Source: Bacteroidales bacterium | GTDB taxonomy: Bacteria; Bacteroidota; Bacteroidia; Bacteroidales; P3 | Reading direction: 5' to 3' | Length of the DNA stretch: 64,000 nt | Assembly (NCBI GenBank): GCA_031272705.1 | Contig: JAISTG010000076.1 | Location: 19,204-83,203, forward strand | Shown: positions 1 to 64,000 of the stretch, piece by piece | Layout: every line of letters starts with the position of its first letter | Numbering within the stretch: the stretch's first letter is position 1 | Made by a program: the position numbers and the translations under genes | The notes under the pieces: generated by a model | The model's database searches: none | Seen by the model: the letters and a program-made list of their open reading frames with translations, nothing else | What the model was told of the DNA's origin: nothing

Positions 1-389
1 AGGTCTTGCGAGCCGCCGAGAATGATTGGAATTATCTTCATTTGAAGCAGAACGGATACCACCTCACCCATAGCAACATAAGTATCACTTAAAGAATTTC
101 CCGTCCGCAGATTACCCAAATCCGCAATCTTTACTGGTTTATCGTGAAGAGTTAAATTGTAAAGGTATTTGCGTACGGCATCGGGAGCATTCTCACTATC
201 GGAGTTTGTTTTGTTTCCTCTGGCTTCTTTTACACCCAAAACGGCAATATCAATATCACTGTTAAGGGTAGGAAATGACGCATTGGTATTGTAGGAAACA
301 ATAAGATGTCCAAGCCGTTCTATATTACTGTTAAAGAAGCCAAAATCTTCTATTTCTATCGGTTCGAAATATACGCTAATATCTTTCAT
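1..389 (-). CDS. ureohydrolase (arginase/formimidoylglutamase) family protein, N-terminal ~129 aa; 3' end outside window
   Basis: Not in ORF track because it runs off the window. Minus-strand ATG at 387-389 opens MKDISVYFEPIEIEDFGFFNSNIERLGHL...MKIIPIILGGSQDL in frame to position 1. The IILGGxxD strand resembles the metal-site segment of the arginase fold. A TActTTTG box lies 30 nt upstream. Confidence 0.4.
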   Translation of the reverse strand, partial: MKDISVYFEPIEIEDFGFFNSNIERLGHLIVSYNTNASFPTLNSDIDIAVLGVKEARGNKTNSDSENAPDAVRKYLYNLTLHDKPVKIADLGNLRTGNSLSDTYVAMGEVVSVLLQMKIIPIILGGSQD

Positions 390-418
390 GGTTTTATTGT
401 TATGACTGTTTGAGGCGG

Positions 419-426
419 CAAAAGTA
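419..426 (-). promoter_or_regulatory. Bacteroidota -7 promoter box TActTTTG
   Basis: Reverse complement reads TACTTTTG, 30 nt upstream of the ATG at 389. Matches the TAnnTTTG consensus of Bacteroides sigma-AB promoters. Confidence 0.5.
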
Positions 427-481
427 CATAAAATTTCTATTTATGGATAATCAGGCGGTAACGGATTAAAATTTATTTTTG

Positions 482-489
482 TATTTTTG
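482..489 (+). promoter_or_regulatory. Bacteroidota -7 promoter box TAttTTTG
   Basis: TATTTTTG lies 38 nt upstream of the ATG at 527. It is divergent from the 419-426 box. Confidence 0.5.
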
Positions 490-526
490 CCGCCTTAAAG
501 TTTTTACATTAAACAAAAAAAACATT

Positions 527-1171
527 ATGACTAATAAACCGAAAGTTATCCCAAAGATACGAAACTATTACACCTTCGGCTACAAAATTAAACTTATTCT
601 GTGGTTGGTGAGGACAAAGATTTTTTATCCGAAGGCTTCGCTGATAAAGTTTCCGTTCGATATTCGGTCAAAGAGGTTTATTGATTTGGGAAGGAACATA
701 AAAATCGGAGTCGGGGCAAGATTCGAAGCCTTCTCGCAGGACAGCAAAACCAAAACCTTAATCTGCGGGGACAACATACAGATTAACGATTACGTGCATA
801 TCACCGCCATGCGGAAGGTTAAAATCGGCAATAATGTCCTTATGGCAGGCAAGATTTATATCTCCGACTGCACGCACGGATTTTATGCCGACGAATCCAC
901 ACCGCCGCATATTCCTCCGGTGGAGAGACCTTACGACATTAAGTCGGTCATCATCGGGGACAACGTTTGGATTGGTGAAGGCGTGTGTATCCTACCCGGA
1001 ACGGTGATAGGAGACGGTTGCATAGTGGGGGCGAACGCTGTGGTGAAGGGGGTCTTTGAGGAAAATTCGGTTATAGTCGGCGTGCCGGCAAGGGTGATAA
1101 AGAAATACAATGCGGACACCTGCCGATGGGAAAAGTACGAAAACCAAAACATAATTAAACATAATAAATAG
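527..1171 (+). CDS. hexapeptide-repeat (left-handed beta-helix) sugar O-acetyltransferase
   Basis: ORF 479..1171 (TTG-initiated in the track) trimmed to the first ATG downstream of the promoter box. Hexapeptide repeats are IGNNVLMAGKIYISD and IGDNVWIGEGVCILPGTVIGDGCIVGANAVV, as in WcaF/Maa-type acetyltransferases. Confidence 0.75.
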   Translation: MTNKPKVIPKIRNYYTFGYKIKLILWLVRTKIFYPKASLIKFPFDIRSKRFIDLGRNIKIGVGARFEAFSQDSKTKTLICGDNIQINDYVHITAMRKVKIGNNVLMAGKIYISDCTHGFYADESTPPHIPPVERPYDIKSVIIGDNVWIGEGVCILPGTVIGDGCIVGANAVVKGVFEENSVIVGVPARVIKKYNADTCRWEKYENQNIIKHNK

Positions 1172-1180
1172 AAAAAGTAT

Positions 1181-2428
1181 ATGAAAAACATTTTAATTAC
1201 GGGCGGAGCGGGTTTTATAGGCTCTAATCTTGCGTTGAGGTTGTTAAATAAGGGATATAAGGTACGTATTTTGGACGTGCTTTTGCCCCAGATTCACGGG
1301 GATAACCCTGAGGAAACTTCGCCGTTGTATAATTCAATACGAAATACCGACGCCGAATTTACGGCAGGCTCCGTTACGGACAGGGATACCTTCCGCAAAG
1401 CCCTTGCGGATATGGATTGTGTGGTGCATTTGGCAGCGGAAACCGGAACAGGACAAAGTATGTACGAGATTGAACGCTACTCAAGAGTAAATGTACTCGG
1501 CACGGCTATACTTTTGGACATTCTAACCAATGAGGAACATAATATAAGGAAGGTGGTGGTCGCTTCTTCACGGGCTATCTACGGCGAGGGACGATACTTC
1601 TGTAATCAGTGCAACAGGGAGGTATATCCGGAGAAAAGGAAAGCCGGCGATATGAAGAAGGGAGACTACGAATGCAAATGTCCCCTCTGCGGAAGCGAAG
1701 TTGAACTCCTTGCAACCAATGAGGTGAGTAAAATTCATCCCACTTCAATCTATGGAATAACCAAGCAGGTACAGGAATCCATGGTTATGACCGTTTGTAA
1801 ATCCGTAGGCATCCCTGCGGTGGCGTTTCGCTACCAGAATGTTTATGGGAAGGGGCAGTCGTTGAGCAATCCCTACACGGGGATTCTCTCGGTGTTCTCT
1901 ACGCAGATACGCAACGGCAACGCAATCAACATCTTTGAAGACGGAAAAGAAACGAGAGACTTTGTGTACATAGATGATGTCGTGGAGGCGACGGTTATGG
2001 GTATTGAAAATTCGACGGCTGACGGCGAGGTGTTTAATGTCGGCACGGGGGTCGCAACGGATGTCTATACGGTGGCACGGGAACTCATCCGGAACTATGA
2101 GGAGGACGTTCATATATTTATTAGCGGTAATTTTAGGATGGGGGACATCCGCCATAATTTTGCAGACATCTCTAAGGCAAAAAGGGTACTCGGTTTTGAG
2201 CCGAAGGTCTCCTTTGCAAAGGGAATTAAACTCTTCACGGATTGGGTTAAAGAACAGAAAATCCAAAAGGACAACTATCAAAAATCAATAGAAGAATTGC
2301 AAAGCAAAGGGTTATTCCTACAACAAGAAGGGTTATTCCGCCTAACCAAAACGGATTGGAGCAAAACCGAATCGTATTGGGATGAATCGGAAGGGAGAAT
2401 AAAAATTCGCGAAAAGGATTGTAATTAA
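1181..2428 (+). CDS. NAD-dependent epimerase/dehydratase (extended SDR) with inserted 4-Cys zinc-ribbon-like segment
   Basis: GGAGFIGSNL Rossmann motif, VVASSRAIYG serine and YGITK (YxxxK) catalytic motif. CNQC...CKCPLC lies between them. The last ~28 codons lie inside a dispersed repeat (2348-2433). Confidence 0.8.
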   Translation: MKNILITGGAGFIGSNLALRLLNKGYKVRILDVLLPQIHGDNPEETSPLYNSIRNTDAEFTAGSVTDRDTFRKALADMDCVVHLAAETGTGQSMYEIERYSRVNVLGTAILLDILTNEEHNIRKVVVASSRAIYGEGRYFCNQCNREVYPEKRKAGDMKKGDYECKCPLCGSEVELLATNEVSKIHPTSIYGITKQVQESMVMTVCKSVGIPAVAFRYQNVYGKGQSLSNPYTGILSVFSTQIRNGNAINIFEDGKETRDFVYIDDVVEATVMGIENSTADGEVFNVGTGVATDVYTVARELIRNYEEDVHIFISGNFRMGDIRHNFADISKAKRVLGFEPKVSFAKGIKLFTDWVKEQKIQKDNYQKSIEELQSKGLFLQQEGLFRLTKTDWSKTESYWDESEGRIKIREKDCN

Positions 2429-2433
2429 AAAAA
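2348..2433 (+). repeat. ~86-bp dispersed repeat, copy 1 (partner at 7875-7959)
   Basis: AAAACGGATTGGAGCAAAACCGAATCGTATTGGGATGAATCGGAAGGGAGAATAAAAATTCGCGAAAAGGATTGTAATTAAAAAA differs from the second copy by two G/A substitutions and one A in the A-run. Confidence 0.9.
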
Positions 2434-2463
2434 TTTGGTTCAAGACAATTTAAGAGAAAATAG

Positions 2464-2471
2464 TACCTTTG
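2464..2471 (+). promoter_or_regulatory. -7 promoter box TAccTTTG (within shared TACCTTTGCAGCCGA segment)
   Basis: Lies 26 nt upstream of the meaB ATG at 2497. The same 15-mer recurs at 7967-7981. Confidence 0.55.
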
Positions 2472-2496
2472 CAGCCGATATAAAAGCATAAAACCA

Positions 2497-3594
2497 ATGT
2501 ACGATAAAATAACAGACCCCGAAAACCCCAATTCAAACCTCAAAGTGCAGAAAGCCATTGAACAGCCCGACCAAATAAATCACACTTTTCTTAATCACTT
2601 CAAGGCTAAACGACAACTTACCGTTGAAGAATTTGTTAAGGGTATTCTGGAAGGCAATCGTACCGTTCTCTCACAGGCAATTACATTGGTGGAATCGTCT
2701 TTGTATGAGCACCAAACAAAGGCTCAAAAGATTATTGAGCAGTGTTTGCCTCACGCAGGTAAGAGTATAAGGGTTGGGATTACAGGTGTGCCGGGCGTAG
2801 GTAAGAGTACAACGATAGAAGCCTTGGGAAATATGCTGACAAAACAGCAACACAAACTTGCCGTTCTTGCCATTGACCCCAGCAGTGAAAAGACTAAAGG
2901 CTCTATTTTGGGCGATAAAACCCGTATGGAGACACTTGCCAATAACCCATCAGCCTTCATACGTCCTTCTCCTTCAGCAGGTTCGCTTGGAGGCGTGGCT
3001 CGTAAGACCAGAGAAATAATTGTACTTTGTGAAGCGGCGGGTTATGATGTTATATTCGTGGAAACGGTTGGTGTAGGACAGAGTGAGGTGGCTGTGGCTT
3101 CAATGGTGGATTTCTTTCTTTTGTTACAACTTGCCAATGCTGGCGATGAGTTGCAGGGAATAAAAAGAGGCATTATGGAAATGGCTGATGCAATATCTAT
3201 AAATAAGGCTGACGGTGATAATAAAGCACCTTCGGAACTTGCAGCAAGACAATATCGTAATGCTTTGGCTCTTTTCCCGCCTTCTTCTTCGGGTTGGCAG
3301 CCTCAGGTCTTCACTTCGTCGGCTTATACACTTGACGGCATAGACCACATTTGGGAAACAATAAGCGATTACGTTACTCTAACAAAGGGAAACGGTTATT
3401 TCTATCAACGACGTAATGAACAAAACTTGCGAATTTTGTCAGAAACAATCAATTATCACCTTACACAACGTTTTTACGAAGATAAACAGATACGCTTACG
3501 CCTTGAGCAGGTACGGAAAGATGTTTTGGACAACCGTATAAGTGCTTATGTGGCAGCCCAAACCCTGATTGATGAGTATTTTTCCCAATCTTAA
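2497..3594 (+). CDS. meaB: methylmalonyl-CoA mutase-associated GTPase MeaB/ArgK family
   Basis: P-loop GVPGVGKST, ETVGVGQSE switch motif, NKAD specificity motif and a length (365 aa) typical of MeaB. Confidence 0.8.
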   Translation: MYDKITDPENPNSNLKVQKAIEQPDQINHTFLNHFKAKRQLTVEEFVKGILEGNRTVLSQAITLVESSLYEHQTKAQKIIEQCLPHAGKSIRVGITGVPGVGKSTTIEALGNMLTKQQHKLAVLAIDPSSEKTKGSILGDKTRMETLANNPSAFIRPSPSAGSLGGVARKTREIIVLCEAAGYDVIFVETVGVGQSEVAVASMVDFFLLLQLANAGDELQGIKRGIMEMADAISINKADGDNKAPSELAARQYRNALALFPPSSSGWQPQVFTSSAYTLDGIDHIWETISDYVTLTKGNGYFYQRRNEQNLRILSETINYHLTQRFYEDKQIRLRLEQVRKDVLDNRISAYVAAQTLIDEYFSQS

Positions 3595-3595
3595 A

Positions 3596-4042
3596 CTACT
3601 CCCATCTTAAATAAGTGGTATAGACCTCCAATGTAGTGGATTTTAATATCATTTCGTTTTGGTCTATTTTGTTTATGATGTATTGTTTCTCTGCCTGAGT
3701 AGCGATATTCATCATTGTAAGAGTGTCGTGTGCAATAGTGTAAGTGTAATTTGAGGTATAAGGCTGACGGCACATCGTTACGGTATCACCGTTTATGATT
3801 GTATCAAACTGACCCGATATTTTCACATCTTTAACTCTTCTTTGAGTAGCCTGAAACACGTAATCCGAAAACTCAAGGTAAGATTGCTTGGTGCAATCGG
3901 ATATAAGCGTATCTTCAACTACCGCTTTATCTCGCCATTTACCTGTTATGAGGTCGTGGTCTTCTTCTTCCTTGCAGCCGTTGAAAAGAAAACCGCCCAG
4001 AATAAGGGACAATGCTGCACTGTATAATAATTTACGTTTCAT
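3596..4042 (-). CDS. small lipoprotein, function unknown
   Basis: ORF 3596..4075 trimmed to MKRKLLYSAALSLILGGFLFNGC (signal peptide plus lipobox Cys). Sits 1 nt downstream of the preceding membrane-protein ORF, so likely co-transcribed. Confidence 0.6.
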   Translation of the reverse strand: MKRKLLYSAALSLILGGFLFNGCKEEEDHDLITGKWRDKAVVEDTLISDCTKQSYLEFSDYVFQATQRRVKDVKISGQFDTIINGDTVTMCRQPYTSNYTYTIAHDTLTMMNIATQAEKQYIINKIDQNEMILKSTTLEVYTTYLRWE

Positions 4043-4043
4043 A

Positions 4044-4442
4044 TTATTTTGATTTGTTGTTATTTTTCTTTGCAAGAGAATTAAGGGTTATGGTATCAAA
4101 AATCAGATACAGGATAAAAATTACGAAATACGCCACAGCAAACATTTTATCCTTCTCTATGTTAAGTAGATATACTATTGCGAGAAGCAATAAGTAGATT
4201 ATCATTTTGCCGAATTTGGCAACCATAAAGGCATTAACAAAATTCATCACACCACGTTTTGGCAAAAAATACACAAGGCAGTATCCTGCGGCTGTCAAAA
4301 CCCAAAACATCACTATATAATAAGGTATGTAATGACTTAATGCTCCTTTGGAGAAGAGCATAAAAAAGAAAAACATAAAACAAACGACTATCGAAAAGAT
4401 TGACAGACGAGTTAAATACACTGCTATTGGATGTTGTTTCAT
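4044..4442 (-). CDS. small multi-pass membrane protein, function unknown
   Basis: 132-aa ORF with about four hydrophobic spans. A TAccTTTG box lies 53 nt upstream. Confidence 0.5.
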   Translation of the reverse strand: MKQHPIAVYLTRLSIFSIVVCFMFFFFMLFSKGALSHYIPYYIVMFWVLTAAGYCLVYFLPKRGVMNFVNAFMVAKFGKMIIYLLLLAIVYLLNIEKDKMFAVAYFVIFILYLIFDTITLNSLAKKNNNKSK

Positions 4443-4494
4443 ATATGTTTGAATTAAAAAAAATCACATCAGGTTTTATCCTGTTTTCAGCCTG

Positions 4495-4502
4495 CAAAGG
4501 TA
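4495..4502 (-). promoter_or_regulatory. -7 promoter box TAccTTTG
   Basis: Reverse complement reads TACCTTTG, upstream of the ATG at 4442. Confidence 0.5.
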
Positions 4503-4771
4503 CAATTTTTTTCTTAATTCAAAATGTTATTATCAATTTTATGGCAACCGCACGAAAATTTTCCCAAAGCAAAATTTGTCAAATGGCAACAATATATACA
4601 TATCGCTTAGGTGTTTAATCCCCCAAATCCGCTATGCAGACAAACTGGGACAGCAGGTGGAAAAAACGCTTTCATTTCAGTCCGTTGGAAAGACATAAAA
4701 AAGCATTTGGGACACGAAAACTGCATTCCGGCTTTGGCAAATTAAGTTTGAATTTATGAAAATTTTGCTCC

Positions 4772-4937
4772 GTGTTTCTGAACCTTTATCTCGGCGTAGC
4801 CAAATCAAATTACAGCGTGCTAGAATTTGATTATAGATTTCTGTAATTTGATTCCAGCGTTCTATAATTTGATTCTAATTTTCTATAATCAAATTCTAAA
4901 AAATTAGAATCAAATAAGAGAAATCCGTAATCAACTT
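4772..4937. repeat. 21-bp-phased AAT-CAA-ATT module array, locus A (7 modules)
   Basis: 9-mer cores start at 4803(+), 4824(-), 4845(-), 4866(-), 4887(+), 4908(+, AATCAAATA) and 4929(+, AATCAACTT), exactly 21 bp apart. The left flank GTTTCTGAACCTTTATCTCGGCGTAGCCAAATC matches the left end of locus D. Confidence 0.9.
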
Positions 4938-5036
4938 TTGGTTTTTCAAAGTGAAGAAAAAGCAAATTATTTCTTACTTTTGATATTCTGTAAATTTATT
5001 TTTTTGTATTTATTTTGTCATTTCAAAAAAATGTTG

Positions 5037-5044
5037 TAATTTTG
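5037..5044 (+). promoter_or_regulatory. -7 promoter box TAatTTTG
   Basis: Upstream of the rpsO ATG at 5111. Confidence 0.45.
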
Positions 5045-5110
5045 CACGCTCAAAAAAACAGACTTTAAGCGAATTTAATAGTAATAATATAAAAATAAAA
5101 CAAGTAAAAT

Positions 5111-5380
5111 ATGTATTTAACGGCTGAAAAGAAACAGGAAATCTTTAAGCAATTTGGCGGAAACGCTGCCAACACAGGTTCAACGGAAGGTCAAATAGCA
5201 TTATTCACGTTTAGAATAAAACATTTGACTGAACACGTAATTAGAAGTAAAAAAGATAAATCCACACAACGTGCTTTGGTACGTCTGGTTGGCAAGAGAC
5301 GCCGCCTTTTAGACTACTTAAAAGACAGGGATATTGTGAAATACCGTGAGTTAATCAAAGAGTTAGGTATCAGAAAATAA
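5111..5380 (+). CDS. rpsO: 30S ribosomal protein S15
   Basis: 89 aa, MYLTAEKKQEIFKQFGG...TGSTEGQIALFT...RRLLDYLK. Shows the conserved rpsO-pnp arrangement. Confidence 0.95.
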   Translation: MYLTAEKKQEIFKQFGGNAANTGSTEGQIALFTFRIKHLTEHVIRSKKDKSTQRALVRLVGKRRRLLDYLKDRDIVKYRELIKELGIRK

Positions 5381-5441
5381 TCTGGCGGCTTTGAGATTGA
5401 TTCTTAACATTGTAATTAAAAAGAAAAGATAGATTAAAATG

Positions 5442-5478
5442 AAAGGTAATTAGCTTCTAATTGCCTTTTCGTATTTTG
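5442..5478 (+). terminator. rpsO terminator/attenuator hairpin
   Basis: 12-bp stem AAAGGTAATTAG / CTAATTGCCTTT (one G-U pair) with a 3-nt loop, followed by TCGTATTTT. Located between rpsO and pnp. Confidence 0.5.
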
Positions 5479-5561
5479 GTAAGGAGCTACTGAAAGAATA
5501 AAAAAAGAGTAATTGCCGGGCAAGCTCCGCTCGGAAGAGGTAAATTAACATAAGAAGCAAA

Positions 5562-7805
5562 ATGTTAGGAACAAAGAAAGTCTTCACACTGGCAGACGGA
5601 AGACAGATAGAAATTGAAACCGGTAAGCTTGCCAAGCAAGCCGATGGTTCTGCCGTAGTTAGAATGGGCGATACAATGATTCTCGCCGCTGTTTGTGCAA
5701 AAAAAGAAGCAGGAGAGAACGTTGATTTTATGCCATTAAGCGTTGATTATCAAGAAAAGTATGCTGCAACCGGTCGTTTTCCGGGAGGATTCTTCAAACG
5801 TGAAGCAAGACCTTCGGAATATGAGATTTTGATTGCACGTCTGGTAGATAGGGCATTGCGTCCGTTGTTTCCTGATAATTATCACGCAGAAGTACAGGTG
5901 CAAATTACTTTAATATCGGGCGATCCGAACACTCCACCTGACGCATTGGCGGCATTGGCGGCAGCATCGGCTATAGCAGTATCCGATATTCCTTTTAACG
6001 GACCTGTAAGTGAGTGTCGCGTAGCGTATCTTGACGGAGAATTTAAGATAAATCCGTCTTTGGAAGAGATGGAACGTGCTGAACTTGATCTCATTGTAGC
6101 AGCCACCAAAGACAATATAATGATGGTGGAAGGTGAAATGAAGGAAGTAAGTGAGGAATTGATGTTAGAAGCGTTGCGTCAGGCACATAATAACATCAAG
6201 TTGCATTGTCAGGCTATTGATGAACTGATGTATGAGGTTGGAAAACAGGTAAAAAGAGAATATTGCCACGAAACAAACGATGAAGAGTTGCGATTGAAAC
6301 TCCATGATGCCGTTTATCAGCAATGTTATGACCTTGCACATAAGGGAATCAAAAATAAAAGTGAAAGAACAGAAGGTTTTGATGCCATAAAACAAGCCTT
6401 TGTTGAAACTCTTACACCTGAGGAAGTAGAGGAAAAGCAGTTTATGATTGACAGATACTTCCATGACGTAGAGAAAGAGGCTATGCGTGATATGGTTTTG
6501 AACGAAAGAACAAGACTTGACGGCAGAAAATTAGACGAAATCCGTCCTATCTGGACAGAAATTGACTATTTGCCATCTGCTCACGGCTCTGCAATCTTCA
6601 CAAGAGGGGAAACACAATCATTAACCACTTGTACGCTTGGAACAAAACTTGATGAACAGATAATAGACGGAGCAATGATAGAAGGTAAAAATCACTTTTT
6701 ACTGCACTATAATTTTCCGGGATTTTCCACAGGTGAAGTAAAACCAAACAGAGGTACTTCAAGGCGTGAAATAGGACATGGTAATCTTGCAATGAGAGCC
6801 TTAAAAAGTGTTATTCCTCCGCAGGAAGAATGTCCTTATACCATTAGAATAGTATCCGATATTCTTGAATCAAACGGCTCTTCCTCAATGGCAACTGTTT
6901 GTGCCGGCTGTCTGGCTTTGATGGATGCAGGTGTTAAAATTCGCAAACCTGTTTCCGGAATTGCTATGGGACTGATTGCAAAGGATGGAAAGTGGGCAGT
7001 ATTGTCCGATATTCTTGGAGATGAGGACCATTTGGGTGATATGGACTTTAAGGTTACAGGCACTCGTGATGGCATAACTGCTTGTCAAATGGATATAAAA
7101 TGTGATGGCTTGTCTTATGAAATACTTGCAAAAGCACTTGCGCAAGCAAAAGAAGGCAGACTGTTTATTTTGAATAAGATAACCGATACAATTCCTGAAC
7201 CGCGAGAAGACTACAAGCCTCACGTGCCAAGAGTTGTTCAAATGCAGATACCAAAGGATATGATTGGTGCAGTGATTGGACCTCAGGGAAAAATAATTCA
7301 AGAAATTCAAAAGGATACTAATACCGTTATTGTTATTGAAGACAAGGAAGAATACGGCACTGTTGATATTTCATCTGTAAATAAAGAAGGTATTGAAGCG
7401 GCTGTTGCACGTATCAAAGCGATAATTACCGTTCCTGTTGTAGGTGAAATATATCACGGAAAGGTTAAAAACTTGCAGTCTTTTGGAGCATTCATTGAGT
7501 TTTTGCCCGGTAAGGACGGAATGATTCACGTTTCTGACTTGCGTTGGGAAAAAGTTAAGAAGATTGAAGACGTAATTAAAATTGGTGAAGAGGTAGATGC
7601 AAAACTTATTGATATAGATAAGAAGACAGGAAAATACAAATTGTCTGTCAAATTGCTGTTGCCTAAACCCGAAGGATATGTTGAGCCGGAACCAAAGCCT
7701 AAAAGCGAGAACAAAAGACGCACAAAGCCGTCTCGCAAACGTAAAGAAAAATCGCCAAGTAAGGACAGAGGTAACGGAGACCGCAGTAACAATGCGGACA
7801 TATAA
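5562..7805 (+). CDS. pnp: polyribonucleotide nucleotidyltransferase (PNPase)
   Basis: 747 aa with two RNase PH-like halves, KH ([15 protein letters not shown]) and S1 ([20 protein letters not shown]) domains. Carries a Lys/Arg/Pro-rich C-terminal tail. Confidence 0.95.
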
Positions 7806-7839
7806 AGAAACAATAATAAATTTTTTGTGTTTATGATTG

Positions 7840-7870
7840 GGCTTACTCTTTTGGGAGTGAGCCTTTTTTA
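7840..7870 (+). terminator. rho-independent terminator after pnp
   Basis: GGCTTACTC / GAGTGAGCC stem with loop TTTTGG, followed by TTTTTT. Confidence 0.7.
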
Positions 7871-7874
7871 TTTT

Positions 7875-7959
7875 AAAACGGATTGGAGCAAAACCAAATC
7901 GTATTGGGATGAATCGGAAGGGAGAATAAAAATTCGCAAAAAGGATTGTAATTAAAAAA
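7875..7959 (+). repeat. ~86-bp dispersed repeat, copy 2 (partner at 2348-2433)
   Basis: Near-identical to copy 1. Here it is intergenic, immediately after the pnp terminator. Confidence 0.9.
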
Positions 7960-7966
7960 TTTTTTT

Positions 7967-7974
7967 TACCTTTG
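7967..7974 (+). promoter_or_regulatory. -7 promoter box TAccTTTG (second copy of TACCTTTGCAGCCGA)
   Basis: Same 15-mer as at 2464-2478. The next convincing ORF starts 515 nt downstream (8489), implying a long structured leader. Confidence 0.45.
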
Positions 7975-8043
7975 CAGCCGAATTTAATATGAAAAATTGT
8001 TCATGGAATCATATTTTTTAATTAGTTTGTTGAATTTAAACGG

Positions 8044-8100
8044 AGGCGTAGTTACCAAACAAATCGTGATTATTTAATATATGCTACGCCGAAGTTTTTT
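8044..8100 (+). repeat. hairpin element a (GAGGCGTAGTTACC...ATGCTACGCCGAAGTTTTT)
   Basis: GGCGTAG (8045-8051) pairs with CTACGCC (8084-8090). The termini are shared with element b, and the GCTACGCCGAAG...GTTCCGAA end resembles the locus D end. Confidence 0.8.
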
Positions 8101-8158
8101 TGTGTTCCGAATTTCTTTTTACACTTTAAAATTTTGTTTTTTAATGTTCATATGACCA

Positions 8159-8225
8159 GAGGCGTAGTTACCCAAAAGATTATTTATCATTTTGGTTTCT
8201 TGAGGTATGCTACGCCGAAGTTTTT
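8159..8225 (+). repeat. hairpin element b (GAGGCGTAGTTACC...ATGCTACGCCGAAGTTTTT)
   Basis: GGCGTAG (8161-8167) pairs with CTACGCC (8210-8216). An inner CCAAAA/TTTTGG stem is also present. Confidence 0.8.
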
Positions 8226-8229
8226 GAAA

Positions 8230-8433
8230 GGACAGCCAACGAATGGTTTAGGACAACCAACGGATGGTTTAGGACAGCCAACGGATGGTTTAGGACAGCC
8301 AACGAATGGTTTAGGACAACCAACGGATGGTTTAGGACAGCCAACGAATGGTTTAGGACAGCCAACGAATGGTTTAGGACAGCCAACGGATGGTTTAGGA
8401 CAGCCAACGAATGGTTTAGGACAGCCAACGAAT
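8230..8433. repeat. 21-bp tandem repeat GGACAGCCAACGAATGGTTTA, 9 full units plus 15 bp
   Basis: Units start at 8230+21n. Only two positions vary: G/A at unit position 6 and A/G at position 13. Open in three frames, which is a repeat artefact. Confidence 0.95.
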
Positions 8434-8488
8434 AATTGTATATCATTATTAATTAATAAAGTATTAACCATAAAAAATTTATATCAAT

Positions 8489-9163
8489 ATGCCAAATAAC
8501 GCAGATTACATCCCAAAGGGAAACGAAGAATTTAGAACGTGGTCGGCAAATTTCACGGAGAAAGTAAGCACCGTGTTTTATATGACGTTCGATATTCCCG
8601 TGGCAAAGAAAAACGAACTCGTAACGGCTCAATTAGACTACGAGCAAAAACAAGCCCTCATTGACGCGGGCGACAACAAAAGCCAAAATATCCACATTCG
8701 CAACGTGGCAAGGGACGTGTTGAAAGCACTTATACGAGAAATCACACAGCAGTACATTCGCCACAATCCCGATGTGAATGTAGGGCAGTTGAATATGCTC
8801 GGTTTGCAGGCGTACGACACCGAACGGACACCGATACACGTGCCTATGATTTCGCCGTATGTCCATGTGGAAGTGGGTACAAACTTCTGGCATTATGTTT
8901 TCTGGGGACAGGAAATAACAGGGCAAAAGGTCAAAGGCGGGTTGCCCGAAGGAGCAACAGGGGTACAAATCTGGTGTAAAATGAGCGAAACTCAGCCAAC
9001 GTACGAAGAAATGGAATTTGCGGGGAATTTCACCAAATCTCCGCACGTCTTTACGTACTCTTCCACAGACCGTAAAAAGACCGTCTGGTATGCCATCCGT
9101 TATTACAATGCCAAAGGCGAGGTAGGACCATGGTCAATAATGATTCCGGCGATAATCAATTAG
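8489..9163 (+). CDS. hypothetical protein (possible Ig/FN3-like C-terminal half)
   Basis: 224-aa ORF with non-repetitive, protein-like composition. The C-terminal WYAIRYYNAKGEVGPWS motif resembles FN3-type strands. No family recognised. Confidence 0.55.
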   Translation: MPNNADYIPKGNEEFRTWSANFTEKVSTVFYMTFDIPVAKKNELVTAQLDYEQKQALIDAGDNKSQNIHIRNVARDVLKALIREITQQYIRHNPDVNVGQLNMLGLQAYDTERTPIHVPMISPYVHVEVGTNFWHYVFWGQEITGQKVKGGLPEGATGVQIWCKMSETQPTYEEMEFAGNFTKSPHVFTYSSTDRKKTVWYAIRYYNAKGEVGPWSIMIPAIIN

Positions 9164-9301
9164 TCGCCGATTGTCATAAACAAAATATCATTCATTTACC
9201 ATTAGTGAATGATTAAACTTTTTCATAATTTTTTAGGGAGGTGTGATTCCTCATTTGAGAGGGAATACCCTCTTTTTTTTGTCCCGTATCAAAAAATTCC
9301 G

Positions 9302-9309
9302 TACCTTTG
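9302..9309 (+). promoter_or_regulatory. -7 promoter box TAccTTTG
   Basis: Lies 32 nt upstream of the ATG at 9341 and inside the ORF-track N-terminal extension, which argues for the shorter start. Confidence 0.5.
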
Positions 9310-9340
9310 CCCTCTCAAAAACATCAAACAAAATCTTATT

Positions 9341-10330
9341 ATGGACTTAACAAATAAACGGATATTACTTTTTGCACCCGCATTCTTCAATTACGAAAAA
9401 CGGATAGTCAATCGGTTATTGGAAATGGGTGCCACGGTAGATTTTTATGACGAACGCCCGAGCAATAACCTCTTCGTTAAAGCGGCGATACGCTATTTCC
9501 CTTTGCTTGTGCGTCCCCTCGTAGCGAAGTACTATCGCAACATAGCCGCAGAAGTCGGCGGCAGAACGTATAACTATATCCTTATAATAAATATGGAAAC
9601 CATGAGAAAAATTATCACCCGCCGTCTGCGGAGAGGTTTCCCCGAGGCAGAAATGATACTCGTTCTTTGGGATCCGTTGTACTACAAGCCCCGCGCAAAG
9701 CAAGTCCTGAAAAGGTTTGACCGTGTATTCTCCTTCGATGAGGGCGACTGCCGACAAAATAGGCATATACGGTTTCTGCCCGATTTCTACCTTGAAGAGT
9801 ATGCCAACGCCGCCCGCGTGAAGGAATATAAATACGATGTCGGTTTTGTCGGCACGGCACATACCGACCGCTACCGAACATTAAGAAAAATAAAGAAGGT
9901 TTTGGAGAAGGACAATATGAAACTCTGTGTGAAACTTTATTTTTATTCGGTGTTTAATTATTATCTCTGTAGGCTCTTTCATTGGGATTTTGTGGGTGCC
10001 AAGCGAAAGGATTTTGTCTTTTCGCCGATGACGGCAGCCGAAATTGCAGACATTTACGGCAGCAGCAGAATAGTTATAGACATTGAGTCTCCACACCAGC
10101 AAGGCATCACAATGCGTACCATTGAAATTTTGGCGGCAAGGCGAAAAATGATAACAACCAATGCCAACGTCCGTAATTATGACTTCTATAACGAAAATAA
10201 TATCCTCATCATCAGTAAGGAAAACCCCATTATTCCGTCCGCTTTCCTTACTTCTCCCTACGAGGAGTTAAGCGAAGAAATATATGAGAAATACTCTCTA
10301 AATTCTTGGTTAAAGCAGATTTTGATGTAA
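9341..10330 (+). CDS. putative polysaccharide-biosynthesis protein (glycosyltransferase-like), family uncertain
   Basis: ORF 9209..10330 trimmed to MDLTNKRILLFAPAFFNYEKRIV. The N-terminal Rossmann-like beta-alpha start and the DVGFVGTAHTDRY segment resemble LPS/capsule cluster proteins. Assignment is from memory only. Confidence 0.35.
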   Translation: MDLTNKRILLFAPAFFNYEKRIVNRLLEMGATVDFYDERPSNNLFVKAAIRYFPLLVRPLVAKYYRNIAAEVGGRTYNYILIINMETMRKIITRRLRRGFPEAEMILVLWDPLYYKPRAKQVLKRFDRVFSFDEGDCRQNRHIRFLPDFYLEEYANAARVKEYKYDVGFVGTAHTDRYRTLRKIKKVLEKDNMKLCVKLYFYSVFNYYLCRLFHWDFVGAKRKDFVFSPMTAAEIADIYGSSRIVIDIESPHQQGITMRTIEILAARRKMITTNANVRNYDFYNENNILIISKENPIIPSAFLTSPYEELSEEIYEKYSLNSWLKQILM

Positions 10331-10381
10331 GGAGCGTACCCTTCGGAGGGGTACAACTGTGTTTATTAAGATTTTTTTTTA

Positions 10382-10389
10382 TATCTTTG
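10382..10389 (+). promoter_or_regulatory. -7 promoter box TAtcTTTG
   Basis: Lies 38 nt upstream of the pheT ATG. Confidence 0.5.
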
Positions 10390-10426
10390 CAACCTCTTAA
10401 TTTCATAAAATAGAATACCGAAAAAT

Positions 10427-12916
10427 ATGAAAATATCTTATAATTGGCTTAAAGAATACATCGTAAAAACAAATGACAATACGCCCTTGCAGTTGGATGC
10501 TAACGAAGCGGCACGTAACCTTACTTTTGCAGGACTTGAAGTAGAATCCGTAGAGGTTGTGGAAAGTATTAAAGGCGGGTTACAAAATTATTATGTGGGA
10601 TTGGTTATTTCCTGCGTGCCTCATCCAAACAGCGATCATCTACACCTCACGCAGGTTGAGGTTGGTTTTGAACAGCCTTTGAATATAGTTTGCGGAGCGT
10701 CCAACGTGGCTACGGGACAAAAGGTTATTGTTGCGACCGTTGGGGCAAAGGTTTATACCGGAGAGGAGGATTATTTTGAGATAAAGAAAACTAAACTTCG
10801 TGGAGCAGAGAGTGAAGGTATGATTTGTTCGGAGAAGGAACTTGGGATAAGTGATAACCACGATGGAATTATGGTTTTACCTGACTCTGCTATTGTTGGA
10901 CAGGCAGCAAAAGATTATTTTAATATCACGGAAGATAGTATTTTTGAGATAGGGCTTACTCCAAACCGTTCCGATGCTGCTTCTCATATTGGTGTGGCGA
11001 GGGATTTGGTGGCGGTACTCAATGCTCAATGTGGCGAAAGAAAGTATAAAATAAATTATCCTTCGGTAGATAATTTTCAAACAGACTCAAATGATTATAA
11101 AATAGATATACAAATAGATGAAAAGTTGTGTCGGCGTTATGCGGCAGTGATTGTGAGCGGTGTAAAGATTGCTCCTTCTCCCGAATGGCTGCAAAATCAC
11201 CTGCGTGCTATCGGTTTGAAACCTGTAAATAATGTAGTGGATATAACAAATTATGTTCTTATGGAAACGGGACAGCCTTTACATGCCTTTGATTTTGACA
11301 AGGTTATTGGAAAAGAAATATCCGTTAAAACGCTTCCTGCAAAAACATCCTTTACAACCCTTGATGGAATTGTGAGAGAACTCAATGGCAATGAAGCAAT
11401 GGTTTGTAATTCTACGGAAGCAATGTGTATGGGTGGTATTTATGGAGGTCAGCACAGCGGAATAGGTAATAATACCACTGATGTATTGATTGAATCTGCG
11501 TGTTTCAACCCTGTGATTATTAGAAAAGCAAGCAAGTATCACAATTTGCACACTGACGCTTCGTTTCGTTTTGAACGCGGCAGCGATATAAACATTGTAC
11601 CTTATGCTTTAAAGCGTGCGGCTTTGTTAATGAAAGAATTGGCAGGGGGAAAGATTGCAAGTGATACAGTAGATGTTTATCCTGAAAAAGTAGAAGAGAC
11701 AAAGGTCTATTTAGATTATTCATATATGGACAATCTTATTGGTAAAAAAATAGACAGGAAAACAATTAAACTTATTCTTACTTCGTTGGAAATTAACATA
11801 GAGAGTGAAACACCGGAAGGATTAAGGGTTAACGTGCCGTCAAACAAAGTTGATGTAACGCGTCCATGTGATGTGGTAGAAGAAGTGTTGAGAATATATG
11901 GTTATAACAATGTTGAAATTACACAGGATGTTAAAAGCAGTCTTACCTATACTGCAAAACCTGACAGAGACAAAATTCGCAATATAATTTCCGACCTTTT
12001 GGTTGCCTCAGGTTTTAATGAGACAATGAACAACAGTCTTTCCAAAGTTGCTTATTACGATAATAATCAAGCCTTTCCTCAGGCACAGTCTGTTAATGTG
12101 CTAAATGCATTAAGTAAAGATTTGGGAGTGATGCGCCAAACACTGCTTTATGGTGGTATGGAAGTGATCGCGTATAATATAAACCGAAAAACGAATAACA
12201 TTCGTACGTTTGAATTTGGTAACTGTTATAAAAAAAATCTTGAAACCTTTGCCGACTCCAATATATTAAAGAGATATGATGAACAACAGCACCTTGCAAT
12301 TTTCGTAACAGGTAATTTGCAGGAAGAAAACTGGCAAATGAAACCTCAAAAGGCGGATTTCTTTTATTTGAAAAACGCAGTAATGAACGTATTGCAGCGA
12401 TTGAGGATAGATTTAGGGCGTTTTAACAGTGAGAAAGTAACGGCTGATTATTTTGAAGAAGGTTTGCAGTTGATTAATCGTGATAATGGGAAAATTTATG
12501 TACAGTTTGGCAAATTGAAAACAAATGTTTGCAAGGCTTTTGATGTAAAACAGGAAGTTTATTATGCTGATTTTGCATGGGACTTGTTGATAAAAACGTT
12601 GCCAAAGAAAGAAATAAAATATCAGGAGGTCGTTAAGTTTCCTGAAGTTAGACGAGACCTTGCACTGGTTGTTGATAAGGCTATATCCTTTAAAGATATT
12701 GAGACGGTGGCTTATCAATATGAAAAGCAACTGTTAAGAAATATATATCTCTTTGACGTTTATGAAGGAGAGAAACTTGAAAGCGGCAAAAAGCAATACG
12801 CAATCAGTTTCATCTTGCAGGACAAGGATAAAACCCTTACCGACAAACAGATTGAGGCAATAATGAATAAATTGCTCAAAGGTTTTGAAAAGGAGTTGGG
12901 AGCAAAATTACGATAG
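10427..12916 (+). CDS. pheT: phenylalanine--tRNA ligase beta subunit
   Basis: 829 aa. MKISYNWLKEY start, tRNA-binding OB domain, B3/4 and B5 regions, and a C-terminal FDX-ACB-like domain. Confidence 0.95.
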   Translation: MKISYNWLKEYIVKTNDNTPLQLDANEAARNLTFAGLEVESVEVVESIKGGLQNYYVGLVISCVPHPNSDHLHLTQVEVGFEQPLNIVCGASNVATGQKVIVATVGAKVYTGEEDYFEIKKTKLRGAESEGMICSEKELGISDNHDGIMVLPDSAIVGQAAKDYFNITEDSIFEIGLTPNRSDAASHIGVARDLVAVLNAQCGERKYKINYPSVDNFQTDSNDYKIDIQIDEKLCRRYAAVIVSGVKIAPSPEWLQNHLRAIGLKPVNNVVDITNYVLMETGQPLHAFDFDKVIGKEISVKTLPAKTSFTTLDGIVRELNGNEAMVCNSTEAMCMGGIYGGQHSGIGNNTTDVLIESACFNPVIIRKASKYHNLHTDASFRFERGSDINIVPYALKRAALLMKELAGGKIASDTVDVYPEKVEETKVYLDYSYMDNLIGKKIDRKTIKLILTSLEINIESETPEGLRVNVPSNKVDVTRPCDVVEEVLRIYGYNNVEITQDVKSSLTYTAKPDRDKIRNIISDLLVASGFNETMNNSLSKVAYYDNNQAFPQAQSVNVLNALSKDLGVMRQTLLYGGMEVIAYNINRKTNNIRTFEFGNCYKKNLETFADSNILKRYDEQQHLAIFVTGNLQEENWQMKPQKADFFYLKNAVMNVLQRLRIDLGRFNSEKVTADYFEEGLQLINRDNGKIYVQFGKLKTNVCKAFDVKQEVYYADFAWDLLIKTLPKKEIKYQEVVKFPEVRRDLALVVDKAISFKDIETVAYQYEKQLLRNIYLFDVYEGEKLESGKKQYAISFILQDKDKTLTDKQIEAIMNKLLKGFEKELGAKLR

Positions 12917-12919
12917 ATT

Positions 12920-13333
12920 ATGAAATCACTAACGCATTATGATATAAAGATTTTGCTGGCTCTAATTAAGTCGTTGCATGGGGAAACAAAGTTTTTTAAG
13001 TTTCTTCTTAACAATGGTTATCCCGAACTGGCTGCTTGGTCTAATGCCGTTAGAGGAGACGAGGACGCTTTGCACTGGTTGTTTGACAATGGTTTTGAAA
13101 CACTTGGAGTCTTATCTAATGCTATTGATAACGAAAAAAGGGCTGTGTTGTGGGTATTGCAGTCCGGTGACACTTTTATGATAAATTTTGCTGCTGCATG
13201 CCGACAGGAAAAGAATGGAATGAAATGGTTGAAAGATAATAACCTTGAAGTGTTTATTATGATGGCAAAAGAAATTATTGTCATTTTGGAAACACAAATC
13301 AAGGACAAAATGTTTTGGTACAGATGGAAATAA
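12920..13333 (+). CDS. hypothetical protein with three ~35-aa internal repeats
   Basis: 137 aa. Repeats are visible as ALHWLFDNGFE / AVLWVLQSGD / GMKWLKDNNLE. Starts 4 nt after pheT. Confidence 0.5.
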   Translation: MKSLTHYDIKILLALIKSLHGETKFFKFLLNNGYPELAAWSNAVRGDEDALHWLFDNGFETLGVLSNAIDNEKRAVLWVLQSGDTFMINFAAACRQEKNGMKWLKDNNLEVFIMMAKEIIVILETQIKDKMFWYRWK

Positions 13334-14394
13334 TAAAAACACGCAAGAAGCATAATCAAATTATGATGTTCAACAATGCTGCAATTTTTGTAGTCTCATA
13401 TTGGTTTGTTTTTTACTTTTACCAGTTACTTACGCTCATTCCTGCCTTTGCTTTACGGATTTCAGCAATCTTTTATACGGGAAAGATAGATTTTGACACA
13501 CTTACATCAGCCAGTTCGGCAGATATATGGCACGATGCGGACAATATATTTGCCATTTTCGGCACAGCACCGCTGGGGATTGTCTTTTTGGTTCTGTTTA
13601 ATGTCCTTATATTGTCAGGTATCAAGAATATGAGCCGGACTCTCAAAATTTTATGCTTTTGGAACATCCTAAACGGAATACTGAGATTTGGTGGTAATTT
13701 CATATTTGGTCATATCTTTTCGCTGTGGTCTTCTAATCTCGTAACAGACTTTTTAGAGATTTCTTTTCCAAGCCGTGCTGCTCAACTGATGTGTATTTTT
13801 GTTATGCTGTTTATTATTTTCATTGCCATACGTTATTCATGTAAAGCCGTAATACATTTATTCAATCCGTTAATGGGCGGTGTTAAGGAAAAGATTCTTT
13901 ATATGGTAATGTACCCTGCTCTTATTGGCTTGGCATATCTTACTTTGTTTTTCTCGGTATCGGGTTTCAACCAAAACGAATTTGGAATGGCTGTTTTGAG
14001 TGCTGTTTTTATCTTTTACTTTTATTGGAGTACGGCACGGAAATACAGACACGTAGCCGAGAAAAGACAAATAAATCCCATAGAATTAAATCGCAAACTG
14101 ATAATATGTGTTCTTGCTTTATCACTTGTTAAATTCATTGATATAAAAGGTATTGCTATCTACGGCACGTCTTATCGTGAGCAGATAATAGAAGGTTTCC
14201 TTATCATATTCTTTTCTTCTGTCTTTTTGCTTATTGTTTTTGGCATACTGTATTACCTGTACAAACGCCGCAAACGCCGTAAGCAATTACTGCTGGAAGC
14301 CAAAGAAATTTTTGAAACCAACAATGCCGATATTGATTACGAATTTTGGGGTATTAAAACGCACGATATGGATAAGTATAAAGGCAAATTATAA
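13324..14394 (+). CDS. multi-pass membrane protein, function unknown
   Basis: ORF 13315..14394 (TTG in the track). The first ATG is at 13324, with an alternative at 13363. About 8 hydrophobic spans and a basic C-terminal tail (YKRRKRRKQ). Confidence 0.5.
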   Translation: MEIIKTRKKHNQIMMFNNAAIFVVSYWFVFYFYQLLTLIPAFALRISAIFYTGKIDFDTLTSASSADIWHDADNIFAIFGTAPLGIVFLVLFNVLILSGIKNMSRTLKILCFWNILNGILRFGGNFIFGHIFSLWSSNLVTDFLEISFPSRAAQLMCIFVMLFIIFIAIRYSCKAVIHLFNPLMGGVKEKILYMVMYPALIGLAYLTLFFSVSGFNQNEFGMAVLSAVFIFYFYWSTARKYRHVAEKRQINPIELNRKLIICVLALSLVKFIDIKGIAIYGTSYREQIIEGFLIIFFSSVFLLIVFGILYYLYKRRKRRKQLLLEAKEIFETNNADIDYEFWGIKTHDMDKYKGKL

Positions 14395-14426
14395 GCATAT
14401 CAACACATTACAGCAGATAAAAACCT

Positions 14427-15431
14427 ATGAATAATTTTCTTTATGGCAAGACTTACGATGAGATTTCAGTCATCTGCAACTCTCTTTCCCTGCCTCGTTA
14501 CACGGCAAAACAGATTTGCGACTGGCTTTACAGCAAAGGCGTAAATCATATCAGCGAAATGACAAATTTAAGTCTCAAAACCCGTGAATTACTTTCAACA
14601 AACTACGAAGCAGGAGGGCAAAATCCAAGTTTGGAACTTGTTTCCAATGACGGCACTCGCAAATATATTTTCACTTATGGCTCTTTGGTTGAGGCTGTTG
14701 TAATTTTTGACCGAGACAGAGTAACGCTTTGCATTTCCAGTCAAAAGGGATGCAAACTCAACTGCCGATTCTGTGCCACAGGACAGCAAGGTTATAAGGG
14801 TCAAATGACACCTTATGAGATACTTAACATCTTTCGTTATGTCAATAAGCAGTTTCCTGTCAGCAATATCGTGTTTATGGGTATGGGAGAGCCGCTTGAC
14901 AACTGGCAAAATGTACATCAGGCAATTCAAATTCTTGTTTCCGACTGGGGATATGGCATTAGCCCACGCCGCATAACCATTTCAACATCAGGAATTAAAC
15001 AAAGAATCAACGACCTCCTTACAACAACCGACTGCCACGTGGCAATATCTCTTCACAATGCCATTTCAAGAGAACGGATGGAGATTATGCCGATAGAAAA
15101 AGCCAGTCCAATAGAACAGATTATCAAAACATTACGTTCTTATGACTGGAGCGGACAACGGAGACTTACATTTGAGTACATAGTTTTTGATTTCAACCAT
15201 ACAACTGCCCACATTCAAGCCCTCGTAACGCTCTTAAAAGGAATTGAATGCCGCATAAACCTGATACGATACCATCAAACACCAAACAGTAATTTCAAAG
15301 GAGCAAACAATGATGCCATTTTGAAATTTGCTAACAACCTTAATGCAAAGGGCTTACGAACTATCATCAGGGCTTCAAATGGCGAAGATATTTTTGCAGC
15401 CTGCGGTCAGTTGGCGGGAGTTATGAAGTAA
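14427..15431 (+). CDS. rlmN: 23S rRNA (adenine2503-C2)-methyltransferase, radical SAM
   Basis: CKLNCRFCATG radical-SAM cluster motif, GMGEPLDN, and the C-terminal catalytic Cys in DIFAACGQL. Confidence 0.9.
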   Translation: MNNFLYGKTYDEISVICNSLSLPRYTAKQICDWLYSKGVNHISEMTNLSLKTRELLSTNYEAGGQNPSLELVSNDGTRKYIFTYGSLVEAVVIFDRDRVTLCISSQKGCKLNCRFCATGQQGYKGQMTPYEILNIFRYVNKQFPVSNIVFMGMGEPLDNWQNVHQAIQILVSDWGYGISPRRITISTSGIKQRINDLLTTTDCHVAISLHNAISRERMEIMPIEKASPIEQIIKTLRSYDWSGQRRLTFEYIVFDFNHTTAHIQALVTLLKGIECRINLIRYHQTPNSNFKGANNDAILKFANNLNAKGLRTIIRASNGEDIFAACGQLAGVMK

Positions 15432-15443
15432 TGTTCCAATGCA

Positions 15444-15890
15444 ATGATTAGAACGAACAAAATCCTTTTTCATATAATTAACTATTTGAAATACAGATAT
15501 AAAGCCAAGAATGAATTTTCTATTCATTCTCCTTATATGTTTGAAACCTATCTTCAATGTATCAAGGGACGGAAAGATGATGATATAATCAGGGAACTGT
15601 CCAAACGAAATCAAGTTATAGAATTCTATAATCAAATTCCAGCAAACTGTAATCAAATTCTAGCGAACTGTAATCAAATTACAGAATTCTGTAATCAAGT
15701 TTCAGCAAACCATAATCAAATTACAGTAATTTATTACTTGAAAGGAATTTATCAAAACAAAAAAACACTGCAACAATGGGAAGAATTGCGGCAGCGAAAT
15801 AATGTATCACTTGATATAAATCTTTACTCTATGGGCTTGATTGTATGCAGAAAAGGTTTAAAACGTCAATCCTATATTCTAAAACGCTAA
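15444..15890 (+). pseudogene. probable remnant of a class I SAM-dependent methyltransferase; core replaced in frame by repeat array B
   Basis: The N-terminus (YLKYRYKAKNEFSIHSPYMFETYL) and C-terminus (VSLDINLYSMGLIVCRKGLKRQSYILKR) resemble the ends of ~220-aa Bacteroidota methyltransferases. No GxGxG SAM-binding core is present. The middle 42 codons are six 21-bp modules. Confidence 0.45.
15606..15734 (+). repeat. 21-bp-phased AAT-CAA-ATT module array, locus B (6 modules, all same orientation)
   Basis: Cores at 15609 (AATCAAGTT), 15630, 15651, 15672, 15693 (AATCAAGTT) and 15714. Translates in frame as heptads NQVIEFY NQIPANC NQILANC NQITEFC NQVSANH NQITVIY. Confidence 0.9.
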
Positions 15891-15891
15891 C

Positions 15892-16467
15892 CTACTCCTC
15901 TACTTTTTGTTTTCCGTGAGGGCGAATGACTATTACGCTGTCCATCACTTCGTTAGCCTCTAATCCATCGCCATAATCCGTCCCCGAAACGCTTTGACGG
16001 CGTACGGGTTTTTGAGTATAAATCCGTCCTGTTTCGCTAAGCCAAATCAGGTCTTCACAATAAACGGTGTCTTCGCTGTTATAATTTACTATTTTAACAT
16101 TTTGTTGCAGCAGAAAGTCATTAGAGGGTCGTGTATTGATGGCATAATCGGCTGTAATTACGGATTTTACACTCATATCTTTGTTAAAGAACACTGCTTT
16201 TGCCCCTTTGGGAAATTCCATCTTGCCACTATCCCCTTCAAAGTTGTTGATGAGAGGTGCAAATATCTCTATATCAACCTCTGCGTTGGAAGAACGATAG
16301 ATATGAGCGTCTTTTATGATATTGACAGGCTTGTTTGATGCAACCTTTTTGCCGTCGGGGTTAATGCCATCAGTGCAAGCGATGAACAGAACGAGACATA
16401 ATAACCATAAGGGCGAAAAATGATTCGCCCTTACTGAATTATGCCATATTTTAAAATTGATTTTCAC
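15892..16467 (-). CDS. lptC: LPS export periplasmic protein LptC-like
   Basis: 191 aa with an N-terminal anchor and an OstA/LptC-like beta-jellyroll pattern (KMEFPKGAKAVFFN...QQNVKIVNYNSEDTVYCEDLIW). Sits in the conserved coaX-OMP-TPR-lptC context. Confidence 0.6.
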   Translation of the reverse strand: MKINFKIWHNSVRANHFSPLWLLCLVLFIACTDGINPDGKKVASNKPVNIIKDAHIYRSSNAEVDIEIFAPLINNFEGDSGKMEFPKGAKAVFFNKDMSVKSVITADYAINTRPSNDFLLQQNVKIVNYNSEDTVYCEDLIWLSETGRIYTQKPVRRQSVSGTDYGDGLEANEVMDSVIVIRPHGKQKVEE

Positions 16468-16470
16468 TTT

Positions 16471-17832
16471 TTATCTGCCTCTTATGACCGTTGATTTGCC
16501 TATCCAGCATCCTACGGAATAAGAGTTGCCTTCGGTCAAAGTAACAAAGAATATGTCTTTCTTTGTAGGAAACTGTCCGTAAGCAGAATTCATTATACGC
16601 TGAGCCTCATCTGCGAGTTCCGGATAGTTATTCTTGACTCTTGAAGCCTCATCGTAAGCCACCCATGCAGCACCACGTATTTTCCCATCGTGAGTTGCAC
16701 ACGATACACTGCTGCTTAAATACAGCCTTGCAATGAAAAGGGCTGCTTTTCCCGTAGAAGTCTTGTCCAATTCGCCCCATTTGGTGGCTGCAGTCCTTGC
16801 ATTGGCGTATTGTCCTGCCTCACTGTAAGCGTTAGCCAATGCTTGAGCAGCCTTAGCCTTGCTAATGTTATCCTTATATGAACTCATTGCTTCTTCAAAG
16901 TACTTTGCTGCGTCGCCATACTGCTTTTTCTCAAACAGCATCTTGCCCATCATATAAGCCGTTTTTGCTGATGGTTCGAGTTGGTGAAGACTTTCGGTTG
17001 CGGAAAAGAACAAAGAACTGTTGGTACAGCCTTTACGTTCAAGCGTTGTCGTAATTTTCTTTAACAGATTGAGGTCTTGCGGATTTGCATCATACTTCTG
17101 CTGATACATAGGCAGGATTCTGTCGCAGGAAGCGTAAGGTTCAATGTAGTTTTCGCACATTACGGCGTATGATTGTACCTCTTCCTTTTCTTTTTTCAGT
17201 TTTACGGTACTTTTGTTTGCTTCTTCTGCCGCTTCTATACTTTGTTCTATTTCAATGAGGTCGTTATCTATGCTTTCCGTTGCATAGTCATAGACATCAA
17301 ATAACAAGCCAATGTTTGACGTATCCCCAGTACTCTTTATGTAAAGCAGAGTTGCTTCCAAGTAAAGCGGTGCATAACGGGCGTTAAGTTCTGCTCCACC
17401 CTTTTCTGCTGCCTCTTTGTAAATATTATACACCTCAACAACTTTGTCGGTGTAGTAATCGGAAATATCTCTTGCCTTTTGAGCAATGTTATTGGCTGTA
17501 TCACCAAAATAAGATGACTTTTTATCGGACAGAGTCAGCAATTCATTGATGTATTTCTCCTTATCGGCAGGTGTTTGTGCCTGTTCAATCATTGCTTTCA
17601 GTATTGTACGTCCTCGTATGTAATCATTCTCGTGACGAGCGGGGCAAAGGCTCATCATTTTCTTCCATGGCTCGTAGCATTCTTTGTACATACCCTGCTT
17701 ATAACTTTCGTTATAAAGCGAATAATTAGTTAAACAATCTATACTGTCTTGAGGTGTTGCTCCGTATTTTTGAGCTACAGCGGTATTGGCAGCAAAAGCC
17801 ATAACCGCAATTAACAAATATGTTTTCTTCAT
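16471..17832 (-). CDS. tetratricopeptide-repeat protein (secreted)
   Basis: 453 aa with a signal peptide (AFAANTAVAQ) and several TPR-like helical pairs (e.g. GDAAKYFEEAMS, AQALANAYSEAGQYANA). Confidence 0.6.
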   Translation of the reverse strand: MKKTYLLIAVMAFAANTAVAQKYGATPQDSIDCLTNYSLYNESYKQGMYKECYEPWKKMMSLCPARHENDYIRGRTILKAMIEQAQTPADKEKYINELLTLSDKKSSYFGDTANNIAQKARDISDYYTDKVVEVYNIYKEAAEKGGAELNARYAPLYLEATLLYIKSTGDTSNIGLLFDVYDYATESIDNDLIEIEQSIEAAEEANKSTVKLKKEKEEVQSYAVMCENYIEPYASCDRILPMYQQKYDANPQDLNLLKKITTTLERKGCTNSSLFFSATESLHQLEPSAKTAYMMGKMLFEKKQYGDAAKYFEEAMSSYKDNISKAKAAQALANAYSEAGQYANARTAATKWGELDKTSTGKAALFIARLYLSSSVSCATHDGKIRGAAWVAYDEASRVKNNYPELADEAQRIMNSAYGQFPTKKDIFFVTLTEGNSYSVGCWIGKSTVIRGR

Positions 17833-17852
17833 CTTTTCTTAAATATGTTATG

Positions 17853-19229
17853 TTATTGATATTTTCTCTTAAAGAACCATCTGTCCTTGGCAGATAGGGA
17901 TAAACCGATACGGAAGAAGTTTTCACGTATCAAATTATTGGCTGTTGTGCCTTTAATACCGTATTCAAATGACAGGTTTATAAGCGTTGAGGATTTTCTT
18001 ACAGGGAATCCCAATCCCAAAGCAACACTGTACTGTTTTATTCTTGTACCCTGTGTGCTTATTCGGTCGTTATCAAAACTCATATAGCCCTCGTCGTAAT
18101 TCAAACCGATACGATAGGTCATTTGAGCGAAGTAATTACCATATATATCAGGCGTTATCTCACTTCCAAATCCTATATTCCAACTGTCAAGTAAAGGATC
18201 AGCGGCATCTTCCGATTGAAGACGGAACTGAGACCATTGAGTAAATTGAGCATCCGCACCTATAAAAAATTTCTTTGGCTTTTCATAAGACAGACCTAAC
18301 CCAAAAGATTGCGGAAACGTTATTTTACCACTGTAAGACGAGTCCATAACTATATCTCTCGTTGATTCTACGCCGTTACTTGACACAAATGTATAAAACT
18401 GTCTTGTGTTGTTGGTATTCAAAGAAAGAGGCAGGACATACGAACCGCCAATTCCAAACCTGTCTCCATTATTAAAGGTATGAAAATACTGCAATCCGAT
18501 ATTGAAATTGAAACTTTTGATGTCGTAAATGACGCCATCGCGACTGTTATACAAAGAAGAATCAACCGTATAACGATGAATTGACGTATCGGTAGAGTTA
18601 AATAAAGTATCGGTATTGTCATTAAATATGAGTGCAGACCGCTTTGTGTATCGTCCAAAAAGATATTCAACATTCAAACCGAGCGAAAGATTGTCCTTTT
18701 GCTTGGAAAACGCAAAGTCATAAGCCGCACCGAGCAATACCTTGTTTAATCCTCCGTAACCGTCATACTGTTTGCGATAAAAGGTTGTGTCGCTTACCTG
18801 CACTACTTCCGAAGCTTCGTAATCTATATCCGACAAAGGAACTAATCCTGCTGCCATTTTAAGATGCGAAGTTACGGGAAAAGCAAACGCAATGTGCGAT
18901 AAAGCCCCCATCATACCGCTTACCTGTGTTTTGGAAGAAGACATGGTTAGGAAATCTGCGTGAAAGCCCACGTCAAATACAAAACTCATGGTATCAACTC
19001 CGCAATAGGAAGCAGGGTTCTTAAAATTCACGATGTTATTGCGTGATAAGGCATAACCTACTCCCCCAATAGATGACGAGAAGGCATTGGAAAAAACGTT
19101 TGTATTCCCAATTCCATAGCGCGAATAGGGCGAACTTAGTGCTTCCTGTGCCGTTGCAGTTTGCAATAAACCTGTAATAATCAGCAAAAAAGCCGTTACA
19201 CTTCTAATTATTTGTTTTTTTATTTTCAT
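17853..19229 (-). CDS. outer-membrane beta-barrel protein (putative porin), function unknown
   Basis: 458 aa with a signal peptide, an SPYSRYGIG N-terminal motif, alternating beta-strand pattern and an aromatic C-terminus region (FFRIGLSLSAKDRWFFKRKYQ). Confidence 0.5.
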   Translation of the reverse strand: MKIKKQIIRSVTAFLLIITGLLQTATAQEALSSPYSRYGIGNTNVFSNAFSSSIGGVGYALSRNNIVNFKNPASYCGVDTMSFVFDVGFHADFLTMSSSKTQVSGMMGALSHIAFAFPVTSHLKMAAGLVPLSDIDYEASEVVQVSDTTFYRKQYDGYGGLNKVLLGAAYDFAFSKQKDNLSLGLNVEYLFGRYTKRSALIFNDNTDTLFNSTDTSIHRYTVDSSLYNSRDGVIYDIKSFNFNIGLQYFHTFNNGDRFGIGGSYVLPLSLNTNNTRQFYTFVSSNGVESTRDIVMDSSYSGKITFPQSFGLGLSYEKPKKFFIGADAQFTQWSQFRLQSEDAADPLLDSWNIGFGSEITPDIYGNYFAQMTYRIGLNYDEGYMSFDNDRISTQGTRIKQYSVALGLGFPVRKSSTLINLSFEYGIKGTTANNLIRENFFRIGLSLSAKDRWFFKRKYQ

Positions 19230-19944
19230 TCAATAATATATTGTTTAAGCCAAAGAGGACTAAATTAGTCTCCAATGTGTGTTTTACCTTTATACTTTTT
19301 GATATAAATTCCGCATCTCCTCCACTCAACACCACATTAAGCGGTTCAAACTTATCCATATATCGTTTAATCATTCCCTCTACCTCTTCCAATGTGCCGT
19401 TGATAACTCCCGACAGAATAGATTCCTCTGTTGTTGTACCGATAAGTGCGGAAAAATGTACCACATTTATTAACGGCAAATTTGCAGTAAAATTATGTAA
19501 GGCTGAAAATTTCATTCGCAATCCGCAGGAAATACTTCCGCCAAGATAGTCTCCCAATGCCGTAATGGCATCAAAAGTTATACACGAACCGCAATCAACA
19601 ACCAATGTATTCATATTGTGATACAGGGCATTAGCACCAACCATGGCAGCCATCCTGTCCTGTCCCAGAGTTTCCTTGCTGCGATATAAAACATTGATAC
19701 CTGTTTTCCATTTCTCACTCTCAACAAAATGATACTCGGATTTAAGAAAAGAAATTAGAACATCGGCATTTGCATCCTTCATAACAGAGCAATAAACAGC
19801 ATTTTTTATCATAGGAAAACGCTCTTTCAGTTGTTGCAAAGCAGCAAGCGAAAGTCTGTCGTACCTTTCACAAAAAATCATATCGGTATTGCTGAAAACA
19901 GCCACCTTATCCTTTGTATTTCCTCTGTCTATGACTAAATTCAT
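19204..19944 (-). CDS. coaX: type III pantothenate kinase
   Basis: ORF trimmed to MNLVIDRGNT (the DxGNT motif of CoaX), downstream of a TAccTTTG box. GxDR motif (GQDRMAAMVGA) present. Confidence 0.85.
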   Translation of the reverse strand: MNLVIDRGNTKDKVAVFSNTDMIFCERYDRLSLAALQQLKERFPMIKNAVYCSVMKDANADVLISFLKSEYHFVESEKWKTGINVLYRSKETLGQDRMAAMVGANALYHNMNTLVVDCGSCITFDAITALGDYLGGSISCGLRMKFSALHNFTANLPLINVVHFSALIGTTTEESILSGVINGTLEEVEGMIKRYMDKFEPLNVVLSGGDAEFISKSIKVKHTLETNLVLFGLNNILLNENKKTNN

Positions 19945-19972
19945 TATCTCTTTCTCTTGTTTTAAGAGGGTG

Positions 19973-19980
19973 CAAAGGTA
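19973..19980 (-). promoter_or_regulatory. -7 promoter box TAccTTTG
   Basis: Lies 29 nt upstream of the coaX ATG at 19944 and inside the ORF-track extension. Confidence 0.55.
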
Positions 19981-20090
19981 CAAAAGTTTATTCAATTACC
20001 ATAACTATTGACCAAAATTAAGTCTAAATGTATAAAAAAAGAGTTTTATCACACTGAAAACAACTATTGATTATCAGCAAGTTTGCTTTT

Positions 20091-20196
20091 GTGTTTCTGA
20101 AATCAAATTACAGCGTGCTATAATCAAATTACAGAATTTTATAATCAAATTACAGCGTGCTGTAATTTGATTATAAAATTCTGTAATTTGATTTCA
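20091..20196. repeat. 21-bp-phased AAT-CAA-ATT module array, locus C (5 modules; 72-bp near-perfect palindrome)
   Basis: Cores at 20101(+), 20122(+), 20143(+), 20164(-) and 20185(-). 20122-20155 is the exact reverse complement of 20160-20193, with a 4-nt centre CGTG. Confidence 0.95.
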
Positions 20197-20280
20197 GGAA
20201 ATCCTAATGAGCAATCCTCCCAAATGAAAAGAAATAACACTAAATTATTATGTCCATTTGCTCATATCAATTTTTTTTTC

Positions 20281-20288
20281 TACTTTTG
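20281..20288 (+). promoter_or_regulatory. -7 promoter box TActTTTG
   Basis: Lies 38 nt upstream of the iorA ATG. Confidence 0.5.
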
Positions 20289-20325
20289 CATTTCAATTAA
20301 CTAAGTAATTTTAACTTTAAGAAAT

Positions 20326-21933
20326 ATGGATAAACTTTTATTATTAGGAGACGAAGCCATTGCACAAGCAGCCATAGATGCGGGTTTGTCGGGCGTTTTT
20401 GCCTATCCGGGCACTCCTTCAACCGAAATAACAGAATATATACAGGACTCCAAAGAAGCCAAAGCAAAAGGTATCCGTTCCAACTGGGCTTGCAACGAAA
20501 AGACAGCAATGGAAGCGGCGTTGGGAATGAGTTATGCGGGCAAGCGAGCAATGTTTTGCTGCAAGCATGTGGGCATTAACGTGGCGGCAGATCCCTTTTT
20601 GAATTCCGCAATCACGGGTGCAAACGGCGGATTGATTTATGTAGCAGCCGATGATCCCTCTATGCACTCCTCACAGGACGAACAGGACTCACGTTTCTAC
20701 GGAGACTTTGCCTTCATGCCAACATTGGAGCCAAGCAATCAGCAGGAAGCATACGATATGGTGCTGTATGGCTTTGAGTTAAGCGAAAAATACGGCGTTC
20801 CCGTACTGATGCGTATCACTACACGTATGGCTCACTCCCGTGCAGCAGTGGTTCGCAAGGGTGAAAAGGCTCAAAATAATCTCAAAATACCGGATAATCA
20901 AAACCAATTCATATTACTGCCCGTTAATGCACGCAGACAGTACAAGGAATTGCTGGCTAAACAGCCTGATTTGATGAAAGCGGGCGTTGAAAGCGGCTTC
21001 AATAAATATATGGAAGGCGAAGACAAGTCTATGGGAATCATTGCCTGCGGTATTTCCTACAATTATTTGATGGAAAACTTTGTTTCGGGACAATGTAACT
21101 ATCCCGTATTGAAACTTTGTCAATATCCTGCTCCCGAAATCCTGATAGAAAAGATGTACGATGAATGTAACAGCATACTTGTTCTTGAAGAGGGACAGCC
21201 ACTTCTTGAACAGAAATTACGCGGACTACTCAACAAAGGCAAGCAAATAAAGGGACGTCTTGACGGAACTTTGGAACGCACCGGTGAATTGAACCCTAAT
21301 ATGGTTGGAAAGGCATTGGGCTTACATATAACTGAGGGCTTGTCCGTTCCATCTTTTGTTGCTCCACGTCCTCCAAAGTTATGCGACGGTTGTCCGCACA
21401 TTGATTCTTTCCTTGCTTTGAATGAGGCGATTGAACCTTATGGAAAGGGTCGCGTTTTCAGTGATATAGGCTGTTATACGCTTGCTGCACTGCCTCCTTA
21501 TAACGCTATATACTCCACAGTTGATATGGGAGCATCAATAACAATGGCTAAGGGTGCGGCGGAAGCAGGTTTAATGCCATCCGTAGCAGTCATTGGCGAC
21601 TCCACATTTACACACAGCGGTATGACAGGCTTGTTAGACTGTTGCGTAGATAACATTCCAATCACCATAATAATACTTGACAACGACATAACGGGAATGA
21701 CAGGTTCTCAAAAGTCATCTGCAACAGGTAGAATTGAGTCTATCTGCAAGGGAATAGGCGTTGATGAGGCTCATATAAGGGTTTTCAATCCGTTAAAAAA
21801 GTTCCATGCCGACAATGTAAAGATTATACAGGAGGAATTGGCATATCAGGGCGTTTCCGTAATCATTCCAAGAAGAGAATGTTTGGTTTGGTTGAAGAAA
21901 AAACTTAATGCCGCACGCCAAAACAAACAATAG
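20326..21933 (+). CDS. iorA: indolepyruvate ferredoxin oxidoreductase alpha subunit
   Basis: 535 aa. LLLGDEAIAQAAIDAGLSGVFAYPGTPSTEI N-terminus, LCDGCPH cluster region and TPP-binding GDSTFTHSGMTGLLD. Confidence 0.85.
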   Translation: MDKLLLLGDEAIAQAAIDAGLSGVFAYPGTPSTEITEYIQDSKEAKAKGIRSNWACNEKTAMEAALGMSYAGKRAMFCCKHVGINVAADPFLNSAITGANGGLIYVAADDPSMHSSQDEQDSRFYGDFAFMPTLEPSNQQEAYDMVLYGFELSEKYGVPVLMRITTRMAHSRAAVVRKGEKAQNNLKIPDNQNQFILLPVNARRQYKELLAKQPDLMKAGVESGFNKYMEGEDKSMGIIACGISYNYLMENFVSGQCNYPVLKLCQYPAPEILIEKMYDECNSILVLEEGQPLLEQKLRGLLNKGKQIKGRLDGTLERTGELNPNMVGKALGLHITEGLSVPSFVAPRPPKLCDGCPHIDSFLALNEAIEPYGKGRVFSDIGCYTLAALPPYNAIYSTVDMGASITMAKGAAEAGLMPSVAVIGDSTFTHSGMTGLLDCCVDNIPITIIILDNDITGMTGSQKSSATGRIESICKGIGVDEAHIRVFNPLKKFHADNVKIIQEELAYQGVSVIIPRRECLVWLKKKLNAARQNKQ

Positions 21934-21939
21934 GATGCA

Positions 21940-22371
21940 ATGAAAACTGTTTTAAATTGTATTCTTGTTGCTTTCTGTGCAAACGTAATGACATCCTGCG
22001 GCAACGATAATGAACTTGTAGGTACGCAGTGGTACGCAAAAGTAGTCCAGATTTACCCTTACGGAGACTCAACAAAGGTTTATACCTATTTAGATGAGTT
22101 TAACTTCACTTCGGAATCGGATTATACTTATTCGTGGCAGGAAAAGGTAGAATTGTATAAGGCGGATACACTTGTAAATGAACAGAACAACGCCGCACAA
22201 TACTATTCCGACACCTATACTTTCAACGATGACGAAGGGAAAATGCAGATGTATGGCAATGAATACAACTTTTCGGTTACCGATAATGTTCTTTTATTTA
22301 AGCAGGGTAATACTATAATTCGTTTTGGTAAAGGAAGCGTGATGCGGAATGATACAATGTATATGTATTAA
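21940..22371 (+). CDS. small lipoprotein, function unknown
   Basis: 143 aa. MKTVLNCILVAFCANVMTSC gives a signal peptide plus lipobox. Occupies the position where iorB is usually found. Confidence 0.55.
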   Translation: MKTVLNCILVAFCANVMTSCGNDNELVGTQWYAKVVQIYPYGDSTKVYTYLDEFNFTSESDYTYSWQEKVELYKADTLVNEQNNAAQYYSDTYTFNDDEGKMQMYGNEYNFSVTDNVLLFKQGNTIIRFGKGSVMRNDTMYMY

Positions 22372-23193
22372 TTAGTATTGTTCTTTTTCATTAGGAAAAT
22401 CGCAGGTTTTAACGTCAGATACGTAACTTAAAACCGCATTCTTGATTTCTTGTCCCAAAGAAAGATACCGCCGAAGGAAACGAGGAGAAAATTCTTCGTT
22501 TATTCCCAGCATATCATGGCACACAAGAACCTGCCCATCAACATATTTCCCTGCACCAATACCTATTACCGGAATGGTTAATTCCTCAGCCATTCTCTTA
22601 GCCAGCAGAGCCGGAACTTTCTCCAGCACTATCGCAAAACAGCCTGCGTCTTCCAGAATGTGGGCATCCTGTAAGAGAGTCTTTGCTTCGTCTTCTTCGG
22701 TTGCTCTTACTACGTAAGTACCAAACTTGTTAATACTTTGCGGCGTCAAACCTAAATGTCCCATCACCGGAATCCCCGCCGACAGTATGCGAGCAACGGA
22801 TTCGGCAACCTGTTTGCCCCCTTCCAACTTCACAGCGTGAGCAGAAGTTTCCTTCATTATGCGAATAGCGGAACAAAGTGCCTCCTTGCTGTTTCCCTGA
22901 TACGTTCCAAAGGGTAAATCCACAACTACCAAAGCACGCTTCACTCCTCTAACAACCGAAGAAGCGTGATATATCATTTCGTTAAGGGTTATTGGTAACG
23001 TAGTAGGATAACCAGCCATAACATTTGCAGCAGAATCTCCAACCAGAATAATATCTACGGCTGCCGCATCAATCAATTTAGCCATTGAATAGTCGTAAGC
23101 GGTAAGCATTGCTATCTTTTCGCCACGTTCAGCCATTTCTTTGATACGTTGAACAGTAACTATACGGCGATCTTCTGCTTTATAACTTGACAT
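22372..23193 (-). CDS. panB: 3-methyl-2-oxobutanoate hydroxymethyltransferase
   Basis: 273 aa. [16 protein letters not shown]...[14 protein letters not shown] and the KLEGG motif. Confidence 0.9.
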
Positions 23194-23240
23194 AATTTTT
23201 GTTTTAGGTTTATATTTAAGTGTAATAATATGTTAAAACA

Positions 23241-23822
23241 TCATTTTGATATATTTTCTATTCCTTTCTCTACATCAAAAACGGTCTTTCGTTCAAATCC
23301 AAAAAGATTTGCAATTACGTTAGCAGGAAAACGGCTTATGGAAACGTTGAAATCGCCTGTTACATCCGCATAACACTGACGTTCAACAGCAATTTGGTTC
23401 TCCATATCCTTCAACTGTGATTGCAATACCAGTAAATCATTATTTGTTTTCAGTTCCGAATGACGTTCCGACACGGTATTGAGTTGCTGTAATGCCAAAG
23501 AAAGATTATTTTGCACTATTTGCAATTCGTTAATACTTGTTTGAGTGATATTATTAGGGCTTATTTTCACCTGCAATGCCTGATTTACTGCTCTGGTTGC
23601 CCGTGTTAATGTTTCCTGTTCGTGAGATGCGTAATCCTTAACCTTATTTACATATTTCAAAGCAAGGTCTGCACGCTGCTTATAGCGGCTTTCAACCGCC
23701 GACCACTGCTTTTTGCAAGTTTCATCTTTCATTACAAGTTCGTTATAACCTGATACGGACAGCAGAACAAGCAGTAAAATGACTCCGACTACAAGTATTA
23801 TGCTTATTGTTTTTCGTGTCAT
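23241..23822 (-). CDS. lemA: LemA family protein
   Basis: 193 aa. N-terminal TM helix followed by YNELV...W..VES.YKQRADL, characteristic of LemA. Confidence 0.8.
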   Translation of the reverse strand: MTRKTISIILVVGVILLLVLLSVSGYNELVMKDETCKKQWSAVESRYKQRADLALKYVNKVKDYASHEQETLTRATRAVNQALQVKISPNNITQTSINELQIVQNNLSLALQQLNTVSERHSELKTNNDLLVLQSQLKDMENQIAVERQCYADVTGDFNVSISRFPANVIANLFGFERKTVFDVEKGIENISK

Positions 23823-23860
23823 AGTTCCTTTTCTTTATTATATTTTGGTTTAATAACGCT

Positions 23861-24841
23861 TTACTTGCTTATAATCTTCATTAGTTCATCTACCTTTGGC
23901 GAAAGAATTATTTCAGTTCGTCTGTTACGGGCGCGGTTTTCGGTTGTACGGTTATCCATCAAAGGCATAAACTCTCCACGTCCAGCAGGAATGATACGTT
24001 CAGGCGATATACGTTTGTCTTCCAGCAATATCCGCGTAACGGAAGTAGCCCTCATCACCGATAAATCCCAGTTATCTTTCACCAAACTCTTACCCTTGAA
24101 CGGCACATTGTCGGTATGACCCTCCACAAGCACACTTATATCCGGATTATTTGCAAGAACGTTGGCTATTTCCTTTAATGCAGCCGCTCCTTCGCTGTTT
24201 ATCTCCCAACTACCTGACGGGAATAGCAGTTTCTCTTCCAAAGATACATACACCTTACCGTCTTTGGTCACAACGCTTAAACCTTTGTCGGTAAAGCCAA
24301 GCAGGGCTGAGGATATTTTTTGTTCAATTGCCTCCAACTCATCTTCTTTTGCCTGCAGGCTTTGCTGCAAAGATTGAAGCATACGCTCATTTGCCACAAA
24401 TTTTTCCTGCATTGTGCTTAATTCTTTATCCTTTGCGTCTAATTCTTCCGTTTTTTTGTTCAGTGCTTCGCGAGAAGAATTTAACTCATCATTCATTCGT
24501 TTCAGGTCAGTCCCCTTTGCCGACACTGCTTCATTCAATCGCTTGTTGGCATCTTCAATTTGGGACTTCAGTTCTTCATTATACTTTTTCAGTTGCAGGT
24601 TTTCGCTGTACCTTTCCCTTGATTCTGCTTCTATTATTTGCGTTTTTTCCATCATTCCCGCTATTTGTGCCGACAGATTGCCGGTTTCTTCATTGAAAGC
24701 GTTCCTTTCGGCAAGGCAAGTTTGGAGTTGTTGCGATGTTTTGTTGTATCGGCTTTCCAAATCAGCGTATTTTTGTTTTGATACGCAGGAAACAAACAAC
24801 AAAAGGCTGAATGACAATAATATAAATGCTGTTTTTTTCAT
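23861..24841 (-). CDS. OmpA/MotB-domain lipoprotein with long coiled coil
   Basis: Lipobox LLFVSC, about 170 aa of heptad-rich coiled coil, and a C-terminal OmpA-like domain (VEGHTDNVP...NWDLSVMRATSV...NRRTEIIL). Confidence 0.8.
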   Translation of the reverse strand: MKKTAFILLSFSLLLFVSCVSKQKYADLESRYNKTSQQLQTCLAERNAFNEETGNLSAQIAGMMEKTQIIEAESRERYSENLQLKKYNEELKSQIEDANKRLNEAVSAKGTDLKRMNDELNSSREALNKKTEELDAKDKELSTMQEKFVANERMLQSLQQSLQAKEDELEAIEQKISSALLGFTDKGLSVVTKDGKVYVSLEEKLLFPSGSWEINSEGAAALKEIANVLANNPDISVLVEGHTDNVPFKGKSLVKDNWDLSVMRATSVTRILLEDKRISPERIIPAGRGEFMPLMDNRTTENRARNRRTEIILSPKVDELMKIISK

Positions 24842-24941
24842 ACTCTTAATCGTTTTACGACGGCAAAAGTAAATATAATTTTTTTAATATGGGCATTTTG
24901 TGGCCTTTTTTTATCGTTTGCGCTTCACACAACGCCATTTT

Positions 24942-25117
24942 CGTTTCCGGAACCTTTATTTTGGCGTAGCCAAATCTAATTACGATTCTCCATAATCAAA
25001 TAATATTTCTCTAAAATCAAGTTTCATTCATCTATAATCAAATAATAGACAAATATAATCTAATTATAGAACAATAGAATTAGATTTGGCTACGTCGAGT
25101 TAAAAGTTCGGAAAAGT
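24942..25117. mobile_element. MITE-like element: locus D array (6 modules) bounded by ~38-bp imperfect terminal inverted repeats
   Basis: The left end CGTTTCCGGAACCTTTATTTTGGCGTAGCCAAATCTAATT matches the reverse complement of the right end CTTTTCCGAACTTTTAACTCGACGTAGCCAAATCTAATT. Cores at 24973+21n (n=0-5), variants AATCTAATT/AATCAAATA/AATCAAGTT. No coding capacity. Confidence 0.7.
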
Positions 25118-25133
25118 ATATCCGGATTCTGCT

Positions 25134-27899
25134 TTAACGGAATATAATTAACTTTTGCGAAACGCTTAATTCATCACTCACAAGTTTGAGGTTGTATGTG
25201 CCGAAAGGGTAATTACGAAGGTCAAGAGTAAGTTCTGTTTGATTGGCTTTTAACTTTATGGCTTCATACTGCTGTCCCTGCATATTGGAAATTAACAACA
25301 TAGCATCTTTTGTCAAACCCGATATTTCCACAACGGCACTTTCTCTGCTTGGATTGGGCGAAATCCGTAAGCCAATGCTCATTGGAGAAATATCCATCAG
25401 GGAATTGTAAGCCCATGATTTAATTTCACCATAACTTATGGTGTCATCGTAACTTTGTATGTACGCTCTGCATTTATAATTATTAATTCCGTTAACACGA
25501 TTCACGGTTGTGTTAAAATGAACTGTGCTTGACGTGAATTGAACAGGCATCATAATTGGGTTATTTTCACCAATAGTAACCTCAAAACCAAGTTCTGTTG
25601 CCGCAGGATTTCCCATTTGAACCACCGTTCCATACAACGTGGCTGCATTTTCTGATATTACAACCGAGTCTGTTAATACTGACGCAATTACAGGAGATAA
25701 TGTAGAAAGGGAATAAGGATTTCCAAATACAGTATCGCTTCCCGTTACAGCGAAAGCCCAAAAAGTATAGGTGAATGCAGGGCGAAGATTTGATATATCT
25801 GCGGTTATGTTTGTTGTTCCGTTGCCTTGAAAATATAAATAGGTTAAGGAAAATGGGTCATACAGGCTAAAACCGCGTGCGATTATCGGTTCGCTGCCCT
25901 GAATGACTGTTCCGTTCAACGTAGCAGAGGTTGGAGTGATGTTAGTTGCGTCATTGGTCGTTACCGAAGGCGGTGTTTCAGTCGTAATTTGCTGTATGCC
26001 TGCTAAGGCATTGAGTTTTCCGTAACCCCAAATGAAGACCGGCGGATAAGTACCTGTATAAGAGTCTATTATAGCCGTATTTTGCATAACGTTTATCACT
26101 TGTGCAGGGGTCAAAGAAGGGTTTTTCTGTAACCAAAGAGCAATAACGCCCGCTGCAAACGGACTCGACATTGACGTACCTGAGGCTACACCGTAGTACC
26201 AAGTCGTTGCGTTATGCGTTTGTGAAGCCACGATTGTCGCACTTGAGGTAGGGTTAGCCACGTTGTCTGAATAGTTGCTGTAGGAAGAAACCAATGCATG
26301 ACCGGGAGCGGCAATCGTTGGTTTTACTCTGCCGTCTGAGGTTGGTCCTTTGCTGGAAAAGTCTGCTATATCTCCAACATTATCACTCCAATAGCCATAA
26401 TTAGAGCCGCCAAGCGTTATCCAGTTATTTTTAGATGTCCATGCACCGACCGCAATCGTGTTATAACCTGTTGCAAGGCAGTTAATAGTCTGGTCGGTTG
26501 AGCCTGAGGTGAAGGTAGAATTAGGTACTGAGGTATCTAATGAAAAGTCCGTACACCATATACTTGTATTTGTTCCTTCCGTAGCGCTGCTTCGCACCCT
26601 TATAACTACTTTTACATTAGATGAAAGATTGACAGAACTTAACATAATTAAAGCATTAGGTTTGTAATTGTAGTTATCAGCACTTTCGGCGTAAATTTGA
26701 ACATCGCAGGTATTGCTTCCTGATGAAACGGAATTTGAATAAGAGGAACTGTTTGATGTTTGTGTGAAAGTGGTTGTTGCGATGTATGTATTGGTTGCTG
26801 TGTTATAGAGAGCCACTGCTACGGAAAAATGATTGAAATTACTGCCCCAAACATACGCATAGCCATCATCAAAATCCGTATCTATGTTACAGATTACGTT
26901 CATTGTATCTACGCCTGTTTGTGTTTTGGTTGCAAACAGGGGATTGTTGCCTTCGTTACCCGCACTTATCACAGGAATAACGCCGGATGAAGCAATGTTA
27001 TCCATAAACTGCTCAAAACTGCTCGTACCATCATTAGGTCCTCTGTTACTTCCAAGACTCATATTGATAACACAAGGTTTGCTTTGACTTAAAGCGTAAT
27101 TTTTGATATACGAAGCCCCGTTTGCAATGCCTGTAGAAGTCATATTGGTTGATACAAAGACCAAATCGGACTCCGGAGCAACGCCTCGCAGACTTGCATT
27201 ATTAACTCCACCTGAGCCTCCTGCAATTCCTGCAACGTGAGTAGCATGATTGCCGTTTGTATGGTCGTGCTGACGATTAAGGATGGCTGTTTGCGAGGTG
27301 TATTCCGCACCAATACTATAACCGGACGGAGGAGTACCACTGCCGTTTTGCTCCCATACACGCTTTACTCTGTAATTTGTGTGAGTGTTATCATAAAAGG
27401 TCGGATGGGTATAGTCAAAGCCATTGTCAATAATACCAACTATTACACCGGTTCCTTTATATGCCTGACTCAAACCCGCACCTGAATGCACCTGTTCAAC
27501 GTTAGATTTTGCGCGAGCAGAGTCTAAAAAAAGTTTTACAGGCTCCGAAGCATCTATGTAATAAACTCCTTCAACGCTTTTAACGTTTTCAATCTGCGAA
27601 ATAGGGATTAGACAAGTCCAAATCTTTCCTGCATGAGCGTTTAATTTCACTCCTAAATTTTCTAATGCCTTTGAGTCAAAGGTTTCGCTTGTTTGCATAA
27701 AACAATTCGCGTATACGATATTGTCCTGTAAGGAAAGAGCGAATTTATTTACGAAAGCCGAATCGTTTATCGGTTTTCCGTCTCGTTGTAACTGCTCTGT
27801 CTGATGCACAATGGCACGAGTATAAGGTGAAAGTTTTGCTTGCTGTGCATAAACTGCATTAAGAGCAATTAGCAATGTGATAAAAACAATTTTTTTCAT
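25134..27899 (-). CDS. S8 (subtilisin) family serine peptidase with T9SS C-terminal sorting domain
   Basis: Catalytic triad contexts IIDNGFDYTHP (D), HATHVAGIAGG (H) and GTSMSSPFAAGV (S). Has a signal peptide and a C-terminal ~80 aa (ISPNPSRESAVVEISGL...YNLKLVSDELSVSQKLIIFR) typical of type A T9SS CTDs. Confidence 0.85.
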   Translation of the reverse strand: MKKIVFITLLIALNAVYAQQAKLSPYTRAIVHQTEQLQRDGKPINDSAFVNKFALSLQDNIVYANCFMQTSETFDSKALENLGVKLNAHAGKIWTCLIPISQIENVKSVEGVYYIDASEPVKLFLDSARAKSNVEQVHSGAGLSQAYKGTGVIVGIIDNGFDYTHPTFYDNTHTNYRVKRVWEQNGSGTPPSGYSIGAEYTSQTAILNRQHDHTNGNHATHVAGIAGGSGGVNNASLRGVAPESDLVFVSTNMTSTGIANGASYIKNYALSQSKPCVINMSLGSNRGPNDGTSSFEQFMDNIASSGVIPVISAGNEGNNPLFATKTQTGVDTMNVICNIDTDFDDGYAYVWGSNFNHFSVAVALYNTATNTYIATTTFTQTSNSSSYSNSVSSGSNTCDVQIYAESADNYNYKPNALIMLSSVNLSSNVKVVIRVRSSATEGTNTSIWCTDFSLDTSVPNSTFTSGSTDQTINCLATGYNTIAVGAWTSKNNWITLGGSNYGYWSDNVGDIADFSSKGPTSDGRVKPTIAAPGHALVSSYSNYSDNVANPTSSATIVASQTHNATTWYYGVASGTSMSSPFAAGVIALWLQKNPSLTPAQVINVMQNTAIIDSYTGTYPPVFIWGYGKLNALAGIQQITTETPPSVTTNDATNITPTSATLNGTVIQGSEPIIARGFSLYDPFSLTYLYFQGNGTTNITADISNLRPAFTYTFWAFAVTGSDTVFGNPYSLSTLSPVIASVLTDSVVISENAATLYGTVVQMGNPAATELGFEVTIGENNPIMMPVQFTSSTVHFNTTVNRVNGINNYKCRAYIQSYDDTISYGEIKSWAYNSLMDISPMSIGLRISPNPSRESAVVEISGLTKDAMLLISNMQGQQYEAIKLKANQTELTLDLRNYPFGTYNLKLVSDELSVSQKLIIFR

Positions 27900-27919
27900 T
27901 TACTTTATATTATTATTGA

Positions 27920-29068
27920 TTAGTATTTCTTGTTTGTTCCATTATTTATGGATATTAAAGTGCCGCTCCGCCTGTCAAATTCAAGATTTTGATCATTGGA
28001 AAGTGTATAATTGACAACACCAAACTGGTTTATATCAATGGTTTTAACTGCATTGATGTCGCCAAAGGCTACTGAAACTTCAACCTTCTCAGGTATTACA
28101 TAATACACACCAACTCCCTTCTTTGCAATATAGTCCTGTGTTTCCTTATTTGTTGTTCTCTGTTGCATTACTGCTGCAAGCGGCTTCAAGGAATTAAGAC
28201 AATGAAGATTGGCAATGATTGTTCCATAATCTATTTTTGCAGGACTGTCGGGCGTATATGGTATTTTCTTAATCCCTTCCTTCTCATTAAAAGTACAGAG
28301 CGGAATAAGCAAGTCCTCTTCGGTAATAATAGGTTTTTCAGGCACTATTTTAATATACACAACTTCTGATTCCTTTTGTTCAACACCTGCAAACATAGCA
28401 ACATAACCATTGATTATTTCGTCAAGTTGCTTATACATAAAATCTATTGTAGTGTTAAGGTACGTACCATCAACTCCTTCGGCAAGCATTTTAATCTGTT
28501 CTTCTCTCAAAGTCTTAATCCGTTCAACTGCTTTTTCGGCTGTAAGGGACGCAACAGGCTCTAACATTCCTTTTTCTAAAAAACGTTTTTCATAAATAGG
28601 CACCGGCTGCAGGCTTGTGAGATTTCCCTCCTCACGTTTCATTACATTACGTGGATGTTGCTGTGGTTTAGTCTCTTTTTCCGCACTTTGATTTCTGATA
28701 TAACCTGTTTGAATACTTTTTAAAGCACCGAAAGAATTTCTTTCTACACTGACTGCGCCGTCTATTTCAAGCATATACATTGCTCCTGCAACGGGTTGTG
28801 ATGTCAAAGTAATGTTTCGGATTGTGTAAATAGTATCATCGCTCATTGGAACATTCTTTAAACCAAGCAAATATGCCGATTGTGCAAATATGCCCTTATG
28901 ACGGATATTCTTTTCCAACGTTACGGCAAACACAAGTTCCGTTTGAGGTAAGGTATAAAAGATTCCATTGCTTTTATCGTTTATTTTGTCCAATGGGAAT
29001 GAACGATAGGTTTGTGCCTGTGATGTTATACACAGTGCGATTGCTGCTATAAAAATATATATTCTCAT
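27920..29068 (-). CDS. secreted hypothetical protein (possibly DUF4831 family)
   Basis: 382 aa with a signal peptide ending SQAQ. The GIFYTLPQTELVFAVTLEK start resembles DUF4831 members as I recall them. Sits 1 nt after the upstream ORF. Confidence 0.4.
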   Translation of the reverse strand: MRIYIFIAAIALCITSQAQTYRSFPLDKINDKSNGIFYTLPQTELVFAVTLEKNIRHKGIFAQSAYLLGLKNVPMSDDTIYTIRNITLTSQPVAGAMYMLEIDGAVSVERNSFGALKSIQTGYIRNQSAEKETKPQQHPRNVMKREEGNLTSLQPVPIYEKRFLEKGMLEPVASLTAEKAVERIKTLREEQIKMLAEGVDGTYLNTTIDFMYKQLDEIINGYVAMFAGVEQKESEVVYIKIVPEKPIITEEDLLIPLCTFNEKEGIKKIPYTPDSPAKIDYGTIIANLHCLNSLKPLAAVMQQRTTNKETQDYIAKKGVGVYYVIPEKVEVSVAFGDINAVKTIDINQFGVVNYTLSNDQNLEFDRRSGTLISINNGTNKKY

Positions 29069-29069
29069 T

Positions 29070-30872
29070 TTATTTTATTTTTTTTATTCCTAATACTCCT
29101 TGTTTGCCGCTATTGCGAATTATAACGTACTCTTTATTGACGGAATAACTCAAAGAAATCAATCCTGCCGTACTTCCAAGCAGCGAAACTAACTTATCTT
29201 TGCATTCAAGTATTGTTTCGAGTTCGTTAAAAGCCTTATCAATTATCACAACCTTTGTTCCGATAACCACAACTGCATATCCATCAAAGAAATAGGTCGC
29301 AAAATCATAATACTTATCCGTTTTGGGTTGATAGGTCTTGTCATCAACGTATGTCCAGCCCTTTTTATCCTCCACAGGCAGCATTCCTTCTTTCGGATAA
29401 CCTATTACAAGAAATGTAGGCGGTATTACCTGACCATTCAAATAAAGTCTCTCCTTCTTTTTATTAACATTGTATTCAATATAACTGCTTGCTGCCAACA
29501 CGTCATTACATTTCGCAAAATCAATTATTTCATTGGTAGCCTTCAAAAGAACAGATTTTTTCTTATTGCCAACAAATACGGCATAGGATTTATTATCTGC
29601 TATCTTAATCTTTTCAAAGGCAGGCTCAATTTCCTGTTTTGTAACCATATTCACTGCTCCCCACTTATCCTTTTGACGAACCGTTAGCCACGAACCAACA
29701 ACCGAATAAACCTCATTGTATTTCGGCTCAATAACAACATTAAACTGCTCGTCCAAAACACCATACATAAAATCCTTTTCAACTATCAGTCTGTAACCTG
29801 CTTCTGTGGCTACTATATCCATAACGTTCGTATTTACAAGATACGAAGCCCCTCCGTCAGCACCGAATTTACGTCCGTTGGCATACTGAATGGTCGTTGT
29901 ACTGCCGTTTTTTGCAATAAAGAAAGTATCTTTGCTTATTATAATACGCACATCGTTAAACACAGGTTGAAGATACATCAAATAAGAAGAGTCTTTACGG
30001 GCAATGATTCCGCAGTATGAATCCTGCGTAACCTTAAAGAAATCGGGCAAAACAGTAGATTCCGCCACCTGATACAAAGCATCAACTATCATCTTGCCGT
30101 TTCCGTCAAACAGAGCCTGCAATCCGTTTTTTAGATACGCCTTCAAGTATTGCAGATTGTTCTTTGAATATGCCTGAAAATCAACAAAGCGAGCCTCAGT
30201 TAAAATTTCGCCTTTGTCATTCAGCAATCCGTAAAGCAAATCCCCGTTAAACTGCCGCACTGTATAGGAAAACAGCGTTGGAATAAGCATTTCAATCTTT
30301 ATATTGCCGGGTTTATAAGTTACATTGCCCATTGCATCGGTCATACCATAGCCTTCGCCCTGCTTTATCACTACTGCGTTACCCGTTCTGCTTACAAGCG
30401 TAACGCTATCTCCCAGAAGAGTTTGTCCTTCGTTATTTATAAGTTTGTAAGTCTTTGTTTGCCTGTCATAAACCACACATCCGCCATTGATAAACGTGTT
30501 TATAAGGTAATTATCTACTATTTCAGTATCGTTGGAAGGTGCATAACGAGGCGTAATTCGCACATTCCCTGTAGTATCTGCAAATCCTGTCAATCCGTTT
30601 TCAACAAAGGAAATCATATCATCTCCCAATGCATCAATAGCATCATATTTACACGGAAGGATAGTACGATTCTCTTTCACAACACCCCATTTGTTGCCAT
30701 TGCGAACAGCAAAAAATGAGCCGTTAAGAGAATATACCTCATCATATTCAAGATTTATTTTCCAGTAAAAAGGTGTCCCGTTGAGGCTTTGGCTCTTTGC
30801 CTGATTGGAAAACCCCAAGAACATTGCCAATGCAACTATTGTCAATATATTTTTTGTTTTTATCAATGTCAT
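29070..30872 (-). CDS. WG-repeat (KWG) containing protein, secreted
   Basis: ORF trimmed to MTLIKTKNILTIVALAMFLGF, after a TAtcTTTG box. Repeated motifs NGNKWGVVKENRTILPCKYDAI and QKDKWGAVNMVTKQEIEPAFEKI. Confidence 0.65.
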   Translation of the reverse strand: MTLIKTKNILTIVALAMFLGFSNQAKSQSLNGTPFYWKINLEYDEVYSLNGSFFAVRNGNKWGVVKENRTILPCKYDAIDALGDDMISFVENGLTGFADTTGNVRITPRYAPSNDTEIVDNYLINTFINGGCVVYDRQTKTYKLINNEGQTLLGDSVTLVSRTGNAVVIKQGEGYGMTDAMGNVTYKPGNIKIEMLIPTLFSYTVRQFNGDLLYGLLNDKGEILTEARFVDFQAYSKNNLQYLKAYLKNGLQALFDGNGKMIVDALYQVAESTVLPDFFKVTQDSYCGIIARKDSSYLMYLQPVFNDVRIIISKDTFFIAKNGSTTTIQYANGRKFGADGGASYLVNTNVMDIVATEAGYRLIVEKDFMYGVLDEQFNVVIEPKYNEVYSVVGSWLTVRQKDKWGAVNMVTKQEIEPAFEKIKIADNKSYAVFVGNKKKSVLLKATNEIIDFAKCNDVLAASSYIEYNVNKKKERLYLNGQVIPPTFLVIGYPKEGMLPVEDKKGWTYVDDKTYQPKTDKYYDFATYFFDGYAVVVIGTKVVIIDKAFNELETILECKDKLVSLLGSTAGLISLSYSVNKEYVIIRNSGKQGVLGIKKIK

Positions 30873-30897
30873 AATACAATATGATTTTATCAGGCGG

Positions 30898-30905
30898 CAA
30901 AGATA
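30898..30905 (-). promoter_or_regulatory. -7 promoter box TAtcTTTG
   Basis: Lies 26 nt upstream of the ATG at 30872. Confidence 0.55.
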
Positions 30906-30953
30906 CAACTTTTTTTTGAAACAAAAACAAACTGATACTTAATACCATATTAC

Positions 30954-31052
30954 CGTAATTTGATTATAGAAAATTAGAATCAAATTACAGCGTGCTAGAA
31001 TCAAATTATAGAACGCCGGAATTTGATTTCAGGAATACAGAATCAAGTTTCA
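30954..31052. repeat. 21-bp-phased AAT-CAA-ATT module array, locus E (5 modules)
   Basis: Cores at 30957(-), 30978(+), 30999(+), 31020(-) and 31041(+, AATCAAGTT). Confidence 0.9.
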
Positions 31053-31146
31053 GAAAATCATAATAGCATTTTACCTGCTTGAATACAAAAAAAGAGGACT
31101 TGCAAATTTGCAAATCCTCTTACATATGAATGGTTTAGAGTATTAT

Positions 31147-33864
31147 TTATTTATTCTCTGCCTCTATTGCAGCCTGAGCCGCCGCCAGACGTGCAACAGG
31201 AACGCGGAAAGGCGAGCAAGAGACATAATTCATTCCCGTTTGGAAGAAGAATTTCACCGATTCAGGGTCGCCACCGTGTTCTCCACAAACGCCGATTTTG
31301 AGTTTGCGTTTTTGCTTGCGTCCTTTTGTTACGCCCATTTCAACCAATTTGCCAACGCCATCAACGTCTATGGTTTGGAAAGGGTCATGTTTAAGGATAT
31401 TTGTTTCTTTGTAAGTGCTGATAATGGCATTTACGTCATCGCGAGAGAAACCAAAAGTCATTTGAGTCAAGTCGTTAGTTCCAAAAGAAAAGAAATCGGC
31501 TACCGAAGCAATCTCATCAGCAACTATAGTGGCTCTTGGGACTTCTATCATCGTTCCGTAAGTGTATGGAATTTTGACATTAAACACCTGTTCCACTTCT
31601 TTGTGAATACGATCGCATATTTCCTTTTGATGCTTTAACTCTTTTACGGAAATGGTTAGCGGTATCATAATTTCCAAATGAGGTTTTTTGCCCATGTTAA
31701 TCAAACGTGCTGCCGCTTCAAACAAGGCTTCGCATTGTATTTCGGTAATTTCCGGATACAGAATGCCTAAACGCACACCACGCAATCCCATCATAGGATT
31801 TACTTCCTCTATTTCCTCAGCCTTTTTTATCACTTCCTCTTCGCTAATGCCCAACTGAACAGCCGCAGCCTTTATATCCTCTTCTTTCTTCGGCATAAAC
31901 TCATGCAAAGGAGGGTCTATTAAACGGAATGTAACAGGCTTTCCGTCCATTACTTCCATAGTTTCCTTTACTGAATTCATAATGTGTGGTTTCAATGCCG
32001 TGAGATAACGTTTTCTTGCTTCAACATTATCTTTTGAAAGAATCATATTGCGCAGTATTCTCAACGGTTCTTCGCTGTTTTCGCCGTAGAACATGTGTTC
32101 TATGCGGAAAAGACCAATGCCTTCCGCCCCAAACTTCAATGCCTGTTCTGCATCCGCCGGTGTATCTGCATTAGTGCGGACACCCATAGTGCGATATTTC
32201 TCAACCAAAGTCATAAAATTGCTGTATAGAGTGCTTTCACTGGCTTCTATTTTCTTTACTCCCGAAGCATAAACAAAGCCTTTCGTGCCGTTAAGACTGA
32301 ATACATCCCCTTCGTTGTAGGTTATTCCGTCAATGGTTATTGATTTGTCGCCGATATGTAACGCATCGCAACCTACAATACAGCATTTTCCCCAGCCTCT
32401 TGCAACCAATGCGGCATGGGAAGTCATACCTCCGCGTGCTGTAAGAATACCTGCGGCTGCTCTCATACCTTCTACGTCCTCAGGATTTGTCTCCTCACGA
32501 ACGAGAATGCAGTCAATACCTTCGGCAGCAAGCCTTTTGGCATCTTCAACGTTTAATACTATCTTTCCAACTGCTCCTCCCGGACCTGCAGGTAAGCCTT
32601 TTGCAACAACCTTATGGTTCTTTTCGTCTTCGGAATCAAGAATTGGATGCAGAAATTCGTCGAGTTGTTCGCCCGAAACACGCATTACGGCTTCCTTTTC
32701 GTCAATCATCTTCTCTTTAAGCATATCAAGAGCCATTGTAACGGCTGCAACACCTGTACGTTTGCCTACTCGACACTGAAGCATATAAAGTTTCTGATGC
32801 TGGATGGTAAATTCTATATCAAGCATATCCTTGAAATTTTTCTCCAAAGTTGCTCTTATATCACACAATTCCTTATATATGGAAGGCATACTTTCTTCCA
32901 AAGATGCCAAATGTTTATTCTGTTCGTTTTTTGTGTCCTTATTTAATGGGTTAGGCGTGCGAATACCAGCCACAACGTCCTCTCCCTGTGCGTTAATTAA
33001 CCATTCACCATAGAAAAGGTTCTCTCCCGTAGCAGGGTTACGTGTAAAGGCAACGCCGGTAGCAGAATCATCACCCATATTTCCAAATACCATAGCCTGT
33101 ACATTAACAGCCGTTCCCCAGTCTTCAGGTATGCCTTCAATCTTACGGTACGATACTGCCTTTTTCCCATTCCATGATTTGAATACAGCCATAATTCCTC
33201 CCTCCAACTGCTCAACAGCATTATCTGGAAATTCTTTTCCGAGAACATCCTTTACCGTTTTCTTAAATTCTTCCGAAAGAAACTGCAAGTCTTTTTCCGT
33301 AAGGTCGGTATCGGATTTATAATTCTTTTCTTTTTTGTATTCGTCGAGTTTGTCATCAAGGATTTTTCTTATGCCTTTTCCGTCTTTTGTTTCTACGCCT
33401 TCCGCTTTTTCCATAACCACATCGGCATACATCATTATCAACCTACGATAAGAATCATAGACAAAGCGTGGATTATTGGTCTTTTTTATCAATCCGTCGA
33501 TGGTTTCGCTGCACAAACCGATATTCAACACCGTATCCATCATACCGGGCATTGACTTCCTTGCTCCCGAACGGCAGGAAACTAACAACGGATTTTTCGC
33601 ATCACCATACTTCATACCCATTGCGTCTTCTACCTTACGCATTGCACCCCATACTTCTTCCATTAAGCCGTTTGGCAGTTGCTCATTATTGGCGTAATAA
33701 TCCGTGCAGCACTCCGTAGTGATGGTTAAACCTGCCGGAACAGGCAATCCTAACAAACACATTTCTGCTAAATTAGCACCCTTTCCGCCGAGAAGATTTT
33801 TCATATCGGCTTTACCTTCGGCTGTTTTGCCGCCAAAGGCATAAACATATTTCTTTTTGTTCAT
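31147..33864 (-). CDS. ppdK: pyruvate, phosphate dikinase
   Basis: ORF trimmed to MNKKKYVYAFGG...GKGANLAEM. Phospho-His region GGMTSHAALVARG and a C-terminal PEP-utilising TIM barrel (CGEHGGDP). Confidence 0.95.
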   Translation of the reverse strand: MNKKKYVYAFGGKTAEGKADMKNLLGGKGANLAEMCLLGLPVPAGLTITTECCTDYYANNEQLPNGLMEEVWGAMRKVEDAMGMKYGDAKNPLLVSCRSGARKSMPGMMDTVLNIGLCSETIDGLIKKTNNPRFVYDSYRRLIMMYADVVMEKAEGVETKDGKGIRKILDDKLDEYKKEKNYKSDTDLTEKDLQFLSEEFKKTVKDVLGKEFPDNAVEQLEGGIMAVFKSWNGKKAVSYRKIEGIPEDWGTAVNVQAMVFGNMGDDSATGVAFTRNPATGENLFYGEWLINAQGEDVVAGIRTPNPLNKDTKNEQNKHLASLEESMPSIYKELCDIRATLEKNFKDMLDIEFTIQHQKLYMLQCRVGKRTGVAAVTMALDMLKEKMIDEKEAVMRVSGEQLDEFLHPILDSEDEKNHKVVAKGLPAGPGGAVGKIVLNVEDAKRLAAEGIDCILVREETNPEDVEGMRAAAGILTARGGMTSHAALVARGWGKCCIVGCDALHIGDKSITIDGITYNEGDVFSLNGTKGFVYASGVKKIEASESTLYSNFMTLVEKYRTMGVRTNADTPADAEQALKFGAEGIGLFRIEHMFYGENSEEPLRILRNMILSKDNVEARKRYLTALKPHIMNSVKETMEVMDGKPVTFRLIDPPLHEFMPKKEEDIKAAAVQLGISEEEVIKKAEEIEEVNPMMGLRGVRLGILYPEITEIQCEALFEAAARLINMGKKPHLEIMIPLTISVKELKHQKEICDRIHKEVEQVFNVKIPYTYGTMIEVPRATIVADEIASVADFFSFGTNDLTQMTFGFSRDDVNAIISTYKETNILKHDPFQTIDVDGVGKLVEMGVTKGRKQKRKLKIGVCGEHGGDPESVKFFFQTGMNYVSCSPFRVPVARLAAAQAAIEAENK

Positions 33865-33918
33865 CTTAGTATATATTAAATATTGAAATAACGTAATAAT
33901 TTTGCTCAAAAGAGCGTG

Positions 33919-33926
33919 CAAAAATA
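33919..33926 (-). promoter_or_regulatory. -7 promoter box TAttTTTG
   Basis: Lies 55 nt upstream of the ppdK ATG at 33864 and inside the hydrophobic ORF-track extension. Confidence 0.45.
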
Positions 33927-34158
33927 CGAAAAAAAAACATAATACAATCCAAAAAAAAGCAAATAATTTTTCCAACTAATCTCTCTGACTTGTCAAGGCT
34001 TATCAAACAACCATAAATTACCCATCCGCCAAACTTTTTCGGAGCTAAGGAAAAACTACGGCGGGATTACGGAAAAGTTTGAGAGACCTCCCTATCTTGC
34101 GGATAAACCAAAAAAATTACGAAAAAGAAATAAAATTAACAATTATTAAAATTTATAT

Positions 34159-34166
34159 TATCTTTG
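34159..34166 (+). promoter_or_regulatory. -7 promoter box TAtcTTTG
   Basis: Lies 29 nt upstream of the ATG at 34195. Confidence 0.55.
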
Positions 34167-34194
34167 CAGCCGTAAATTTTTAATAAAAAAGTAT

Positions 34195-35304
34195 ATGTAT
34201 TGGTTTTTTGTACTTTTGTTATCATTCTGTATTGTTATTCTGCTTATGCCTACGTTTATAAAGCAAATGGAGAAGCATAGAATTTTAGACGCAGCGGGCG
34301 GACGCAAAATCCACAGCGGATATACTGCACATATGGGAGGCGTTGTGATTTTTATTGGATTTTTGTGTGGTTTCTGTTTCTCTCTAACAGGCATACGAGA
34401 AGAGATTAGTCCGTTATATATTGTCTCTCTGCTCGTACTTTTAGGGTTTGTTATGGTTATCGGAATAAACGATGATATGAATTCTCTTTCGCCTGTGCGT
34501 AAATTGATCTTTGAAATAGTTGTTTCGTTATGCCTTTGTGCCTTGGGAATAAGACTGAAAAGTTTTGGAGGTTTCCTTGGCATTCATACATTACCCGTAT
34601 GGATAAGTTATGGTTTAACAACATTTTTCTTTATCGTTGTAAGCAATGCATATAATCTCATAGATGGAATAGACGGACAGGCGGCATTGCAGGCATTAGC
34701 GGCACTTGGCGGTATTGCTTTTTTTCTCTGGCAGTTTATACCCGTTGAAATGCGTATAGTGGAAGGCTTGAACAATCCTATGTTATGGCTAATGCTTATT
34801 GCTTCTGCGATGGGAGGAATTGTTGGATTTCTGCTTTATAACTGGCAAAAGGCAAGAATTTTTATGGGAGATACGGGAAGCATATTCATAGGTTTTATTA
34901 TAGGAATGGCAATTATCGTTTGTATGAATCTAAATGTAGAAGGGGATGCACAAGTATGGAATTACAAAATTCAAAGTAATCTTGGAGTAATACTGTGTGC
35001 TTTTTTCCTGCCGTTAGCCGACACTTTGAGAGTATTTATACTAAGAGTCCGTAAGGGGAAATCACCTCTTTATCCCGATAAAACTCATATACATCATTTG
35101 CTGTTAAGAATAAATGGTTTTTCTCATGCGAAATGTGCTTTAACTCTCTTTTTTCTACAGGTAGGAATAATGCTTGTGATGTTTTTTCTTTCTCTTTTCT
35201 TTAACGATAACATCTTTGCAATCATTATTTTCTTTGCATGGGTGCTTTATGTTGCCTTTGTACAGATTATTGCCAGAATAAAATTAAAACATATCACCAA
35301 ATAA
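34195..35304 (+). CDS. glycosyltransferase family 4 (MraY/WecA-like undecaprenyl-phosphate sugar-1-phosphate transferase)
   Basis: 369 aa and polytopic. NAYNLIDGIDGQA and FMGDTGS motifs present. Confidence 0.8.
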   Translation: MYWFFVLLLSFCIVILLMPTFIKQMEKHRILDAAGGRKIHSGYTAHMGGVVIFIGFLCGFCFSLTGIREEISPLYIVSLLVLLGFVMVIGINDDMNSLSPVRKLIFEIVVSLCLCALGIRLKSFGGFLGIHTLPVWISYGLTTFFFIVVSNAYNLIDGIDGQAALQALAALGGIAFFLWQFIPVEMRIVEGLNNPMLWLMLIASAMGGIVGFLLYNWQKARIFMGDTGSIFIGFIIGMAIIVCMNLNVEGDAQVWNYKIQSNLGVILCAFFLPLADTLRVFILRVRKGKSPLYPDKTHIHHLLLRINGFSHAKCALTLFFLQVGIMLVMFFLSLFFNDNIFAIIIFFAWVLYVAFVQIIARIKLKHITK

Positions 35305-35314
35305 ATATACACAT

Positions 35315-35986
35315 ATGACTGAACAGGAATATATTATAAGATTTGAAAATGCTACTCTTGCAAATGAAAACTTTACTCTCAAGGATATAAATCTCCAAAT
35401 CAGAAAAGGAGAATTTACATATCTGATTGGTAAAACAGGAACGGGCAAAAGTACTTTGTTAAGAGCCATTTATGCCGATATTCCCTTACAGGAGGGTGCT
35501 GCGGAGGTCTGTGGTTACAACATAACCAAAATCAAAAAACGCAATATAGCAATGTTGCGGCGTCATTTGGGCATTGTGTTTCAGGACTTCCAGTTATTGC
35601 AGGACAGGAGCGTATTTGACAACATTGCTTTTGTGCTTCGGGCTACGGGTTGGAAGAATAAACAGGCTATAAATGAGAGAGTAATGCGTGTTTTGGAAGA
35701 AGTAGGACTGGCAGATAAAGTTTCCACGAAGATATTTAAGTTAAGCGAGGGAGAGCGTCAGCGTATCGGAATAGCAAGAGCATTAGCCAATGAACCTGAA
35801 CTAATTATAGCCGATGAGCCAACGGGCAATCTTGACCCCATAACAAGCGAACAGATTATCCGATTGCTGATGGACATTTGCGAAAAGAAGGAAACAACCA
35901 TTCTTATCGCCACTCACGACTACGTTATGATAGATAAATATCGCGCCCGCATAATTGCAATAGAGGACGGCAAGGTTGTAGGATAA
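35315..35986 (+). CDS. ftsE: cell division ATP-binding protein FtsE-like ABC ATPase
   Basis: Walker A GKTGTGKST, signature LSEGERQR, Walker B LIIADEPTGNLD. The 223-aa length is typical of FtsE. Confidence 0.75.
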   Translation: MTEQEYIIRFENATLANENFTLKDINLQIRKGEFTYLIGKTGTGKSTLLRAIYADIPLQEGAAEVCGYNITKIKKRNIAMLRRHLGIVFQDFQLLQDRSVFDNIAFVLRATGWKNKQAINERVMRVLEEVGLADKVSTKIFKLSEGERQRIGIARALANEPELIIADEPTGNLDPITSEQIIRLLMDICEKKETTILIATHDYVMIDKYRARIIAIEDGKVVG

Positions 35987-36007
35987 GAAAACATCATTTG
36001 ATTTTCA

Positions 36008-36148
36008 GGCGATTAGATTTCACCAAACTGAAATCAAATTACAGAATTCTAGAATCAAATTCTAGCGTTCTATAATTTGATTCTAGCACGCCGTAATTTG
36101 ATTCTAATTTTCTATAATCAAATTCTAATAATTTAGAGTCAAGTTTCC
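36008..36148. repeat. 21-bp-phased AAT-CAA-ATT module array, locus F (7 modules)
   Basis: Cores at 36011 (GATTAGATT, -), 36032(+), 36053(+), 36074(-), 36095(-), 36116(+) and 36137 (AGTCAAGTT). Confidence 0.9.
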
Positions 36149-36196
36149 GTAATCAGTTGTCAAATCAGACACCTTTTAATTCCAATTCCGCACCGA

Positions 36197-37606
36197 TTAA
36201 AAGCGAAAATAGATGAACGGATTAAAATCCGAAGCAATTATATGTGAGGTACTTATCACAAAAAGCAAAATAAAACACACGAAAAGTATGATATGTTGCC
36301 ACGTTTTATAATTCTCTCTGCAGAAAAAGAAATTTTGTATTTTTTGACCAAAGTTCCAGTATGGTAAAATGCTGAAAATAACCGCCGGAATTAACATCGG
36401 GAAAAATATGGGTTTGATTAGAGTTTCGGTATTTTGGGAAAAATCAAATAGATGCAGGAAATAGGTTGTTAATTGCCCAATGTCCTCTATTACAAAGATT
36501 AACCAGCCAAACATAACTATGATAAACGTAATTAAAATGGATATTGGTCGCCATAATCTGTTCAATAATTTCAACAGAAAGACCCTGTCAAGTATCAAAA
36601 ACAAACCGTGAAATGCTCCCCAAAAGATAAAATTCCACGCAGCCCCGTGCCATAAGCCCGAAAGCAAAAAACATAAACCCAGATTGAAATAGAGACGGTG
36701 TTTTGTTTTAACCCGATTTCCTCCAAGTGGGATGTACAGATAGTCTTTAATGAAAGACGAAAGCGAAATGTGCCATCGTTTCCAGAAGTCTGTGATTGAG
36801 GTTGATATATACGGATTTTTGAAGTTTTCAGGGTAGTGAAAGCCCATCATTTGCCCAAGTCCGATAGCCATATCGCTGTAACCGCTGAAATCAAAGTAGA
36901 TTTGGAAGGTGTAGGCTATCATTCCCATCCACGCAGACGCAGCATTGAGAGTTTGAAAGTCGGCTTCAAAGACCAAATTTGCCTCTTGAGCCATTGCATT
37001 TGCGATAAGAACTTTTTTAGCCAAGCCTATAGAAAATTTATAAAAGCCAATGAGTTTGTTATCAAAGGAATCGTTACGCTCAATCAGTTCATCGGCAATC
37101 GTTCCAAAGCGAACAATCGGTCCGGCTATCATTTGGGGAAACGCAATTATGTAAATAACATAGTCGGACAAACGTTTGAGTCGCTGATGTGTGCCTCGCC
37201 AAACGTCAATCGTATATGTAATGCTCTGAAAAACAAAGAATGAAATACCTATTGGCAGGGCTATCCGCATAATTTTTGGCATTGTGCCGCCGAAAAGGTG
37301 CATCAAACTGTCGGTTGTATCTATGAAAAAGTTAAAATACTTAAATACAAAAAGCAAACCAAGATTCAAAATTACGGAACAAATCATCAATGTCTTACTT
37401 TTTCTTTTGTCCATTTCGGCAACAAGATAGAAATTGACAATAGTTGTTGCTATAAGCACAAAAATAAATCTTGGTGCTCCCCAAGCATAAAATATCAGAC
37501 TGAATGCTAATAATACGTAATTCCTTGCTTTCTTTGGCATAAGCGAATAGGTCAAAAGAAAGACCGGAAGGAAAAAAAGAACGAATAAACTGCTGCTAAA
37601 TACCAT
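36197..37606 (-). CDS. MBOAT family O-acyltransferase (AlgI/DltB-like)
   Basis: 469 aa and polytopic. Conserved FWRRWH-type motif (DFWKRWHISLSSF) and the LSGLWHGA histidine. Confidence 0.85.
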   Translation of the reverse strand: MVFSSSLFVLFFLPVFLLTYSLMPKKARNYVLLAFSLIFYAWGAPRFIFVLIATTIVNFYLVAEMDKRKSKTLMICSVILNLGLLFVFKYFNFFIDTTDSLMHLFGGTMPKIMRIALPIGISFFVFQSITYTIDVWRGTHQRLKRLSDYVIYIIAFPQMIAGPIVRFGTIADELIERNDSFDNKLIGFYKFSIGLAKKVLIANAMAQEANLVFEADFQTLNAASAWMGMIAYTFQIYFDFSGYSDMAIGLGQMMGFHYPENFKNPYISTSITDFWKRWHISLSSFIKDYLYIPLGGNRVKTKHRLYFNLGLCFLLSGLWHGAAWNFIFWGAFHGLFLILDRVFLLKLLNRLWRPISILITFIIVMFGWLIFVIEDIGQLTTYFLHLFDFSQNTETLIKPIFFPMLIPAVIFSILPYWNFGQKIQNFFFCRENYKTWQHIILFVCFILLFVISTSHIIASDFNPFIYFRF

Positions 37607-38792
37607 TTGTTATTTGTTTTGAATGTTTTGAGGGATTGTTTTCGCCGAAGAAATGTTTGTTTAAGTCCTCTATGATACCATATCCATTATTCATATAATC
37701 ACCTCCGAGATACCGAAGATTACAATCACTTGCCATAACGATAATTAAGTCGGCTGATTTCAATTCATCAAATCGGCTAACGCTGTCTATGCTCAACGGC
37801 ATATTGTATCGTCGAAGCGAGTCGGTATAATTGATTTCGTGATAGTAGTACCAATACTCCCCTTCTTTGAAAAGAGTATTTGAAATGTCGTGAAAAATTT
37901 GCCAATAGTAAGAATCGCTGACCACAATCGTTTTAAGACGGTGATAATTGCTGTCTATAATCATTTCATATTCGGGATAAGCCAAAGGAGTATTGGTTTT
38001 CATACGCCGGATTAAGTTAAGAGTGTTTTCGCAGTCCAAATCATTACCTTCAGCCTTGTCTTTGGGATTAAGAGATGTAATTTTGAATGAATTATTGCAG
38101 TATGTGCCTGCGGTAAAATACTTAATCAACGAATCAATTACAAACATCTGACTATACCTTGACCAATGTACGCCCGTCTTAGGAAAAAGCGGATAGGTCG
38201 CTGTGTCTTTCATAGCCACAAACCACGACAGTAAATCAATGTTTTCAACATTATAATGCTTACAAGCCTCAATATAGGTTGCGTGATTGGTGTGTGGCTG
38301 TTGCATTTTCAAGTATCGGTCGGGTATAAACTCAGGATAGAAACTTCCTTTGCCCGGTGCAAAGATTATAATCATTCTTTGACCTCGTTTTGCCAGCGTA
38401 TCCTGTAACCTTTTAATGACCTGTACTTTTCTATAAATGGAATCTTCGCCTAAATAATTGATTCCGTTTACCGCATCAATGTATCCCATGTGGTAAAGGA
38501 AGTTTTCTTTTCCCATAATCACGGTTTCATTTGGGCAAATGTTAAAACAGGAGTAATAAATCTGATTTCGCAGCCGTATGAAATCGTTATGAAATCCGCA
38601 ACTGTCGTTAAGATACTGTTGCATCTTTGACTGGTAATCGCCATTGAGCCAAGCACGTAAGGTTAATGAAGGTTTGTTTTGACTTGCTGCGGCATAACCG
38701 TTAAGTTCCTTCCCTGTGGAGAAAGGGAAAAGGGTTTGAACAAGCGACAAACTCAAAATCATTATAAGCAATATGTATAAGATACGTTTCAT
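37596..38792 (-). CDS. AlgJ/AlgX-like (DHHW/SGNH-type) O-acetylation accessory protein
   Basis: 398 aa with an N-terminal anchor. KTGVHWS resembles the (D/G)xHW motif. Overlaps the MBOAT start by 11 nt, the usual MBOAT partner arrangement. Confidence 0.5.
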   Translation of the reverse strand: MKRILYILLIMILSLSLVQTLFPFSTGKELNGYAAASQNKPSLTLRAWLNGDYQSKMQQYLNDSCGFHNDFIRLRNQIYYSCFNICPNETVIMGKENFLYHMGYIDAVNGINYLGEDSIYRKVQVIKRLQDTLAKRGQRMIIIFAPGKGSFYPEFIPDRYLKMQQPHTNHATYIEACKHYNVENIDLLSWFVAMKDTATYPLFPKTGVHWSRYSQMFVIDSLIKYFTAGTYCNNSFKITSLNPKDKAEGNDLDCENTLNLIRRMKTNTPLAYPEYEMIIDSNYHRLKTIVVSDSYYWQIFHDISNTLFKEGEYWYYYHEINYTDSLRRYNMPLSIDSVSRFDELKSADLIIVMASDCNLRYLGGDYMNNGYGIIEDLNKHFFGENNPSKHSKQITNGI

Positions 38793-38824
38793 TTTTGCTT
38801 CTGTTTCAGGTAAATTTTGGTTTG

Positions 38825-38832
38825 CAAAGATA
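38825..38832 (-). promoter_or_regulatory. -7 promoter box TAtcTTTG of the O-acyltransferase operon
   Basis: Lies 33 nt upstream of the ATG at 38792. The palindrome array begins about 25 bp further upstream. Confidence 0.55.
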
Positions 38833-38854
38833 TAAAATTTCCTTTTATTGCATT

Positions 38855-39175
38855 GAAAGCCCGTTTTAATTTCACGAAACCTAGGTTCTAAAAAAATGAA
38901 ACCTAGGTTTCGTGAAATTGAAACCTAGGTTCTAAAAAAATGAAACCTAGGTTTCGTGAAATTGAAACCTAGGTTCTAAAAAATTAAAACCTAGGTTTCG
39001 TGAAATTGAAACCTAGGTTCTAAAAAAATGAAACCTAGGTTTCGTGAAATTGAAACCTAGGTTCTAAAAAAATGAAACCTAGGTTTCGTGAAATTAAAAC
39101 CTAGGTTCTAAAAAAATGAAACCTAGGTTTCGTGAAATTAAAACCTAGGTTTCACAACTCACGAAACGGGCTTTC
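38855..39175. repeat. array of 13 AACCTAGGTT palindromes at exact 22-bp phasing (44-bp alternating unit), flanked by a 12-bp inverted repeat
   Basis: AACCTAGGTT starts at 38878+22n for n=0-12. Units alternate GAAACCTAGGTTCTAAAAAAAT and GAAACCTAGGTTTCGTGAAATT. The flanks GAAAGCCCGTTT (38855-38866) and AAACGGGCTTTC (39164-39175) are reverse complements. Confidence 0.95.
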
Positions 39176-39203
39176 GTCAAAATGAAACGCCGTTCCATAA
39201 CAA

Positions 39204-39234
39204 CAAAAAAAACGACGAACAAAACTGTTCGCCG
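39204..39234 (-). terminator. rho-independent terminator after rocD
   Basis: Minus-strand RNA reads CGGCGAAC-AGUUUU-GUUCGUCG followed by a U run, 30 nt past the rocD stop. Confidence 0.7.
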
Positions 39235-39264
39235 AAAATACAATTTATTATGCTTAGTAAAAGA

Positions 39265-40485
39265 TTATTCAAAAGAAAGGATAGCCGATTTGATTATTTC
39301 TATCGCTTCACGCAACTCGGCTTCGGTAATCACCAACGGAGGAGCAAACCGAATGATATGCTTGTGTGTAGGTTTGGCAAGCAAACCCATATCACGCATT
39401 TTCAGGCAAACGTCCCACGCTTCCTTGCCATTGCGAGGACGAATCACCACTGCATTCAACAGCCCCTTGCCTCTAACAAGTTCAATCATATCACTGTTAA
39501 TTTTAGATATTTCTTCACGGAAAATGTTGCCAAGATACGCTGCCTTTTCTGCCAACTTCTCTTCCTTTACAACTTCCAAAGCAGCAATTGCAACCTTTCC
39601 TGCAAGGCAGAAACCGCCAAAAGTAGAGCCATGTTCGCCCGGTCCTATAGTTAGCATCACCTCATCGTCAGCCAGAACCGCCGAAACAGGAATCACACCG
39701 CCCGAAAGAGCCTTGCCAAGTATAAGAATATCAGGACGAACGCCTTCATGGTCGCACGCAAGCAGTTTTCCGGTACGAGCAATGCCCGTCTGAACTTCGT
39801 CAGCAATGAAAAGAACATTATGTTTCTTGCAAATGTCATAGCATTTCTTCAAATAACCTTCGTCAGGTACGAAAACACCAGCCTCTCCCTGTATAGGCTC
39901 AAGCAGAAACGCCGCAACCTTATCGCCACACTTTGTAAGAACATCTTCCAACGCTTTACTGTCATTGTAAGGTATGCGAACAAAACCCGGAGTGAAAGGA
40001 CCATACTCACCATAACTCTCAGGGTCATTACTCATTGAAACGATTGAAATAGTACGTCCGTGAAAGTTTCCGTCACAACAAACTATTATCGCTTCATTTT
40101 CCGCAATACCTTTTACTCTATAGCCCCAACGACGAGCCAGTTTCAACGCTGTTTCATCTGCTTCCGCACCTGTGTTCATCGGCAATACCTTATCGTATCC
40201 AAAATATTCTGTTACATATTTTTCATAAGGTCCAAGAGTGTCGTTATAAAATGCTCTTGAAGTAAGAGTTAGAGTTTGTGCCTGTTCGCAAAGAGCCTCT
40301 ACGATTTTCGGATGGCAATGCCCTTGATTTACCGCTGAATATGCGGAAAGGAAATCAAAATAACGTTTCCCTTCTACGTCCCAAACATAAGCCCCTTTCC
40401 CTTTTGATAAAACTACCGGCAAAGGATGGTAATTGTGAGCCCCATAATGATGCTCCATTTCCATTAACTGTTCTGATTTTGTCAT
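39265..40485 (-). CDS. rocD: ornithine aminotransferase (ornithine--oxo-acid transaminase)
   Basis: ORF trimmed to [59 protein letters not shown] and the PLP lysine context (ILGKALSGG). Confidence 0.9.
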
Positions 40486-40518
40486 ATTTAGATATATTTT
40501 TATTTTAATTTGAGGTTG

Positions 40519-40526
40519 CAAAGATA
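40519..40526 (-). promoter_or_regulatory. -7 promoter box TAtcTTTG
   Basis: Lies 34 nt upstream of the rocD ATG at 40485. Confidence 0.55.
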
Positions 40527-40643
40527 GCATAAATTTTTCAATTATACGCAAACTAACAAAAATATTGGCAAGACTGACGTCTCATCAATCCGTACAACAG
40601 ATTAGTTTTCTTATATTTGCATAATAAAGAAACCAAATAATAT

Positions 40644-40715
40644 ATGAATATATCGGGTTTGGAAGTGCATAAAGATAGTATATTGTGTATGCTTTACGAT
40701 GGAAAAACCATTTGA
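40644..40715 (+). pseudogene. possible 23-codon stub of an IS110-family transposase
   Basis: MNISGLEVHKDSILCMLYDGKTI-stop resembles the M..(I/V)G(I/L)DVHK(D/K)S(I/F)..C N-termini of IS110-family DEDD transposases. A TAtaTTTG box at 40612-40619 precedes it and repeat array G follows directly. Confidence 0.3.
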
Positions 40716-40735
40716 AAACCGTACTTTAATTTTTT

Positions 40736-40856
40736 TAAGTCTTGATTTCCGTTTCCTATAATCAATTTACAGCACGCTAGAATCAAATTACAGAAGTTTA
40801 TAATCAAATTCTAGCGTTCTATAATTTGATTATAGATTTTTAGAATCAAGTTTCAG
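40736..40856. repeat. 21-bp-phased AAT-CAA-ATT module array, locus G (6 modules)
   Basis: Cores at 40739 (GTCTTGATT, -), 40760 (AATCAATTT), 40781(+), 40802(+), 40823(-) and 40844 (AATCAAGTT). Confidence 0.9.
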
Positions 40857-40881
40857 AAAAGCAGGGTTTGAAAAACGATTT

Positions 40882-42093
40882 TTATTTGCGGAAAATAGCC
40901 GTTGCTCTGTTGAAAATGCCGTTCAAATATGCGATTGCAAGCCCGTAATTGCTAACAGGAATGTGATTTTCCAAAGCAGGCAGGAGACGAGATTTGAGTT
41001 GGCGATGGGTAATCATACATCCGCCACACTGAATTATCATTGCGTAATCGGTTATTGGGCGTTCAATGCGAGATAAGCCTGCAACAGCCTCAAATTCAAG
41101 CCTTTTGCCCGTATATTTCCTTATCCATGCAGGCAGTTTTACGCGTCCAATATCTTCACACGTCGGTTGATGAGAACAGGATTCAAGCATAAGCACACGG
41201 TCACCATCTTTAAGTTTATCAATGTGCGGAGTACCAACGATATAATCATCAAAACACCCCTTCAAATGAGCCAGCACAATAGAGAAACTTGTCAGCGGTA
41301 TATCATTAGGCACTATCCCGGATACAAATTCAAAAGCCTGAGAATCGGTTATGACTAACGCCGGCTTACTATAAACACTTGACAATGTATATCTTAATTC
41401 CGTTTCCTTCACAACAATGTTTATGGCATCATTATCAAGCACATCACGTATCAACTGCACTTGTGGCAAAATCATACGCCCTTCGGGAGCAGAGGAATCA
41501 ATAGGAGTAACCAGTATTACAATATTTTGCGGCTTTATTATACCTTCTAAAATCCCTTTTTTTTGATATGACGTTGGTGGAATGGTTTCACGTATTTTTT
41601 GAGTTAGATTTGCAATGTCTTCTCTGTTCGTTACGGAGACGGAAAGTACCGAATGAGAATACGTTTTCTTTATTTCCATTTCCAATTTTGCAGAAAGAGG
41701 GGTACAATCCGCTTTATTGCTCACCACGATGTAAGGTATGGCGTACCGCAAACACTGCTTTATAATATCTTCTTCCGGTTTATCAAACTCATTTTCAGCA
41801 ATTACCAACACTGCAAGGTCAATCTGTGCAAATGTTTCCATTGCTCGCTGCACTCTTTGCTCACCCAACAACGATGTATCATCAATACCAGCCGTGTCAA
41901 TCAGAACTGCCGCTCCTATTCCTTTGATTTCCATTGTTTTCTTCACGCTATCGGTTGTCGTTCCTGCAATATCGCTCACTATGGCAACATTCTGTCCCGA
42001 CAAAGCATTGATTAGCGAACTTTTACCGACATTACAACGCCCGAAAACACCTATATGCGGTTTTATTTCTCTACCCTTGTCCATTGTATTCAA
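40882..42093 (-). CDS. hydF: [FeFe]-hydrogenase H-cluster maturation GTPase HydF
   Basis: 403 aa. GRCNVGKSS P-loop, DTAG, NKAD, and C-terminal cluster ligands CSH...QCGGC. Confidence 0.8.
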   Translation of the reverse strand: MNTMDKGREIKPHIGVFGRCNVGKSSLINALSGQNVAIVSDIAGTTTDSVKKTMEIKGIGAAVLIDTAGIDDTSLLGEQRVQRAMETFAQIDLAVLVIAENEFDKPEEDIIKQCLRYAIPYIVVSNKADCTPLSAKLEMEIKKTYSHSVLSVSVTNREDIANLTQKIRETIPPTSYQKKGILEGIIKPQNIVILVTPIDSSAPEGRMILPQVQLIRDVLDNDAINIVVKETELRYTLSSVYSKPALVITDSQAFEFVSGIVPNDIPLTSFSIVLAHLKGCFDDYIVGTPHIDKLKDGDRVLMLESCSHQPTCEDIGRVKLPAWIRKYTGKRLEFEAVAGLSRIERPITDYAMIIQCGGCMITHRQLKSRLLPALENHIPVSNYGLAIAYLNGIFNRATAIFRK

Positions 42094-42219
42094 ATTTGTG
42101 GCAAAAGTAATCTTTTTTTGGAAATTTATTGCTTTATGTCCATACTTCTAAACGCCACTTCACATTCCCGCAATGCAATTACAGAAATCCAAAATGGCGT
42201 TTTGGAAAATTTTATAAAG

Positions 42220-42531
42220 TTATGCTTGCCCTATTGGGTTAATTTGTTCATACTGAACGCCCTGTTCCATATCCTTAATTGCTCCATGCTGCATCTCATA
42301 CTTGTCAAGATTATCTTTCAAAGCATATAACAAACGCTTGGCATGCTGAGGGTTAAGAATAACTCTTGATTTCACCTGAGCCTTAGGCATTGCGGGCATC
42401 ACCTGTACAAAGTCTATTATAACTTCTGTTGGAGAATGAGTTACTATTTGCAGATTACTATATATTCCAGAGGCAATCTCGGCACTCAATTCTATATCTA
42501 ACTGCTTATTATTATTGTTATTAGTAGCCAT
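42220..42531 (-). CDS. DUF3467 domain protein
   Basis: 103 aa. GIYSNLQIVTHSPTEVIIDF...RVILNPQHAKRLL matches the small conserved protein found just downstream of rpoC in Bacteroidota. Confidence 0.7.
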   Translation of the reverse strand: MATNNNNNKQLDIELSAEIASGIYSNLQIVTHSPTEVIIDFVQVMPAMPKAQVKSRVILNPQHAKRLLYALKDNLDKYEMQHGAIKDMEQGVQYEQINPIGQA

Positions 42532-42536
42532 AATTA

Positions 42537-45500
42537 TTATTTTGCTGTTTTATTGTTTTTCGCTCCTGAAATCTTTGAGGCAGTCAATTCCACCAATTCG
42601 TTCTTGTTTGCCACAAAGGTATCTCTGTATTCTCTCAAACCAGTTCCGGCAGGAATCAAATGACCGACAAGTACATTTTCTTTCATACCTTGCAGATAAT
42701 CAACCTTCGCATTGATTGTTGCATCGGTCAATACTTTGGTTGTTTCTTGGAAGGAAGCGGCTGAAAGGAAGGATTTGGTTTGAAGTGAAGCCTTTGTGAT
42801 ACCCTGTAATATCTGTTTTGCAGTTGCAGGTCTTGCCTCACGAGCCTGTATCAGAACTTTGTCATGGCGTTTCAGTATAGAGTTTTCATCTCTTAACTTT
42901 CTTGCTGAAATTATTTGACCGTTTGAACAGTTTTCACTTTCGCCTTTGTCTTCTATAACCTTCATTCCAAAAATTTTATCGTTTTCTTCCTGAAAATCTA
43001 ACTTATTAACAACTTCGCTTTCAAGGAATCTGGTATCACCAGGGTCTTCTATCTCAACCTTACGCATCATTTGACGAACTATAACTTCAAAATGCTTATC
43101 GTTAATTTTTACACCCTGTAATCTATATACTTCCTGTACTTCATTAACAATGTATTCCTGAACCTTCATAGGTCCTTTTATAGCAAGGATGTCGGCAGGT
43201 GTAATAACGCCTTCGGACAATGGTGTTCCTGCTTTAACGTAGTCATTTTCTTGAGCAAGAATTTGTTTGGTTGGAGAAATGAGGTATGAACGTGTTTCGC
43301 CCGTCTTACTTGTTATAACTATCTCTCTGTTACCACGTTTGAGTTTCTTATTGATAGAAACAACACCATCTATTTCAGCAACAATAGCAGGATCAGACGG
43401 ATTACGTGCTTCAAACAATTCGGTTACTCGAGGCAAACCTCCGGTTATATCACCCGCTTTACCAAACGAACGAGGTATCTTCACAAGACTACTACCCGCT
43501 TTGAGGGACTGCCCATTTTCAACCATAAGATGCGCCCCCACAGGAATGTCATAGGTTTTCAATATTTCACCCTTTGAATCCAATATACTAATAGAAGGAT
43601 TTTTGGTTTTTTGACGTGATTCTATTATAACCTTATCTGCCAATCCTGTCTGGTCATCAGTTTCCGTTTTGTAAGTAACTCCTTCCAAAATAGACTCAAA
43701 TGATACCTTACCACCAACTTCTGATATTATAACCGCATTGTAAGGATCCCATTCAGCAATAGCATCTCCCTTTTTTACATAAGAATTATTTGCAAAGTAA
43801 AGTTTAGATCCATAAGGTATATTGTCCGAAACAAGAATAGAGTTTGTCTCCGTATCCATTATTCGCATTTCGGCAGAACGTCCTATCACTATATTTATAT
43901 TTTCGCCTTCTTCGGTCTTATACTTCACATCTCTTAACTCATCTATTTGCAAAAGACCATCGTATTTTGCTATAATTTTTGAACTTGTTCCTATATTACC
44001 ACCTGCAACACCACCAACGTGGAATGTACGCAATGTAAGCTGTGTTCCCGGCTCACCAATAGACTGAGCAGCAATCACACCAACCGATTCGCCTTTTTGT
44101 ACCATCTTAGCCGTAGCAAGATTACGTCCATAGCACTTTGCACAAACACCCTGTTTTGCTTCACAAGTAAGCACCGAACGTATTTCTACTTCTTCAACTG
44201 GAGACTCTTCTATCGTTTTGCATATTTCTTCATTCAATTCATCTCCTGCTTTTGCCAAAACTTCCCCCGTTTGAGGATGAATAATATCATGCAGCGTAAC
44301 TCTACCCAATATTCTGTCATATAATGTCTGTACTACTTCTTCATTCTTTTTTAATGCTGTAGTAGGAATACCTCTCAAAGTTCCACAATCTTCTTCTGTA
44401 ATAATGACATCGTGAGCCACATCAACCAAACGCCTTGTTAAATATCCTGCATCGGCTGTTTTTAATGCAGTATCAGCAAGACCTTTTCTTGCTCCGTGAG
44501 TAGATATAAAGTATTCAAGGACAGACAAACCTTCTCTAAAATTGGATATAATAGGGTTTTCAATAATTTCTGCACCTGATGAACCAGATTTTTGAGGTTT
44601 AGCCATCAATCCACGCATACCTGCCAACTGACGAATCTGCTCTTTACTACCACGAGCACCCGAATCCAACATCATATAAACAGGATTAAAGCCCTGCCTA
44701 TCTTCTGATATATGTGTTAATACCTCATCCGTCAATAAGCGATTAGTATCTGTCCAAATGTCTATTATCTGATTGTATCGTTCATTGTTAGTTATAAGAC
44801 CCATTTGATAATTAGTCATAACCTCATCTACTCTTTCTTCTGCAGTCTTAATCAACTTTACTTTCTCCTCTGGCACAATAACATCACTCAGATTGAAGGA
44901 TAAACCTCCCTTAAATGCCATACGATAACCCAAATTTTTTATATCATCAAGAAATTTGGCTGTTTTCGCCATACCGCAAACTTTAAGAATATCTCCAATA
45001 ATATCTCTTAATATACTTTTCTTTAATTCTGCATTTATGAAACCATATCCTTCGGGAACAACCATATTAAACAAGACTCGTCCTACCGTAGTTTCTATTA
45101 GTTGTGATTTCATTTTACTCTTTGATTTGCTTTTTACCTTATCCGTATCTTTTAATTTAATCCATGCATGTAAATCTATAGCCTTTTCATTGTAAGCAAT
45201 CTGTACTTCTTCATAAGAATAAAATGTTTTGCCTTCACCTTTTACTGCTTCTCTGTTATTGCTCTTGCGACCCTTTGTCATATAATACAAACCCAAAACC
45301 ATATCCTGTGAAGGTACAGTAATAGGAGCACCATTGGCAGGATTAAGAATGTTATGAGAAGCAAGCATAAGCATTTGTGCCTCCAATACGGCAGCATTTC
45401 CAAGCGGTACATGAACAGCCATCTGGTCTCCATCAAAGTCCGCATTAAACGCAGTACAAACAAGCGGATGAAGACGTATTGCCTTACCTTCAACTAAACG

Positions 45501-46859
45501 AGGCTGAAAAGCCTGTATTCCTAATCGGTGAAGAGTTGGAGCACGATTCAAAAGAACAGGATGCCCTTTTATAACATTCTCCAAAATCTCCATAACAACA
45601 GCATCTTTTCTTTCAACTATCTTTTTAGCAGATTTAACTGTTTTAACAATGCCTCTTTCCAACATTTTACGAATGATAAATGGCTTAAACAATTCAGCAG
45701 CCATATCTTTAGGCAAGCCACATTCGTGCATTTGTAGATCAGGTCCTACAACAATAACCGAACGTCCTGAATAATCAACACGCTTACCCAATAAATTTTG
45801 ACGGAATCGTCCCTGCTTTCCTTTCAAACTGTCGGACAAAGATTTTAATGCTCTATTTGATTCTGTCTTAACAGAAGATGTTTTACGAGAATTGTCAAAT
45901 AAAGAATCCACAGCCTCCTGCAACATGCGTTTCTCATTACGCATAATTACATCCGGGGCTTTGATTTCAACAAGTCTTTTCAGACGATTATTTCTTATAA
46001 TAACTCTGCGATACAGGTCATTCAAGTCGGAAGTAGCAAAACGCCCTCCATCCAATGGAACTAATGGTCGCAAATCCGGAGGAATAACAGGAATAACTTT
46101 AATAATCATCCACTCAGGTCGATTCTCAACTCTTGACTGAGATTCTCTAAAAGCCTCAACAATATTTAACCTCTTTAATGCATCTTGCTTGCGTTGTTGC
46201 GATGTTTCTGTATTTGCCTTGTGGCGTAATTCATAAGAAAGTTTATCCAAATCAAGTTTTCTCAACAAGTCATATATGGCTTCAGCGCCCATTTTAGCAA
46301 TAAACTTATTTGGGTCATCATCATCAAGAATTTGGTTATCAGATGGCAAGTTTTCTATAATTGAAAAGTACTCTTCTTCACTTAAAAAATCTAATTGCTT
46401 TATTCCATCCTGTTCTTTAATTCCAGGATTTACAACAACATATTTTTCATAATAAATAATCTGATCTAATTTTTTGCTTTGCACTCCAAGCAATGCCCCA
46501 ATTTTATTAGGTAGAGAGCGAAAAAACCATATATGTGCAACAGGTACAACAAGTTGTATATGTCCCATTCTTTCTCTGCGGACTTTCTTTTCTGTAACCT
46601 CAACACCACATCTATCACATATAATTCCCTTGTAGCGAATGCGTTTGTACTTACCACAATGACACTCCCAATCTCTTGTAGGACCAAATATACGTTCACA
46701 GAAAAGACCATCTCTTTCTGGCTTGTAAGTCCTGTAATTTATGGTTTCTGGCTTTAAGACCTCGCCTCTCGAACGATGCAAAACCGATTCGGGAGAAGCT
46801 AAACTGATAGTTATTGCATTAAAACTATTGTTTGTCAAATTTTCTTTATTTGTTGCCAT
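42537..46859 (-). CDS. rpoC: DNA-directed RNA polymerase subunit beta'
   Basis: 1440 aa. Zinc-finger [20 protein letters not shown] and catalytic [12 protein letters not shown]. Confidence 0.98.
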
Positions 46860-46910
46860 ATATTTTATTGACCTTATTTCATTATTTATTTATCAGTGCA
46901 TACTGATACT

Positions 46911-49900
46911 TTATTTCATATTTTTTTGTTCAAAATTTATTTCCAGACCTAATCCTCTTAACTCATGAACAAGCACATTGAATGACTCTGGAATACCTGG
47001 TGTTGGCATATTATCACCTTTCACTATTGCTTCGTAAGCTCTTGCACGTCCCATAACATCATCTGATTTAACGGTAAGTATTTCCTGCAATACGTGAGAA
47101 GCACCAAATGCCTCCAAAGCCCAGACTTCCATTTCACCAAAACGCTGCCCACCAAACTGAGCTTTACCTCCAAGTGGTTGTTGTGTAATAAGCGAATACG
47201 GACCTATAGACCTTGCGTGCATTTTATCATCAATCATATGATGAAGTTTCAACATATAAACATATCCAACCGTTGCTGATTGGTCAAATTTATCACCAGT
47301 CTCTCCATCATAAAGATAACATTTACCATTGACAGGCAAACCAGCTTTTTTCATATACTCATTAACATCCTCCAACGATGCACCGTCAAAGATTGGGGTT
47401 TCAAATCGTATATTCAATTCATGACCAGCCCATCCCAAAACAGTTTCAAATATCTGTCCTAAATTCATACGTGAAGGCACACCAAGTGGATTCAAAACTA
47501 TATCAACTGGTTTTCCACTCTCCAAAAACGGCATATCTTCCTCTCTAACAATTTTTGCAACAATACCTTTATTTCCATGTCGTCCTGCCATCTTGTCTCC
47601 AACTTTCAATTTACGTTTTTGAGCAAGGTATACTTTTGCCATTTGAACAATACCTGTAGGTAAATCATCGCCAACCGTTGCAGTAAAGTTCTTTCTCGCA
47701 TAATTACCCTGAATTTCACTACAACGAATATTATAATTATGTAGCAGTTTTTTCACGTTAGCATTAACGGATCGGTCACTTGTCCAATGATTAGGATTGA
47801 TATTTGTATAATCAATAGATGCTAATATATTCCGATTAAATTTTGATTTCTTTGGAATAACTTCTTCTTTATAATTAGTATAAACTCCAATAGAACTTTT
47901 ACCTACAAGGATAATAAATAATTTATCAACAAGCCTATCTTTTAATACTGTCATTTCCTTATCGTATTCTCCTTTAAGTTTTAACAGAATATCCTTATCT
48001 TTTGCTCTTGTTTTTTTATCCTTCTGCAATTTTGTAAATAATTTTTTGCCAATAACAATACCACCTGATGATGGAGGAACTTTCAAAGAAGCATCTTTAA
48101 CATCACCCGCCTTATCACCAAAAATAGCACGAAGAAGTTTTTCTTCTGGAGTTGGATCTGTTTCCCCCTTGGGAGTAATCTTTCCAACTAATATATCTCC
48201 TTCCTTGACTTCTGCACCAATACGAATTATACCATTTTCATCAAGATCTTTGGTTGCTTCAACACTTACATTTGGTATATCACGCGTAAGTTCTTCCAAC
48301 CCCCTTTTCGTATCACGCACTTCTATTATAAATTCCTCAACATGTACAGAAGTAAATATATCTTCCTTAACAACTCGTTCTGAAATAACTATGGCATCTT
48401 CGTAATTATATCCTTTCCAAGGCATAAATGCAACTTGCAAATTGCGTCCCAAAGCAAGTACTCCATCTTTTGTGGCATAACCTTCACAAAGCACTTGCCC
48501 CTTTTTAACTCTGTCTCCTACATGAACAATAGGACGAAGATTAATAGAAGTACTTTGATTTGTCCGCTGAAATTTTGTTAATAGATACTCCTTTATATCC
48601 TCTTCAAAACTTGTTAGTTTGTTTTTTTCACTCATATCATAGTGAATAATTATTTTACGAGCATCCACATAATTAACTACACCATCTCCTTCCGCCTGCA
48701 ACAACACCCTTGAATCAAATGCAACAGATGACTCAATACCGGTTCCTACAATAGGAATTTCAGGATTTAATAATGGTACAGCCTGACGCATCATATTTGA
48801 TCCCATTAAGGCTCTGTTCGCATCATCATGTTCAAGAAATGGAATAAGTGAAGCAGCAATAGATGCAATTTGATTGGAAGCAACGTCCATCAAATCCACT
48901 TTATTCGGATAAACAATAGGAAAATCCGCCATTTGACGAGCCTTTACCTTTTCATCCGTTATATATCCTTCTGCATTATTATGAGTTGTAGCTTGTGCAA
49001 TAATTTTATCCTCTTCCTCCTCTGCTGACAGATATACTGGTTCTTCATTCTTCAAAACTTTACTGTTTTCTACCTTATAATAAGGAGTTTCAATAAAGCC
49101 TAAATTATTTATTTTAGCAAACACGGAAAGAGAAGAGATTAAACCAATGTTTGGTCCTTCTGGAGTTTCTATTGTACATAAACGTCCATAATGAGTATAA
49201 TGCACGTCTCTTACCTCAAAACCCGCTCTTTCTCTTGATAAGCCTCCGGGTCCCAATGCAGAAATTCTTCGTTTATGAGTTATTTCAGACAAAGGATTTG
49301 TCTGATCCATAAATTGTGATAACTGATTTGTACCAAAAAAAGAATTTATAACTGATGACAATGTCTTGGCATTAATTAAATCTATTGGAGTAAAGACCTC
49401 ATTATCTCTTACATTCATCCTTTCGCGAATAGTCCTTGCCATACGTGCAAGTCCCAATCCAAATTGAGAATACAATTGTTCTCCTACCGTCCTTATTCTT
49501 CTATTGCTTAAGTGGTCAATATCATCTACTTCGGTTTTAGAGTTAATCAGTTCTATCAAATGTTTTATAATTGAAATAATGTCTTCTTTGGTCAATACTT
49601 TTATATCAAAACTTACATTCAATTCTAGTTTTTTATTTATACGATACCTACCAACATCACCCAAGTCATAGCGTTTATCCGAGAAAAACAACTTTTCAAT
49701 TATACCTCTTGCAGTTTCTTCATCAGGAGGTTCCGCATTACGTAATTGCCTGTAAATATATTCTACAGCCTCCTTGGCATTATTGGCTGTATCTTTTTGT
49801 AATGTATTAAAAATTATAGAATAATCACTGGCAGAAGCATCACTATTATGAATCAATATAGTTTTTATTCCTGCATCAAGTATTTCATCTATGTGTTCTT

Positions 49901-50729
49901 CTACAAGTTCTACTTCTCTATCTATTATCACTTCTGTTCTATCTATAGAAACAACTTCACCTGTATCTTCATCTACAAAATCTTCTATCCACGAACGAAC
50001 AACTCTTGCGGCAAGACGACGACCAACTACTCTTTTCAAACTAGCTTTATTAACCTTTACTTCTTCTGCAAGATTGAATATCTCTAAAATATCTTTATCC
50101 GTTTCATAACCTATTGCCCTTAACAATGTAGTTATTGGAAGTTTCTTTTTTCTGTCAATATAGGCATACATGATATTGTTAATATCGGTAGTAAATTCCA
50201 TCCAAGAACCTTTGAAAGGAATAATTCTTGCAGAATACAATTGCATACCATTATTATGCAAACTCGTTCCAAAGAATACACCTGGCGAACGATGCAGTTG
50301 AGAAACAACAACTCGTTCGGCTCCATTTATAACAAATGTTCCTTGCGGTGTCATATAAGGAATCATTCCCAAATATACATCCTGCATTATTGTTTCAAAT
50401 TCTTCGTGTTCTGGGTCGTTGCAATATAATTTTAATTTTGCTTTCAACGGAACACTAAACGTCAACCCTCTCTCAATACATTCATTTATGGAATAACGAG
50501 GAGGGTCTATGAAATAATCCACAAATTCAAGAACAAAATTACCGCGAGCATCGGTAATTGGAAAATTTTCGGAAAATACCTTAAATAATCCTTCATCTTT
50601 TCTGTTTTCTGGATTTGTTTCTAACTGAAAGAAATCTCTAAAAGATTTCAACTGAATATCCAAAAAATCAGGATATTCAAATGGTTTTACTGTCGCAAAA
50701 CTTACTACGGTTGGTTTTTTTTGTGCCAA
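46911..50729 (-). CDS. rpoB: DNA-directed RNA polymerase subunit beta
   Basis: 1272 aa. [14 protein letters not shown] and [14 protein letters not shown] motifs. Confidence 0.98.
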
Positions 50730-50769
50730 GGTAACTATAATTATTAAATTTAAACCAATATAGAATAAA

Positions 50770-50816
50770 ATATAAACAAGGAACAGGTACTCTAAAACAA
50801 GAATACCTCATTCCTT
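50770..50816 (-). terminator. rplL-rpoB intergenic hairpin (putative attenuator)
   Basis: Minus-strand AAGGAAUGAGGUAUUC / GAGUACCUGUUCCUU imperfect stem followed by GUUUAUAUUUU. Its position matches the partial terminator known between rplL and rpoB in other bacteria. Confidence 0.35.
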
Positions 50817-50836
50817 ATTCATTGAAGTGTAAAGAT

Positions 50837-51214
50837 TTACTTGATTTCAACCTTTGCACCTGCTTCCTCTAACGCCTTCTTCAAAGATTCAGCTTCATCT
50901 TTCGAAATACCTTCTTTCAAAGGTTTTGGTGCTGCATCAACAAGTTCTTTTGCTTCCTTTAATCCAAGACTGCAAAGATCCTTCACCAACTTAACAACGT
51001 TAAGTTTAGAAGCACCAGCCTCTGCCAAAATTACATCAAAAGATGTCTTTTCGTCTTCAACAGCTACTCCTGTTGCTGCAGGACCTGCTGCCACTGCTAC
51101 TGCTGCTGCCGCTGGTTCAATACCATATTCTTCTTTTAAGATGTCTGCTAACTCTTTTACCTCTTTTACAGTTAGATTGACTAATTGTTCTGCAAACGCT
51201 TTTAAATCTGCCAT
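50837..51214 (-). CDS. rplL: 50S ribosomal protein L7/L12
   Basis: 125 aa with an Ala-rich hinge and a C-terminal KEAKELVD...[11 protein letters not shown]. Confidence 0.97.
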
Positions 51215-51257
51215 TTTATTAAATATTAAATGTTTTACAATAAATTACTTTTACTTT

Positions 51258-51779
51258 TTACTCTGATTTCTCAGATAATGTTTTAACCACGCCTGATAAC
51301 GTATTCGCACCTGATTGCAATGCACTTACAATATTCTTTGCAGGAGACAATAATGCAGCAATAATGTCTGCAACGAGCTCATTCTTAGATTTAATTGTAA
51401 GTAAATCTTGCAAGCAAGCATCACCCAAATAAAATGATTCTTCTACATAAGCCGCCTTTAATAAAGGCTTTTCACTTGATGCTCTGAAATCTTTTATGAG
51501 TTTTGCCGGTGCATTATTTACATTAGAAAGCATGAGAGAAGTTGTTCCCTTACAAGCAGAGAATAACTCAGAATAGTCAATATTGGATTTCTCCATTGCC
51601 TTAATCAACAGTTTATTCTTTACCACCAAAAGTTTAACTTCTCTTCTAAAGCATAATCTTCTAAGTTTTGCCGTATCAACGGAATTTAATCCTTCTATAT
51701 CAACAAGATATACATAAGGATACTTAGCAATTTCTGCTCCAATAGACTCTATTAACTGACCTTTATCTTCTTTTCTCAT
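51258..51779 (-). CDS. rplJ: 50S ribosomal protein L10
   Basis: 173 aa. Position between rplA and rplL, with a typical L10 N-terminus. Confidence 0.93.
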   Translation of the reverse strand: MRKEDKGQLIESIGAEIAKYPYVYLVDIEGLNSVDTAKLRRLCFRREVKLLVVKNKLLIKAMEKSNIDYSELFSACKGTTSLMLSNVNNAPAKLIKDFRASSEKPLLKAAYVEESFYLGDACLQDLLTIKSKNELVADIIAALLSPAKNIVSALQSGANTLSGVVKTLSEKSE

Positions 51780-51798
51780 ATCTGTTAGTTTTTGAAGA

Positions 51799-52494
51799 TT
51801 ATTTGGTTATAGATTTTGAATCAACTTTCACTCCAGGACTCATAGTTGAAGAGAGTGTAATACTCTTAACATAAGTTCCCTTTGCTGCCGCTGGTTTCAA
51901 TTTGATAATTGCATTAAGAACTTCCAAAGTATTTTCATATATCTTTTGCGGTTCAAATGATATACGAGCAACACTTGTATGGATAATTCCAAATTTATCA
52001 ACCTTAAAATCTATTTTACCGGCTTTGACTTCTTGTACGGCTTTACCAATTTCCATCGTAACTGTACCAGTTTTGGGATTAGGCATTAAGCCACGAGGAC
52101 CTAATATTTTTCCTAATGCTCCAATTTTTGGCATTACGCTTGGCATAGTGATAATAACATCGACATCCGTCCAACCGCCTTTTATTTTGTCAACGAATTC
52201 GTCCAATCCAACATAATCGGCTCCGGCTGCTTTGGCTTCATCCTCTTTGTCTGGTGTACAAAGCACAAGAACTCTTTTTACTTTTCCTGTTCCATGAGGC
52301 AAAGTAACAATACCTCTCACCATTTGATTTGCCTTGCGAGGATCAACGCCCAAACGGACATCTACATCAACAGAGGCATCAAATTTTGTGAACGTAATAT
52401 CCTTCACCACTTTTACAGCATCTTCCAAAGAGAAAATCTTTGTTGTATCAAACTTTGCCAATGCTTCTTTTTGTTTCTTCGATATTTTTGCCAT
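51799..52494 (-). CDS. rplA: 50S ribosomal protein L1
   Basis: 231 aa. [13 protein letters not shown]...LPHGTGK motif. Confidence 0.97.
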
Positions 52495-52531
52495 TTGTTA
52501 ATTTAACTTAAATAATAACTTTGTTAAAGAC

Positions 52532-52957
52532 CTATTCTTTAACTGTAATCCCCATACTTCTTGCCGTACCCTTTACAATATTTACAGCAGCATCCACCGT
52601 GAAGCAATTTAAATCTACCATTTTTGCTTCAGCAATAGTTGTTATCTGTTCCATTGTTAAAGATGCAACTTTATTTCTGTTTGGTTCTGAAGAACCACTC
52701 TTTAATTTAGCCACTTCTTTTAATTGTACAGCAACAGGCGAGGTTTTAATTACAAAATCAAAAGATTTGTCAGTATAAACAGTTATTATGGCAGGAACAA
52801 TTTTACCAGCTTGGTCTTGTGTTCTTGCGTTAAACTGCTTACAAAACTCCATTATATTAACACCTTTAGCACCCAATGCAGGTCCTACCGGTGGTGATGG
52901 GTTTGCTGCCCCTCCTTTAATTTGCAATTTGATTAATCCTGCAACTTCTTTAGCCAT
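52532..52957 (-). CDS. rplK: 50S ribosomal protein L11
   Basis: 141 aa. [20 protein letters not shown] motif. Confidence 0.97.
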
Positions 52958-53005
52958 TTTACTATGTGCATTTATTGATTAAAAATTAATAACCTGATAT
53001 TTCAA

Positions 53006-53548
53006 CTATTTTTCTACTTGCACAAAAGATAATTCAACAGGTGCTTTACGACCAAAAATCTTAACCATCACCTTTAATTTTCTCTTCTCCGCATTAATCT
53101 CTTCAATAACTCCAGAAAAATTATTAAATGGACCATCAACTACTTTAACGGTTTCGCCCACGATAAACGGATTATCCATCTCCTCATCGGCATTAAGCAT
53201 ATCATCCATCTTTCCCAAAATTCTTTTAACTTCACTATCCTGTAAAGGTAATGGAGTCCCATCTTTTTCAGAAAGAAAACCAATAACATTCGTAACGTTT
53301 TTGATTGTATGAATTATTTCTCCTTCCAATGCGGCTTCTATAAGAATATAACCAGGAAAAAGTGTTTTATTCTTACTTACACGCTTACCATTGCGAACAG
53401 AATAAACCCTTTCAGTAGGAATGAGAACCTGCGACACAACATCATTCAAATTCAATACAGAAATTTCTTTTTCTATATACTCTTTTGCTTTTTGTTCCTT
53501 GCCGGCAATTGCTCTTAATACATACCATCTTTTTATTTGTTCACTCAT
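53006..53548 (-). CDS. nusG: transcription termination/antitermination protein NusG
   Basis: 180 aa. [16 protein letters not shown] start and a KOW segment [18 protein letters not shown]. Confidence 0.95.
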
Positions 53549-53654
53549 ATCTGTAAATTAGTTGAATAATCAAAACATCAAATAAAAACTATAATTTATT
53601 GACAAATCTCTATGGCAAAAGCCAATGGGAAGCAAGACTCGCCAACAATTATTG

Positions 53655-53873
53655 TTATCCTAACATATTATATAAATATCCCAACAGCCCTTTCCAGAAC
53701 ATAGTCGGATGAACTCCACAAACAATATCCATTACGAATATTATCAATGCTATAATCAGCGAAGCAACAAATACCACTACCGTACTATTAAGTAACTCTG
53801 CTGTTGTTGGCCATGAAACTTTATGAACAAGTTCCTCATAACTATCCTTTACGTAATCAACTATTTTCGACAT
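53655..53873 (-). CDS. secE: preprotein translocase subunit SecE
   Basis: 72 aa with a single TM helix. Conserved position between tRNA-Trp and nusG. Confidence 0.85.
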   Translation of the reverse strand: MSKIVDYVKDSYEELVHKVSWPTTAELLNSTVVVFVASLIIALIIFVMDIVCGVHPTMFWKGLLGYLYNMLG

Positions 53874-53896
53874 TTCTTTTATGTTTATTTATTTAG

Positions 53897-53967
53897 CAGG
53901 GGCGGAGAGATTCGAACTCCCATCAACGGTTTTGGAGACCGCGATTCTGCCATTGAACTACGCCCCT
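53897..53967 (-). tRNA. tRNA-Trp (anticodon CCA)
   Basis: Minus strand reads AGGGGCG...GCGGT-CTCCAAA-ACCGT...GGAGTTCGAATCTCTC-CGCCCCT-G. The cloverleaf folds by hand and no CCA is encoded. Confidence 0.9.
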
Positions 53968-54017
53968 AAAAAGAACTTCAATATCATTTGATTTTGGTTC
54001 TTTTTAGTTAGCAATTA

Positions 54018-55205
54018 TTAATCTAATATCTTTGTTACCTGTCCTGCTCCAACAGTTCTGCCTCCTTCACGGATTGCAAAACGAAGGTTTTCATTCAAAG
54101 CAATTTCGTTAATCAAATCAACAGTAATTGTTAAGTTATCTCCCGGCATAACCATTTCAATTCCTTCTGGAAGAGAAATCTCACCTGTAACGTCTGTTGT
54201 ACGGAAATAGAATTGAGGACGATATTTGTTATGGAACGGTGTATGACGACCACCTTCTTCTTTAGTCAGAATATAAACCTCTGCCTGGAATTTTTTGTGA
54301 GGAGTAATCGAACCAGGTTTTGCGATAACCATACCACGACGAATTTGATCTTTGTCAATACCACGAAGCAATAAACCTACGTTATCACCTGCTTCTCCTT
54401 CGTCCAAAATCTTACGAAACATTTCAACACCAGTAACGGTTGATTTCAACTTTTCCGCACCCATACCAATAATATCAACAGGGTCCCCAGTATGAATAAT
54501 GCCCGTCTCAATACGTCCTGTAGCAACGGTTCCACGACCTGTAATAGAGAACACGTCTTCTATAGGCATCAAGAACGCTTTGTCCTTATCTCTTTGAGGT
54601 AATGGAATCCATTCATCAACTGCGTTCATCAATTCCATAATCTTTTCAACCCATGCAGGTTCGTTGTTTAATCCGCCAAGAGCAGAACCACGAATAACAG
54701 GAGTATTGTCTCCATCATATTCATAGAATGACAACAAATCTCTAATTTCCATCTCAACGAGGTCTAACAACTCAGGGTCATCAACCAAGTCAACCTTGTT
54801 CATAAACACAACCAAACGAGGTACACCCACCTGACGAGCTAACAAGATATGCTCACGAGTTTGAGGCATAGGACCATCGGTTGCAGCCACAACGATAATA
54901 GCACCGTCCATCTGTGCAGCACCTGTAACCATGTTCTTTACATAGTCGGCGTGACCCGGACAATCCACATGTGCATAGTGTCGAGCTTGTGTTTGATACT
55001 CAACGTGCGCCGTGTTAATTGTAATACCTCTTTCCTTCTCTTCAGGAGCAGAGTCGATTGAATCGAAAGTTTTAATTTCAGATAAACCTTGAGCTGCCAA
55101 TACTGTAGTGATTGCAGCCGTTAAGGTTGTCTTACCGTGATCTACGTGCCCGATTGTACCTATATTTACGTGAGGTTTCGAGCGATCAAATTTTTCTTTT
55201 GCCAT
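54018..55205 (-). CDS. tuf: elongation factor Tu
   Basis: 395 aa. [18 protein letters not shown] and NKVD motifs. Confidence 0.98.
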
Positions 55206-55268
55206 AATTTATTGACTTATTTAATTATTAAAAGTTTATATTTCGTTTTTTTATTCTTTTAAGGTTAG

Positions 55269-55340
55269 AGCCATTGACGAGACTTGAACTCGTGACCCCT
55301 TCCTTACCAAGGAAGTACTCTACCACTGAGCTACAACGGC
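55269..55340 (-). tRNA. tRNA-Thr (anticodon GGT)
   Basis: GCCGTTG acceptor, anticodon arm CTTCC-TTGGTAA-GGAAG, T arm ACGAG-TTCAAGT-CTCGT. Confidence 0.9.
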
Positions 55341-55412
55341 TTAAACTTCCAAATTTCACACCATAAGGAACGAACCATATAAGTACAATTCGCCCTTTGT
55401 TTTGAAACATTG

Positions 55413-55485
55413 AGCGGAAGACGGGGCTCGAACCCGCCACCTATAGCTTGGAAGGCTATCGCTCTACCGAATGAGCTACTTCCGC
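55413..55485 (-). tRNA. tRNA-Gly (anticodon TCC)
   Basis: GCGGAAG acceptor, anticodon arm ATAGC-CTTCCAA-GCTAT, T arm GCGGG-TTCGAGC-CCCGT. Confidence 0.9.
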
Positions 55486-55496
55486 TTGTGCTTTTG

Positions 55497-55578
55497 TGGG
55501 AGAGGGTGGACTCGAACCACCGAACTCCTGAGAGGACAGATTTACAGTCTGTTGCAATTGCCACTATGCGACTCTCCC
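55497..55578 (-). tRNA. tRNA-Tyr (anticodon GTA), long variable arm
   Basis: GGGAGAG acceptor, anticodon loop CTGTAAA, long variable arm, T arm GGTGG-TTCGAGT-CCACC. Confidence 0.9.
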
Positions 55579-55594
55579 TCACACTATATCTTTG

Positions 55595-55668
55595 AGCCGA
55601 TGGAGGGATTCGAACCCCCGACCAGCTGATTACAAATCAGCTGCTCTGGCCAGCTGAGCTACATCGGC
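55595..55668 (-). tRNA. tRNA-Thr (anticodon TGT)
   Basis: GCCGATG acceptor, anticodon arm GCTGA-TTTGTAA-TCAGC, T arm CGGGGG-TTCGAAT-CCCTCC region. Confidence 0.9.
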
Positions 55669-55687
55669 TTGGCTCAAAATGAGTTTG

Positions 55688-55695
55688 CAAAAGTA
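55688..55695 (-). promoter_or_regulatory. -7 promoter box TActTTTG of the tRNA-tuf operon
   Basis: Lies 20 nt upstream of the first tRNA 5' end (55668). Confidence 0.55.
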
Positions 55696-55922
55696 CAACT
55701 TTTTTCTTAACTACCAAAATTTTTTCTGTTTAATTTACGTTTTTTTTATTTTTTAATATGATAATCTTAAATAAATCAATCAATTATAATTTTTATTTTT
55801 TTATTTTTTCCATGCAATAAATCAAAATAAAATAAAGATATTTGCCAATACAGCATTGAATTTTACTAATTTTATCTTATCGGAGTATAAAATAGAATTT
55901 AAACATATTAAAATAATTTTTG

Positions 55923-55930
55923 TATTTTTG
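55923..55930 (+). promoter_or_regulatory. -7 promoter box TAttTTTG
   Basis: Lies 29 nt upstream of the small-ORF ATG at 55959. Confidence 0.45.
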
Positions 55931-55958
55931 CAATCTTAATTTTTTTAATTTTTGTATT

Positions 55959-56054
55959 ATGGCTTCAATAATGATGTCTTTTATGATTTTTCTATTTTTA
56001 GGCTTGTTTGTCTGGTTAATAATTTCAATCATAAAGAGACTTAACCGAAAGTAA
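55959..56054 (+). CDS. 31-aa hydrophobic small protein (single TM helix, basic C-terminus)
   Basis: Below the ORF-track size cut-off. ATG...TAA encodes MASIMMSFMIFLFLGLFVWLIISIIKRLNRK, bracketed by its own TAnnTTTG box and a strong terminator. Confidence 0.4.
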   Translation: MASIMMSFMIFLFLGLFVWLIISIIKRLNRK

Positions 56055-56060
56055 TTGATA

Positions 56061-56087
56061 GGGAGATTTAGTTCTCCCTTTTTTTTC
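56061..56087 (+). terminator. rho-independent terminator
   Basis: GGGAGA-TTTAGT-TCTCCC followed by a run of nine T, 7 nt after the small-ORF stop. Confidence 0.7.
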
Positions 56088-56229
56088 TTTTCATCATAAA
56101 AAGTAACGAATAAAATTTTATTACCGCTACCTCACAATGATGAAAGAACCAGAGCGATTAGCGAGAAGCCGAAGGCGTTTTTATTATAGGGCTACTTCAC
56201 CCGTAGCAAAGTTATTTTGTCATGAACAA

Positions 56230-56961
56230 TCAATGTAAAAAAATGACCTCTTTTTGCTCTGCTTCAATAACTTGTCCATTCATTTGTTCCAAACACAAAG
56301 CCCCATAATGATTAACACCTATTATCTTCGCTCTAATGCGTTTTGATTTATAAATATAATCTCTTAACTCATTCATATACAATAAACAATCAAGATATTC
56401 CTCATTCATATCAGGGTTAATGCGAAAAGATTCATACCGAAAAGCAATACAGTTCAGTAATTCCCTCAATAACACGTTCAAATCCTGCGTTTTACCTGTT
56501 TCCAAAGCAAGAGATGTCGGATTTGGAACGTGCTTAAATCGGGTTTGATTGACGTTTAAGCCGATGCCACAAAATGCTTTGGAAAATTCTTCTCCAATTA
56601 TATTGTTTTGAATCAAAATTCCACATATTTTATTGCCTTTTATATAAATATCATTTGACCATTTTATTTTTATAAATTCCTCATTTACATATTTTTTTAG
56701 AAAATCCACCACTGATAAAGAAAGTATTTGTGTGAGTGAAAACTGCTCCGAAGGTTTGATAAACAGAGGACGTAAGAGCAAAGAGAATGTTAAATTTTTG
56801 TAATCTTCACTTTCCCAGATGTTGGCAGCCTGTCCTTTACCTTTGGTTTGAGATTGGGCAACGAAAACACTGCCTTCATTCATTTCCTGTATCTTATCAG
56901 CCTGTATTAACGATGTTTGCGTAGATGCAAGGCTCATAAAATTTTGTATATTGTACTGCAT
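56230..56961 (-). CDS. birA: biotin--[acetyl-CoA-carboxylase] ligase (group I, no HTH domain)
   Basis: 243 aa. The QTKGKGQAANIWES segment corresponds to the GRGRxGRxW biotin-binding loop but is unusually poor in Arg. KWSNDIYIKGNKICGILI motif present. Confidence 0.75.
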   Translation of the reverse strand: MQYNIQNFMSLASTQTSLIQADKIQEMNEGSVFVAQSQTKGKGQAANIWESEDYKNLTFSLLLRPLFIKPSEQFSLTQILSLSVVDFLKKYVNEEFIKIKWSNDIYIKGNKICGILIQNNIIGEEFSKAFCGIGLNVNQTRFKHVPNPTSLALETGKTQDLNVLLRELLNCIAFRYESFRINPDMNEEYLDCLLYMNELRDYIYKSKRIRAKIIGVNHYGALCLEQMNGQVIEAEQKEVIFLH

Positions 56962-56979
56962 AAAATTTGTTTAAGACTG

Positions 56980-56987
56980 CAAAAGTA
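56980..56987 (-). promoter_or_regulatory. -7 promoter box TActTTTG
   Basis: Lies 19 nt upstream of the birA ATG at 56961. Confidence 0.45.
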
Positions 56988-57360
56988 CTGCTATTTTTCA
57001 TTTTAAGGTATCAAAATGCGAAAAAATTATATTATGTGCCTGTTTCAATTTGCCAAAATTTAGTAATGAATCATTTAGAGTAGTATTTCACTTTGGGTAA
57101 TACATTATAAATGACTTATTTTTCAATATGAATACAATGAAATCAACTTATAATTGTCTCAAACTTGCTTGGGTTCATCCAAAATCAAATAATATTGATC
57201 GTTTCCTGCGGGGAAACTGCAATTATCATGGCAGGAAACCATCGTTTTCCCCGCAGGAAAACATCATTATCCTGCGGAGAAACGCTCAATGTTCTTTGAT
57301 TATGGAGGAATAAAACTTGATTTTGAATAAATAAAACTTCACTTTGTGGAAACTTTTTCT

Positions 57361-57368
57361 TACTTTTG
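57361..57368 (+). promoter_or_regulatory. -7 promoter box TActTTTG
   Basis: Lies 26 nt upstream of the ATG at 57394. Confidence 0.5.
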
Positions 57369-57393
57369 CACTCTTGAAAAATACCGTCTTAAT

Positions 57394-58554
57394 ATGAAAC
57401 AAACATATATTTTTATTGTTGCAATGATTGCATTTTCTTATGTTTACGCTCAAAATTTTGATAGCGTAATAATGGCTCAGGAAAAGAAACAATTAGATTG
57501 TTTGATGTCGCTTCAGGTTGTTCTTTGTTGTTTGAAACGTTTTATATCTCCGCTCAAACCGACTCTGCTCAAAATCTAATTGCCTATTGGGAAGACAAAT
57601 GCGGACTTAGAGAACCTGTATTCAGGGCAAAACTAATGTTGGCTATGCGAAACGGCACTTATAATGATACAATACTGCCTTACAATATATTGGATTTTTT
57701 AACCAATTATGCGTATCGTATGGATGCAATCCGCCATAACAATTATAAAAGTTACGATACTTAATGGTTTTGTCCCTCTAAATCGCCAATACGATAAATT
57801 TACACAACAGGAGTTTGATTTGTTGAAGTTCAGGTACAATTCCGAATCCATAGAATATCTGTTGTGTGATTTCTATTCAGGCAATACGGATTCCATTCTT
57901 TCAAAAATACAGGATAAAAAGTACGACAGCACCACCATATCAAAGGAATACTACTCCATAATCAATGAAATAATGAAACCAAGTGATTGTCACGCATCAT
58001 TCATCGTTGGTACTTGGATACCAACAGGAAGTATGACAAAATTAGGGGTACATCCCGCATTCGGTTTTCAAATAGGTGCGAAAAGCAAAAAATGGAGTTA
58101 TGATGTTGCATTTATATTTAGCGGAAGCGTTTCCTCAAATCTGACCTATCCTTACAGAAGGTCATCTCACAGTTCTTGGGAAGTAAGTGACCATTTTGTG
58201 AATCTGTATCTTGCTTTTGAAACAGGAAGAGACATTGTTAAGGAAAAACACCATGAATTACAGGTTATTGGCGGAGCAGGTTTTGATGGATTTAATGGGA
58301 TACGAACGAATGAAGATGAGAAATCTGCTATGGGAATCACTTATGACTTAAATCTGGGGCTTGCTTACAGATATTACTTTACTCGAAGTTTTTATATGGG
58401 TCTGCGAGGCAAGTTGCATATAGTTGATTATAAATTAAGTGGAAATCTAAATATGACATCGCCTTATTTCAGTTTGCAGATGAGTATCGGTGGCTTTGAA
58501 ATGAGTGTTAAAAATCGTTATCTCAAAGGCTTACAATATAAAAATGACCGATAG
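57394..58554 (+). pseudogene. secreted beta-barrel-like protein gene interrupted by two compensating frameshifts
   Basis: Signal peptide MKQTYIFIVAMIAFSYVYAQ in frame 1. Protein-like sequence then continues in another frame (ORF 57498..57764) and returns to frame 1 (ORF 57709..58554). The shift windows are ~57465-57500 and ~57740-57764. Confidence 0.55.
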
Positions 58555-58561
58555 CATTTAG

Positions 58562-58957
58562 TTATTGCAGATTTTTTGCTATGTCGGCGGCTATTGTTTT
58601 GAACTCTTCGTTTGTCAGTTCTTTTTTAGGACGTTTGAAATCCAAGTCTCCAACCTCCCTTAATGGCACAAGATGAATGTGAGCGTGCGGTACTTCCAAG
58701 CCAATGACCGCAACGCCAATTTTTTCACAGGGTATAGTCTTCTTAATAGCCTTTGCGATGCGTTTAGAGAAGAGTTGCAACTCCGTAAATAATCTATCAT
58801 CAAGGTCAAATATGTAATCCACTTCCTGTTTTGGCACTACAAGCGTATGCCCCTTTTCAAGCGGAGATATATCAAGGAATGCGTAGCAATAATCGTTCTC
58901 TGCCACTTTGTATGATGGGATTTCTCCATTGATAATTTTTGTAAAAACAGTTGCCAT
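58562..58957 (-). CDS. HIT family protein
   Basis: 131 aa with histidine-triad motif VPHAHIHLVP. Confidence 0.9.
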   Translation of the reverse strand: MATVFTKIINGEIPSYKVAENDYCYAFLDISPLEKGHTLVVPKQEVDYIFDLDDRLFTELQLFSKRIAKAIKKTIPCEKIGVAVIGLEVPHAHIHLVPLREVGDLDFKRPKKELTNEEFKTIAADIAKNLQ

Positions 58958-59431
58958 TTAACGTGATATTTTAATAATTTTTAATTTCATAACGCCCACA
59001 GGGGCTTCAATTTCGGCAATATCCCCTACCCTTTTTCCCAATAAGCCTTTGGCAATCGGTGATGTAACGGATATTTTACCTGTTTTGAGGTTTGCCTCGC
59101 TTTCCGGCACAATTTCATAGGTCATTTTCTTATTCATAGCCATATTTTCAAACTCCACCTTTGAGAGAAGCAGGACTTTTGATGTATCCAACTTGCTTTC
59201 ATCCAATAATCTTGCATTAGCAATCAAGCCTTGCAGGTTTGCAATACGTGCTTCCAATAATCCCTGAGCCTCTTTTGCAGCATCGTATTCGGCGTTTTCC
59301 GACAAATCTCCCTTATCTCTTGCTTCCGCAATAGCCGCCGATATTGCCGGACGCTCAACAGTAGTTAATTGTTTTAGTTCTTCTTTTAATTTCTGTAATC
59401 CTTCTTCGGAATAATATTTTATTTCTGTCAT
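58958..59431 (-). CDS. greA: transcription elongation factor GreA
   Basis: 157 aa. Coiled-coil N-domain with DLSENAEYDAAKE and a C-terminal ISVTSPIAKGLLGKRVGD. Confidence 0.93.
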   Translation of the reverse strand: MTEIKYYSEEGLQKLKEELKQLTTVERPAISAAIAEARDKGDLSENAEYDAAKEAQGLLEARIANLQGLIANARLLDESKLDTSKVLLLSKVEFENMAMNKKMTYEIVPESEANLKTGKISVTSPIAKGLLGKRVGDIAEIEAPVGVMKLKIIKISR

Positions 59432-59517
59432 AAATTTCTATTAAAGTTCATAAAAATGAACCGAAGACTTAATGAAAAGCCTTCGATTCTTTATTATTTT
59501 TTGTTTATTATTAAATC

Positions 59518-60612
59518 TTACAATGCAAAGGTAAGCCCTACAGAATGGATACCACCAAAAATTCTGGTATTACGGAAACCATAATCCACCGTAACGTAAC
59601 GTTCTTTTTTGCTGGTTTTACTCTTAATAGGCACACAAGCGGAAACACCTGCAGAAAATCCCGAAACCATGTTAGTTGTTCCGTCATCTCCTACACCAAC
59701 TCCATCAGGAAAAATTTCTTCCATTCCTTTTTCTTCATAGGTATATGCTGCACGTACCATCAAGTAATTCTTAAAACCATACTCTATTCCTAAAGTATAT
59801 TGGTCTTTTGAGAATGCCATTGACGCAAAGTTTCCTGCAAAAGTGACTCTGTGAGTTTGTTCTGCTAAAAGTAAATCATAAGATGCTCCAATGTTCAAAC
59901 TTGAAGGTAATTCAAATGAAGCAGAGCGCTGTTCAACAGTCTGTGAGTGATTTGAGCCTGTTGTTGTTCCCTGTATGGAAAGTCCGTCTCCTCCATAACT
60001 CATCGGTGGTCCCCAATTCTTTAAGGCGATACCGAATTTGTATTCGTAATTTTGCCCCGTTGCGTATTGAACACCCGCATCAATAGCCACACCCGTAGTA
60101 GTAACATTACTTGTTCCTCCTGTAATCAATTTTACCGATGCTCCTACGTAAATAGAACTGGAAAAACCTTTTGCATAAGAAACTGCAATAGTTGTAGTGC
60201 TTGCCGAATAAGTACCTACCATATTCGCTTCCGGACTGTTTTCCGTTGTAATTGGTATTGTACCATAATTCATTGAAGTAAGCGTCAAACTCAACACTCC
60301 ATAGTTACCAAGACTTTGTGCCAGACCTGCTGCAACATTATTAACAGAATTACTATAAAGTGAAGAATAAGAAAAATAACCTTCTGTTCCTTCATTTCTA
60401 CCAAGTCCTGCAACATTTGAGAACAAAGCATCTATACCTTTACCACAAGACGTATTAACATTACCCCAACCTGCACTGCGAACCCAAGGGTTAAGAAGTA
60501 GTTCCGGCGCACCTGCCGTTCCTCTTCTGTCATCATTTCCTGCATTTGCCATATCAGGCACTATCATAAGTCCTAACACGGTCAAAATAATTATTCTATA
60601 TATATTTTTCAT
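59518..60612 (-). CDS. PorV/PorQ-like outer-membrane beta-barrel protein (T9SS-associated family)
   Basis: 364 aa with a signal peptide. GTAGAPELLLNPWVRSAGWGN...DALFSNVAGLG matches the N-terminal signature pattern of PorV/PorQ-type barrels. C-terminal GIHSVGLTFAL. Confidence 0.45.
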   Translation of the reverse strand: MKNIYRIIILTVLGLMIVPDMANAGNDDRRGTAGAPELLLNPWVRSAGWGNVNTSCGKGIDALFSNVAGLGRNEGTEGYFSYSSLYSNSVNNVAAGLAQSLGNYGVLSLTLTSMNYGTIPITTENSPEANMVGTYSASTTTIAVSYAKGFSSSIYVGASVKLITGGTSNVTTTGVAIDAGVQYATGQNYEYKFGIALKNWGPPMSYGGDGLSIQGTTTGSNHSQTVEQRSASFELPSSLNIGASYDLLLAEQTHRVTFAGNFASMAFSKDQYTLGIEYGFKNYLMVRAAYTYEEKGMEEIFPDGVGVGDDGTTNMVSGFSAGVSACVPIKSKTSKKERYVTVDYGFRNTRIFGGIHSVGLTFAL

Positions 60613-60656
60613 ACTTCTCTATTTATTAAAAGTTATATACTCCATTTGTTTATTTA

Positions 60657-63600
60657 TTAGTTATTAGGAAATGAATTTAAATCCACAGGGCGTAATGCAC
60701 CAAACCATTTTATCAATCTCTCTCCTATACCATCTGCTTTAACATGTATCAGATACATACCACCGGATATAGGCAAACCTTTATGATTTTTCAAATCCCA
60801 TTCAACATAAGGCAAAATGCCGTTGGTTGTCATTGACGAAGGTCCTCTAAGTTTTCTAACAACTGTTCCATCAACAGTATATATTGTAATATACGCATTA
60901 ACAGGGACATTTGTTATCTTAACAAGATTTTGTATCTGGTCTAATTCATAAGTAGATGCTGCAAAGTAAGGATTTGGTACAACGGTTATCAAATCCAATG
61001 CGGATTCCGAAGTAGGTTGATGACCTGCAATAGTCGCAATGTCTGATGTTATTGAAAACATATACATTGGTCTGTTGTCATTTTGAGCAGGCGTTGCCAT
61101 ATCGTTACTACTTGTCCAATTTTTAATATATGGCTTGCGAACTCTTAATGATACGGTAGCATCACAAGGTATATTGGATTGAGAACTTTCTGCTGCCGAT
61201 ACTGTAGGACCTGCTTTGAAAGCGGTAGCCATTGGACAGCCAACCCACATAACAGAACCAAACAACTGATGACCTGCACAATAACCTGTTTCTTTTACAG
61301 TATTGGTTGAAGAAGGTGTCAAACCGGATAATTGACTTAACAAACCATAAGCCCACTGTCCTTCATCATAACGAGGAGGGGTAACCGTCATACTTCTCGT
61401 AAAGTCATACATCCAAGTACCATTCTGGTATCCATACAACGAATAAGGAGTTGTTCCCAACACATAAATGTAGTGCATACCACAGAATACATTTCCTTCC
61501 GTATTTGCAACCGTAGATGTTGGATTCCATTGCATATCTCTTCCATTATGTTGTCCGTACATGGAATTTTCTCCAAAGATAATATTTAAGCGTTCTCCTG
61601 TTTCCAAATTAACAGCATAACCAGGGAACCACCCCATGCCATTACCAGTACCGTCAGGAAGTCCATCCTTACCAACAGAAGCATGTCTTCTCAACTGGAA
61701 TTTCCTTGCATTACCTTCCGTAAGTTCGTAATTATTTCCCATCTCTATCACAGGACATCTTGTCCATTTGGATTTATCATTGGTGAATACTATATCAACG
61801 GAAGCCAAATTATTCAAATCGTTGGATATTAAACTTGGATTTTCTGTTATGTAGTGTTTGTATCTCATTGCTGTCGTATCCGCTATATCTGTCATCCAAT
61901 ATTCTGTAAATGCAGGATGCAATTCCATAAACGAAGCCATTCTATATGGAGCCCAACCGTCAGGAAGTCTTTCGGAAACAGACTGATTATCTATTGCCAT
62001 ATGTGTAGGTTGAGTTTCGGCTCCTGTTAAATAATCATAATCCTGTCCTATATAACTTGCATTATTCATTCCCCCGTTTGACTGATCATCTTCTCCTGTT
62101 GGGTCTTTACTGCCGGCACGAACCCAATTCAATATCTCTATTCCATCATCGTCCTGTATACCAGACAACCATGCTTTAGTTCTATCTGCAAAAGTTACAT
62201 TTGAAGCATCATATAACAAAGACCCCGATAAAAATTCTCCCCCTCTCATTCTTTTTGGTGCAGCACTTGTTGCCTTTAACAAATCTTGAGCAACAGGAGC
62301 AGGATTGGTCATACTGATTGAAATTCCTAATTCAGGTATTATTTGCTCATTTACATCAGACAAAGGTCTGTCTGACATAATATAAGGCTTACCTTCTATA
62401 AATGACCCATCTTCTTTCATTATAACCCAGTAACAAGTATCTGCTTTTATATTACCTGTTATGTCTATTTCCGGCGTCCAGTCTTTTGGAACTACTTTTA
62501 GAATAAAATTACCAGCCTTTACATTAAGAGGATCTACAATCTTGATATTTACAGGTCCATAGTTTTTCTCATATCCAAGCACAGGAAGGAAATTTGTTAC
62601 AGGTTCTTCTCCTTTTTTGCCCATCAAAGCATCCAAAGTAGTTTGCTGGAATTTCAATCCTGTTGCAACTCCTCCATTCCCATTACCTTCTATTCTAAAT
62701 ATCTCAGGCATTATACCATAAGAAGACTGAACAAGATTGCCTGATGCTTCCGTTTTATGAGGAATACCCATAACTGGTTCAATAGGATCTCCTGTTCCAA
62801 GTTTTCTACCCAACAAATACGGTTCTTTTTGACCGTCTATTGCAGAGGCATCTTCAGGATTAAACACCTTATATTGATTGTAAGCATAAGCAACCGCAAT
62901 ATAGTAGTACTTTTTATTATTTACTATTTTCTTGTCATTAGTCAAAGCAAATTTATCTTCTGTAATTCTAAATGTATGCTGAATGCCAACATTAGCAGCA
63001 TTATCCACCATAACTTGAGGTTTAAGAGTACCTATAGAATTGTCAAAAGTAAAATTAACAAGTTTTGTTATATTATTTTGAATATCACATTGTGCTACTA
63101 TCTGTGCTTTACTTGCATCATAAATTTCATCTACTTTAACATTTGCATCTTTTACCTGATAGATTTGATACCCTTCAAAATGATAATTTCTATCGTATTC
63201 TCTTATACTATCTCTATAAGTAATAGATTCTACTGTATCCGTATGTCCAGTAACCGGATTAGTAACCAAAAGTAGAGTAGTATCAACAGGAATTTGAGAA
63301 AATACATAATCTCTCGGAATCTTTATATCTAATTTATCATAAGACTCATTAACATTGTTACCCATTTCATTTGTTAGATAAAGTATCAATTCTCTATCCA
63401 ATTCCTGAATTGTAAGACTTGGAGCATCAGGACCAGTTAAAATATCAAAACAATTATCAAACAATGCCTGACATTTATCATCCACAACTCTCAATAATTC
63501 CACAGAAGCCATTGCTCCTCCCGTTTGGGCTTGTGCCCAAGGAATACCAACAGTAATGTAGTTTATTGCACCCGGTTTCAGAGTAAATGGACCTGCTGAC

Positions 63601-64000
63601 TGCATAAAACGTCTGTCGGCAGGAGTATTTGCACCGCCTGTACCTGGAGTTTCTTCTGTCCAATAAACACCTGCCGGAAATCCATAATTATATGGGTCTT
63701 TACCTTGAGTTCCCCAATTCCATATATCTGAATTACCCGGAAACATAAAATCACATTCAAGTTGAGTAGGGTTAGTTGTAGCACCATTGCCACCAAACTT
63801 CATTCTTGCTCCTGTTCTCCAAACACCTCTCAAATAATTATAATAGTCAGATGCTTTATTCGGTTCTCCATATATATTATCATTGCTATTAACATAATAC
63901 ACAAAACGTCTCATACCAAAACGTTCGTCATCAATGATACCATTACCAAAATTCACTCCATTGATAGCACAAGCATTGACAGCAGTATGAGCAGAATCCA
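60657..64000 (-). CDS. large secreted protein with C-terminal T9SS-type sorting domain; N-terminus outside window
   Basis: The reading frame stays open to the window edge. The C-terminal ~90 aa (VVPNPYFAAS...ITIYTVDGTVVRKL...WDLKNHKGLPISGGMYLIHVKADG) looks like a type A CTD/FlgD-Ig fold. The conserved segment ADRRFMQSAGPFTLKPG is of unknown function. Confidence 0.6.
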   Translation of the reverse strand, partial: DSAHTAVNACAINGVNFGNGIIDDERFGMRRFVYYVNSNDNIYGEPNKASDYYNYLRGVWRTGARMKFGGNGATTNPTQLECDFMFPGNSDIWNWGTQGKDPYNYGFPAGVYWTEETPGTGGANTPADRRFMQSAGPFTLKPGAINYITVGIPWAQAQTGGAMASVELLRVVDDKCQALFDNCFDILTGPDAPSLTIQELDRELILYLTNEMGNNVNESYDKLDIKIPRDYVFSQIPVDTTLLLVTNPVTGHTDTVESITYRDSIREYDRNYHFEGYQIYQVKDANVKVDEIYDASKAQIVAQCDIQNNITKLVNFTFDNSIGTLKPQVMVDNAANVGIQHTFRITEDKFALTNDKKIVNNKKYYYIAVAYAYNQYKVFNPEDASAIDGQKEPYLLGRKLGTGDPIEPVMGIPHKTEASGNLVQSSYGIMPEIFRIEGNGNGGVATGLKFQQTTLDALMGKKGEEPVTNFLPVLGYEKNYGPVNIKIVDPLNVKAGNFILKVVPKDWTPEIDITGNIKADTCYWVIMKEDGSFIEGKPYIMSDRPLSDVNEQIIPELGISISMTNPAPVAQDLLKATSAAPKRMRGGEFLSGSLLYDASNVTFADRTKAWLSGIQDDDGIEILNWVRAGSKDPTGEDDQSNGGMNNASYIGQDYDYLTGAETQPTHMAIDNQSVSERLPDGWAPYRMASFMELHPAFTEYWMTDIADTTAMRYKHYITENPSLISNDLNNLASVDIVFTNDKSKWTRCPVIEMGNNYELTEGNARKFQLRRHASVGKDGLPDGTGNGMGWFPGYAVNLETGERLNIIFGENSMYGQHNGRDMQWNPTSTVANTEGNVFCGMHYIYVLGTTPYSLYGYQNGTWMYDFTRSMTVTPPRYDEGQWAYGLLSQLSGLTPSSTNTVKETGYCAGHQLFGSVMWVGCPMATAFKAGPTVSAAESSQSNIPCDATVSLRVRKPYIKNWTSSNDMATPAQNDNRPMYMFSITSDIATIAGHQPTSESALDLITVVPNPYFAASTYELDQIQNLVKITNVPVNAYITIYTVDGTVVRKLRGPSSMTTNGILPYVEWDLKNHKGLPISGGMYLIHVKADGIGERLIKWFGALRPVDLNSFPNN

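What the first reader, a model, noticed from the sequence alone, without database searches (positions are those of the whole stretch)
4772..40856. Dispersed family of arrays built from strictly 21-bp-phased AAT-CAA-ATT modules: 7 loci, 42 modules in 36 kb
Seven loci carry 5-7 modules each. Their 9-mer cores start at A 4803+21n (n=0-6), B 15609+21n (0-5), C 20101+21n (0-4), D 24973+21n (0-5), E 30957+21n (0-4), F 36011+21n (0-6) and G 40739+21n (0-5). I found no phase slip within any locus. Twenty-six cores are exact AATCAAATT/AATTTGATT and 16 differ by 1-2 nt. Each module reads as a 15-bp quasi-palindrome T-R-K-AAT-CAA-ATT-M-Y-A plus a 6-bp linker drawn from a small set (GCGTGC, GCGTTC, GAATTC, GATTTC, ATTTTC). 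The asymmetric CAA centre gives each module an orientation. Orientations are mixed within loci (A is + - - - + + +; C is + + + - -), yet the phase is kept. Loci B, D, E, F and G share an AATCAAGTTTC(A/C) module. The arrays lie between divergent, convergent and tandem genes, roughly every 4.5-6 kb from 15.6 to 40.8 kb. None is present in the 42.5-56 kb RNAP/ribosomal block. A 21-bp period is two helical turns, so all sites would face one side of the helix. That fits an array for a dimeric DNA-binding or nucleoid-organising protein, or a REP/BIME-like mosaic element. I do not recognise this as a described repeat family.
Basis: seen in the sequence. Interest (0 to 1): 0.8.

Follow-up and report, generated by a model that had tools for sequence, protein, structure and literature searches.

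The report
Dispersed 21-bp palindromic repeat arrays
This chromosome segment of an uncultured Bacteroidales bacterium is peppered with copies of a short repeat built from strictly 21-bp modules. It most likely belongs to an undescribed family of REP/MITE-like "selfish" intergenic repeats, a known kind of element and not a new regulatory system.

Summary
Seven arrays of 5-7 modules keep an exact 21-bp register. The core AATCAAATT occurs 29 times in the window against 3.8 expected, and 26 of those are in the arrays.

The arrays are paralogous copies, not independently evolved sites. Their 6-nt linkers recur between loci (25 identical pairs against 0.3 expected), and exact multi-module blocks of 30-35 nt are shared.

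Six arrays lie between housekeeping operons in any gene arrangement. Array B lies in frame inside a conserved small gene, which carries exactly 63 extra bp (3 modules) compared with three orthologs.

Two other short-read contigs of the same organism end inside arrays. The same module arrays occur in at least 7 other Bacteroidota genomes. A fairly close relative lacks them but has its own 21-22-bp palindrome arrays with different cores.

The best reading is a REP/BIME- or BrickBuilt-like non-autonomous repeat family that grows by whole units and is spread by copying. The mobilising enzyme was not found: the window has no transposase or RAYT, the modules have no GTAG tag, and no target-site duplications were seen. 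A host DNA-binding-array function is not excluded. I found no description of the family in the literature I could search.

The parts
4780..4940 (.). Array A: a 22-nt cap (GAACCTTTATCTCGGCGTAGCC, 4780-4801) followed by 7 modules, orientation +---+++. It lies in the 1.1-kb divergent gap upstream of pnp.
   Evidence: folds as two hairpins, z -6.1
15606..15725 (+). Array B: 6 modules, all in + orientation, translated in frame as the heptads NQVIEFY NQIPANC NQILANC NQITEFC NQVSANH NQITVI.
15444..15890 (+). Conserved small gene of unknown function (148 aa) that hosts array B, between rlmN and lptC. Orthologs are 121-122 aa (a third is called at 96 aa) and lack 63 bp (3 modules).
   Evidence: Flank substitutions are mostly at third codon positions; synonymous changes outnumber non-synonymous against L233 and L236. 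No Pfam or NCBIfam family.
20098..20196 (.). Array C: 5 modules, +++--, between the divergent coaX and iorA genes. It is a near-perfect foldback with 35-nt arms that are 100% complementary, centred on a linker.
   Evidence: z -10.3
24944..25115 (.). Array D: 6 more degenerate modules, +++++-, bracketed by inverted caps (GGCGTAGCCAAATC at 24963 and its complement at 25083-25096). The 70-nt inverted arms make it MITE-like. It lies between the S8 peptidase gene and ompA (tandem genes).
   Evidence: RNA z -7.4
30954..31052 (.). Array E: 5 modules, -++-+, between the PPDK terminator (31092-31121) and the next gene's start.
36008..36148 (.). Array F: 7 modules, -++--++, between the convergent ABC ATPase and MBOAT genes. 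It shares an exact 35-nt block with A and a 30-nt block with G.
   Evidence: Logan contig L101 ends inside it
40736..40855 (.). Array G: 6 modules, -+++-+, 20 bp downstream of the hydF stop codon and upstream of an aminotransferase gene. It folds as one whole-element hairpin.
   Evidence: z -9.2; Logan contig L102 ends inside it
57138..57325 (.). Possible degenerate eighth locus: two + modules and two - modules flanking an unrelated hairpin repeat (CCTGCGGGGAAAC...GTTTTCCCCGCAGG).
   Evidence: profile scan and sequence; weak

Best explanation
The arrays are copies of a non-autonomous, REP/BIME-like (or BrickBuilt/MITE-like) repeat family of Bacteroidota.

The building block is a fixed 21-bp unit: a 9-bp core (AAT-CAA-ATT) plus a 12-bp spacer that has its own weaker dyad (..AG-nnnn-CT..). 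An array is therefore a lattice of dyad axes about 10.5 bp apart.

Shown here:
- The copies are paralogous (shared linkers and blocks).
- They change by whole 21-bp units.
- They occupy non-essential DNA at operon borders, and once a tolerant stretch of coding sequence.
- They are abundant in this lineage, absent from a relative, and present in several other Bacteroidota.

Inferred:
- Arrays grow by slippage or unequal exchange of 21- or 42-bp units.
- Modules flip by foldback or inversion between neighbouring palindromic modules. Because every module and every spacer has a fixed length, this automatically keeps the phase.
- New loci arise by copying, carried out by a sequence-specific enzyme that recognises the core as a hairpin or duplex. 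The most plausible candidate is a single-copy RAYT-type HUH transposase encoded elsewhere in the genome. Arrays are then kept similar to each other by gene conversion.

The 21-bp phase is thus a consequence of how the element is built and need not serve a function. Any host role (terminator or insulator hairpins, protein docking) would be secondary.
For: - Core enrichment and strict phase.
- Linkers shared between loci: 25 identical pairs against 0.3 expected. Exact shared blocks of 35 nt (A/F), 32 nt (E/F, reverse complement), 31 nt (A/E, reverse complement) and 30 nt (F/G).
- A cap shared by A-left, D-left and D-right in inverted orientation.
- Long foldbacks, z from -3 to -10 against shuffles; in C a 35-nt perfect inverted duplication that includes the linkers.
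- Arrays occur in divergent, tandem and convergent gaps between housekeeping genes. They are absent from the rpoBC/ribosomal block.
- Array B adds exactly 3 units in frame to a gene under purifying selection.
- Two independent short-read contigs of the same organism stop inside arrays F and G.
- The same modules in mixed orientations occur in at least 7 other species-level Bacteroidota genomes and about 27 metagenome contigs, again between housekeeping genes.
- A relative with 66-75% aa identity in syntenic genes has none in 20 kb.
- Precedent: Bacteroidetes have their own RAYT subclass (2.6), whose REPs are 'atypical', lack GTAG and fold weakly (PMC6006769). A Bacteroidales RAYT gene carries a perfectly phased in-frame tandem REP array.
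Against: - No transposase, RAYT or integrase is present in the 64-kb window.
- None was found next to family arrays. A motif scan of 1.5 Mb of fetched loci gave only an unrelated RAYT with canonical GTAG REPs.
- The modules have no GTAG/CGTC tag. Their stems are short and AT-rich, and they match none of the listed subclass 2.6 REPs.
- No target-site duplication or clean filled-versus-empty site was found. The element ends are ragged, except at D.
- The near-identical core in genomes from different habitats is unusual for REP or MITE families, which tend to be species-specific. It could instead reflect selection by a conserved host protein.
- Genome-wide copy number could not be measured.
Confidence: 0.55

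Rival explanations
1. The arrays are docking sites for a conserved dimeric DNA-binding protein of the host, such as a nucleoid-associated or boundary protein. The protein binds the AAT-CAA-ATT dyads cooperatively on one face of the helix (the 21-bp period is two turns). In this reading the arrays mark operon borders and are kept by selection, not by selfish copying.
For: - The core is far more conserved than the linkers (positions 4-12 at 76-97%).
- The same core is found in several Bacteroidota genomes.
- Dyad axes fall every ~10.5 bp.
- Arrays occupy 6 of the window's 14 gaps of 100 bp or more.
- Other arrays in these genomes have the same 21-22-bp period but different palindromic cores, as would be expected for paralogous binding proteins.
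Against: - Identical linkers and 30-35-nt blocks shared between loci show copying, not convergence.
- Arrays also lie between convergent genes and inside a coding sequence.
- Positions are not conserved in relatives.
- Orientation relative to flanking genes is inconsistent.
- No candidate protein is known.
- Exaptation of a selfish repeat would look the same, so the two readings are not exclusive.
Confidence: 0.2
2. The arrays are MITEs left by an IS or transposon whose ends carry several subterminal transposase-binding sites (as in Tn7, Mu or Tn402). The modules would be those ~20-bp binding sites, and the arrays would be fused left and right ends after loss of the interior.
For: - D has 70-nt inverted arms with a distinct terminal cap.
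- C (+++--) and D (+++++-) look like a left block facing a right block.
- A conserved composite architecture recurs in two different MAGs (L021/L038 and L067).
- The degenerate 57.1-kb locus has + + modules on the left and - - on the right of a foreign insert.
Against: - Orientation patterns such as +---+++, -++--++ and ++++++ do not fit two facing ends.
- No target-site duplications were seen.
- No full-length element with these ends was seen in the 1.5 Mb examined.
- There are no hits in the plasmid or phage collections.
- The cap is found only in this genome.
Confidence: 0.12
3. The arrays act at the RNA level. Transcribed into UTRs, they would form long hairpins that terminate or insulate transcription, stabilise mRNA ends, or are processed into small RNAs.
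For: - Predicted RNA folds are strong: -20 to -48 kcal/mol, z from -3.6 to -9.3.
- Several arrays lie just downstream of stop codons (F, G, D, E).
- BrickBuilt elements in P. gingivalis were reported to have promoter activity and long stem-loops (PMC4596501).
Against: - There is no Rfam match.
- The PPDK gene keeps its own canonical terminator outside array E.
- Array B, all in one orientation, folds weakly.
- Arrays in divergent promoter gaps (A, C) and inside a coding sequence do not fit a terminator role.
- The fold follows automatically from repeated palindromes, so it is not independent evidence.
Confidence: 0.08

Closest known systems
REP / BIME / REPIN elements mobilised by RAYT (TnpA_REP) transposases (Proteobacteria; Bacteroidetes subclass 2.6, PMC6006769)
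   Same: Both are short imperfect palindromes, highly repeated, and extragenic at operon borders. Both cluster in both orientations with linkers of fixed length, are often reiterated in tandem (PMC3733652), and form hairpin pairs. They are lineage-specific in abundance. REPs are occasionally inserted in frame in genes (PMC6006769; seen here in L240).
   Different: Here there is no GTAG/CGTC tag. The stems are much shorter and AT-rich. The register is a strict 21 bp, with a second dyad in the spacer. No RAYT was found nearby. The same core occurs in several genomes, whereas REPs usually differ between species.
BrickBuilt MITE/minisatellite of Porphyromonas gingivalis (PMC4596501)
   Same: Both occur in a Bacteroidales host and are dispersed and mostly intergenic, between housekeeping genes. 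Both are built from tandem ~21-23-nt units with dyad symmetry that fold into long stem-loops, and the unit number varies between copies.
   Different: BrickBuilt units are 23 nt, all direct, and number up to 22.8 per element. They are enclosed by leader and tail segments of up to 285 and 318 nt with small TIRs. BrickBuilt is reported only in P. gingivalis. Here the units are 21 nt, in mixed orientation, 5-7 per locus, with no leader or tail apart from a 22-nt cap at A and D. The family is found in several genomes.
Rickettsia palindromic elements (RPE) (from my own knowledge: Ogata et al. 2000)
   Same: Both are selfish palindromic repeats that can sit in frame inside protein-coding genes without destroying them, as array B does.
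   Different: RPEs are single ~100-150-bp elements, not arrays of 21-bp modules, and the host phylum is different.
BOX elements of Streptococcus pneumoniae (from my own knowledge)
   Same: Both are modular intergenic repeats in which an internal module is reiterated a variable number of times.
   Different: BOX has three distinct module types (A, B, C) in a fixed order with a 45-bp boxB. It has no strict helical phase or mixed orientation.
Multi-site transposon ends (Tn7 TnsB sites, Mu L1-3/R1-3) (from my own knowledge)
   Same: Both are arrays of ~20-22-bp protein-binding repeats in direct and inverted orientation.
   Different: Those sites bracket a transposon that encodes its own transposase. 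Here no such gene is present, and the orientation patterns do not form two facing ends.

Membership tests
REP/BIME (RAYT-associated) | Short imperfect palindrome able to form a stem-loop | tested here: met
   AAT/ATT arms pair in 33-40 of 42 modules and the outer T/A pair in 30 of 42. The stem is only 3-7 bp and AT-rich.
REP/BIME (RAYT-associated) | High copy number, dispersed, extragenic | tested here: met
   42 modules at 7 loci in 36 kb; 6 of 7 loci are intergenic. Whole-genome copy number is not testable with the data held.
REP/BIME (RAYT-associated) | Conserved 5' GTAG or CGTC tag at the foot of the hairpin | tested here: not met
   The modules have no such tag. GTAG occurs only in the cap at A and D. 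Subclass 2.6 REPs of Bacteroidetes also lack GTAG.
REP/BIME (RAYT-associated) | A cognate RAYT gene flanked by the same REPs (REPtron) | tested here: inconclusive
   None in the window. None among 1.5 Mb of loci except an unrelated one. Two Bacteroidales RAYTs that I fetched are not flanked by such arrays.
REP/BIME (RAYT-associated) | Clusters of REPs in alternating orientation separated by linkers of defined types | tested here: met
   Mixed orientations and recurrent linker types. Unlike BIMEs, the orientation does not alternate strictly.
MITE | Terminal inverted repeats | tested here: inconclusive
   Clear at D (70-nt arms with cap). C and G are whole-element foldbacks. A, B, E and F have no distinct termini.
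MITE | Target-site duplication flanking the element | tested here: not met
   No direct duplication is seen next to D, or at other loci, on reading the flanks. No filled-versus-empty pair was available.
MITE | A parent IS with matching ends | tested here: inconclusive
   None seen in the window or the loci. There are no plasmid or phage hits.
BrickBuilt (P. gingivalis) | Tandem direct 23-nt repeats without spacers | tested here: not met
   Units here are 21 nt and in mixed orientation. The definition is from PMC4596501.
BrickBuilt (P. gingivalis) | Leader and tail segments (up to ~300 nt) carrying small TIRs | tested here: not met
   The flanks do not align between loci, apart from the 22-nt cap of A and D.
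CRISPR array | Repeats of 24-48 bp separated by unique spacers of similar size, with cas genes | tested here: not met
   The units are 15-bp modules with 6-bp recurrent linkers. No cas domains are found in the window.
Replication iterons / partition centromere | One or a few arrays per replicon, next to rep or par genes | tested here: not met
   There are seven arrays in 36 kb, next to unrelated housekeeping genes.

The most novel reading that the evidence does not exclude
The AATCAAATT family may be only the most widespread member of a broader, undescribed class in Bacteroidales: intergenic arrays whose unit is always about two helical turns (21-22 bp, rarely 23) but whose palindromic core is interchangeable. 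Cores seen include GAAACCTAGGTTTC, AAGGACTAAGTCCTT, ATAATGCCATTAT, AAAAATCGGATTTTT, AGATGTACATCT, AATTCCATGGAAT and TGGTAGCTACCA. These arrays often abut one another, and P. gingivalis BrickBuilt would be one instance. A constant ruler with variable cores would point to a shared and still unknown machinery. That could be a diversified family of sequence-specific dimeric proteins or HUH enzymes that builds, spreads or uses such arrays, rather than many unrelated selfish repeats.
Probability: 0.25. Interest if true: 0.75.

Novelty: new variant of a known kind. Interest (0 to 1): 0.5.

Why it matters
If the main reading holds, this adds a high-density REP-like repeat family (about one array per 5 kb here) to Bacteroidota, a phylum where such elements are barely described. 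The only described Bacteroidales example I found is BrickBuilt. The subclass 2.6 RAYTs have only "atypical" REPs that were listed by hand.

It has practical consequences. The arrays break short-read assemblies of MAGs, create spurious or altered ORFs, and can add heptad repeats to real proteins.

The fixed two-turn unit shared by arrays with unrelated cores gives a concrete handle for finding the protein that recognises them. That protein could be a domesticated transposase or a chromosome-organising factor. Either result would bear on the long-standing question of what REP-type repeats do for their hosts.

Tried and rejected
1. First genome-contig scan (two phased cores). The pattern was too permissive for 596 Gb. 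It still yielded 7 genuine genomes.
2. att-site or arm-site idea, because arrays lie about 50-60 bp from a tRNA-Ala gene in L161/L167/L178. Rejected: no integrase was seen, and it is one locus sampled three times.
3. Promoter-upstream element idea, from direct four-module arrays about 100-200 bp upstream of ORFs in L143/L162/L209. Rejected: these are duplicated polymorphic-toxin cassettes, and other loci show the opposite or a convergent arrangement.
4. Sigma-70 promoter and terminator scan. There was no enrichment over shuffles. The modules read TAnTTTG or TAnnnTTTG, so on inspection they do not match the Bacteroidetes -7 motif TAnnTTTG (motif from my own knowledge).
5. Phage origin. The 'viral' IMG/VR contig L231 carries enolase and nrdDG, so it is chromosomal. 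There are no BLAST hits in the phage or plasmid collections.
6. Rfam. Only tRNAs were found.
7. RAYT hunt, by motif regex and by fetching two Bacteroidales RAYT loci. No link to these arrays was found.
8. My recollection that the gene hosting array B is a truncated methyltransferase. This was not supported: there are no Pfam or NCBIfam hits, and the orthologs are all about 120 aa.
9. Orthologous-site comparison through HydF. Synteny is not conserved in the nearest relatives.
10. Target-site duplications. None were recognisable.

Full report
**1. The observation**

Tandem Repeats Finder reports a 21-bp (or 42-bp) period at each of the seven loci. The exact 9-mer AATCAAATT or its complement occurs 29 times in 64 kb against 3.8 expected from dinucleotide shuffles (largest shuffle 11). 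Of these, 26 lie in the arrays. The orientation strings are A +---+++, B ++++++, C +++--, D +++++-, E -++-+, F -++--++ and G -+++-+.

Some corrections are needed:
- Module G1 differs from the core by 3 nt.
- The 15-mer is a palindrome mainly in its AAT/ATT arms and the outer T/A pair.
- A weak eighth locus may exist at 57.14-57.33 kb.
- Array B is not intergenic (section 3).

**2. Anatomy**

A unit is a 9-bp core plus a 12-bp spacer. The spacer has its own weaker dyad, mainly ..AG-nnnn-CT.. It forms 2.86 of 6 possible pairs against 1.73 +/- 0.18 for shuffled spacers. An array is therefore a lattice of dyad axes about 10.5 bp apart.

Because every module and spacer has a fixed length, mixed orientations give long foldbacks:
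- C has 35-nt arms that are 100% complementary, linkers included.
- D has 70-nt arms.
- G has 35-nt arms.
- A and F each have 54-nt arms.

All arrays fold better than shuffles, both as DNA (z from -3.1 to -10.3) and as RNA (z from -3.6 to -9.3). This follows from the construction, so it is not independent evidence for a structural role.

A 22-nt cap (GAACCTTTAT..GGCGTAGCC) precedes A and brackets D in inverted orientation. It is absent from all 240 fetched loci.

**3. The copies are paralogs that change by whole units**

Strand-canonical linkers recur between different loci: 25 identical between-locus pairs against 0.3 expected (largest null value 3). Exact blocks of 30-35 nt that span two modules and their linker are shared by A/F, F/G, E/F and A/E. 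Selection on a protein-binding core alone would not preserve the linkers, so this indicates copying.

Array B is the only array with an open reading frame. All the others have stop codons in all six frames. B lies inside a 148-aa ORF between rlmN and lptC. A homolog search found three relatives of 122, 121 and 96 aa. One of them sits in conserved synteny (lptC, two genes, coaX) in a Bacteroidales MAG.

The flanks align at 57-66% aa identity. Substitutions are concentrated at third codon positions, and synonymous codon changes outnumber non-synonymous ones against L233 and L236. So the gene is real and under purifying selection.

The window copy has exactly 63 extra bp, which is three units. 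The orthologous stretch in the relatives is also 63 bp. It reads as three degenerate heptads (FDVRELQ NEDLCPP NERATI) against six well-formed module heptads in the window. Either an old three-unit array was expanded and homogenised in this lineage, or a fresh array replaced that stretch. In both cases the change is by whole 21-bp units, and the sequence matches the other arrays of this genome.

**4. Context**

The flanking genes are ordinary chromosomal genes: pnp, rlmN, lptC, coaX, iorA, ompA, an S8 peptidase, PPDK, an ABC ATPase, an MBOAT gene, an aminotransferase and hydF. Arrays lie in divergent (A, C), tandem (D, E, G) and convergent (F) gaps. This rules out a common promoter or operator role.

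Coding density is 88.6%. Of the 14 gaps of 100 bp or more in the window, six hold a family array and one holds a different 22-bp palindrome array. The rpoBC/ribosomal block has none. The PPDK gene keeps its own terminator outside array E. No transposase, integrase or HUH protein is encoded in the window. Rfam finds only tRNAs.

**5. Distribution**

The source is an uncultured Bacteroidales MAG (117.6-kb contig). Its nearest HydF relative is only 76% identical. Two Logan short-read contigs of the same organism end inside arrays F and G, which is the usual signature of dispersed repeats.

A truncated scan of one genome per species found the same module (TAGAATCAAATTACA) at a 21-bp period, in mixed or direct orientation, in 7 other Bacteroidales/Bacteroidota MAGs. 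Where I checked, these arrays also lie between housekeeping genes. One set lies in duplicated polymorphic-toxin cassettes.

A relative with 66-75% aa identity in syntenic genes has no such array in 20 kb. The plasmid and phage collections gave no hit.

**6. Mechanism**

The evidence fits a non-autonomous REP/BIME- or MITE-like repeat family. It spreads by copying, grows by unit slippage or unequal exchange, and flips modules by foldback or inversion between palindromic neighbours. That process keeps the 21-bp phase automatically. These steps are inferred; copying and unit-wise change are shown.

The mobilising enzyme is unknown. The best candidate class is the RAYT/TnpA_REP family. Bacteroidetes have their own subclass (2.6), whose REPs lack GTAG, fold weakly and had to be found by hand (PMC6006769). 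None of those listed REPs matches our module. A motif scan of 1.5 Mb of loci found only an unrelated RAYT with canonical GTAG REPs. Two Bacteroidales RAYT loci that I fetched are not flanked by such arrays. One of them does contain a perfectly phased in-frame 27-bp tandem REP array, which is a precedent for array B.

**7. Rivals**

A host DNA-binding array on one face of the helix remains possible. The conserved core and the two-turn period favour it. The shared linkers, the placement in convergent gaps and in a coding sequence, and the lack of positional conservation count against it. The other two rivals, a remnant of multi-site transposon ends and RNA-level hairpins, have less support (see the rival entries).

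**8. Comparison with known elements and novelty**

The closest described element is BrickBuilt of P. gingivalis. It is also a dispersed intergenic element with a tandem-unit core that folds into long stem-loops. But it has direct 23-nt repeats and long leader and tail segments, neither of which is found here.

REP/BIME elements are the closest functional analogue. However, the defining GTAG tag is not met, and the RAYT link is untested.

Full-text searches for the motif, for Bacteroidales REPs and for Bacteroidetes MITEs found no description of this family. I rate it a new variant of a known kind.

**9. A broader pattern**

In 360 kb of array-bearing Bacteroidales loci and their relatives, the other tandem repeats collapse to 38 distinct units. 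Thirteen have a period of 21 bp, eight of 22, one of 23 and five of 42 or 44. About ten are strongly dyadic with unrelated cores, and they often abut the family arrays. In 600 kb of control loci from mixed phyla there were no 22-bp arrays.

This sample is biased, because the loci were chosen for containing 21-bp arrays. I therefore give the idea of a class-wide two-turn ruler only as the most novel reading that the evidence does not exclude.

Noticed in passing
window 38876-39188: A second kind of phased palindrome array: a 44-bp unit (two 22-bp half-units), 6.3 copies, 97% identical, built on the perfect palindrome GAAACCTAGGTTTC. It lies in the gap between the AlgX-like gene and the aminotransferase gene and has stops in all frames.
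   Followed up: partly
window 8229-8433: A 21-bp tandem repeat (AGGACAGCCAACGAATGGTTT, 9.8 copies, 94% matches) inside ORF 8134-8499. It probably codes for heptad repeats in a small protein and is unrelated to the AATCAAATT family.
   Followed up: no
window 57138-57325: Four degenerate family modules (+ + ... - -) flank an unrelated hairpin repeat (CCTGCGGGGAAAC / GTTTTCCCCGCAGG, ~22-bp period). It looks like one repeat nested in another.
   Followed up: partly
L240 6276-6405: A Lentimicrobium RAYT gene contains a 27-bp x 4.8 tandem array of REP palindromes (GGGCGAATTGCATTCGCCC) that is 100% identical between copies and in frame. It is a clear example of phased REPs inside a coding gene.
   Followed up: partly
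L021 6076-6200, L038 7423-7550, L067 3002-3130: A conserved composite element found in two different MAGs: two direct modules followed by a hairpin made of variant modules (AACTCTTGATTCTA ... TAGAATCAAGAGTTA). It suggests a defined sub-element within the family.
   Followed up: no
L143 252 and 3736; L162 8880 and 12338; L209 3206 and 5190: Nearly identical four-module direct arrays precede successive polymorphic-toxin cassettes (Tox-MPTase2, RHS). The array was evidently duplicated together with each cassette.
   Followed up: partly
L161 9234, L167 5958, L178 3530: A family array lies about 50-60 bp from the 3' end of a tRNA-Ala(GGC) gene, next to a 22-bp AAGGACTAAGTCCTT array. It is the same site in three samples, with point differences but a constant unit number.
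   Followed up: partly
L233 9679-9850 and 882-1027; L103 1689-1785: Relatives of the source organism lack AATCAAATT arrays but carry their own intergenic 21-22-bp arrays with other palindromic cores (AGATGTACATCT, TTCTTTCACGTCAAAGAA, AATTCCATGGAAT).
   Followed up: partly
L231 (IMGVR_UViG_3300033408_000043): A contig catalogued as viral carries enolase, nrdD/nrdG and an MFS transporter around the array. At least this part looks chromosomal.
   Followed up: partly
window 31092-31121: A canonical intrinsic terminator (13-bp stem plus a T run) lies just after the PPDK stop codon, separate from array E.
   Followed up: no

Follow-up and report, generated by a model that had tools for sequence, protein, structure and literature searches.

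The window, by which we mean the whole 64,000-nt stretch of DNA that was analysed, corresponds to C27:19204-83203 in the assembly of an uncultured Bacteroidales bacterium (2.15 Mb in 125 contigs, 37.6% G+C, 98% complete). Within it, a long palindrome lies between two divergently oriented genes, coaX and an iorA-like gene (Table 1). The latter scores 490 bits against TIGR03336, which is under the equivalog cut-off of 650.9, and it is referred to below simply as iorA. Both TAnnTTTG promoter boxes that an earlier sequence-only reading of this DNA had named are present, and that reading placed the palindrome correctly between them. It had also described a 34-bp perfect stem around CGTG; this is the same feature counted one base short, since a repeat scan gives arms of 35 nt each, 100% complementary, with a 2-nt GT spacer.

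Table 1. Features of the coaX-iorA region, in window positions.
Feature	Position	Strand	Remark
coaX, type III pantothenate kinase	19204..19953	-	PF03309 2e-42; TIGR00671 127 bits
coaX -7 box TACCTTTG, Bacteroidota-type	19973..19980	-	outside the element
Second TAnnTTTG box on the coaX side, TAATTTTG	20013..20020	-
Whole repeat element (locus C)	20094..20200	.	five 21-bp modules, +++--; inverted terminal segments
Element ends, TTTCTGAAATC... on the left and ...GATTTCAGGAA on the right	20094..20200		inverted segments
Module 1 core AATCAAATT	20101..20109	+	outside the perfect arms
Left perfect arm	20122..20156	+	module 2, linker ACAGAATTTTAT, module 3, then ACAGC
Module 2 core AATCAAATT	20122..20130	+
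Module 3 core AATCAAATT	20143..20151	+
Spacer GT, 2 nt, dyad axis	20157..20158	.	middle of linker 3 (ACAGCGTGCTGT)
Right perfect arm	20159..20193	-	inverted modules 4 and 5, mirrored linker ATAAAATTCTGT
Module 4 core, AATTTGATT on the + strand	20164..20172	-	centre-to-centre spacing exactly 21
Module 5 core, AATTTGATT on the + strand	20185..20193	-
iorA -7 box TACTTTTG	20281..20288	+	outside the element
iorA-like, indolepyruvate ferredoxin oxidoreductase alpha subunit	20326..21933	+	best match IOR_alpha TIGR03336

The palindrome is not free-standing. It forms the core of a 107-bp element of five modules, here called locus C, which measures 101 bp when taken from CTGAAA to TTTCAG. The palindrome spans modules 2-5 of the five, and the linkers between these modules are inside the perfect arms. 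The element carries terminal inverted repeats, as a MITE does (TTTCTGAAATCAAATT on the left and AATTTGATTTCAGGAA on the right), and lies 141 nt from the start of coaX and 126 nt from that of iorA, with the palindrome more than 80 nt from either core promoter. A second, imperfect dyad is also present, with 52-nt arms that are 81% complementary around an axis in module 3. When the region is folded as single-stranded DNA it reaches -34.2 kcal/mol, compared with -9.2 +/- 2.4 for 200 dinucleotide shuffles (z = -10.5). The number and orientation of modules at locus C are those of one short-read metagenome assembly. The copies most similar to locus C are 86% identical to it across the whole 107 bp.

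The sequence-only reading had assigned the palindrome to a repeat family, and this assignment is borne out. Within the window, the 13-mer AATCAAATTACAG has 39 matches at up to 2 mismatches where 4.8 are expected, and the matches are clustered at seven loci. The genome as a whole contains 288 exact copies of the 13-mer, and 208 arrays of at least two modules (~970 modules) occupy 21.8 kb, or 1.0% of its length. The 9-nt core of each module, AATCAAATT, is invariant and its 12-nt linker variable, and the modules are set on a strict 21-bp lattice. Since the module is a 7-3-7 quasi-palindrome (YTRTAAT-CAA-ATTAYAR), either orientation keeps the phase of the lattice. Core centres are spaced by exactly 21 bp in 684 of ~740 neighbouring pairs, whatever their orientation, and a further 45 pairs are spaced by 42 bp, with one degenerate module skipped. 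Core positions are 99-100% invariant, except for an A/G split (85/13%) at +2, and linker and flanking positions are at 46-91%. Isolated cores outside arrays amount to 219 single matches, compared with ~160 expected from the window rate.

Within the family, the layout of locus C is a common one. Clean-ended arrays, with CYGAAA at both ends (n = 35), all have lengths of 17+21n, and their mode of 101 bp (14 of 35) is the length of locus C. Five modules make up the commonest array class (66 of 208). In contiguous five-module arrays, a single switch from + to - occurs 21 times compared with 7.6 expected, and the opposite switch only twice. Given this excess and the prevalence of the five-module class, +++-- is a typical layout. 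The terminal module faces inward at 242 array ends and outward at 129. At ~18 arrays, and not at locus C, the terminal TTTCTGAA is followed by a 21-nt leader, CCTTTATCTCGGCGTAGCCAA, ahead of the first core.

The 21-bp period also occurs in sequences outside this family. A whole-genome tandem repeat search (TRF) returned 565 arrays, among them arrays with periods of 21 (n = 274), 42 (n = 83), 22 (n = 39) and 44 (n = 20). About half of the arrays of period 21, 42 or 63 belong to other, unrelated sequence families, in which the unit is a short palindrome with an A/T-rich linker. All arrays of 21-23-bp period together make up ~2.4% of the genome, and an excess of such periods was also found in samples from 5 of 6 relatives.

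The family itself is narrowly distributed. This genome has 283 direct-dimer matches. Three congeners have 6, 1 and 0, another genus of the same bacterial family has 36, and 36 further relatives have none. Among ~185,000 species representatives, the exact dimer occurs in that other genus and in two further Bacteroidales bins; a fourth outside match is one apparently coincidental repeat. No match to the dimer was found in viral, plasmid or phage records. Metagenome contigs with the dimer yielded 27 loci, all of them similar to one relative (G019) or unrelated, and none close to the source species. A search by exact CoaX or IorA protein returned no independent assembly on record, and the unique 22-nt flank of locus C had no match in metagenome contigs. 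The same core is kept in the elements of another genus and of congeners, despite different linkers and flanks.

About 97% of arrays are intergenic, and the ORF calls overlapped by 6 of the 208 are probably spurious. Tandem, divergent and convergent gene contexts hold 96, 52 and 28 arrays, respectively (55/30/16%), compared with 58/29/13% of intergenic length. The median distance from an array is 133 nt to gene 5' ends and 55 nt to 3' ends, and 74 of the 96 arrays in tandem contexts are nearer the upstream stop codon. With 141 and 126 nt to its gene starts, the placement of locus C is typical. The Bacteroidota -7 box is strongly avoided: TAnnTTTG occurs at 0.41/kb in arrays and 4.67/kb in other intergenic DNA, a tenfold depletion, and there is none inside the element at locus C. 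High copy number, extragenic placement and clustering of units in both orientations are the marks of REP/BIME-REPIN repeats, and the family has all of them.

Perfect arms as long as those of locus C are unusual. Genome-wide, there are 279 orientation switches, and at most of them the perfect arms are just 9-17 nt, the core alone. Perfect arms of at least 27 nt are found at ~10 switches, among which locus C ranks third. Linkers at +- junctions are exactly mirrored in 5 of 34 testable cases, compared with 0.78 expected by shuffling (P ~2e-4), so some process makes certain copies symmetric. The remaining linkers at such junctions look random.

We compared locus C with the consensus of 23 +++-- windows of its own subclass, a reference that is not a known ancestor. 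Seven arm positions differ from this consensus, and no pair is broken. Two of the changes are compensatory pairs, C-G to T-A at 20139/20176 and T-A to C-G at 20153/20162, and at each of 20152, 20159 and 20173 a single change adds a pair. In the left part of the element, two differences can be scored on this axis, and both are neutral for pairing. At locus C, 35 of 35 arm positions are complementary, compared with a family median of 28; the other copies have 24-29 (n = 18) or 32-35 (n = 4). On these sequence comparisons, the pattern of changes is probably that of arm homogenisation by template switching; it would equally follow if pairing were selected for or if an inverted duplication had occurred recently.

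Related elements indicate that such arrays change in place. The G019-type element has a 17-nt module, ATAGAATCAAATTACAT, flanked by inverted arms of 16 bp. Among copies from one genome and several metagenomes that are otherwise nearly identical, 13 carry this module in the + orientation and 14 in the - orientation. In the present genome, arrays between identical conserved flanks next to paralogous genes for T9SS-sorted proteins contain 5, 5, 6 and 7 modules and differ in their orientation strings. Since both module count and orientation differ between the same flanks, the arrays change where they stand. Where replication switches template at a quasi-palindrome, homogenised arms and inverted spacers are established outcomes (PMC8604942, PMC7202029), and perfect stems are also known to arise and be maintained in this way without selection (PMC8794818).

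The long perfect palindrome had been regarded as notable for being retained at all, and this view is weakened by its length and by its genomic setting. At 72 bp it is shorter than the palindromes that cause problems; those that are lethal or highly unstable in E. coli are reportedly, from studies by the Leach laboratory, well above this length. Perfect inverted repeats with arms of at least 20 nt and loops of at most 12 nt number 42 in the genome, and half of them belong to this family. None of the four genomes of the genus has sbcD or sbcC; three other genera of the bacterial family carry the two genes next to each other and at full length. With sbcCD missing and 42 such palindromes tolerated, retention at locus C is unremarkable. 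Fourteen perfect palindromes genome-wide have arms of at least 30 nt; the others with the AATCAAATT core have loops of 10-12 nt, and only one other of the fourteen is as short-spaced, a palindrome on C37 with a loop of 1 that is not a AATCAAATT array. No other long palindrome of the family has a spacer as short as the 2 nt at locus C, which makes locus C the most cruciform-prone copy.

We also examined gene order around the arrays. In two congeners, coaX lies directly behind another gene on the same strand, with neither a divergent iorA nor an array. In congener G002, queA precedes coaX and a TonB-receptor-like gene precedes iorA, and in congeners G001 and G003 iorB directly follows iorA. The coaX-iorA junction is thus specific to this genome, and the congeners without the array are also without the junction. 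In this genome, the displaced partners have arrays on the corresponding side (C5:17861-18175, C59:27249-27437 and C124:12756-12881). Congener CoaX proteins are 57-63% identical or less, which makes a nucleotide-level comparison with an empty site impossible. A search for relatives of CoaX among genome contigs returned just one distant locus.

In a synteny sample of ~720 kb from six relatives, arrays occupy 0 of 125 intergenic regions with conserved adjacency and 38 of 228 with broken adjacency, locus C being among the latter (per-side Fisher P = 3e-9). When only regions with at least 100 bp of non-array spacer are considered, the counts are 0 of 17 and 33 of 125 (P = 0.013). The conserved adjacencies are mostly tight operons that are unable to accept an insert. 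We conclude that the association between arrays and breakpoints is real, with a bias that operon constraint can largely explain. It may be that the arrays promote rearrangement, or that unconstrained junctions are the only places in which they settle. The suggestion that the palindrome is a recombination hotspot is thus supported by correlation only.

Candidates for an enzyme that spreads the family were sought in several ways. RAYT/Y1 transposase (PF01797) had no match in this genome or in three congeners, and it is present in relatives without the repeat. A conserved 5' GTAG/GGAG tag is absent from the modules. There is no target-site duplication at locus C, which is flanked by ...TTTTGTG and ATCCTAA..., and no recurrent one among the 35 clean-ended copies. 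A search of the genome for an autonomous IS with the same ends returned only two IS110 pseudogene remnants and one 23-codon stub, and an IS110 link was rejected, as these do not generally adjoin arrays. Multi-copy ORFs were considered as hidden transposases and proved to encode T9SS, leucine-rich-repeat or surface proteins, or to be read-through ORFs of tandem repeats. A 300-bp sequence common to several array flanks is likewise not an IS; it is the 3' end and terminator of paralogous genes for T9SS-sorted proteins. A BrickBuilt-type MITE was also rejected: locus C has neither leader nor tail, its modules are in both orientations and its ends are unrelated to GAGACC.... A GGCGTAGCC leader was observed at ~18 arrays and not at locus C. 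These negatives on a mobilising enzyme carry little weight, because metagenome bins often lose IS copies.

We consider it likely, with a probability of roughly 0.75, that locus C is an ordinary copy of the repeat family whose perfection was templated by a hairpin, and that it is a by-product of repeat dynamics and not a dedicated control element of coaX and iorA. Inverted modules would pair within one strand. Template switching in replication would then make the two arms alike and flip whatever DNA lies between them, as would gene conversion from one arm to the other. At locus C, such events would have made modules 2-3 and modules 4-5, their linkers and the central linker perfectly complementary. 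The product could then persist as a short palindrome, away from the core promoters, in a genus without the SbcCD hairpin nuclease.

A different account of the family, which we regard as doubtful and which is compatible with a selfish repeat, is that an abundant dimeric DNA-binding protein, for example a nucleoid-associated, an HU/IHF-like or a domesticated recombinase protein, binds the arrays as clusters of phased sites. The 9-nt core would be the recognition site and the 21-bp spacing would set the sites on one helix face, so that the arrays shape DNA architecture and could insulate or couple promoters. Several properties fit: the core is near-invariant, apart from its A/G position, while linkers vary, and it persists in another genus and in congeners beside different linkers and flanks; phasing of 21 bp, about two helical turns, is kept in 684 neighbouring pairs; each module has 7-3-7 dyad symmetry; and a 21-23-bp period is common to many unrelated sequence families in the genome and its relatives. 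The near-invariance of the core across genera and the two-turn phasing may reflect a protein that reads these sites, in which case a local effect on coaX or iorA is conceivable. In addition, AATCAA matches the WATCAA half of the IHF consensus, and IHF-binding variants exist among E. coli BIMEs. However, only that half fits, the TTR part of the consensus being out of register, and our analysis identified no candidate protein. Isolated cores occur at about the chance rate, and core invariance would also follow from recognition by a transposase or recombinase or from recent amplification. Furthermore, three of the four genomes of the genus are almost without the family, so no essential host function needs it.

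A still broader proposal, which we think unlikely, is that these arrays are the commonest example of a type of genome architecture, as yet undescribed, in the Bacteroidales family concerned. It would comprise hundreds of intergenic arrays, drawn from many unrelated sequence families, that share a 21-23-bp period, alternating dyad segments, flipped modules and homogenised arms and that mark every gene-order breakpoint; a dedicated recombinase or nucleoid protein would read the cores and set the period, and locus C would be a freshly processed copy.

The sequence-only reading had proposed that the palindrome acts as an insulator or a bidirectional site between the two promoters. Its position midway between the two -7 boxes, and its standing as the most symmetric and shortest-spaced palindrome of its family, would suit a dedicated cis-regulatory element, whether an insulator or a shared operator of the divergent promoters. 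The same type of element, however, is found at 208 places in all gene contexts; divergent gene pairs hold 52 other arrays, tandem pairs 96 and convergent pairs 28, roughly in proportion to intergenic length. In the congeners examined there is no coaX-iorA junction and no array at coaX, and the family is nearly absent from those three genomes. The arrays are tenfold poorer in the Bacteroidota -7 box, and the genes that adjoin locus C are coaX and iorA, with no regulator gene found next to it. A dedicated control role of the palindrome for coaX and iorA is thus unlikely, and we regard a specialised insulator or shared operator as highly improbable.

Other functions of a more general kind were rejected. 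A promoter is not supported by an element that lacks a TAnnTTTG box, in a family depleted of such boxes, and sigma-70 scan matches are irrelevant to Bacteroidota. Both genes point away from the element and its stem has only 3 G-C pairs in 20, which argues against an intrinsic terminator; terminator scan matches at the locus merely reflect the palindrome. Iterons, a replication origin or a partition site do not fit 208 dispersed loci, coaX and iorA as neighbours and a lack of plasmid or phage similarity. Rfam returned only tRNAs for the window, and at the locus only generic hairpin models (miRNA precursors) far below threshold. A literature search for the motif yielded only chance matches in primer lists.

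Selection might instead maintain the perfect symmetry because a transcript, or single-stranded DNA, needs a stable hairpin there, for instance as a processing site, a stabiliser, or a replication or transfer signal. The two compensatory and three pair-creating changes relative to the subclass consensus are what such selection would leave, and the hairpin energy (z = -10.5) points the same way. Nevertheless, 18 of the 23 comparable copies have only 24-29 of 35 arm positions complementary, and with most members far from perfect, the family as a whole is not constrained to pair. Transcription of both genes runs away from the element, which contains no promoter box, and the Rfam matches are far sub-threshold. 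Template switching yields the same signature in the absence of selection (PMC8794818). We therefore give selection for a hairpin very little probability.

An assembly artefact, in which short metagenomic reads were threaded wrongly or chimerically through a repeat, is hardly a credible source of the palindrome. Repeats of 21-bp period could mislead an assembler and 31 of 250 contig ends are within 500 nt of an array, but the locus is 39 kb into a contig of 117.6 kb and has unique sequence on either side, thirteen other loci from several repeat families have perfect arms of at least 30 nt with different linkers, the 72 bp in total should be shorter than the usual read, and the same kind of module flip recurs in independent assemblies of G019-like organisms.

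If locus C is an ordinary copy perfected on its own hairpin, the palindrome requires no special function, and its retention no special explanation. The family is more interesting than this single copy, whose own interest is modest, as it offers clean examples of in-place inversion and arm homogenisation. It provides a natural system for template switching on bacterial repeats, for palindrome tolerance in small genomes and for the question of whether dispersed repeats drive rearrangement in uncultured Bacteroidales. At a practical level, such arrays break short-read assemblies and generate spurious ORFs. The family and the genome-wide 21-bp periodicity both merit follow-up.

In its logic the family most resembles the E. 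coli BIME; within the order, its nearest published counterparts are BrickBuilt and the 22-, 23- and 41-nt repeats of Porphyromonas gingivalis. BIMEs consist of REP units that alternate in orientation and are joined by defined linkers, and include BIME-2 arrays and the IHF-binding forms RIB and RIP. Like the arrays described here, they are high-copy, extragenic and non-coding, are built of short imperfect palindromes in both orientations with few linker types, vary in unit number per cluster and are usually nearer 3' than 5' ends. In contrast to BIMEs, the present family has a rigid 21-bp lattice and in-place flips, no GTAG tag and no RAYT; it has no sequence relation to them and belongs to a Bacteroidales lineage.

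BrickBuilt is a 23-nt minisatellite inside a MITE (PMC4596501). It and the other P. gingivalis repeats, including MITEPgRS, share with our family a Bacteroidales host, an always intergenic and lineage-specific occurrence, spacerless arrays of ~21-23-nt units in variable number, small inverted ends, and predicted long stem-loops without an Rfam match. BrickBuilt has direct repeats only, a leader and tail of 200-300 nt, IS5-type ends (GAGACC...) and 19 copies, and bidirectional promoter activity has been reported for it (PMC4596501). In contrast, the arrays here number ~208, contain modules in both orientations, have no matching IS, are tenfold depleted of -7 boxes, and have a leader of at most 21 nt at ~18 arrays, with none at locus C.

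Hundreds of intergenic, hairpin-forming and lineage-confined copies are also characteristic of Correia/NEMIS elements in Neisseria, SMAG elements in Stenotrophomonas and REPINs in Pseudomonas, all of which have been linked to genome plasticity. Correia elements differ in their TA target duplication and fixed sizes of 100-155 bp, and SMAG and REPIN elements in carrying GTAG and depending on RAYTs. A 21-bp lattice on which modules flip in place has not been described for any of the three.

The template switches and 'flip-flop' inversions described at quasi-palindromes are the nearest match to the changes themselves. In both, clustered changes perfect an imperfect inverted repeat, and a segment between short inverted arms is inverted in otherwise identical copies. 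Reports include quasipalindrome hotspots in E. coli (PMC7202029), arm homogenisation with spacer inversion (PMC8604942) and the upkeep of perfect stems (PMC8794818). The substrates in those reports are single inverted repeats in genes or RNAs, whereas here the same process would act on an entire family of phased modules and so produce orientation mosaics.

Tandem periods across the whole source genome cluster at 21 bp and its near relations. Among its 565 tandem arrays, 274 have a period of 21, 83 of 42, 39 of 22 and 20 of 44, and arrays with these four periods together span ~52 kb, which amounts to 2.4% of the genome. About half of them have no sequence relation to AATCAAATT and fall into other families, whose units each combine an A/T-rich linker with a short palindromic sequence such as TGTAACGTTACA, TAGCATGCTA or CCGAGCATGCTCGG. 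An excess of 21-23-bp periods is also present in the samples of the congeners G001, G002 and G003 and in those of G004 and G019, which represent other genera of the family.

Within the AATCAAATT family, some arrays carry additional sequence. A conserved 21-nt leader, CCTTTATCTCGGCGTAGCCAA, is found at ~18 arrays genome-wide, where it follows the terminal TTTCTGAA and precedes the first core. This leader forms a small GGC-GTA-GCC hairpin and includes GTAG; at locus D, another array of the window, both ends carry it, in inverted orientation. Arrays also recur behind a paralogous family of secreted proteins of ~370-430 aa with a T9SS C-terminal sorting domain. The 3' ends of these paralogues, together with the terminator hairpin, are nearly identical, and a AATCAAATT array lies ~80 bp further on, with module number and orientation varying from one paralogue to the next.

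The iorA gene beside locus C, the five-module copy between coaX and iorA, has been separated from its partner. The iorB gene of the source genome is 90% identical to the gene immediately after iorA in congeners G001 and G003, but it lies off the contig of iorA. Thus, the iorA-iorB operon is split in the source genome, and an array of six modules is present in the region that now lies upstream of iorB.

Long same-orientation arrays give rise to spurious ORFs, as they stay open in frame because 21 nt equals 7 codons. Other 21-nt repeats in this genome also yield ORFs, such as one that reads MKRFHSV many times over. In addition, a AATCAAATT array is located within 500 nt of 31 of the 250 contig ends, and we therefore conclude that AATCAAATT repeats are a main cause of the fragmentation of this assembly.

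Features described in the text (C-numbers, contigs of the source genome; L-numbers, repeat loci in relatives or metagenome contigs)
Feature	Location	Detail
iorB	C124:11983-12564	- strand; iorA at window 20326-21933
Array upstream of iorB	C124:12756-12881	six modules
Leader CCTTTATCTCGGCGTAGCCAA	window 4780-4802	
Leader CCTTTATCTCGGCGTAGCCAA	window 24944-24972	
Leader CCTTTATCTCGGCGTAGCCAA	window 25085-25115	
Long same-orientation array	C74:10450-10869	18 modules detected
Long same-orientation array	C5:17861-18175	~15 modules
Long same-orientation array	window 15609-15726	6 modules
T9SS-sorted paralogue	C113:25405-26526	
T9SS-sorted paralogue	C51:4719-5840	
T9SS-sorted paralogue	C29:15520-16212	
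Further T9SS-sorted paralogues	C11, C55, C117, C82, C13, C109	
Example of a tandem array	window 8229-8433	
Example of a tandem array	window 38876-39188	
Example of a tandem array	C124:36228-36598	
Example of a tandem array	C52:21815-22122	
Example of a tandem array	C77:31568-31814	
IS110-family (DEDD) transposase remnant	C113:3009-3338	internal stops
IS110-family (DEDD) transposase remnant	C36:3073-3300	internal stops
IS110-family N-terminal stub	window 40644-40715	23 codons
G019-type element copies	L015-L024, L034, L088-L111	G019 and metagenome contigs

The IS110 family is represented in the source genome by remnants, with no intact copy, and the stub in the window ends ~25 bp before array G, another AATCAAATT array. 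Among nine relatives, its transposase found no significant match, with one weak 16-bit hit in G004. The sbcD and sbcC genes are absent from all four genomes of genus g1 (the source genome and its three congeners); in G019, G004 and G005, from three other genera of the family, they form an adjacent sbcD-sbcC pair of ~405 and ~1035 codons.

Related elements occur in other genomes. In congener G001, arrays are few (L027-L031), with AATCAAATT and AATCAAGTT cores alternating in a single orientation, and are nested in a larger conserved repeat that also holds arrays of another motif (GAAGTCAAAT / AAGCAAAT). The element typical of G019, a member of another genus, is uniform and ~135 bp long, with five lattice modules followed by a conserved tail, cttaac...gttaattaag...ggttaag. 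Two of its five modules have the variant core AATCAAGAG/CTCTTGATT and together form a 16-bp stem. Roughly half of the copies have module 4 in flipped orientation.

What the first reader, a model, noticed from the sequence alone, without database searches (positions are those of the whole stretch)
24942..25117. Locus D looks like an intact non-autonomous mobile element (array core plus ~38-bp terminal inverted repeats)
Only this copy has both ends. The left end is CGTTTCCGGAACCTTTATTTTGGCGTAGCCAAATCTAATT. The reverse complement of the right end is CTTTTCCGAACTTTTAACTCGACGTAGCCAAATCTAATT. Locus A keeps only the left end (GTTTCTGAACCTTTATCTCGGCGTAGCCAAATC). Locus C keeps only GTGTTTCTGAA fused directly to the first module. 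The hairpin elements at 8044-8225 share the GGCGTAG...GCTACGCCGAAG...GTTCCGAA termini. This pattern suggests a MITE-like family whose interior is the 21-bp module array and whose copies are decaying. No transposase is present in the window apart from a 23-codon IS110-like stub.
Basis: partly seen in the sequence, partly recalled or inferred. Interest (0 to 1): 0.6.

Follow-up and report, generated by a model that had tools for sequence, protein, structure and literature searches.

The report
Two-ended copy of 21-bp palindrome repeat
Locus D is a real, non-coding, hairpin-forming copy of the commonest of many families of 21-22-bp "brick" repeats that fill the gene spacers of this uncultured Bacteroidales bacterium. 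Its "terminal inverted repeats" are two diverged copies of the family's ordinary end brick, not the ends of a classical transposon.

Summary
The inverted termini at 24942-25117 are real: 33 of 40 aligned positions match, and the RNA hairpin scores z = -8.

The MITE reading holds only in part. The GGCGTAGCC "cap" is a diverged variant of the family's normal terminal module (TTCCTGA + core). There are 27 caps in the genome, against 229 AATCAAATT arrays holding about 1,290 modules. Locus D is the only array capped at both ends.

Two full-length homologues of locus D exist (C107:13660-13854 and C47:4950-5142). At least 17 other arrays have both ordinary termini. None shows a target-site duplication.

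No autonomous partner was found. The genome has no Y1/RAYT, DDE_Tnp_1 or rve transposase, and only broken IS110 fragments.

The arrays are not simply decaying:
- Module cores are nearly invariant while the linkers vary freely.
- Paralogous sites with identical flanks carry 5, 5, 5, 6, 6 and 7 modules.

The family is one of about 92 families with a 21/22-bp period (425 loci, 2.2% of the genome). A sister species has a similar density of arrays built from a different palindromic module.

The best fit is a REP/BIME-like or BrickBuilt-like mosaic repeat. It appears to spread without duplications and to grow in place by whole bricks. What copies it is unknown.

The parts
24942..24981 (+). Left terminal module of locus D, the 'cap' variant: CGTTTCCGGAACCTTTATTTTGGCGTAGCCAAATCTAATT
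   Evidence: Read. It differs at 3 of 32 positions from the cap consensus TTCCTGAACCTTTATCTCGGCGTAGCCAAATC. It occupies the same position as the ordinary terminal module of homologous elements.
24973..25086 (+). Interior of six 21-bp-phased modules of the diverged 'subtype-2' kind (cores AATCTAATT, AATCAAATA, AATCAAGTT, AATCAAATA, AATCTAATT, AATTAGATT)
   Evidence: Copies at 21-bp spacing from 24972 and TRF period 21 at 24986-25080. Homologous over 97-145 nt at 77-83% to C107, C47, C71 and C37. The same arm sequence flanks 22-bp core arrays elsewhere in the genome. It matches G001 sites at 79-94%.
25078..25117 (-). Right terminal module of locus D, the second cap in inverted orientation (reverse complement CTTTTCCGAACTTTTAACTCGACGTAGCCAAATCTAATT)
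   Evidence: In the homologues C107 and C47 the same position holds an ordinary terminal module ...GTAATCAARTTTCAGRAAA. Both end cores of locus D carry the same derived change (AATCTAATT / AATTAGATT), which keeps the pair complementary.
25134..27899 (-). Upstream gene: S8 peptidase with a T9SS C-terminal sorting domain. Its stop codon lies 17 nt from the element.
   Evidence: ORF. Pfam Peptidase_S8 E 1.2e-41 and Por_Secre_tail E 5.9e-7.
23861..24841 (-). Downstream gene: OmpA-family protein. A Bacteroidetes-type -7 box TACTTTTG lies at 24864-24871 (minus strand), between the element and the start codon.
   Evidence: ORF, Pfam OmpA. The box was read; the TAnnTTTG consensus is from my own knowledge.
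4772..4940 (+). Locus A: an array with a cap at its left end only
20091..20205 (+). Locus C: an array with the ordinary termini TTTCTGA|AATCAAATT ... AATTTGATT|TCAGGAA on both sides (orientation pattern +++--)
8045..8216 (+). Two small cap-like hairpins, GGCGTAG...CTACGCC (8045-8090 and 8161-8216)
   Evidence: Two more of this kind lie at C89:4436 and C123:6118.

Best explanation
Locus D is one two-ended, 176-bp copy of a small sub-family with at least three full-length copies. That sub-family belongs to the genome's dominant repeat family.

The dominant family consists of arrays of 21-bp near-palindromic modules, CTRnAAT-CAA-ATTnYAG plus a 4-nt linker, lying in gene spacers. The '38-bp TIRs' are two copies of a diverged variant of the family's terminal module. 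At locus D they sit at both ends, so the whole element can fold into one long imperfect hairpin.

The family behaves like REP/BIME (REPIN) elements or the BrickBuilt/PgRS minisatellite-MITEs of Porphyromonas gingivalis:
- Shown: it is a non-coding mosaic built from a limited set of bricks.
- Shown: copies lie at many unrelated sites with sharp borders.
- Shown: there are no target-site duplications.
- Shown: arrays lengthen, shorten and flip modules in place in steps of exactly 21 bp.
- Shown: the module sequence is specific to the species, while the architecture is shared across the bacterial family.
- Inferred: copying between sites is done by a structure- or sequence-specific activity acting on hairpin or cruciform DNA without staggered cuts, or by recombination and gene conversion between arrays. 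A DDE cut-and-paste transposase is not the agent.
- Inferred: the 21-bp step (two helical turns) and the invariant core reflect a dimeric DNA-binding protein that reads the bricks.

At locus D itself no function beyond a tolerated spacer element is indicated.
For: Family size. AATCAAATT occurs 1,001 times against 73 expected. There are 229 arrays of at least 3 cores, and 951 of the core-to-core spacings are exactly 21 bp.

Conservation. The core is nearly invariant and the linker free.

Location. 194 arrays lie between genes and 11 lie in ORFs.

The cap is a terminal module.
- About 101 of 454 array ends read TT(C/T)CTGA just before the first core.
- The cap starts with the same TTCCTGA.
- It aligns column for column with the ordinary end module of the homologues C107 and C47.

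Copying between sites. 27 caps with 1-8 mismatches lie at unrelated loci, in no fixed orientation to genes. Three D-type copies share their internal order, and their similarity stops at TTCC.../...GGAAAA.

No target-site duplications.

Change in place. Six paralogous T9SS-gene 3' flanks share the same left flank. Four of them also share the same right flank. The six hold 5, 5, 5, 6, 6 and 7 modules with different orientation strings.

Species specificity.
- G000 has 343 exact module pairs. Its three congeners have 0-2. 19 of 261 genomes of the family have any.
- G001 has 46 arrays of a different module, AATGAAA-CAGCC-TTTCATT, in 400 kb.
- G000 has 425 loci of period 21/22 in about 92 families, 2.18% of the genome.

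No classical transposase.
Against: - No empty site or presence/absence polymorphism could be examined, so movement is inferred from copy distribution only.
- The enzyme or protein is unidentified.
- The assembly is a 125-contig MAG. Multi-copy IS elements could have been lost from it, so the absence of transposases is weak evidence.
- Terminal inverted repeats and sharp borders are also what a true MITE shows.
- The in-place variation was seen between paralogous sites, not between strains.
- The minus-strand RNA of locus D folds 13 kcal/mol better than the plus strand. This could hint at an RNA-level role at this one site.
Confidence: 0.55

Rival explanations
1. Classical MITE: a deletion derivative of an insertion sequence, moved in trans by a DDE transposase (as proposed for BrickBuilt with IS5-family ISPg elements). 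The other arrays would be decayed copies.
For: Imperfect 40-nt terminal inverted repeats. Small size, no coding capacity and many dispersed copies. Three full-length D-type copies with sharp borders. The published precedent of a MITE with a minisatellite core (PMC4596501).
Against: - No target-site duplication in 20 two-ended copies.
- No DDE_Tnp_1 or rve gene in the genome.
- No cap pair encloses a transposase gene.
- The median best full-length similarity between arrays is only 75%, while module cores are invariant. Neutral decay of transposed copies would give the opposite pattern.
- Orientation strings are highly diverse.
- Arrays vary in place.
Confidence: 0.15
2. True REP/BIME-RAYT system: the palindromic modules are REPs that a domesticated IS200-type Y1 transposase (RAYT) cuts and copies as single-stranded hairpins.
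For: - Palindromic unit, extragenic, in both orientations, and mixed with other motifs in mosaics.
- No duplications at the borders.
- The sequence is species-specific.
Against: - Pfam Y1_Tnp is absent from G000 and from all three congeners, including the array-rich 20-contig G001. It is present in G266, which has few arrays.
- The modules lack the unpaired GTAG or CGTC tag that defines the two REP super-families (PMC3733652; module logo).
Confidence: 0.1
3. Host cis-sites: the arrays are cooperative binding platforms for a dimeric DNA-binding protein (for example a nucleoid-associated HU-HIG paralogue). They are kept by selection for promoter or nucleoid architecture. Locus D would be one such site.
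For: - The core is invariant and the linkers free.
- Phasing is strict at two helical turns.
- Divergent promoter-bearing spacers are over-represented: 29% of arrays against 13% of all spacers.
- Outward-facing Bacteroidetes promoter boxes lie next to many arrays.
- The module is conserved across genera as short arrays of 2-5 mostly direct modules.
- By eye, 7 of 13 HU-HIG genes have a period-21/22 array within about 200 bp upstream, each of a different family.
Against: - No recurrent neighbouring gene.
- The HU-HIG association is not significant. A scripted count found 4 of 11 called genes, against 32% of all genes with a spacer of 100 bp or more (p 0.5).
- A sister species uses a different module at similar density.
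- Module numbers differ between near-identical paralogous sites.
- 27 copies of one idiosyncratic cap variant point to copying, not to independent selection.
Confidence: 0.2

Closest known systems
BrickBuilt and MITEPgRS/464 of Porphyromonas gingivalis (Klein et al. 2015, PMC4596501)
   Same: Found in Bacteroidales and always intergenic. The core is a tandem repeat without spacers (23 or 41 nt there, 21 nt here). Flanking end segments carry short inverted repeats, many copies lack one or both ends, and target-site duplications are absent or inconsistent.
   Different: - BrickBuilt has 19 copies. Here there are 229 arrays of one family and 425 loci of about 92 families.
[quoted passage not shown] Here the ends are themselves modules and no IS matches them.
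- Here the modules are near-palindromes and occur in both orientations in register.
REP / BIME / REPIN elements of Enterobacteria and Pseudomonas, with their RAYT transposases
   Same: Short extragenic palindromes at high copy number. They are arranged in mosaics with other motifs and in both orientations. There are no target duplications. The sequences are species-specific, and arrays can be amplified in tandem (BIME-2).
   Different: No RAYT/Y1 gene in this genus. No GTAG or CGTC tag. The period is strictly 21 bp. No sense-strand bias in RNA folding was seen across 108 co-directional sites.
BOX elements of Streptococcus pneumoniae (boxA - boxB repeated - boxC); comparison from my own knowledge
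   Same: Modular build: distinct end modules form an inverted repeat around a variable number of tandem middle modules. No transposase is known.
   Different: The boxB unit is 45 bp. The ends boxA and boxC are distinct from the middle unit. Copy number is lower, and there are not dozens of parallel families.
Rickettsia palindromic elements (RPE); relevant to array B
   Same: A repeat sits in frame inside a conserved ORF without breaking it. Array B (window 15609-15726) makes the G000 protein 21 aa longer than its orthologues.
   Different: RPEs are single 100-150-bp insertions, not phased 21-bp arrays.

Membership tests
[quoted passage not shown] | Terminal inverted repeats of about 15-40 bp | tested here: met
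   33 of 40 aligned positions are identical between the two ends. Arms of 70 nt are 74% complementary.
[quoted passage not shown] | Small, non-coding, multiple dispersed copies | tested here: met
   The element is 176 bp. There are three full-length D-type copies, 27 capped ends and 229 arrays.
[quoted passage not shown] | Target-site duplication of fixed length at the borders | tested here: not met
   None at locus D, C107 or C47. In 17 two-ended arrays, direct repeats of 4 nt or more do not exceed the shuffled-partner control.
[quoted passage not shown] | A resident autonomous IS with the same ends, or a transposase able to act in trans | tested here: not met
   No cap pair encloses a transposase. 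PF01797, PF01609 and PF00665 are absent, and PF01548 is present only as broken fragments. Caveat: the assembly is a 125-contig MAG and other transposase families were not searched.
[quoted passage not shown] | Filled versus empty sites among strains or relatives | not testable with these tools
The only other public contig is identical and breaks inside the element. The nearest relatives share at most 59% protein identity. Congeners are 70-80% identical in genes, and synteny breaks at every array site in the window.
REP / BIME (REPIN-RAYT) | Imperfect palindrome of 20-40 bp, extragenic, high copy number, in both orientations | tested here: met
   A 17-bp dyad sits within the 21-bp unit. There are about 1,290 modules with both core orientations in register. 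194 arrays are intergenic.
REP / BIME (REPIN-RAYT) | Unpaired GTAG or CGTC tag at one end of the palindrome (PMC3733652) | tested here: not met
   The module logo has no such tag. In the cap, GTAG lies inside the paired stem GGCGTAG/CTACGCC.
REP / BIME (REPIN-RAYT) | Cognate RAYT (Y1 HUH transposase) gene in the genome | tested here: not met
   PF01797 has no match in G000, G001, G002 or G003. The positive controls were detected.
BrickBuilt-type minisatellite MITE | Spacer-less tandem-repeat core flanked by leader and tail that bear IS5-like TIRs (GAGACC...) | tested here: inconclusive
   The tandem core and inverted end segments are present. The ends read TTCCTGAA..., not GAGACCTTTGCA, and no IS5-type transposase was found. 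Sequence homology to BrickBuilt itself was not tested.

The most novel reading that the evidence does not exclude
This Bacteroidales family carries a repeat-making system that is not described in the papers I could search. It builds and maintains arrays of short palindromes spaced exactly 21-23 bp apart. Dozens of module families coexist in one genome (2.2% of the DNA). The dominant module is replaced between sister species. No classical transposase is present. On this reading an unidentified protein measures two helical turns and reads or copies the bricks. The 'cap' of locus D would then show how end modules diverge and found new sub-families.
Probability: 0.3. Interest if true: 0.75.

Novelty: new variant of a known kind. 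Interest (0 to 1): 0.5.

Why it matters
Taken alone, locus D is an ordinary spacer repeat. Its context matters more.

A 2.15-Mb genome holds 425 arrays of 21/22-bp period, and 229 of them come from one family. A sister species holds a comparable load of a different palindromic brick. None of the usual transposases that explain REPs or MITEs was detected.

If this holds in closed genomes, these bacteria offer a tractable case for three questions:
- How short palindromic repeats spread and stay uniform without a RAYT or an IS.
- What sets a two-helical-turn step.
- Whether such arrays shape promoters or the nucleoid.

There is also a practical point. These arrays break short-read assemblies: the Logan contig ends inside locus D. 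They also create spurious ORFs.

Tried and rejected
- **Strain comparison.** The exact-protein look-up found one Logan contig, identical to the window and broken inside the element.
- **Closer relatives.** Scans of genome contigs and metagenome contigs with the OmpA-family neighbour gave at most 59% identity.
- **Empty sites in congeners.** Genes are 66-82% identical, and the two flanks of every array in the window lie on different contigs. A systematic test found 127 syntenic adjacent gene pairs in 400 kb of G001. Only 2 carried an array in G000 and 2 in G001, with none shared, so the test has no power.
- **Target-site duplications.** None found.
- **RAYT.** Absent.
- **IS110.** Five degenerate fragments, only one of them next to an array.
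- **DDE_Tnp_1 and rve.** Absent.
- **A ten-member protein family lying next to arrays.** These proved to be T9SS-tail proteins, not transposases.
- **The cap pair 12.8 kb apart on C36.** It encloses housekeeping genes.
- **RNA-level function.** Among 108 co-directional sites, 53 fold better as sense RNA and 55 as antisense (p 0.68). Rfam has no family match at the locus. There is no terminator-like site and no excess of sigma-70-like promoters.
- **End-to-end hairpin as a conserved fold.** The consensus fold of the three D-type copies keeps only an internal hairpin. The cap-to-cap stem is particular to locus D.
- **HU-HIG proteins as readers (a lead from another report).** 13 genes were found. 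7 have arrays upstream by eye and 4 of 11 by script, against a 32% background. This is not significant.

Full report
**1. What lies at 24942-25117.**
The stretch sits between the stop codon of an S8 peptidase gene with a T9SS tail (25134-27899, minus strand; Pfam) and the promoter and start of an OmpA-family gene (23861-24841, minus strand). It has inverted arms 24944-25013 / 25046-25115, 70 nt long and 74% complementary, and an interior with 21-bp periodicity.

The two quoted termini align with 33 identities and one gap over 40 columns. As single strands the element folds far better than shuffled sequence:
- minus-strand RNA, -61.2 kcal/mol, z -8.05
- plus-strand RNA, -48.0 kcal/mol, z -6.45
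- DNA, -25.8 kcal/mol, z -5.1

There is no Rfam match at the locus, no terminator-like site and no excess of sigma-70-like promoter matches.

**2. The family it belongs to.**
The window is C27:19204-83203 of a 2.15-Mb, 125-contig, 37.6% G+C assembly. The flanking genes' best public relatives are uncultured Bacteroidales MAGs, at 59% identity or less.

- The 9-mer AATCAAATT occurs 1,001 times against 73 expected.
- Allowing one mismatch, there are 229 arrays of at least 3 cores. 951 of the core-to-core spacings are exactly 21 bp. Cores occur in both orientations in register. Typical arrays have 5-6 modules.
- The logo of 1,290 modules is CTR-n-AATCAAATT-n-YAG plus four nearly free positions. 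This is a 17-bp dyad with an asymmetric CAA/TTG centre.
- The orientation of the centre is uncoupled from the orientation of the linker, and orientation strings are very diverse.
- Arrays are unique mosaics. The median best full-length match to another array is 75%.
- 194 arrays lie between genes: 108 in tandem, 57 in divergent and 29 in convergent spacers. The genome's spacers overall are 73%, 13% and 14% of these kinds. 11 arrays lie inside called ORFs.

**3. What the 'cap' is.**
A fuzzy search with TTCCTGAACCTTTATCTCGGCGTAGCCAAATC finds 27 cap copies with 1-8 mismatches. They show no fixed orientation to neighbouring genes. Four are solo caps with no array. Only locus D has two caps around an array. 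Four small hairpins with GGCGTAG...CTACGCC stems exist, two of them at window 8045-8090 and 8161-8216.

The commonest array end, about 101 of 454 ends, is TT(C/T)CTGA directly before the first core. The cap begins with the same TTCCTGA. In the alignment of locus D with its homologues, the right cap of D occupies exactly the columns of an ordinary end module...GTAATCAARTTTCAGRAAA. The left end of the C47 homologue is intermediate between the cap and an ordinary module: TCCGTAACCTTTATTTTTGTGTAATCAATC.

The cap is therefore a diverged variant of the family's terminal module, not a separate kind of terminus. That one idiosyncratic 32-nt variant recurs at 27 unrelated loci is good evidence that end segments have been copied between sites.

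**4. Full-length relatives, borders and duplications.**
BLAST of locus D against the genome finds these homologues:

| Contig | Coordinates | Identity | Length aligned |
|---|---|---|---|
| C107 | 13712-13853 | 77% | 145 nt |
| C47 | 5017-5113 | 77% | 97 nt |
| C71 | 7420-7534 | 83% | 115 nt |
| C37 | 92-212 | 82% | 121 nt |

D, C107:13660-13854 and C47:4950-5142 share the same internal order. One extra module is present in the latter two. Similarity stops at TTCC... on the left and ...GGAAAA on the right, beyond which the flanks are unrelated. So locus D is not the only two-ended copy. It is the only one whose two ends are both of the cap variant.

No direct repeat flanks any of the three copies. 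In 17 arrays with the ordinary terminus on both sides, direct repeats of 4 nt or more do not exceed a shuffled-partner control.

The consensus fold of the three copies keeps an internal hairpin only. Both end cores of D carry the same derived change (AATCTAATT / AATTAGATT), which preserves their pairing.

**5. Composite relatives.**
The interior of locus D is made of diverged 'subtype-2' modules...TTCATTCATCTATAATCAAATAATA... In about 15 other loci these form inverted arms around 22-bp arrays of other palindromes: TATGTTGCCAACATA, TTTCCCCGCAGGAAA and AAAGATGGCATCTTT. One such locus lies in the window at 57200-57340. One composite, C71:7414, starts with a cap. Locus D looks like the two arms and ends of such a composite with no central array.

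**6. The arrays change in place.**
Six paralogous 3' flanks of T9SS-tail genes share the gene end, a terminator-like hairpin and the left border TTTTCTGA. Four of them (C11, C55, C51, C29) also share the same right flank. C113 and C117 have different right flanks.

| Contig | Modules |
|---|---|
| C113 | 5 |
| C11 | 5 |
| C51 | 5 |
| C117 | 6 |
| C55 | 6 |
| C29 | 7 |

The orientation strings also differ between them. This shows gain, loss and flipping of whole 21-bp modules between fixed flanks.

Array B (window 15609-15726) lies in frame inside a small ORF that is conserved in G003 and G001. There the protein is 21 aa shorter. At the same place it carries an unrelated 57-60-nt segment with weak 21-nt periodicity.

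**7. Distribution.**
- Exact module pairs at 21-bp spacing number 343 in G000, 0-2 in the three congeners and 49 in one genome of another genus. 19 of 261 genomes of the family have any.
- In other genera the arrays are short, 2-5 modules of TAGAATCAAATT(A/C)(C/T)A. They are mostly direct in G019 and of mixed orientation in G266 and G212. They have no caps and sit in ordinary gene spacers.
- The congener G001 lacks AATCAAATT arrays. In 400 kb it has 68 TRF rows of period 21, and 46 arrays (at least 3 cores) of a different near-palindrome, AATGAAA-CAGCC-TTTCATT, in both orientations.
- G000 itself has 425 loci of period 21/22 or multiples. They total 46.8 kb (2.18% of the genome) and fall into about 92 sequence families. 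20 families have at least 3 loci. Many have palindromic cores such as GTACATGTAC, TAGCATGCTA, GTAACGTTAC and GAAACCTAGGTTTC.
- Samples from six further genomes of the family show arrays of period 21-23, several with palindromic units, at lower density. A 50% G+C genome shows none in 40 kb.

Locus D is thus a small part of a clade-wide habit, not one decaying MITE family.

**8. Search for a mobilising enzyme.**
- Pfam Y1_Tnp (RAYT/IS200) has no match in G000 or its three congeners. It is present in G019 and, as seven identical copies, in G266.
- DDE_Tnp_1 and rve have no match.
- DEDD_Tnp_IS110 matches two fragments with stop codons. Together with three N-terminal stubs, one of which is the 23-codon stub beside array G, this makes five degenerate IS110 remnants.
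- The only multi-copy protein family lying next to arrays consists of T9SS-tail proteins.
- A lead from another report of this scan names HU-HIG DNA-binding proteins as readers of such arrays. I tested it partly. G000 has 13 HU-HIG matches. By eye 7 have a period-21/22 array within about 200 bp upstream, each of a different family. A scripted count gives 4 of 11 called genes, against a background of 32% for genes with a spacer of 100 bp or more (p 0.5). This is suggestive at most.
- The HU-HIG gene next to an AATCAAATT array on C3 carries an in-frame TAG.

**9. Empty sites.**
These could not be examined. The one other public contig is identical and ends inside the element. No close relatives exist in the contig collections. 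Synteny with congeners is broken at every array site in the window. A systematic test had no power.

One anecdote is worth recording. Upstream of the G001 orthologue of the gene at window 20326-21933, where G000 has array C, G001 has a five-unit 21-bp array of a related but different module, GTTGTTTGATTTCGYTATAAC.

**10. How it most likely works.**
Shown:
- The element is built from bricks.
- Its ends are bricks too.
- Copies with one shared end variant lie at many sites.
- Borders are sharp and carry no duplications.
- Arrays gain and lose whole bricks in place.
- Cores stay uniform within a genome but differ between sister species.

Inferred:
- Spread occurs by a route that makes no staggered cuts. 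This could be hairpin or single-strand processing as in REPINs but by another enzyme, or recombination and gene conversion between arrays.
- Arrays grow by slippage or unequal exchange.
- A dimeric protein reads the dyad and favours a two-turn spacing.

RNA-level selection is unlikely for the family, since sense and antisense RNAs fold equally well at 108 sites.

**11. Comparison with known elements.**
The nearest published analogues are BrickBuilt and PgRS of P. gingivalis. These are intergenic minisatellite cores with inverted end segments, many copies lack ends, and duplications are inconsistent (PMC4596501). REP/BIME elements are the other close analogue. The defining tests fail for a classical MITE (no duplication, no partner IS) and for REP-RAYT (no tag, no RAYT); see the membership table. 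My searches of the held paper library returned nothing on such arrays in Bacteroidales beyond the P. gingivalis work.

**12. Verdict.**
'Intact non-autonomous element' is right in a loose sense. 'MITE with 38-bp TIRs whose relatives are decayed copies' is not the best description. Locus D by itself is ordinary. The genome-wide and clade-wide pattern around it is the notable part.

Noticed in passing
window 15444-15890 (array B at 15609-15726); L199:1508-1867; L201:376-723: Array B lies in frame in a small conserved ORF. The orthologues in two congeners are 21 aa shorter and carry an unrelated 57-60-nt segment at that spot. The ORF is therefore not a gutted methyltransferase, and it has no Pfam match.
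   Followed up: yes
whole genome G000 (for example window 8229-8433 and 38876-39188): TRF finds 425 loci of period 21/22 or multiples, 2.18% of the genome, in about 92 sequence families. Only about half are of the AATCAAATT kind. Many of the other units have palindromic cores that resemble restriction sites, such as GCATGC, AACGTT, CCTAGG and TACGTA.
   Followed up: partly
G001:C1:1-400000 (L202-L221): The sister species has no AATCAAATT arrays. It has 46 arrays in 400 kb of a different 21-bp near-palindrome, AATGAAA-CAGCC-TTTCATT, in both orientations.
   Followed up: partly
G000 C113:25405, C11:4775, C117:17223, C55:245, C51:4720, C29:15521: A family of secreted proteins shares a nearly identical T9SS C-terminal domain. 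Six members also share the downstream hairpin plus an AATCAAATT array, and the arrays differ in module number (5 to 7). The gene end and the array seem to be duplicated or converted together.
   Followed up: partly
window 40644-40715; G000 C124:607-672, C9:4642-4704, C113:3009-3338, C36:3073-3300: Five degenerate IS110-family remnants and no intact copy. Only the one in the window abuts an array.
   Followed up: partly
G001:C1:245198-245305 versus window 20101-20205: Upstream of orthologous genes, both species carry a five-unit 21-bp array, but with different modules (GTTGTTTGATTTCGYTATAAC versus AATCAAATT-type). This may be an old array whose sequence has turned over.
   Followed up: no
G000 C124:36235-36699 and other contigs: Some 21-bp arrays are open in frame and produce spurious ORFs of 7-aa repeats (for example MKTFHNT repeated). 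125 of the 425 repeat loci fall mostly inside ORFs called by length alone.
   Followed up: no
G000 C3:2043-2420 (L242:544-921) and 12 other sites: There are 13 HU-HIG family genes. Several have a period-21/22 array just upstream, each from a different repeat family. The one next to an AATCAAATT array has an in-frame TAG. The association is not significant against background.
   Followed up: partly
G266:C1 (seven sites, for example 12478-12840): Seven identical IS200-type Y1 transposase genes lie in a genome of another genus that has only a few AATCAAATT arrays. Y1 presence does not follow array load.
   Followed up: no
L182:823-915 and L183:3055-3126 (G019:C30, G261:C58): In two genomes of another genus, an array of 4-5 same-orientation (direct) AATCAAATT-type modules (minus strand in these loci) lies next to an excisionase-like HTH gene, a zinc-finger primase-like gene and an HU-HIG-like gene. 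This is probably a mobile element.
   Followed up: no
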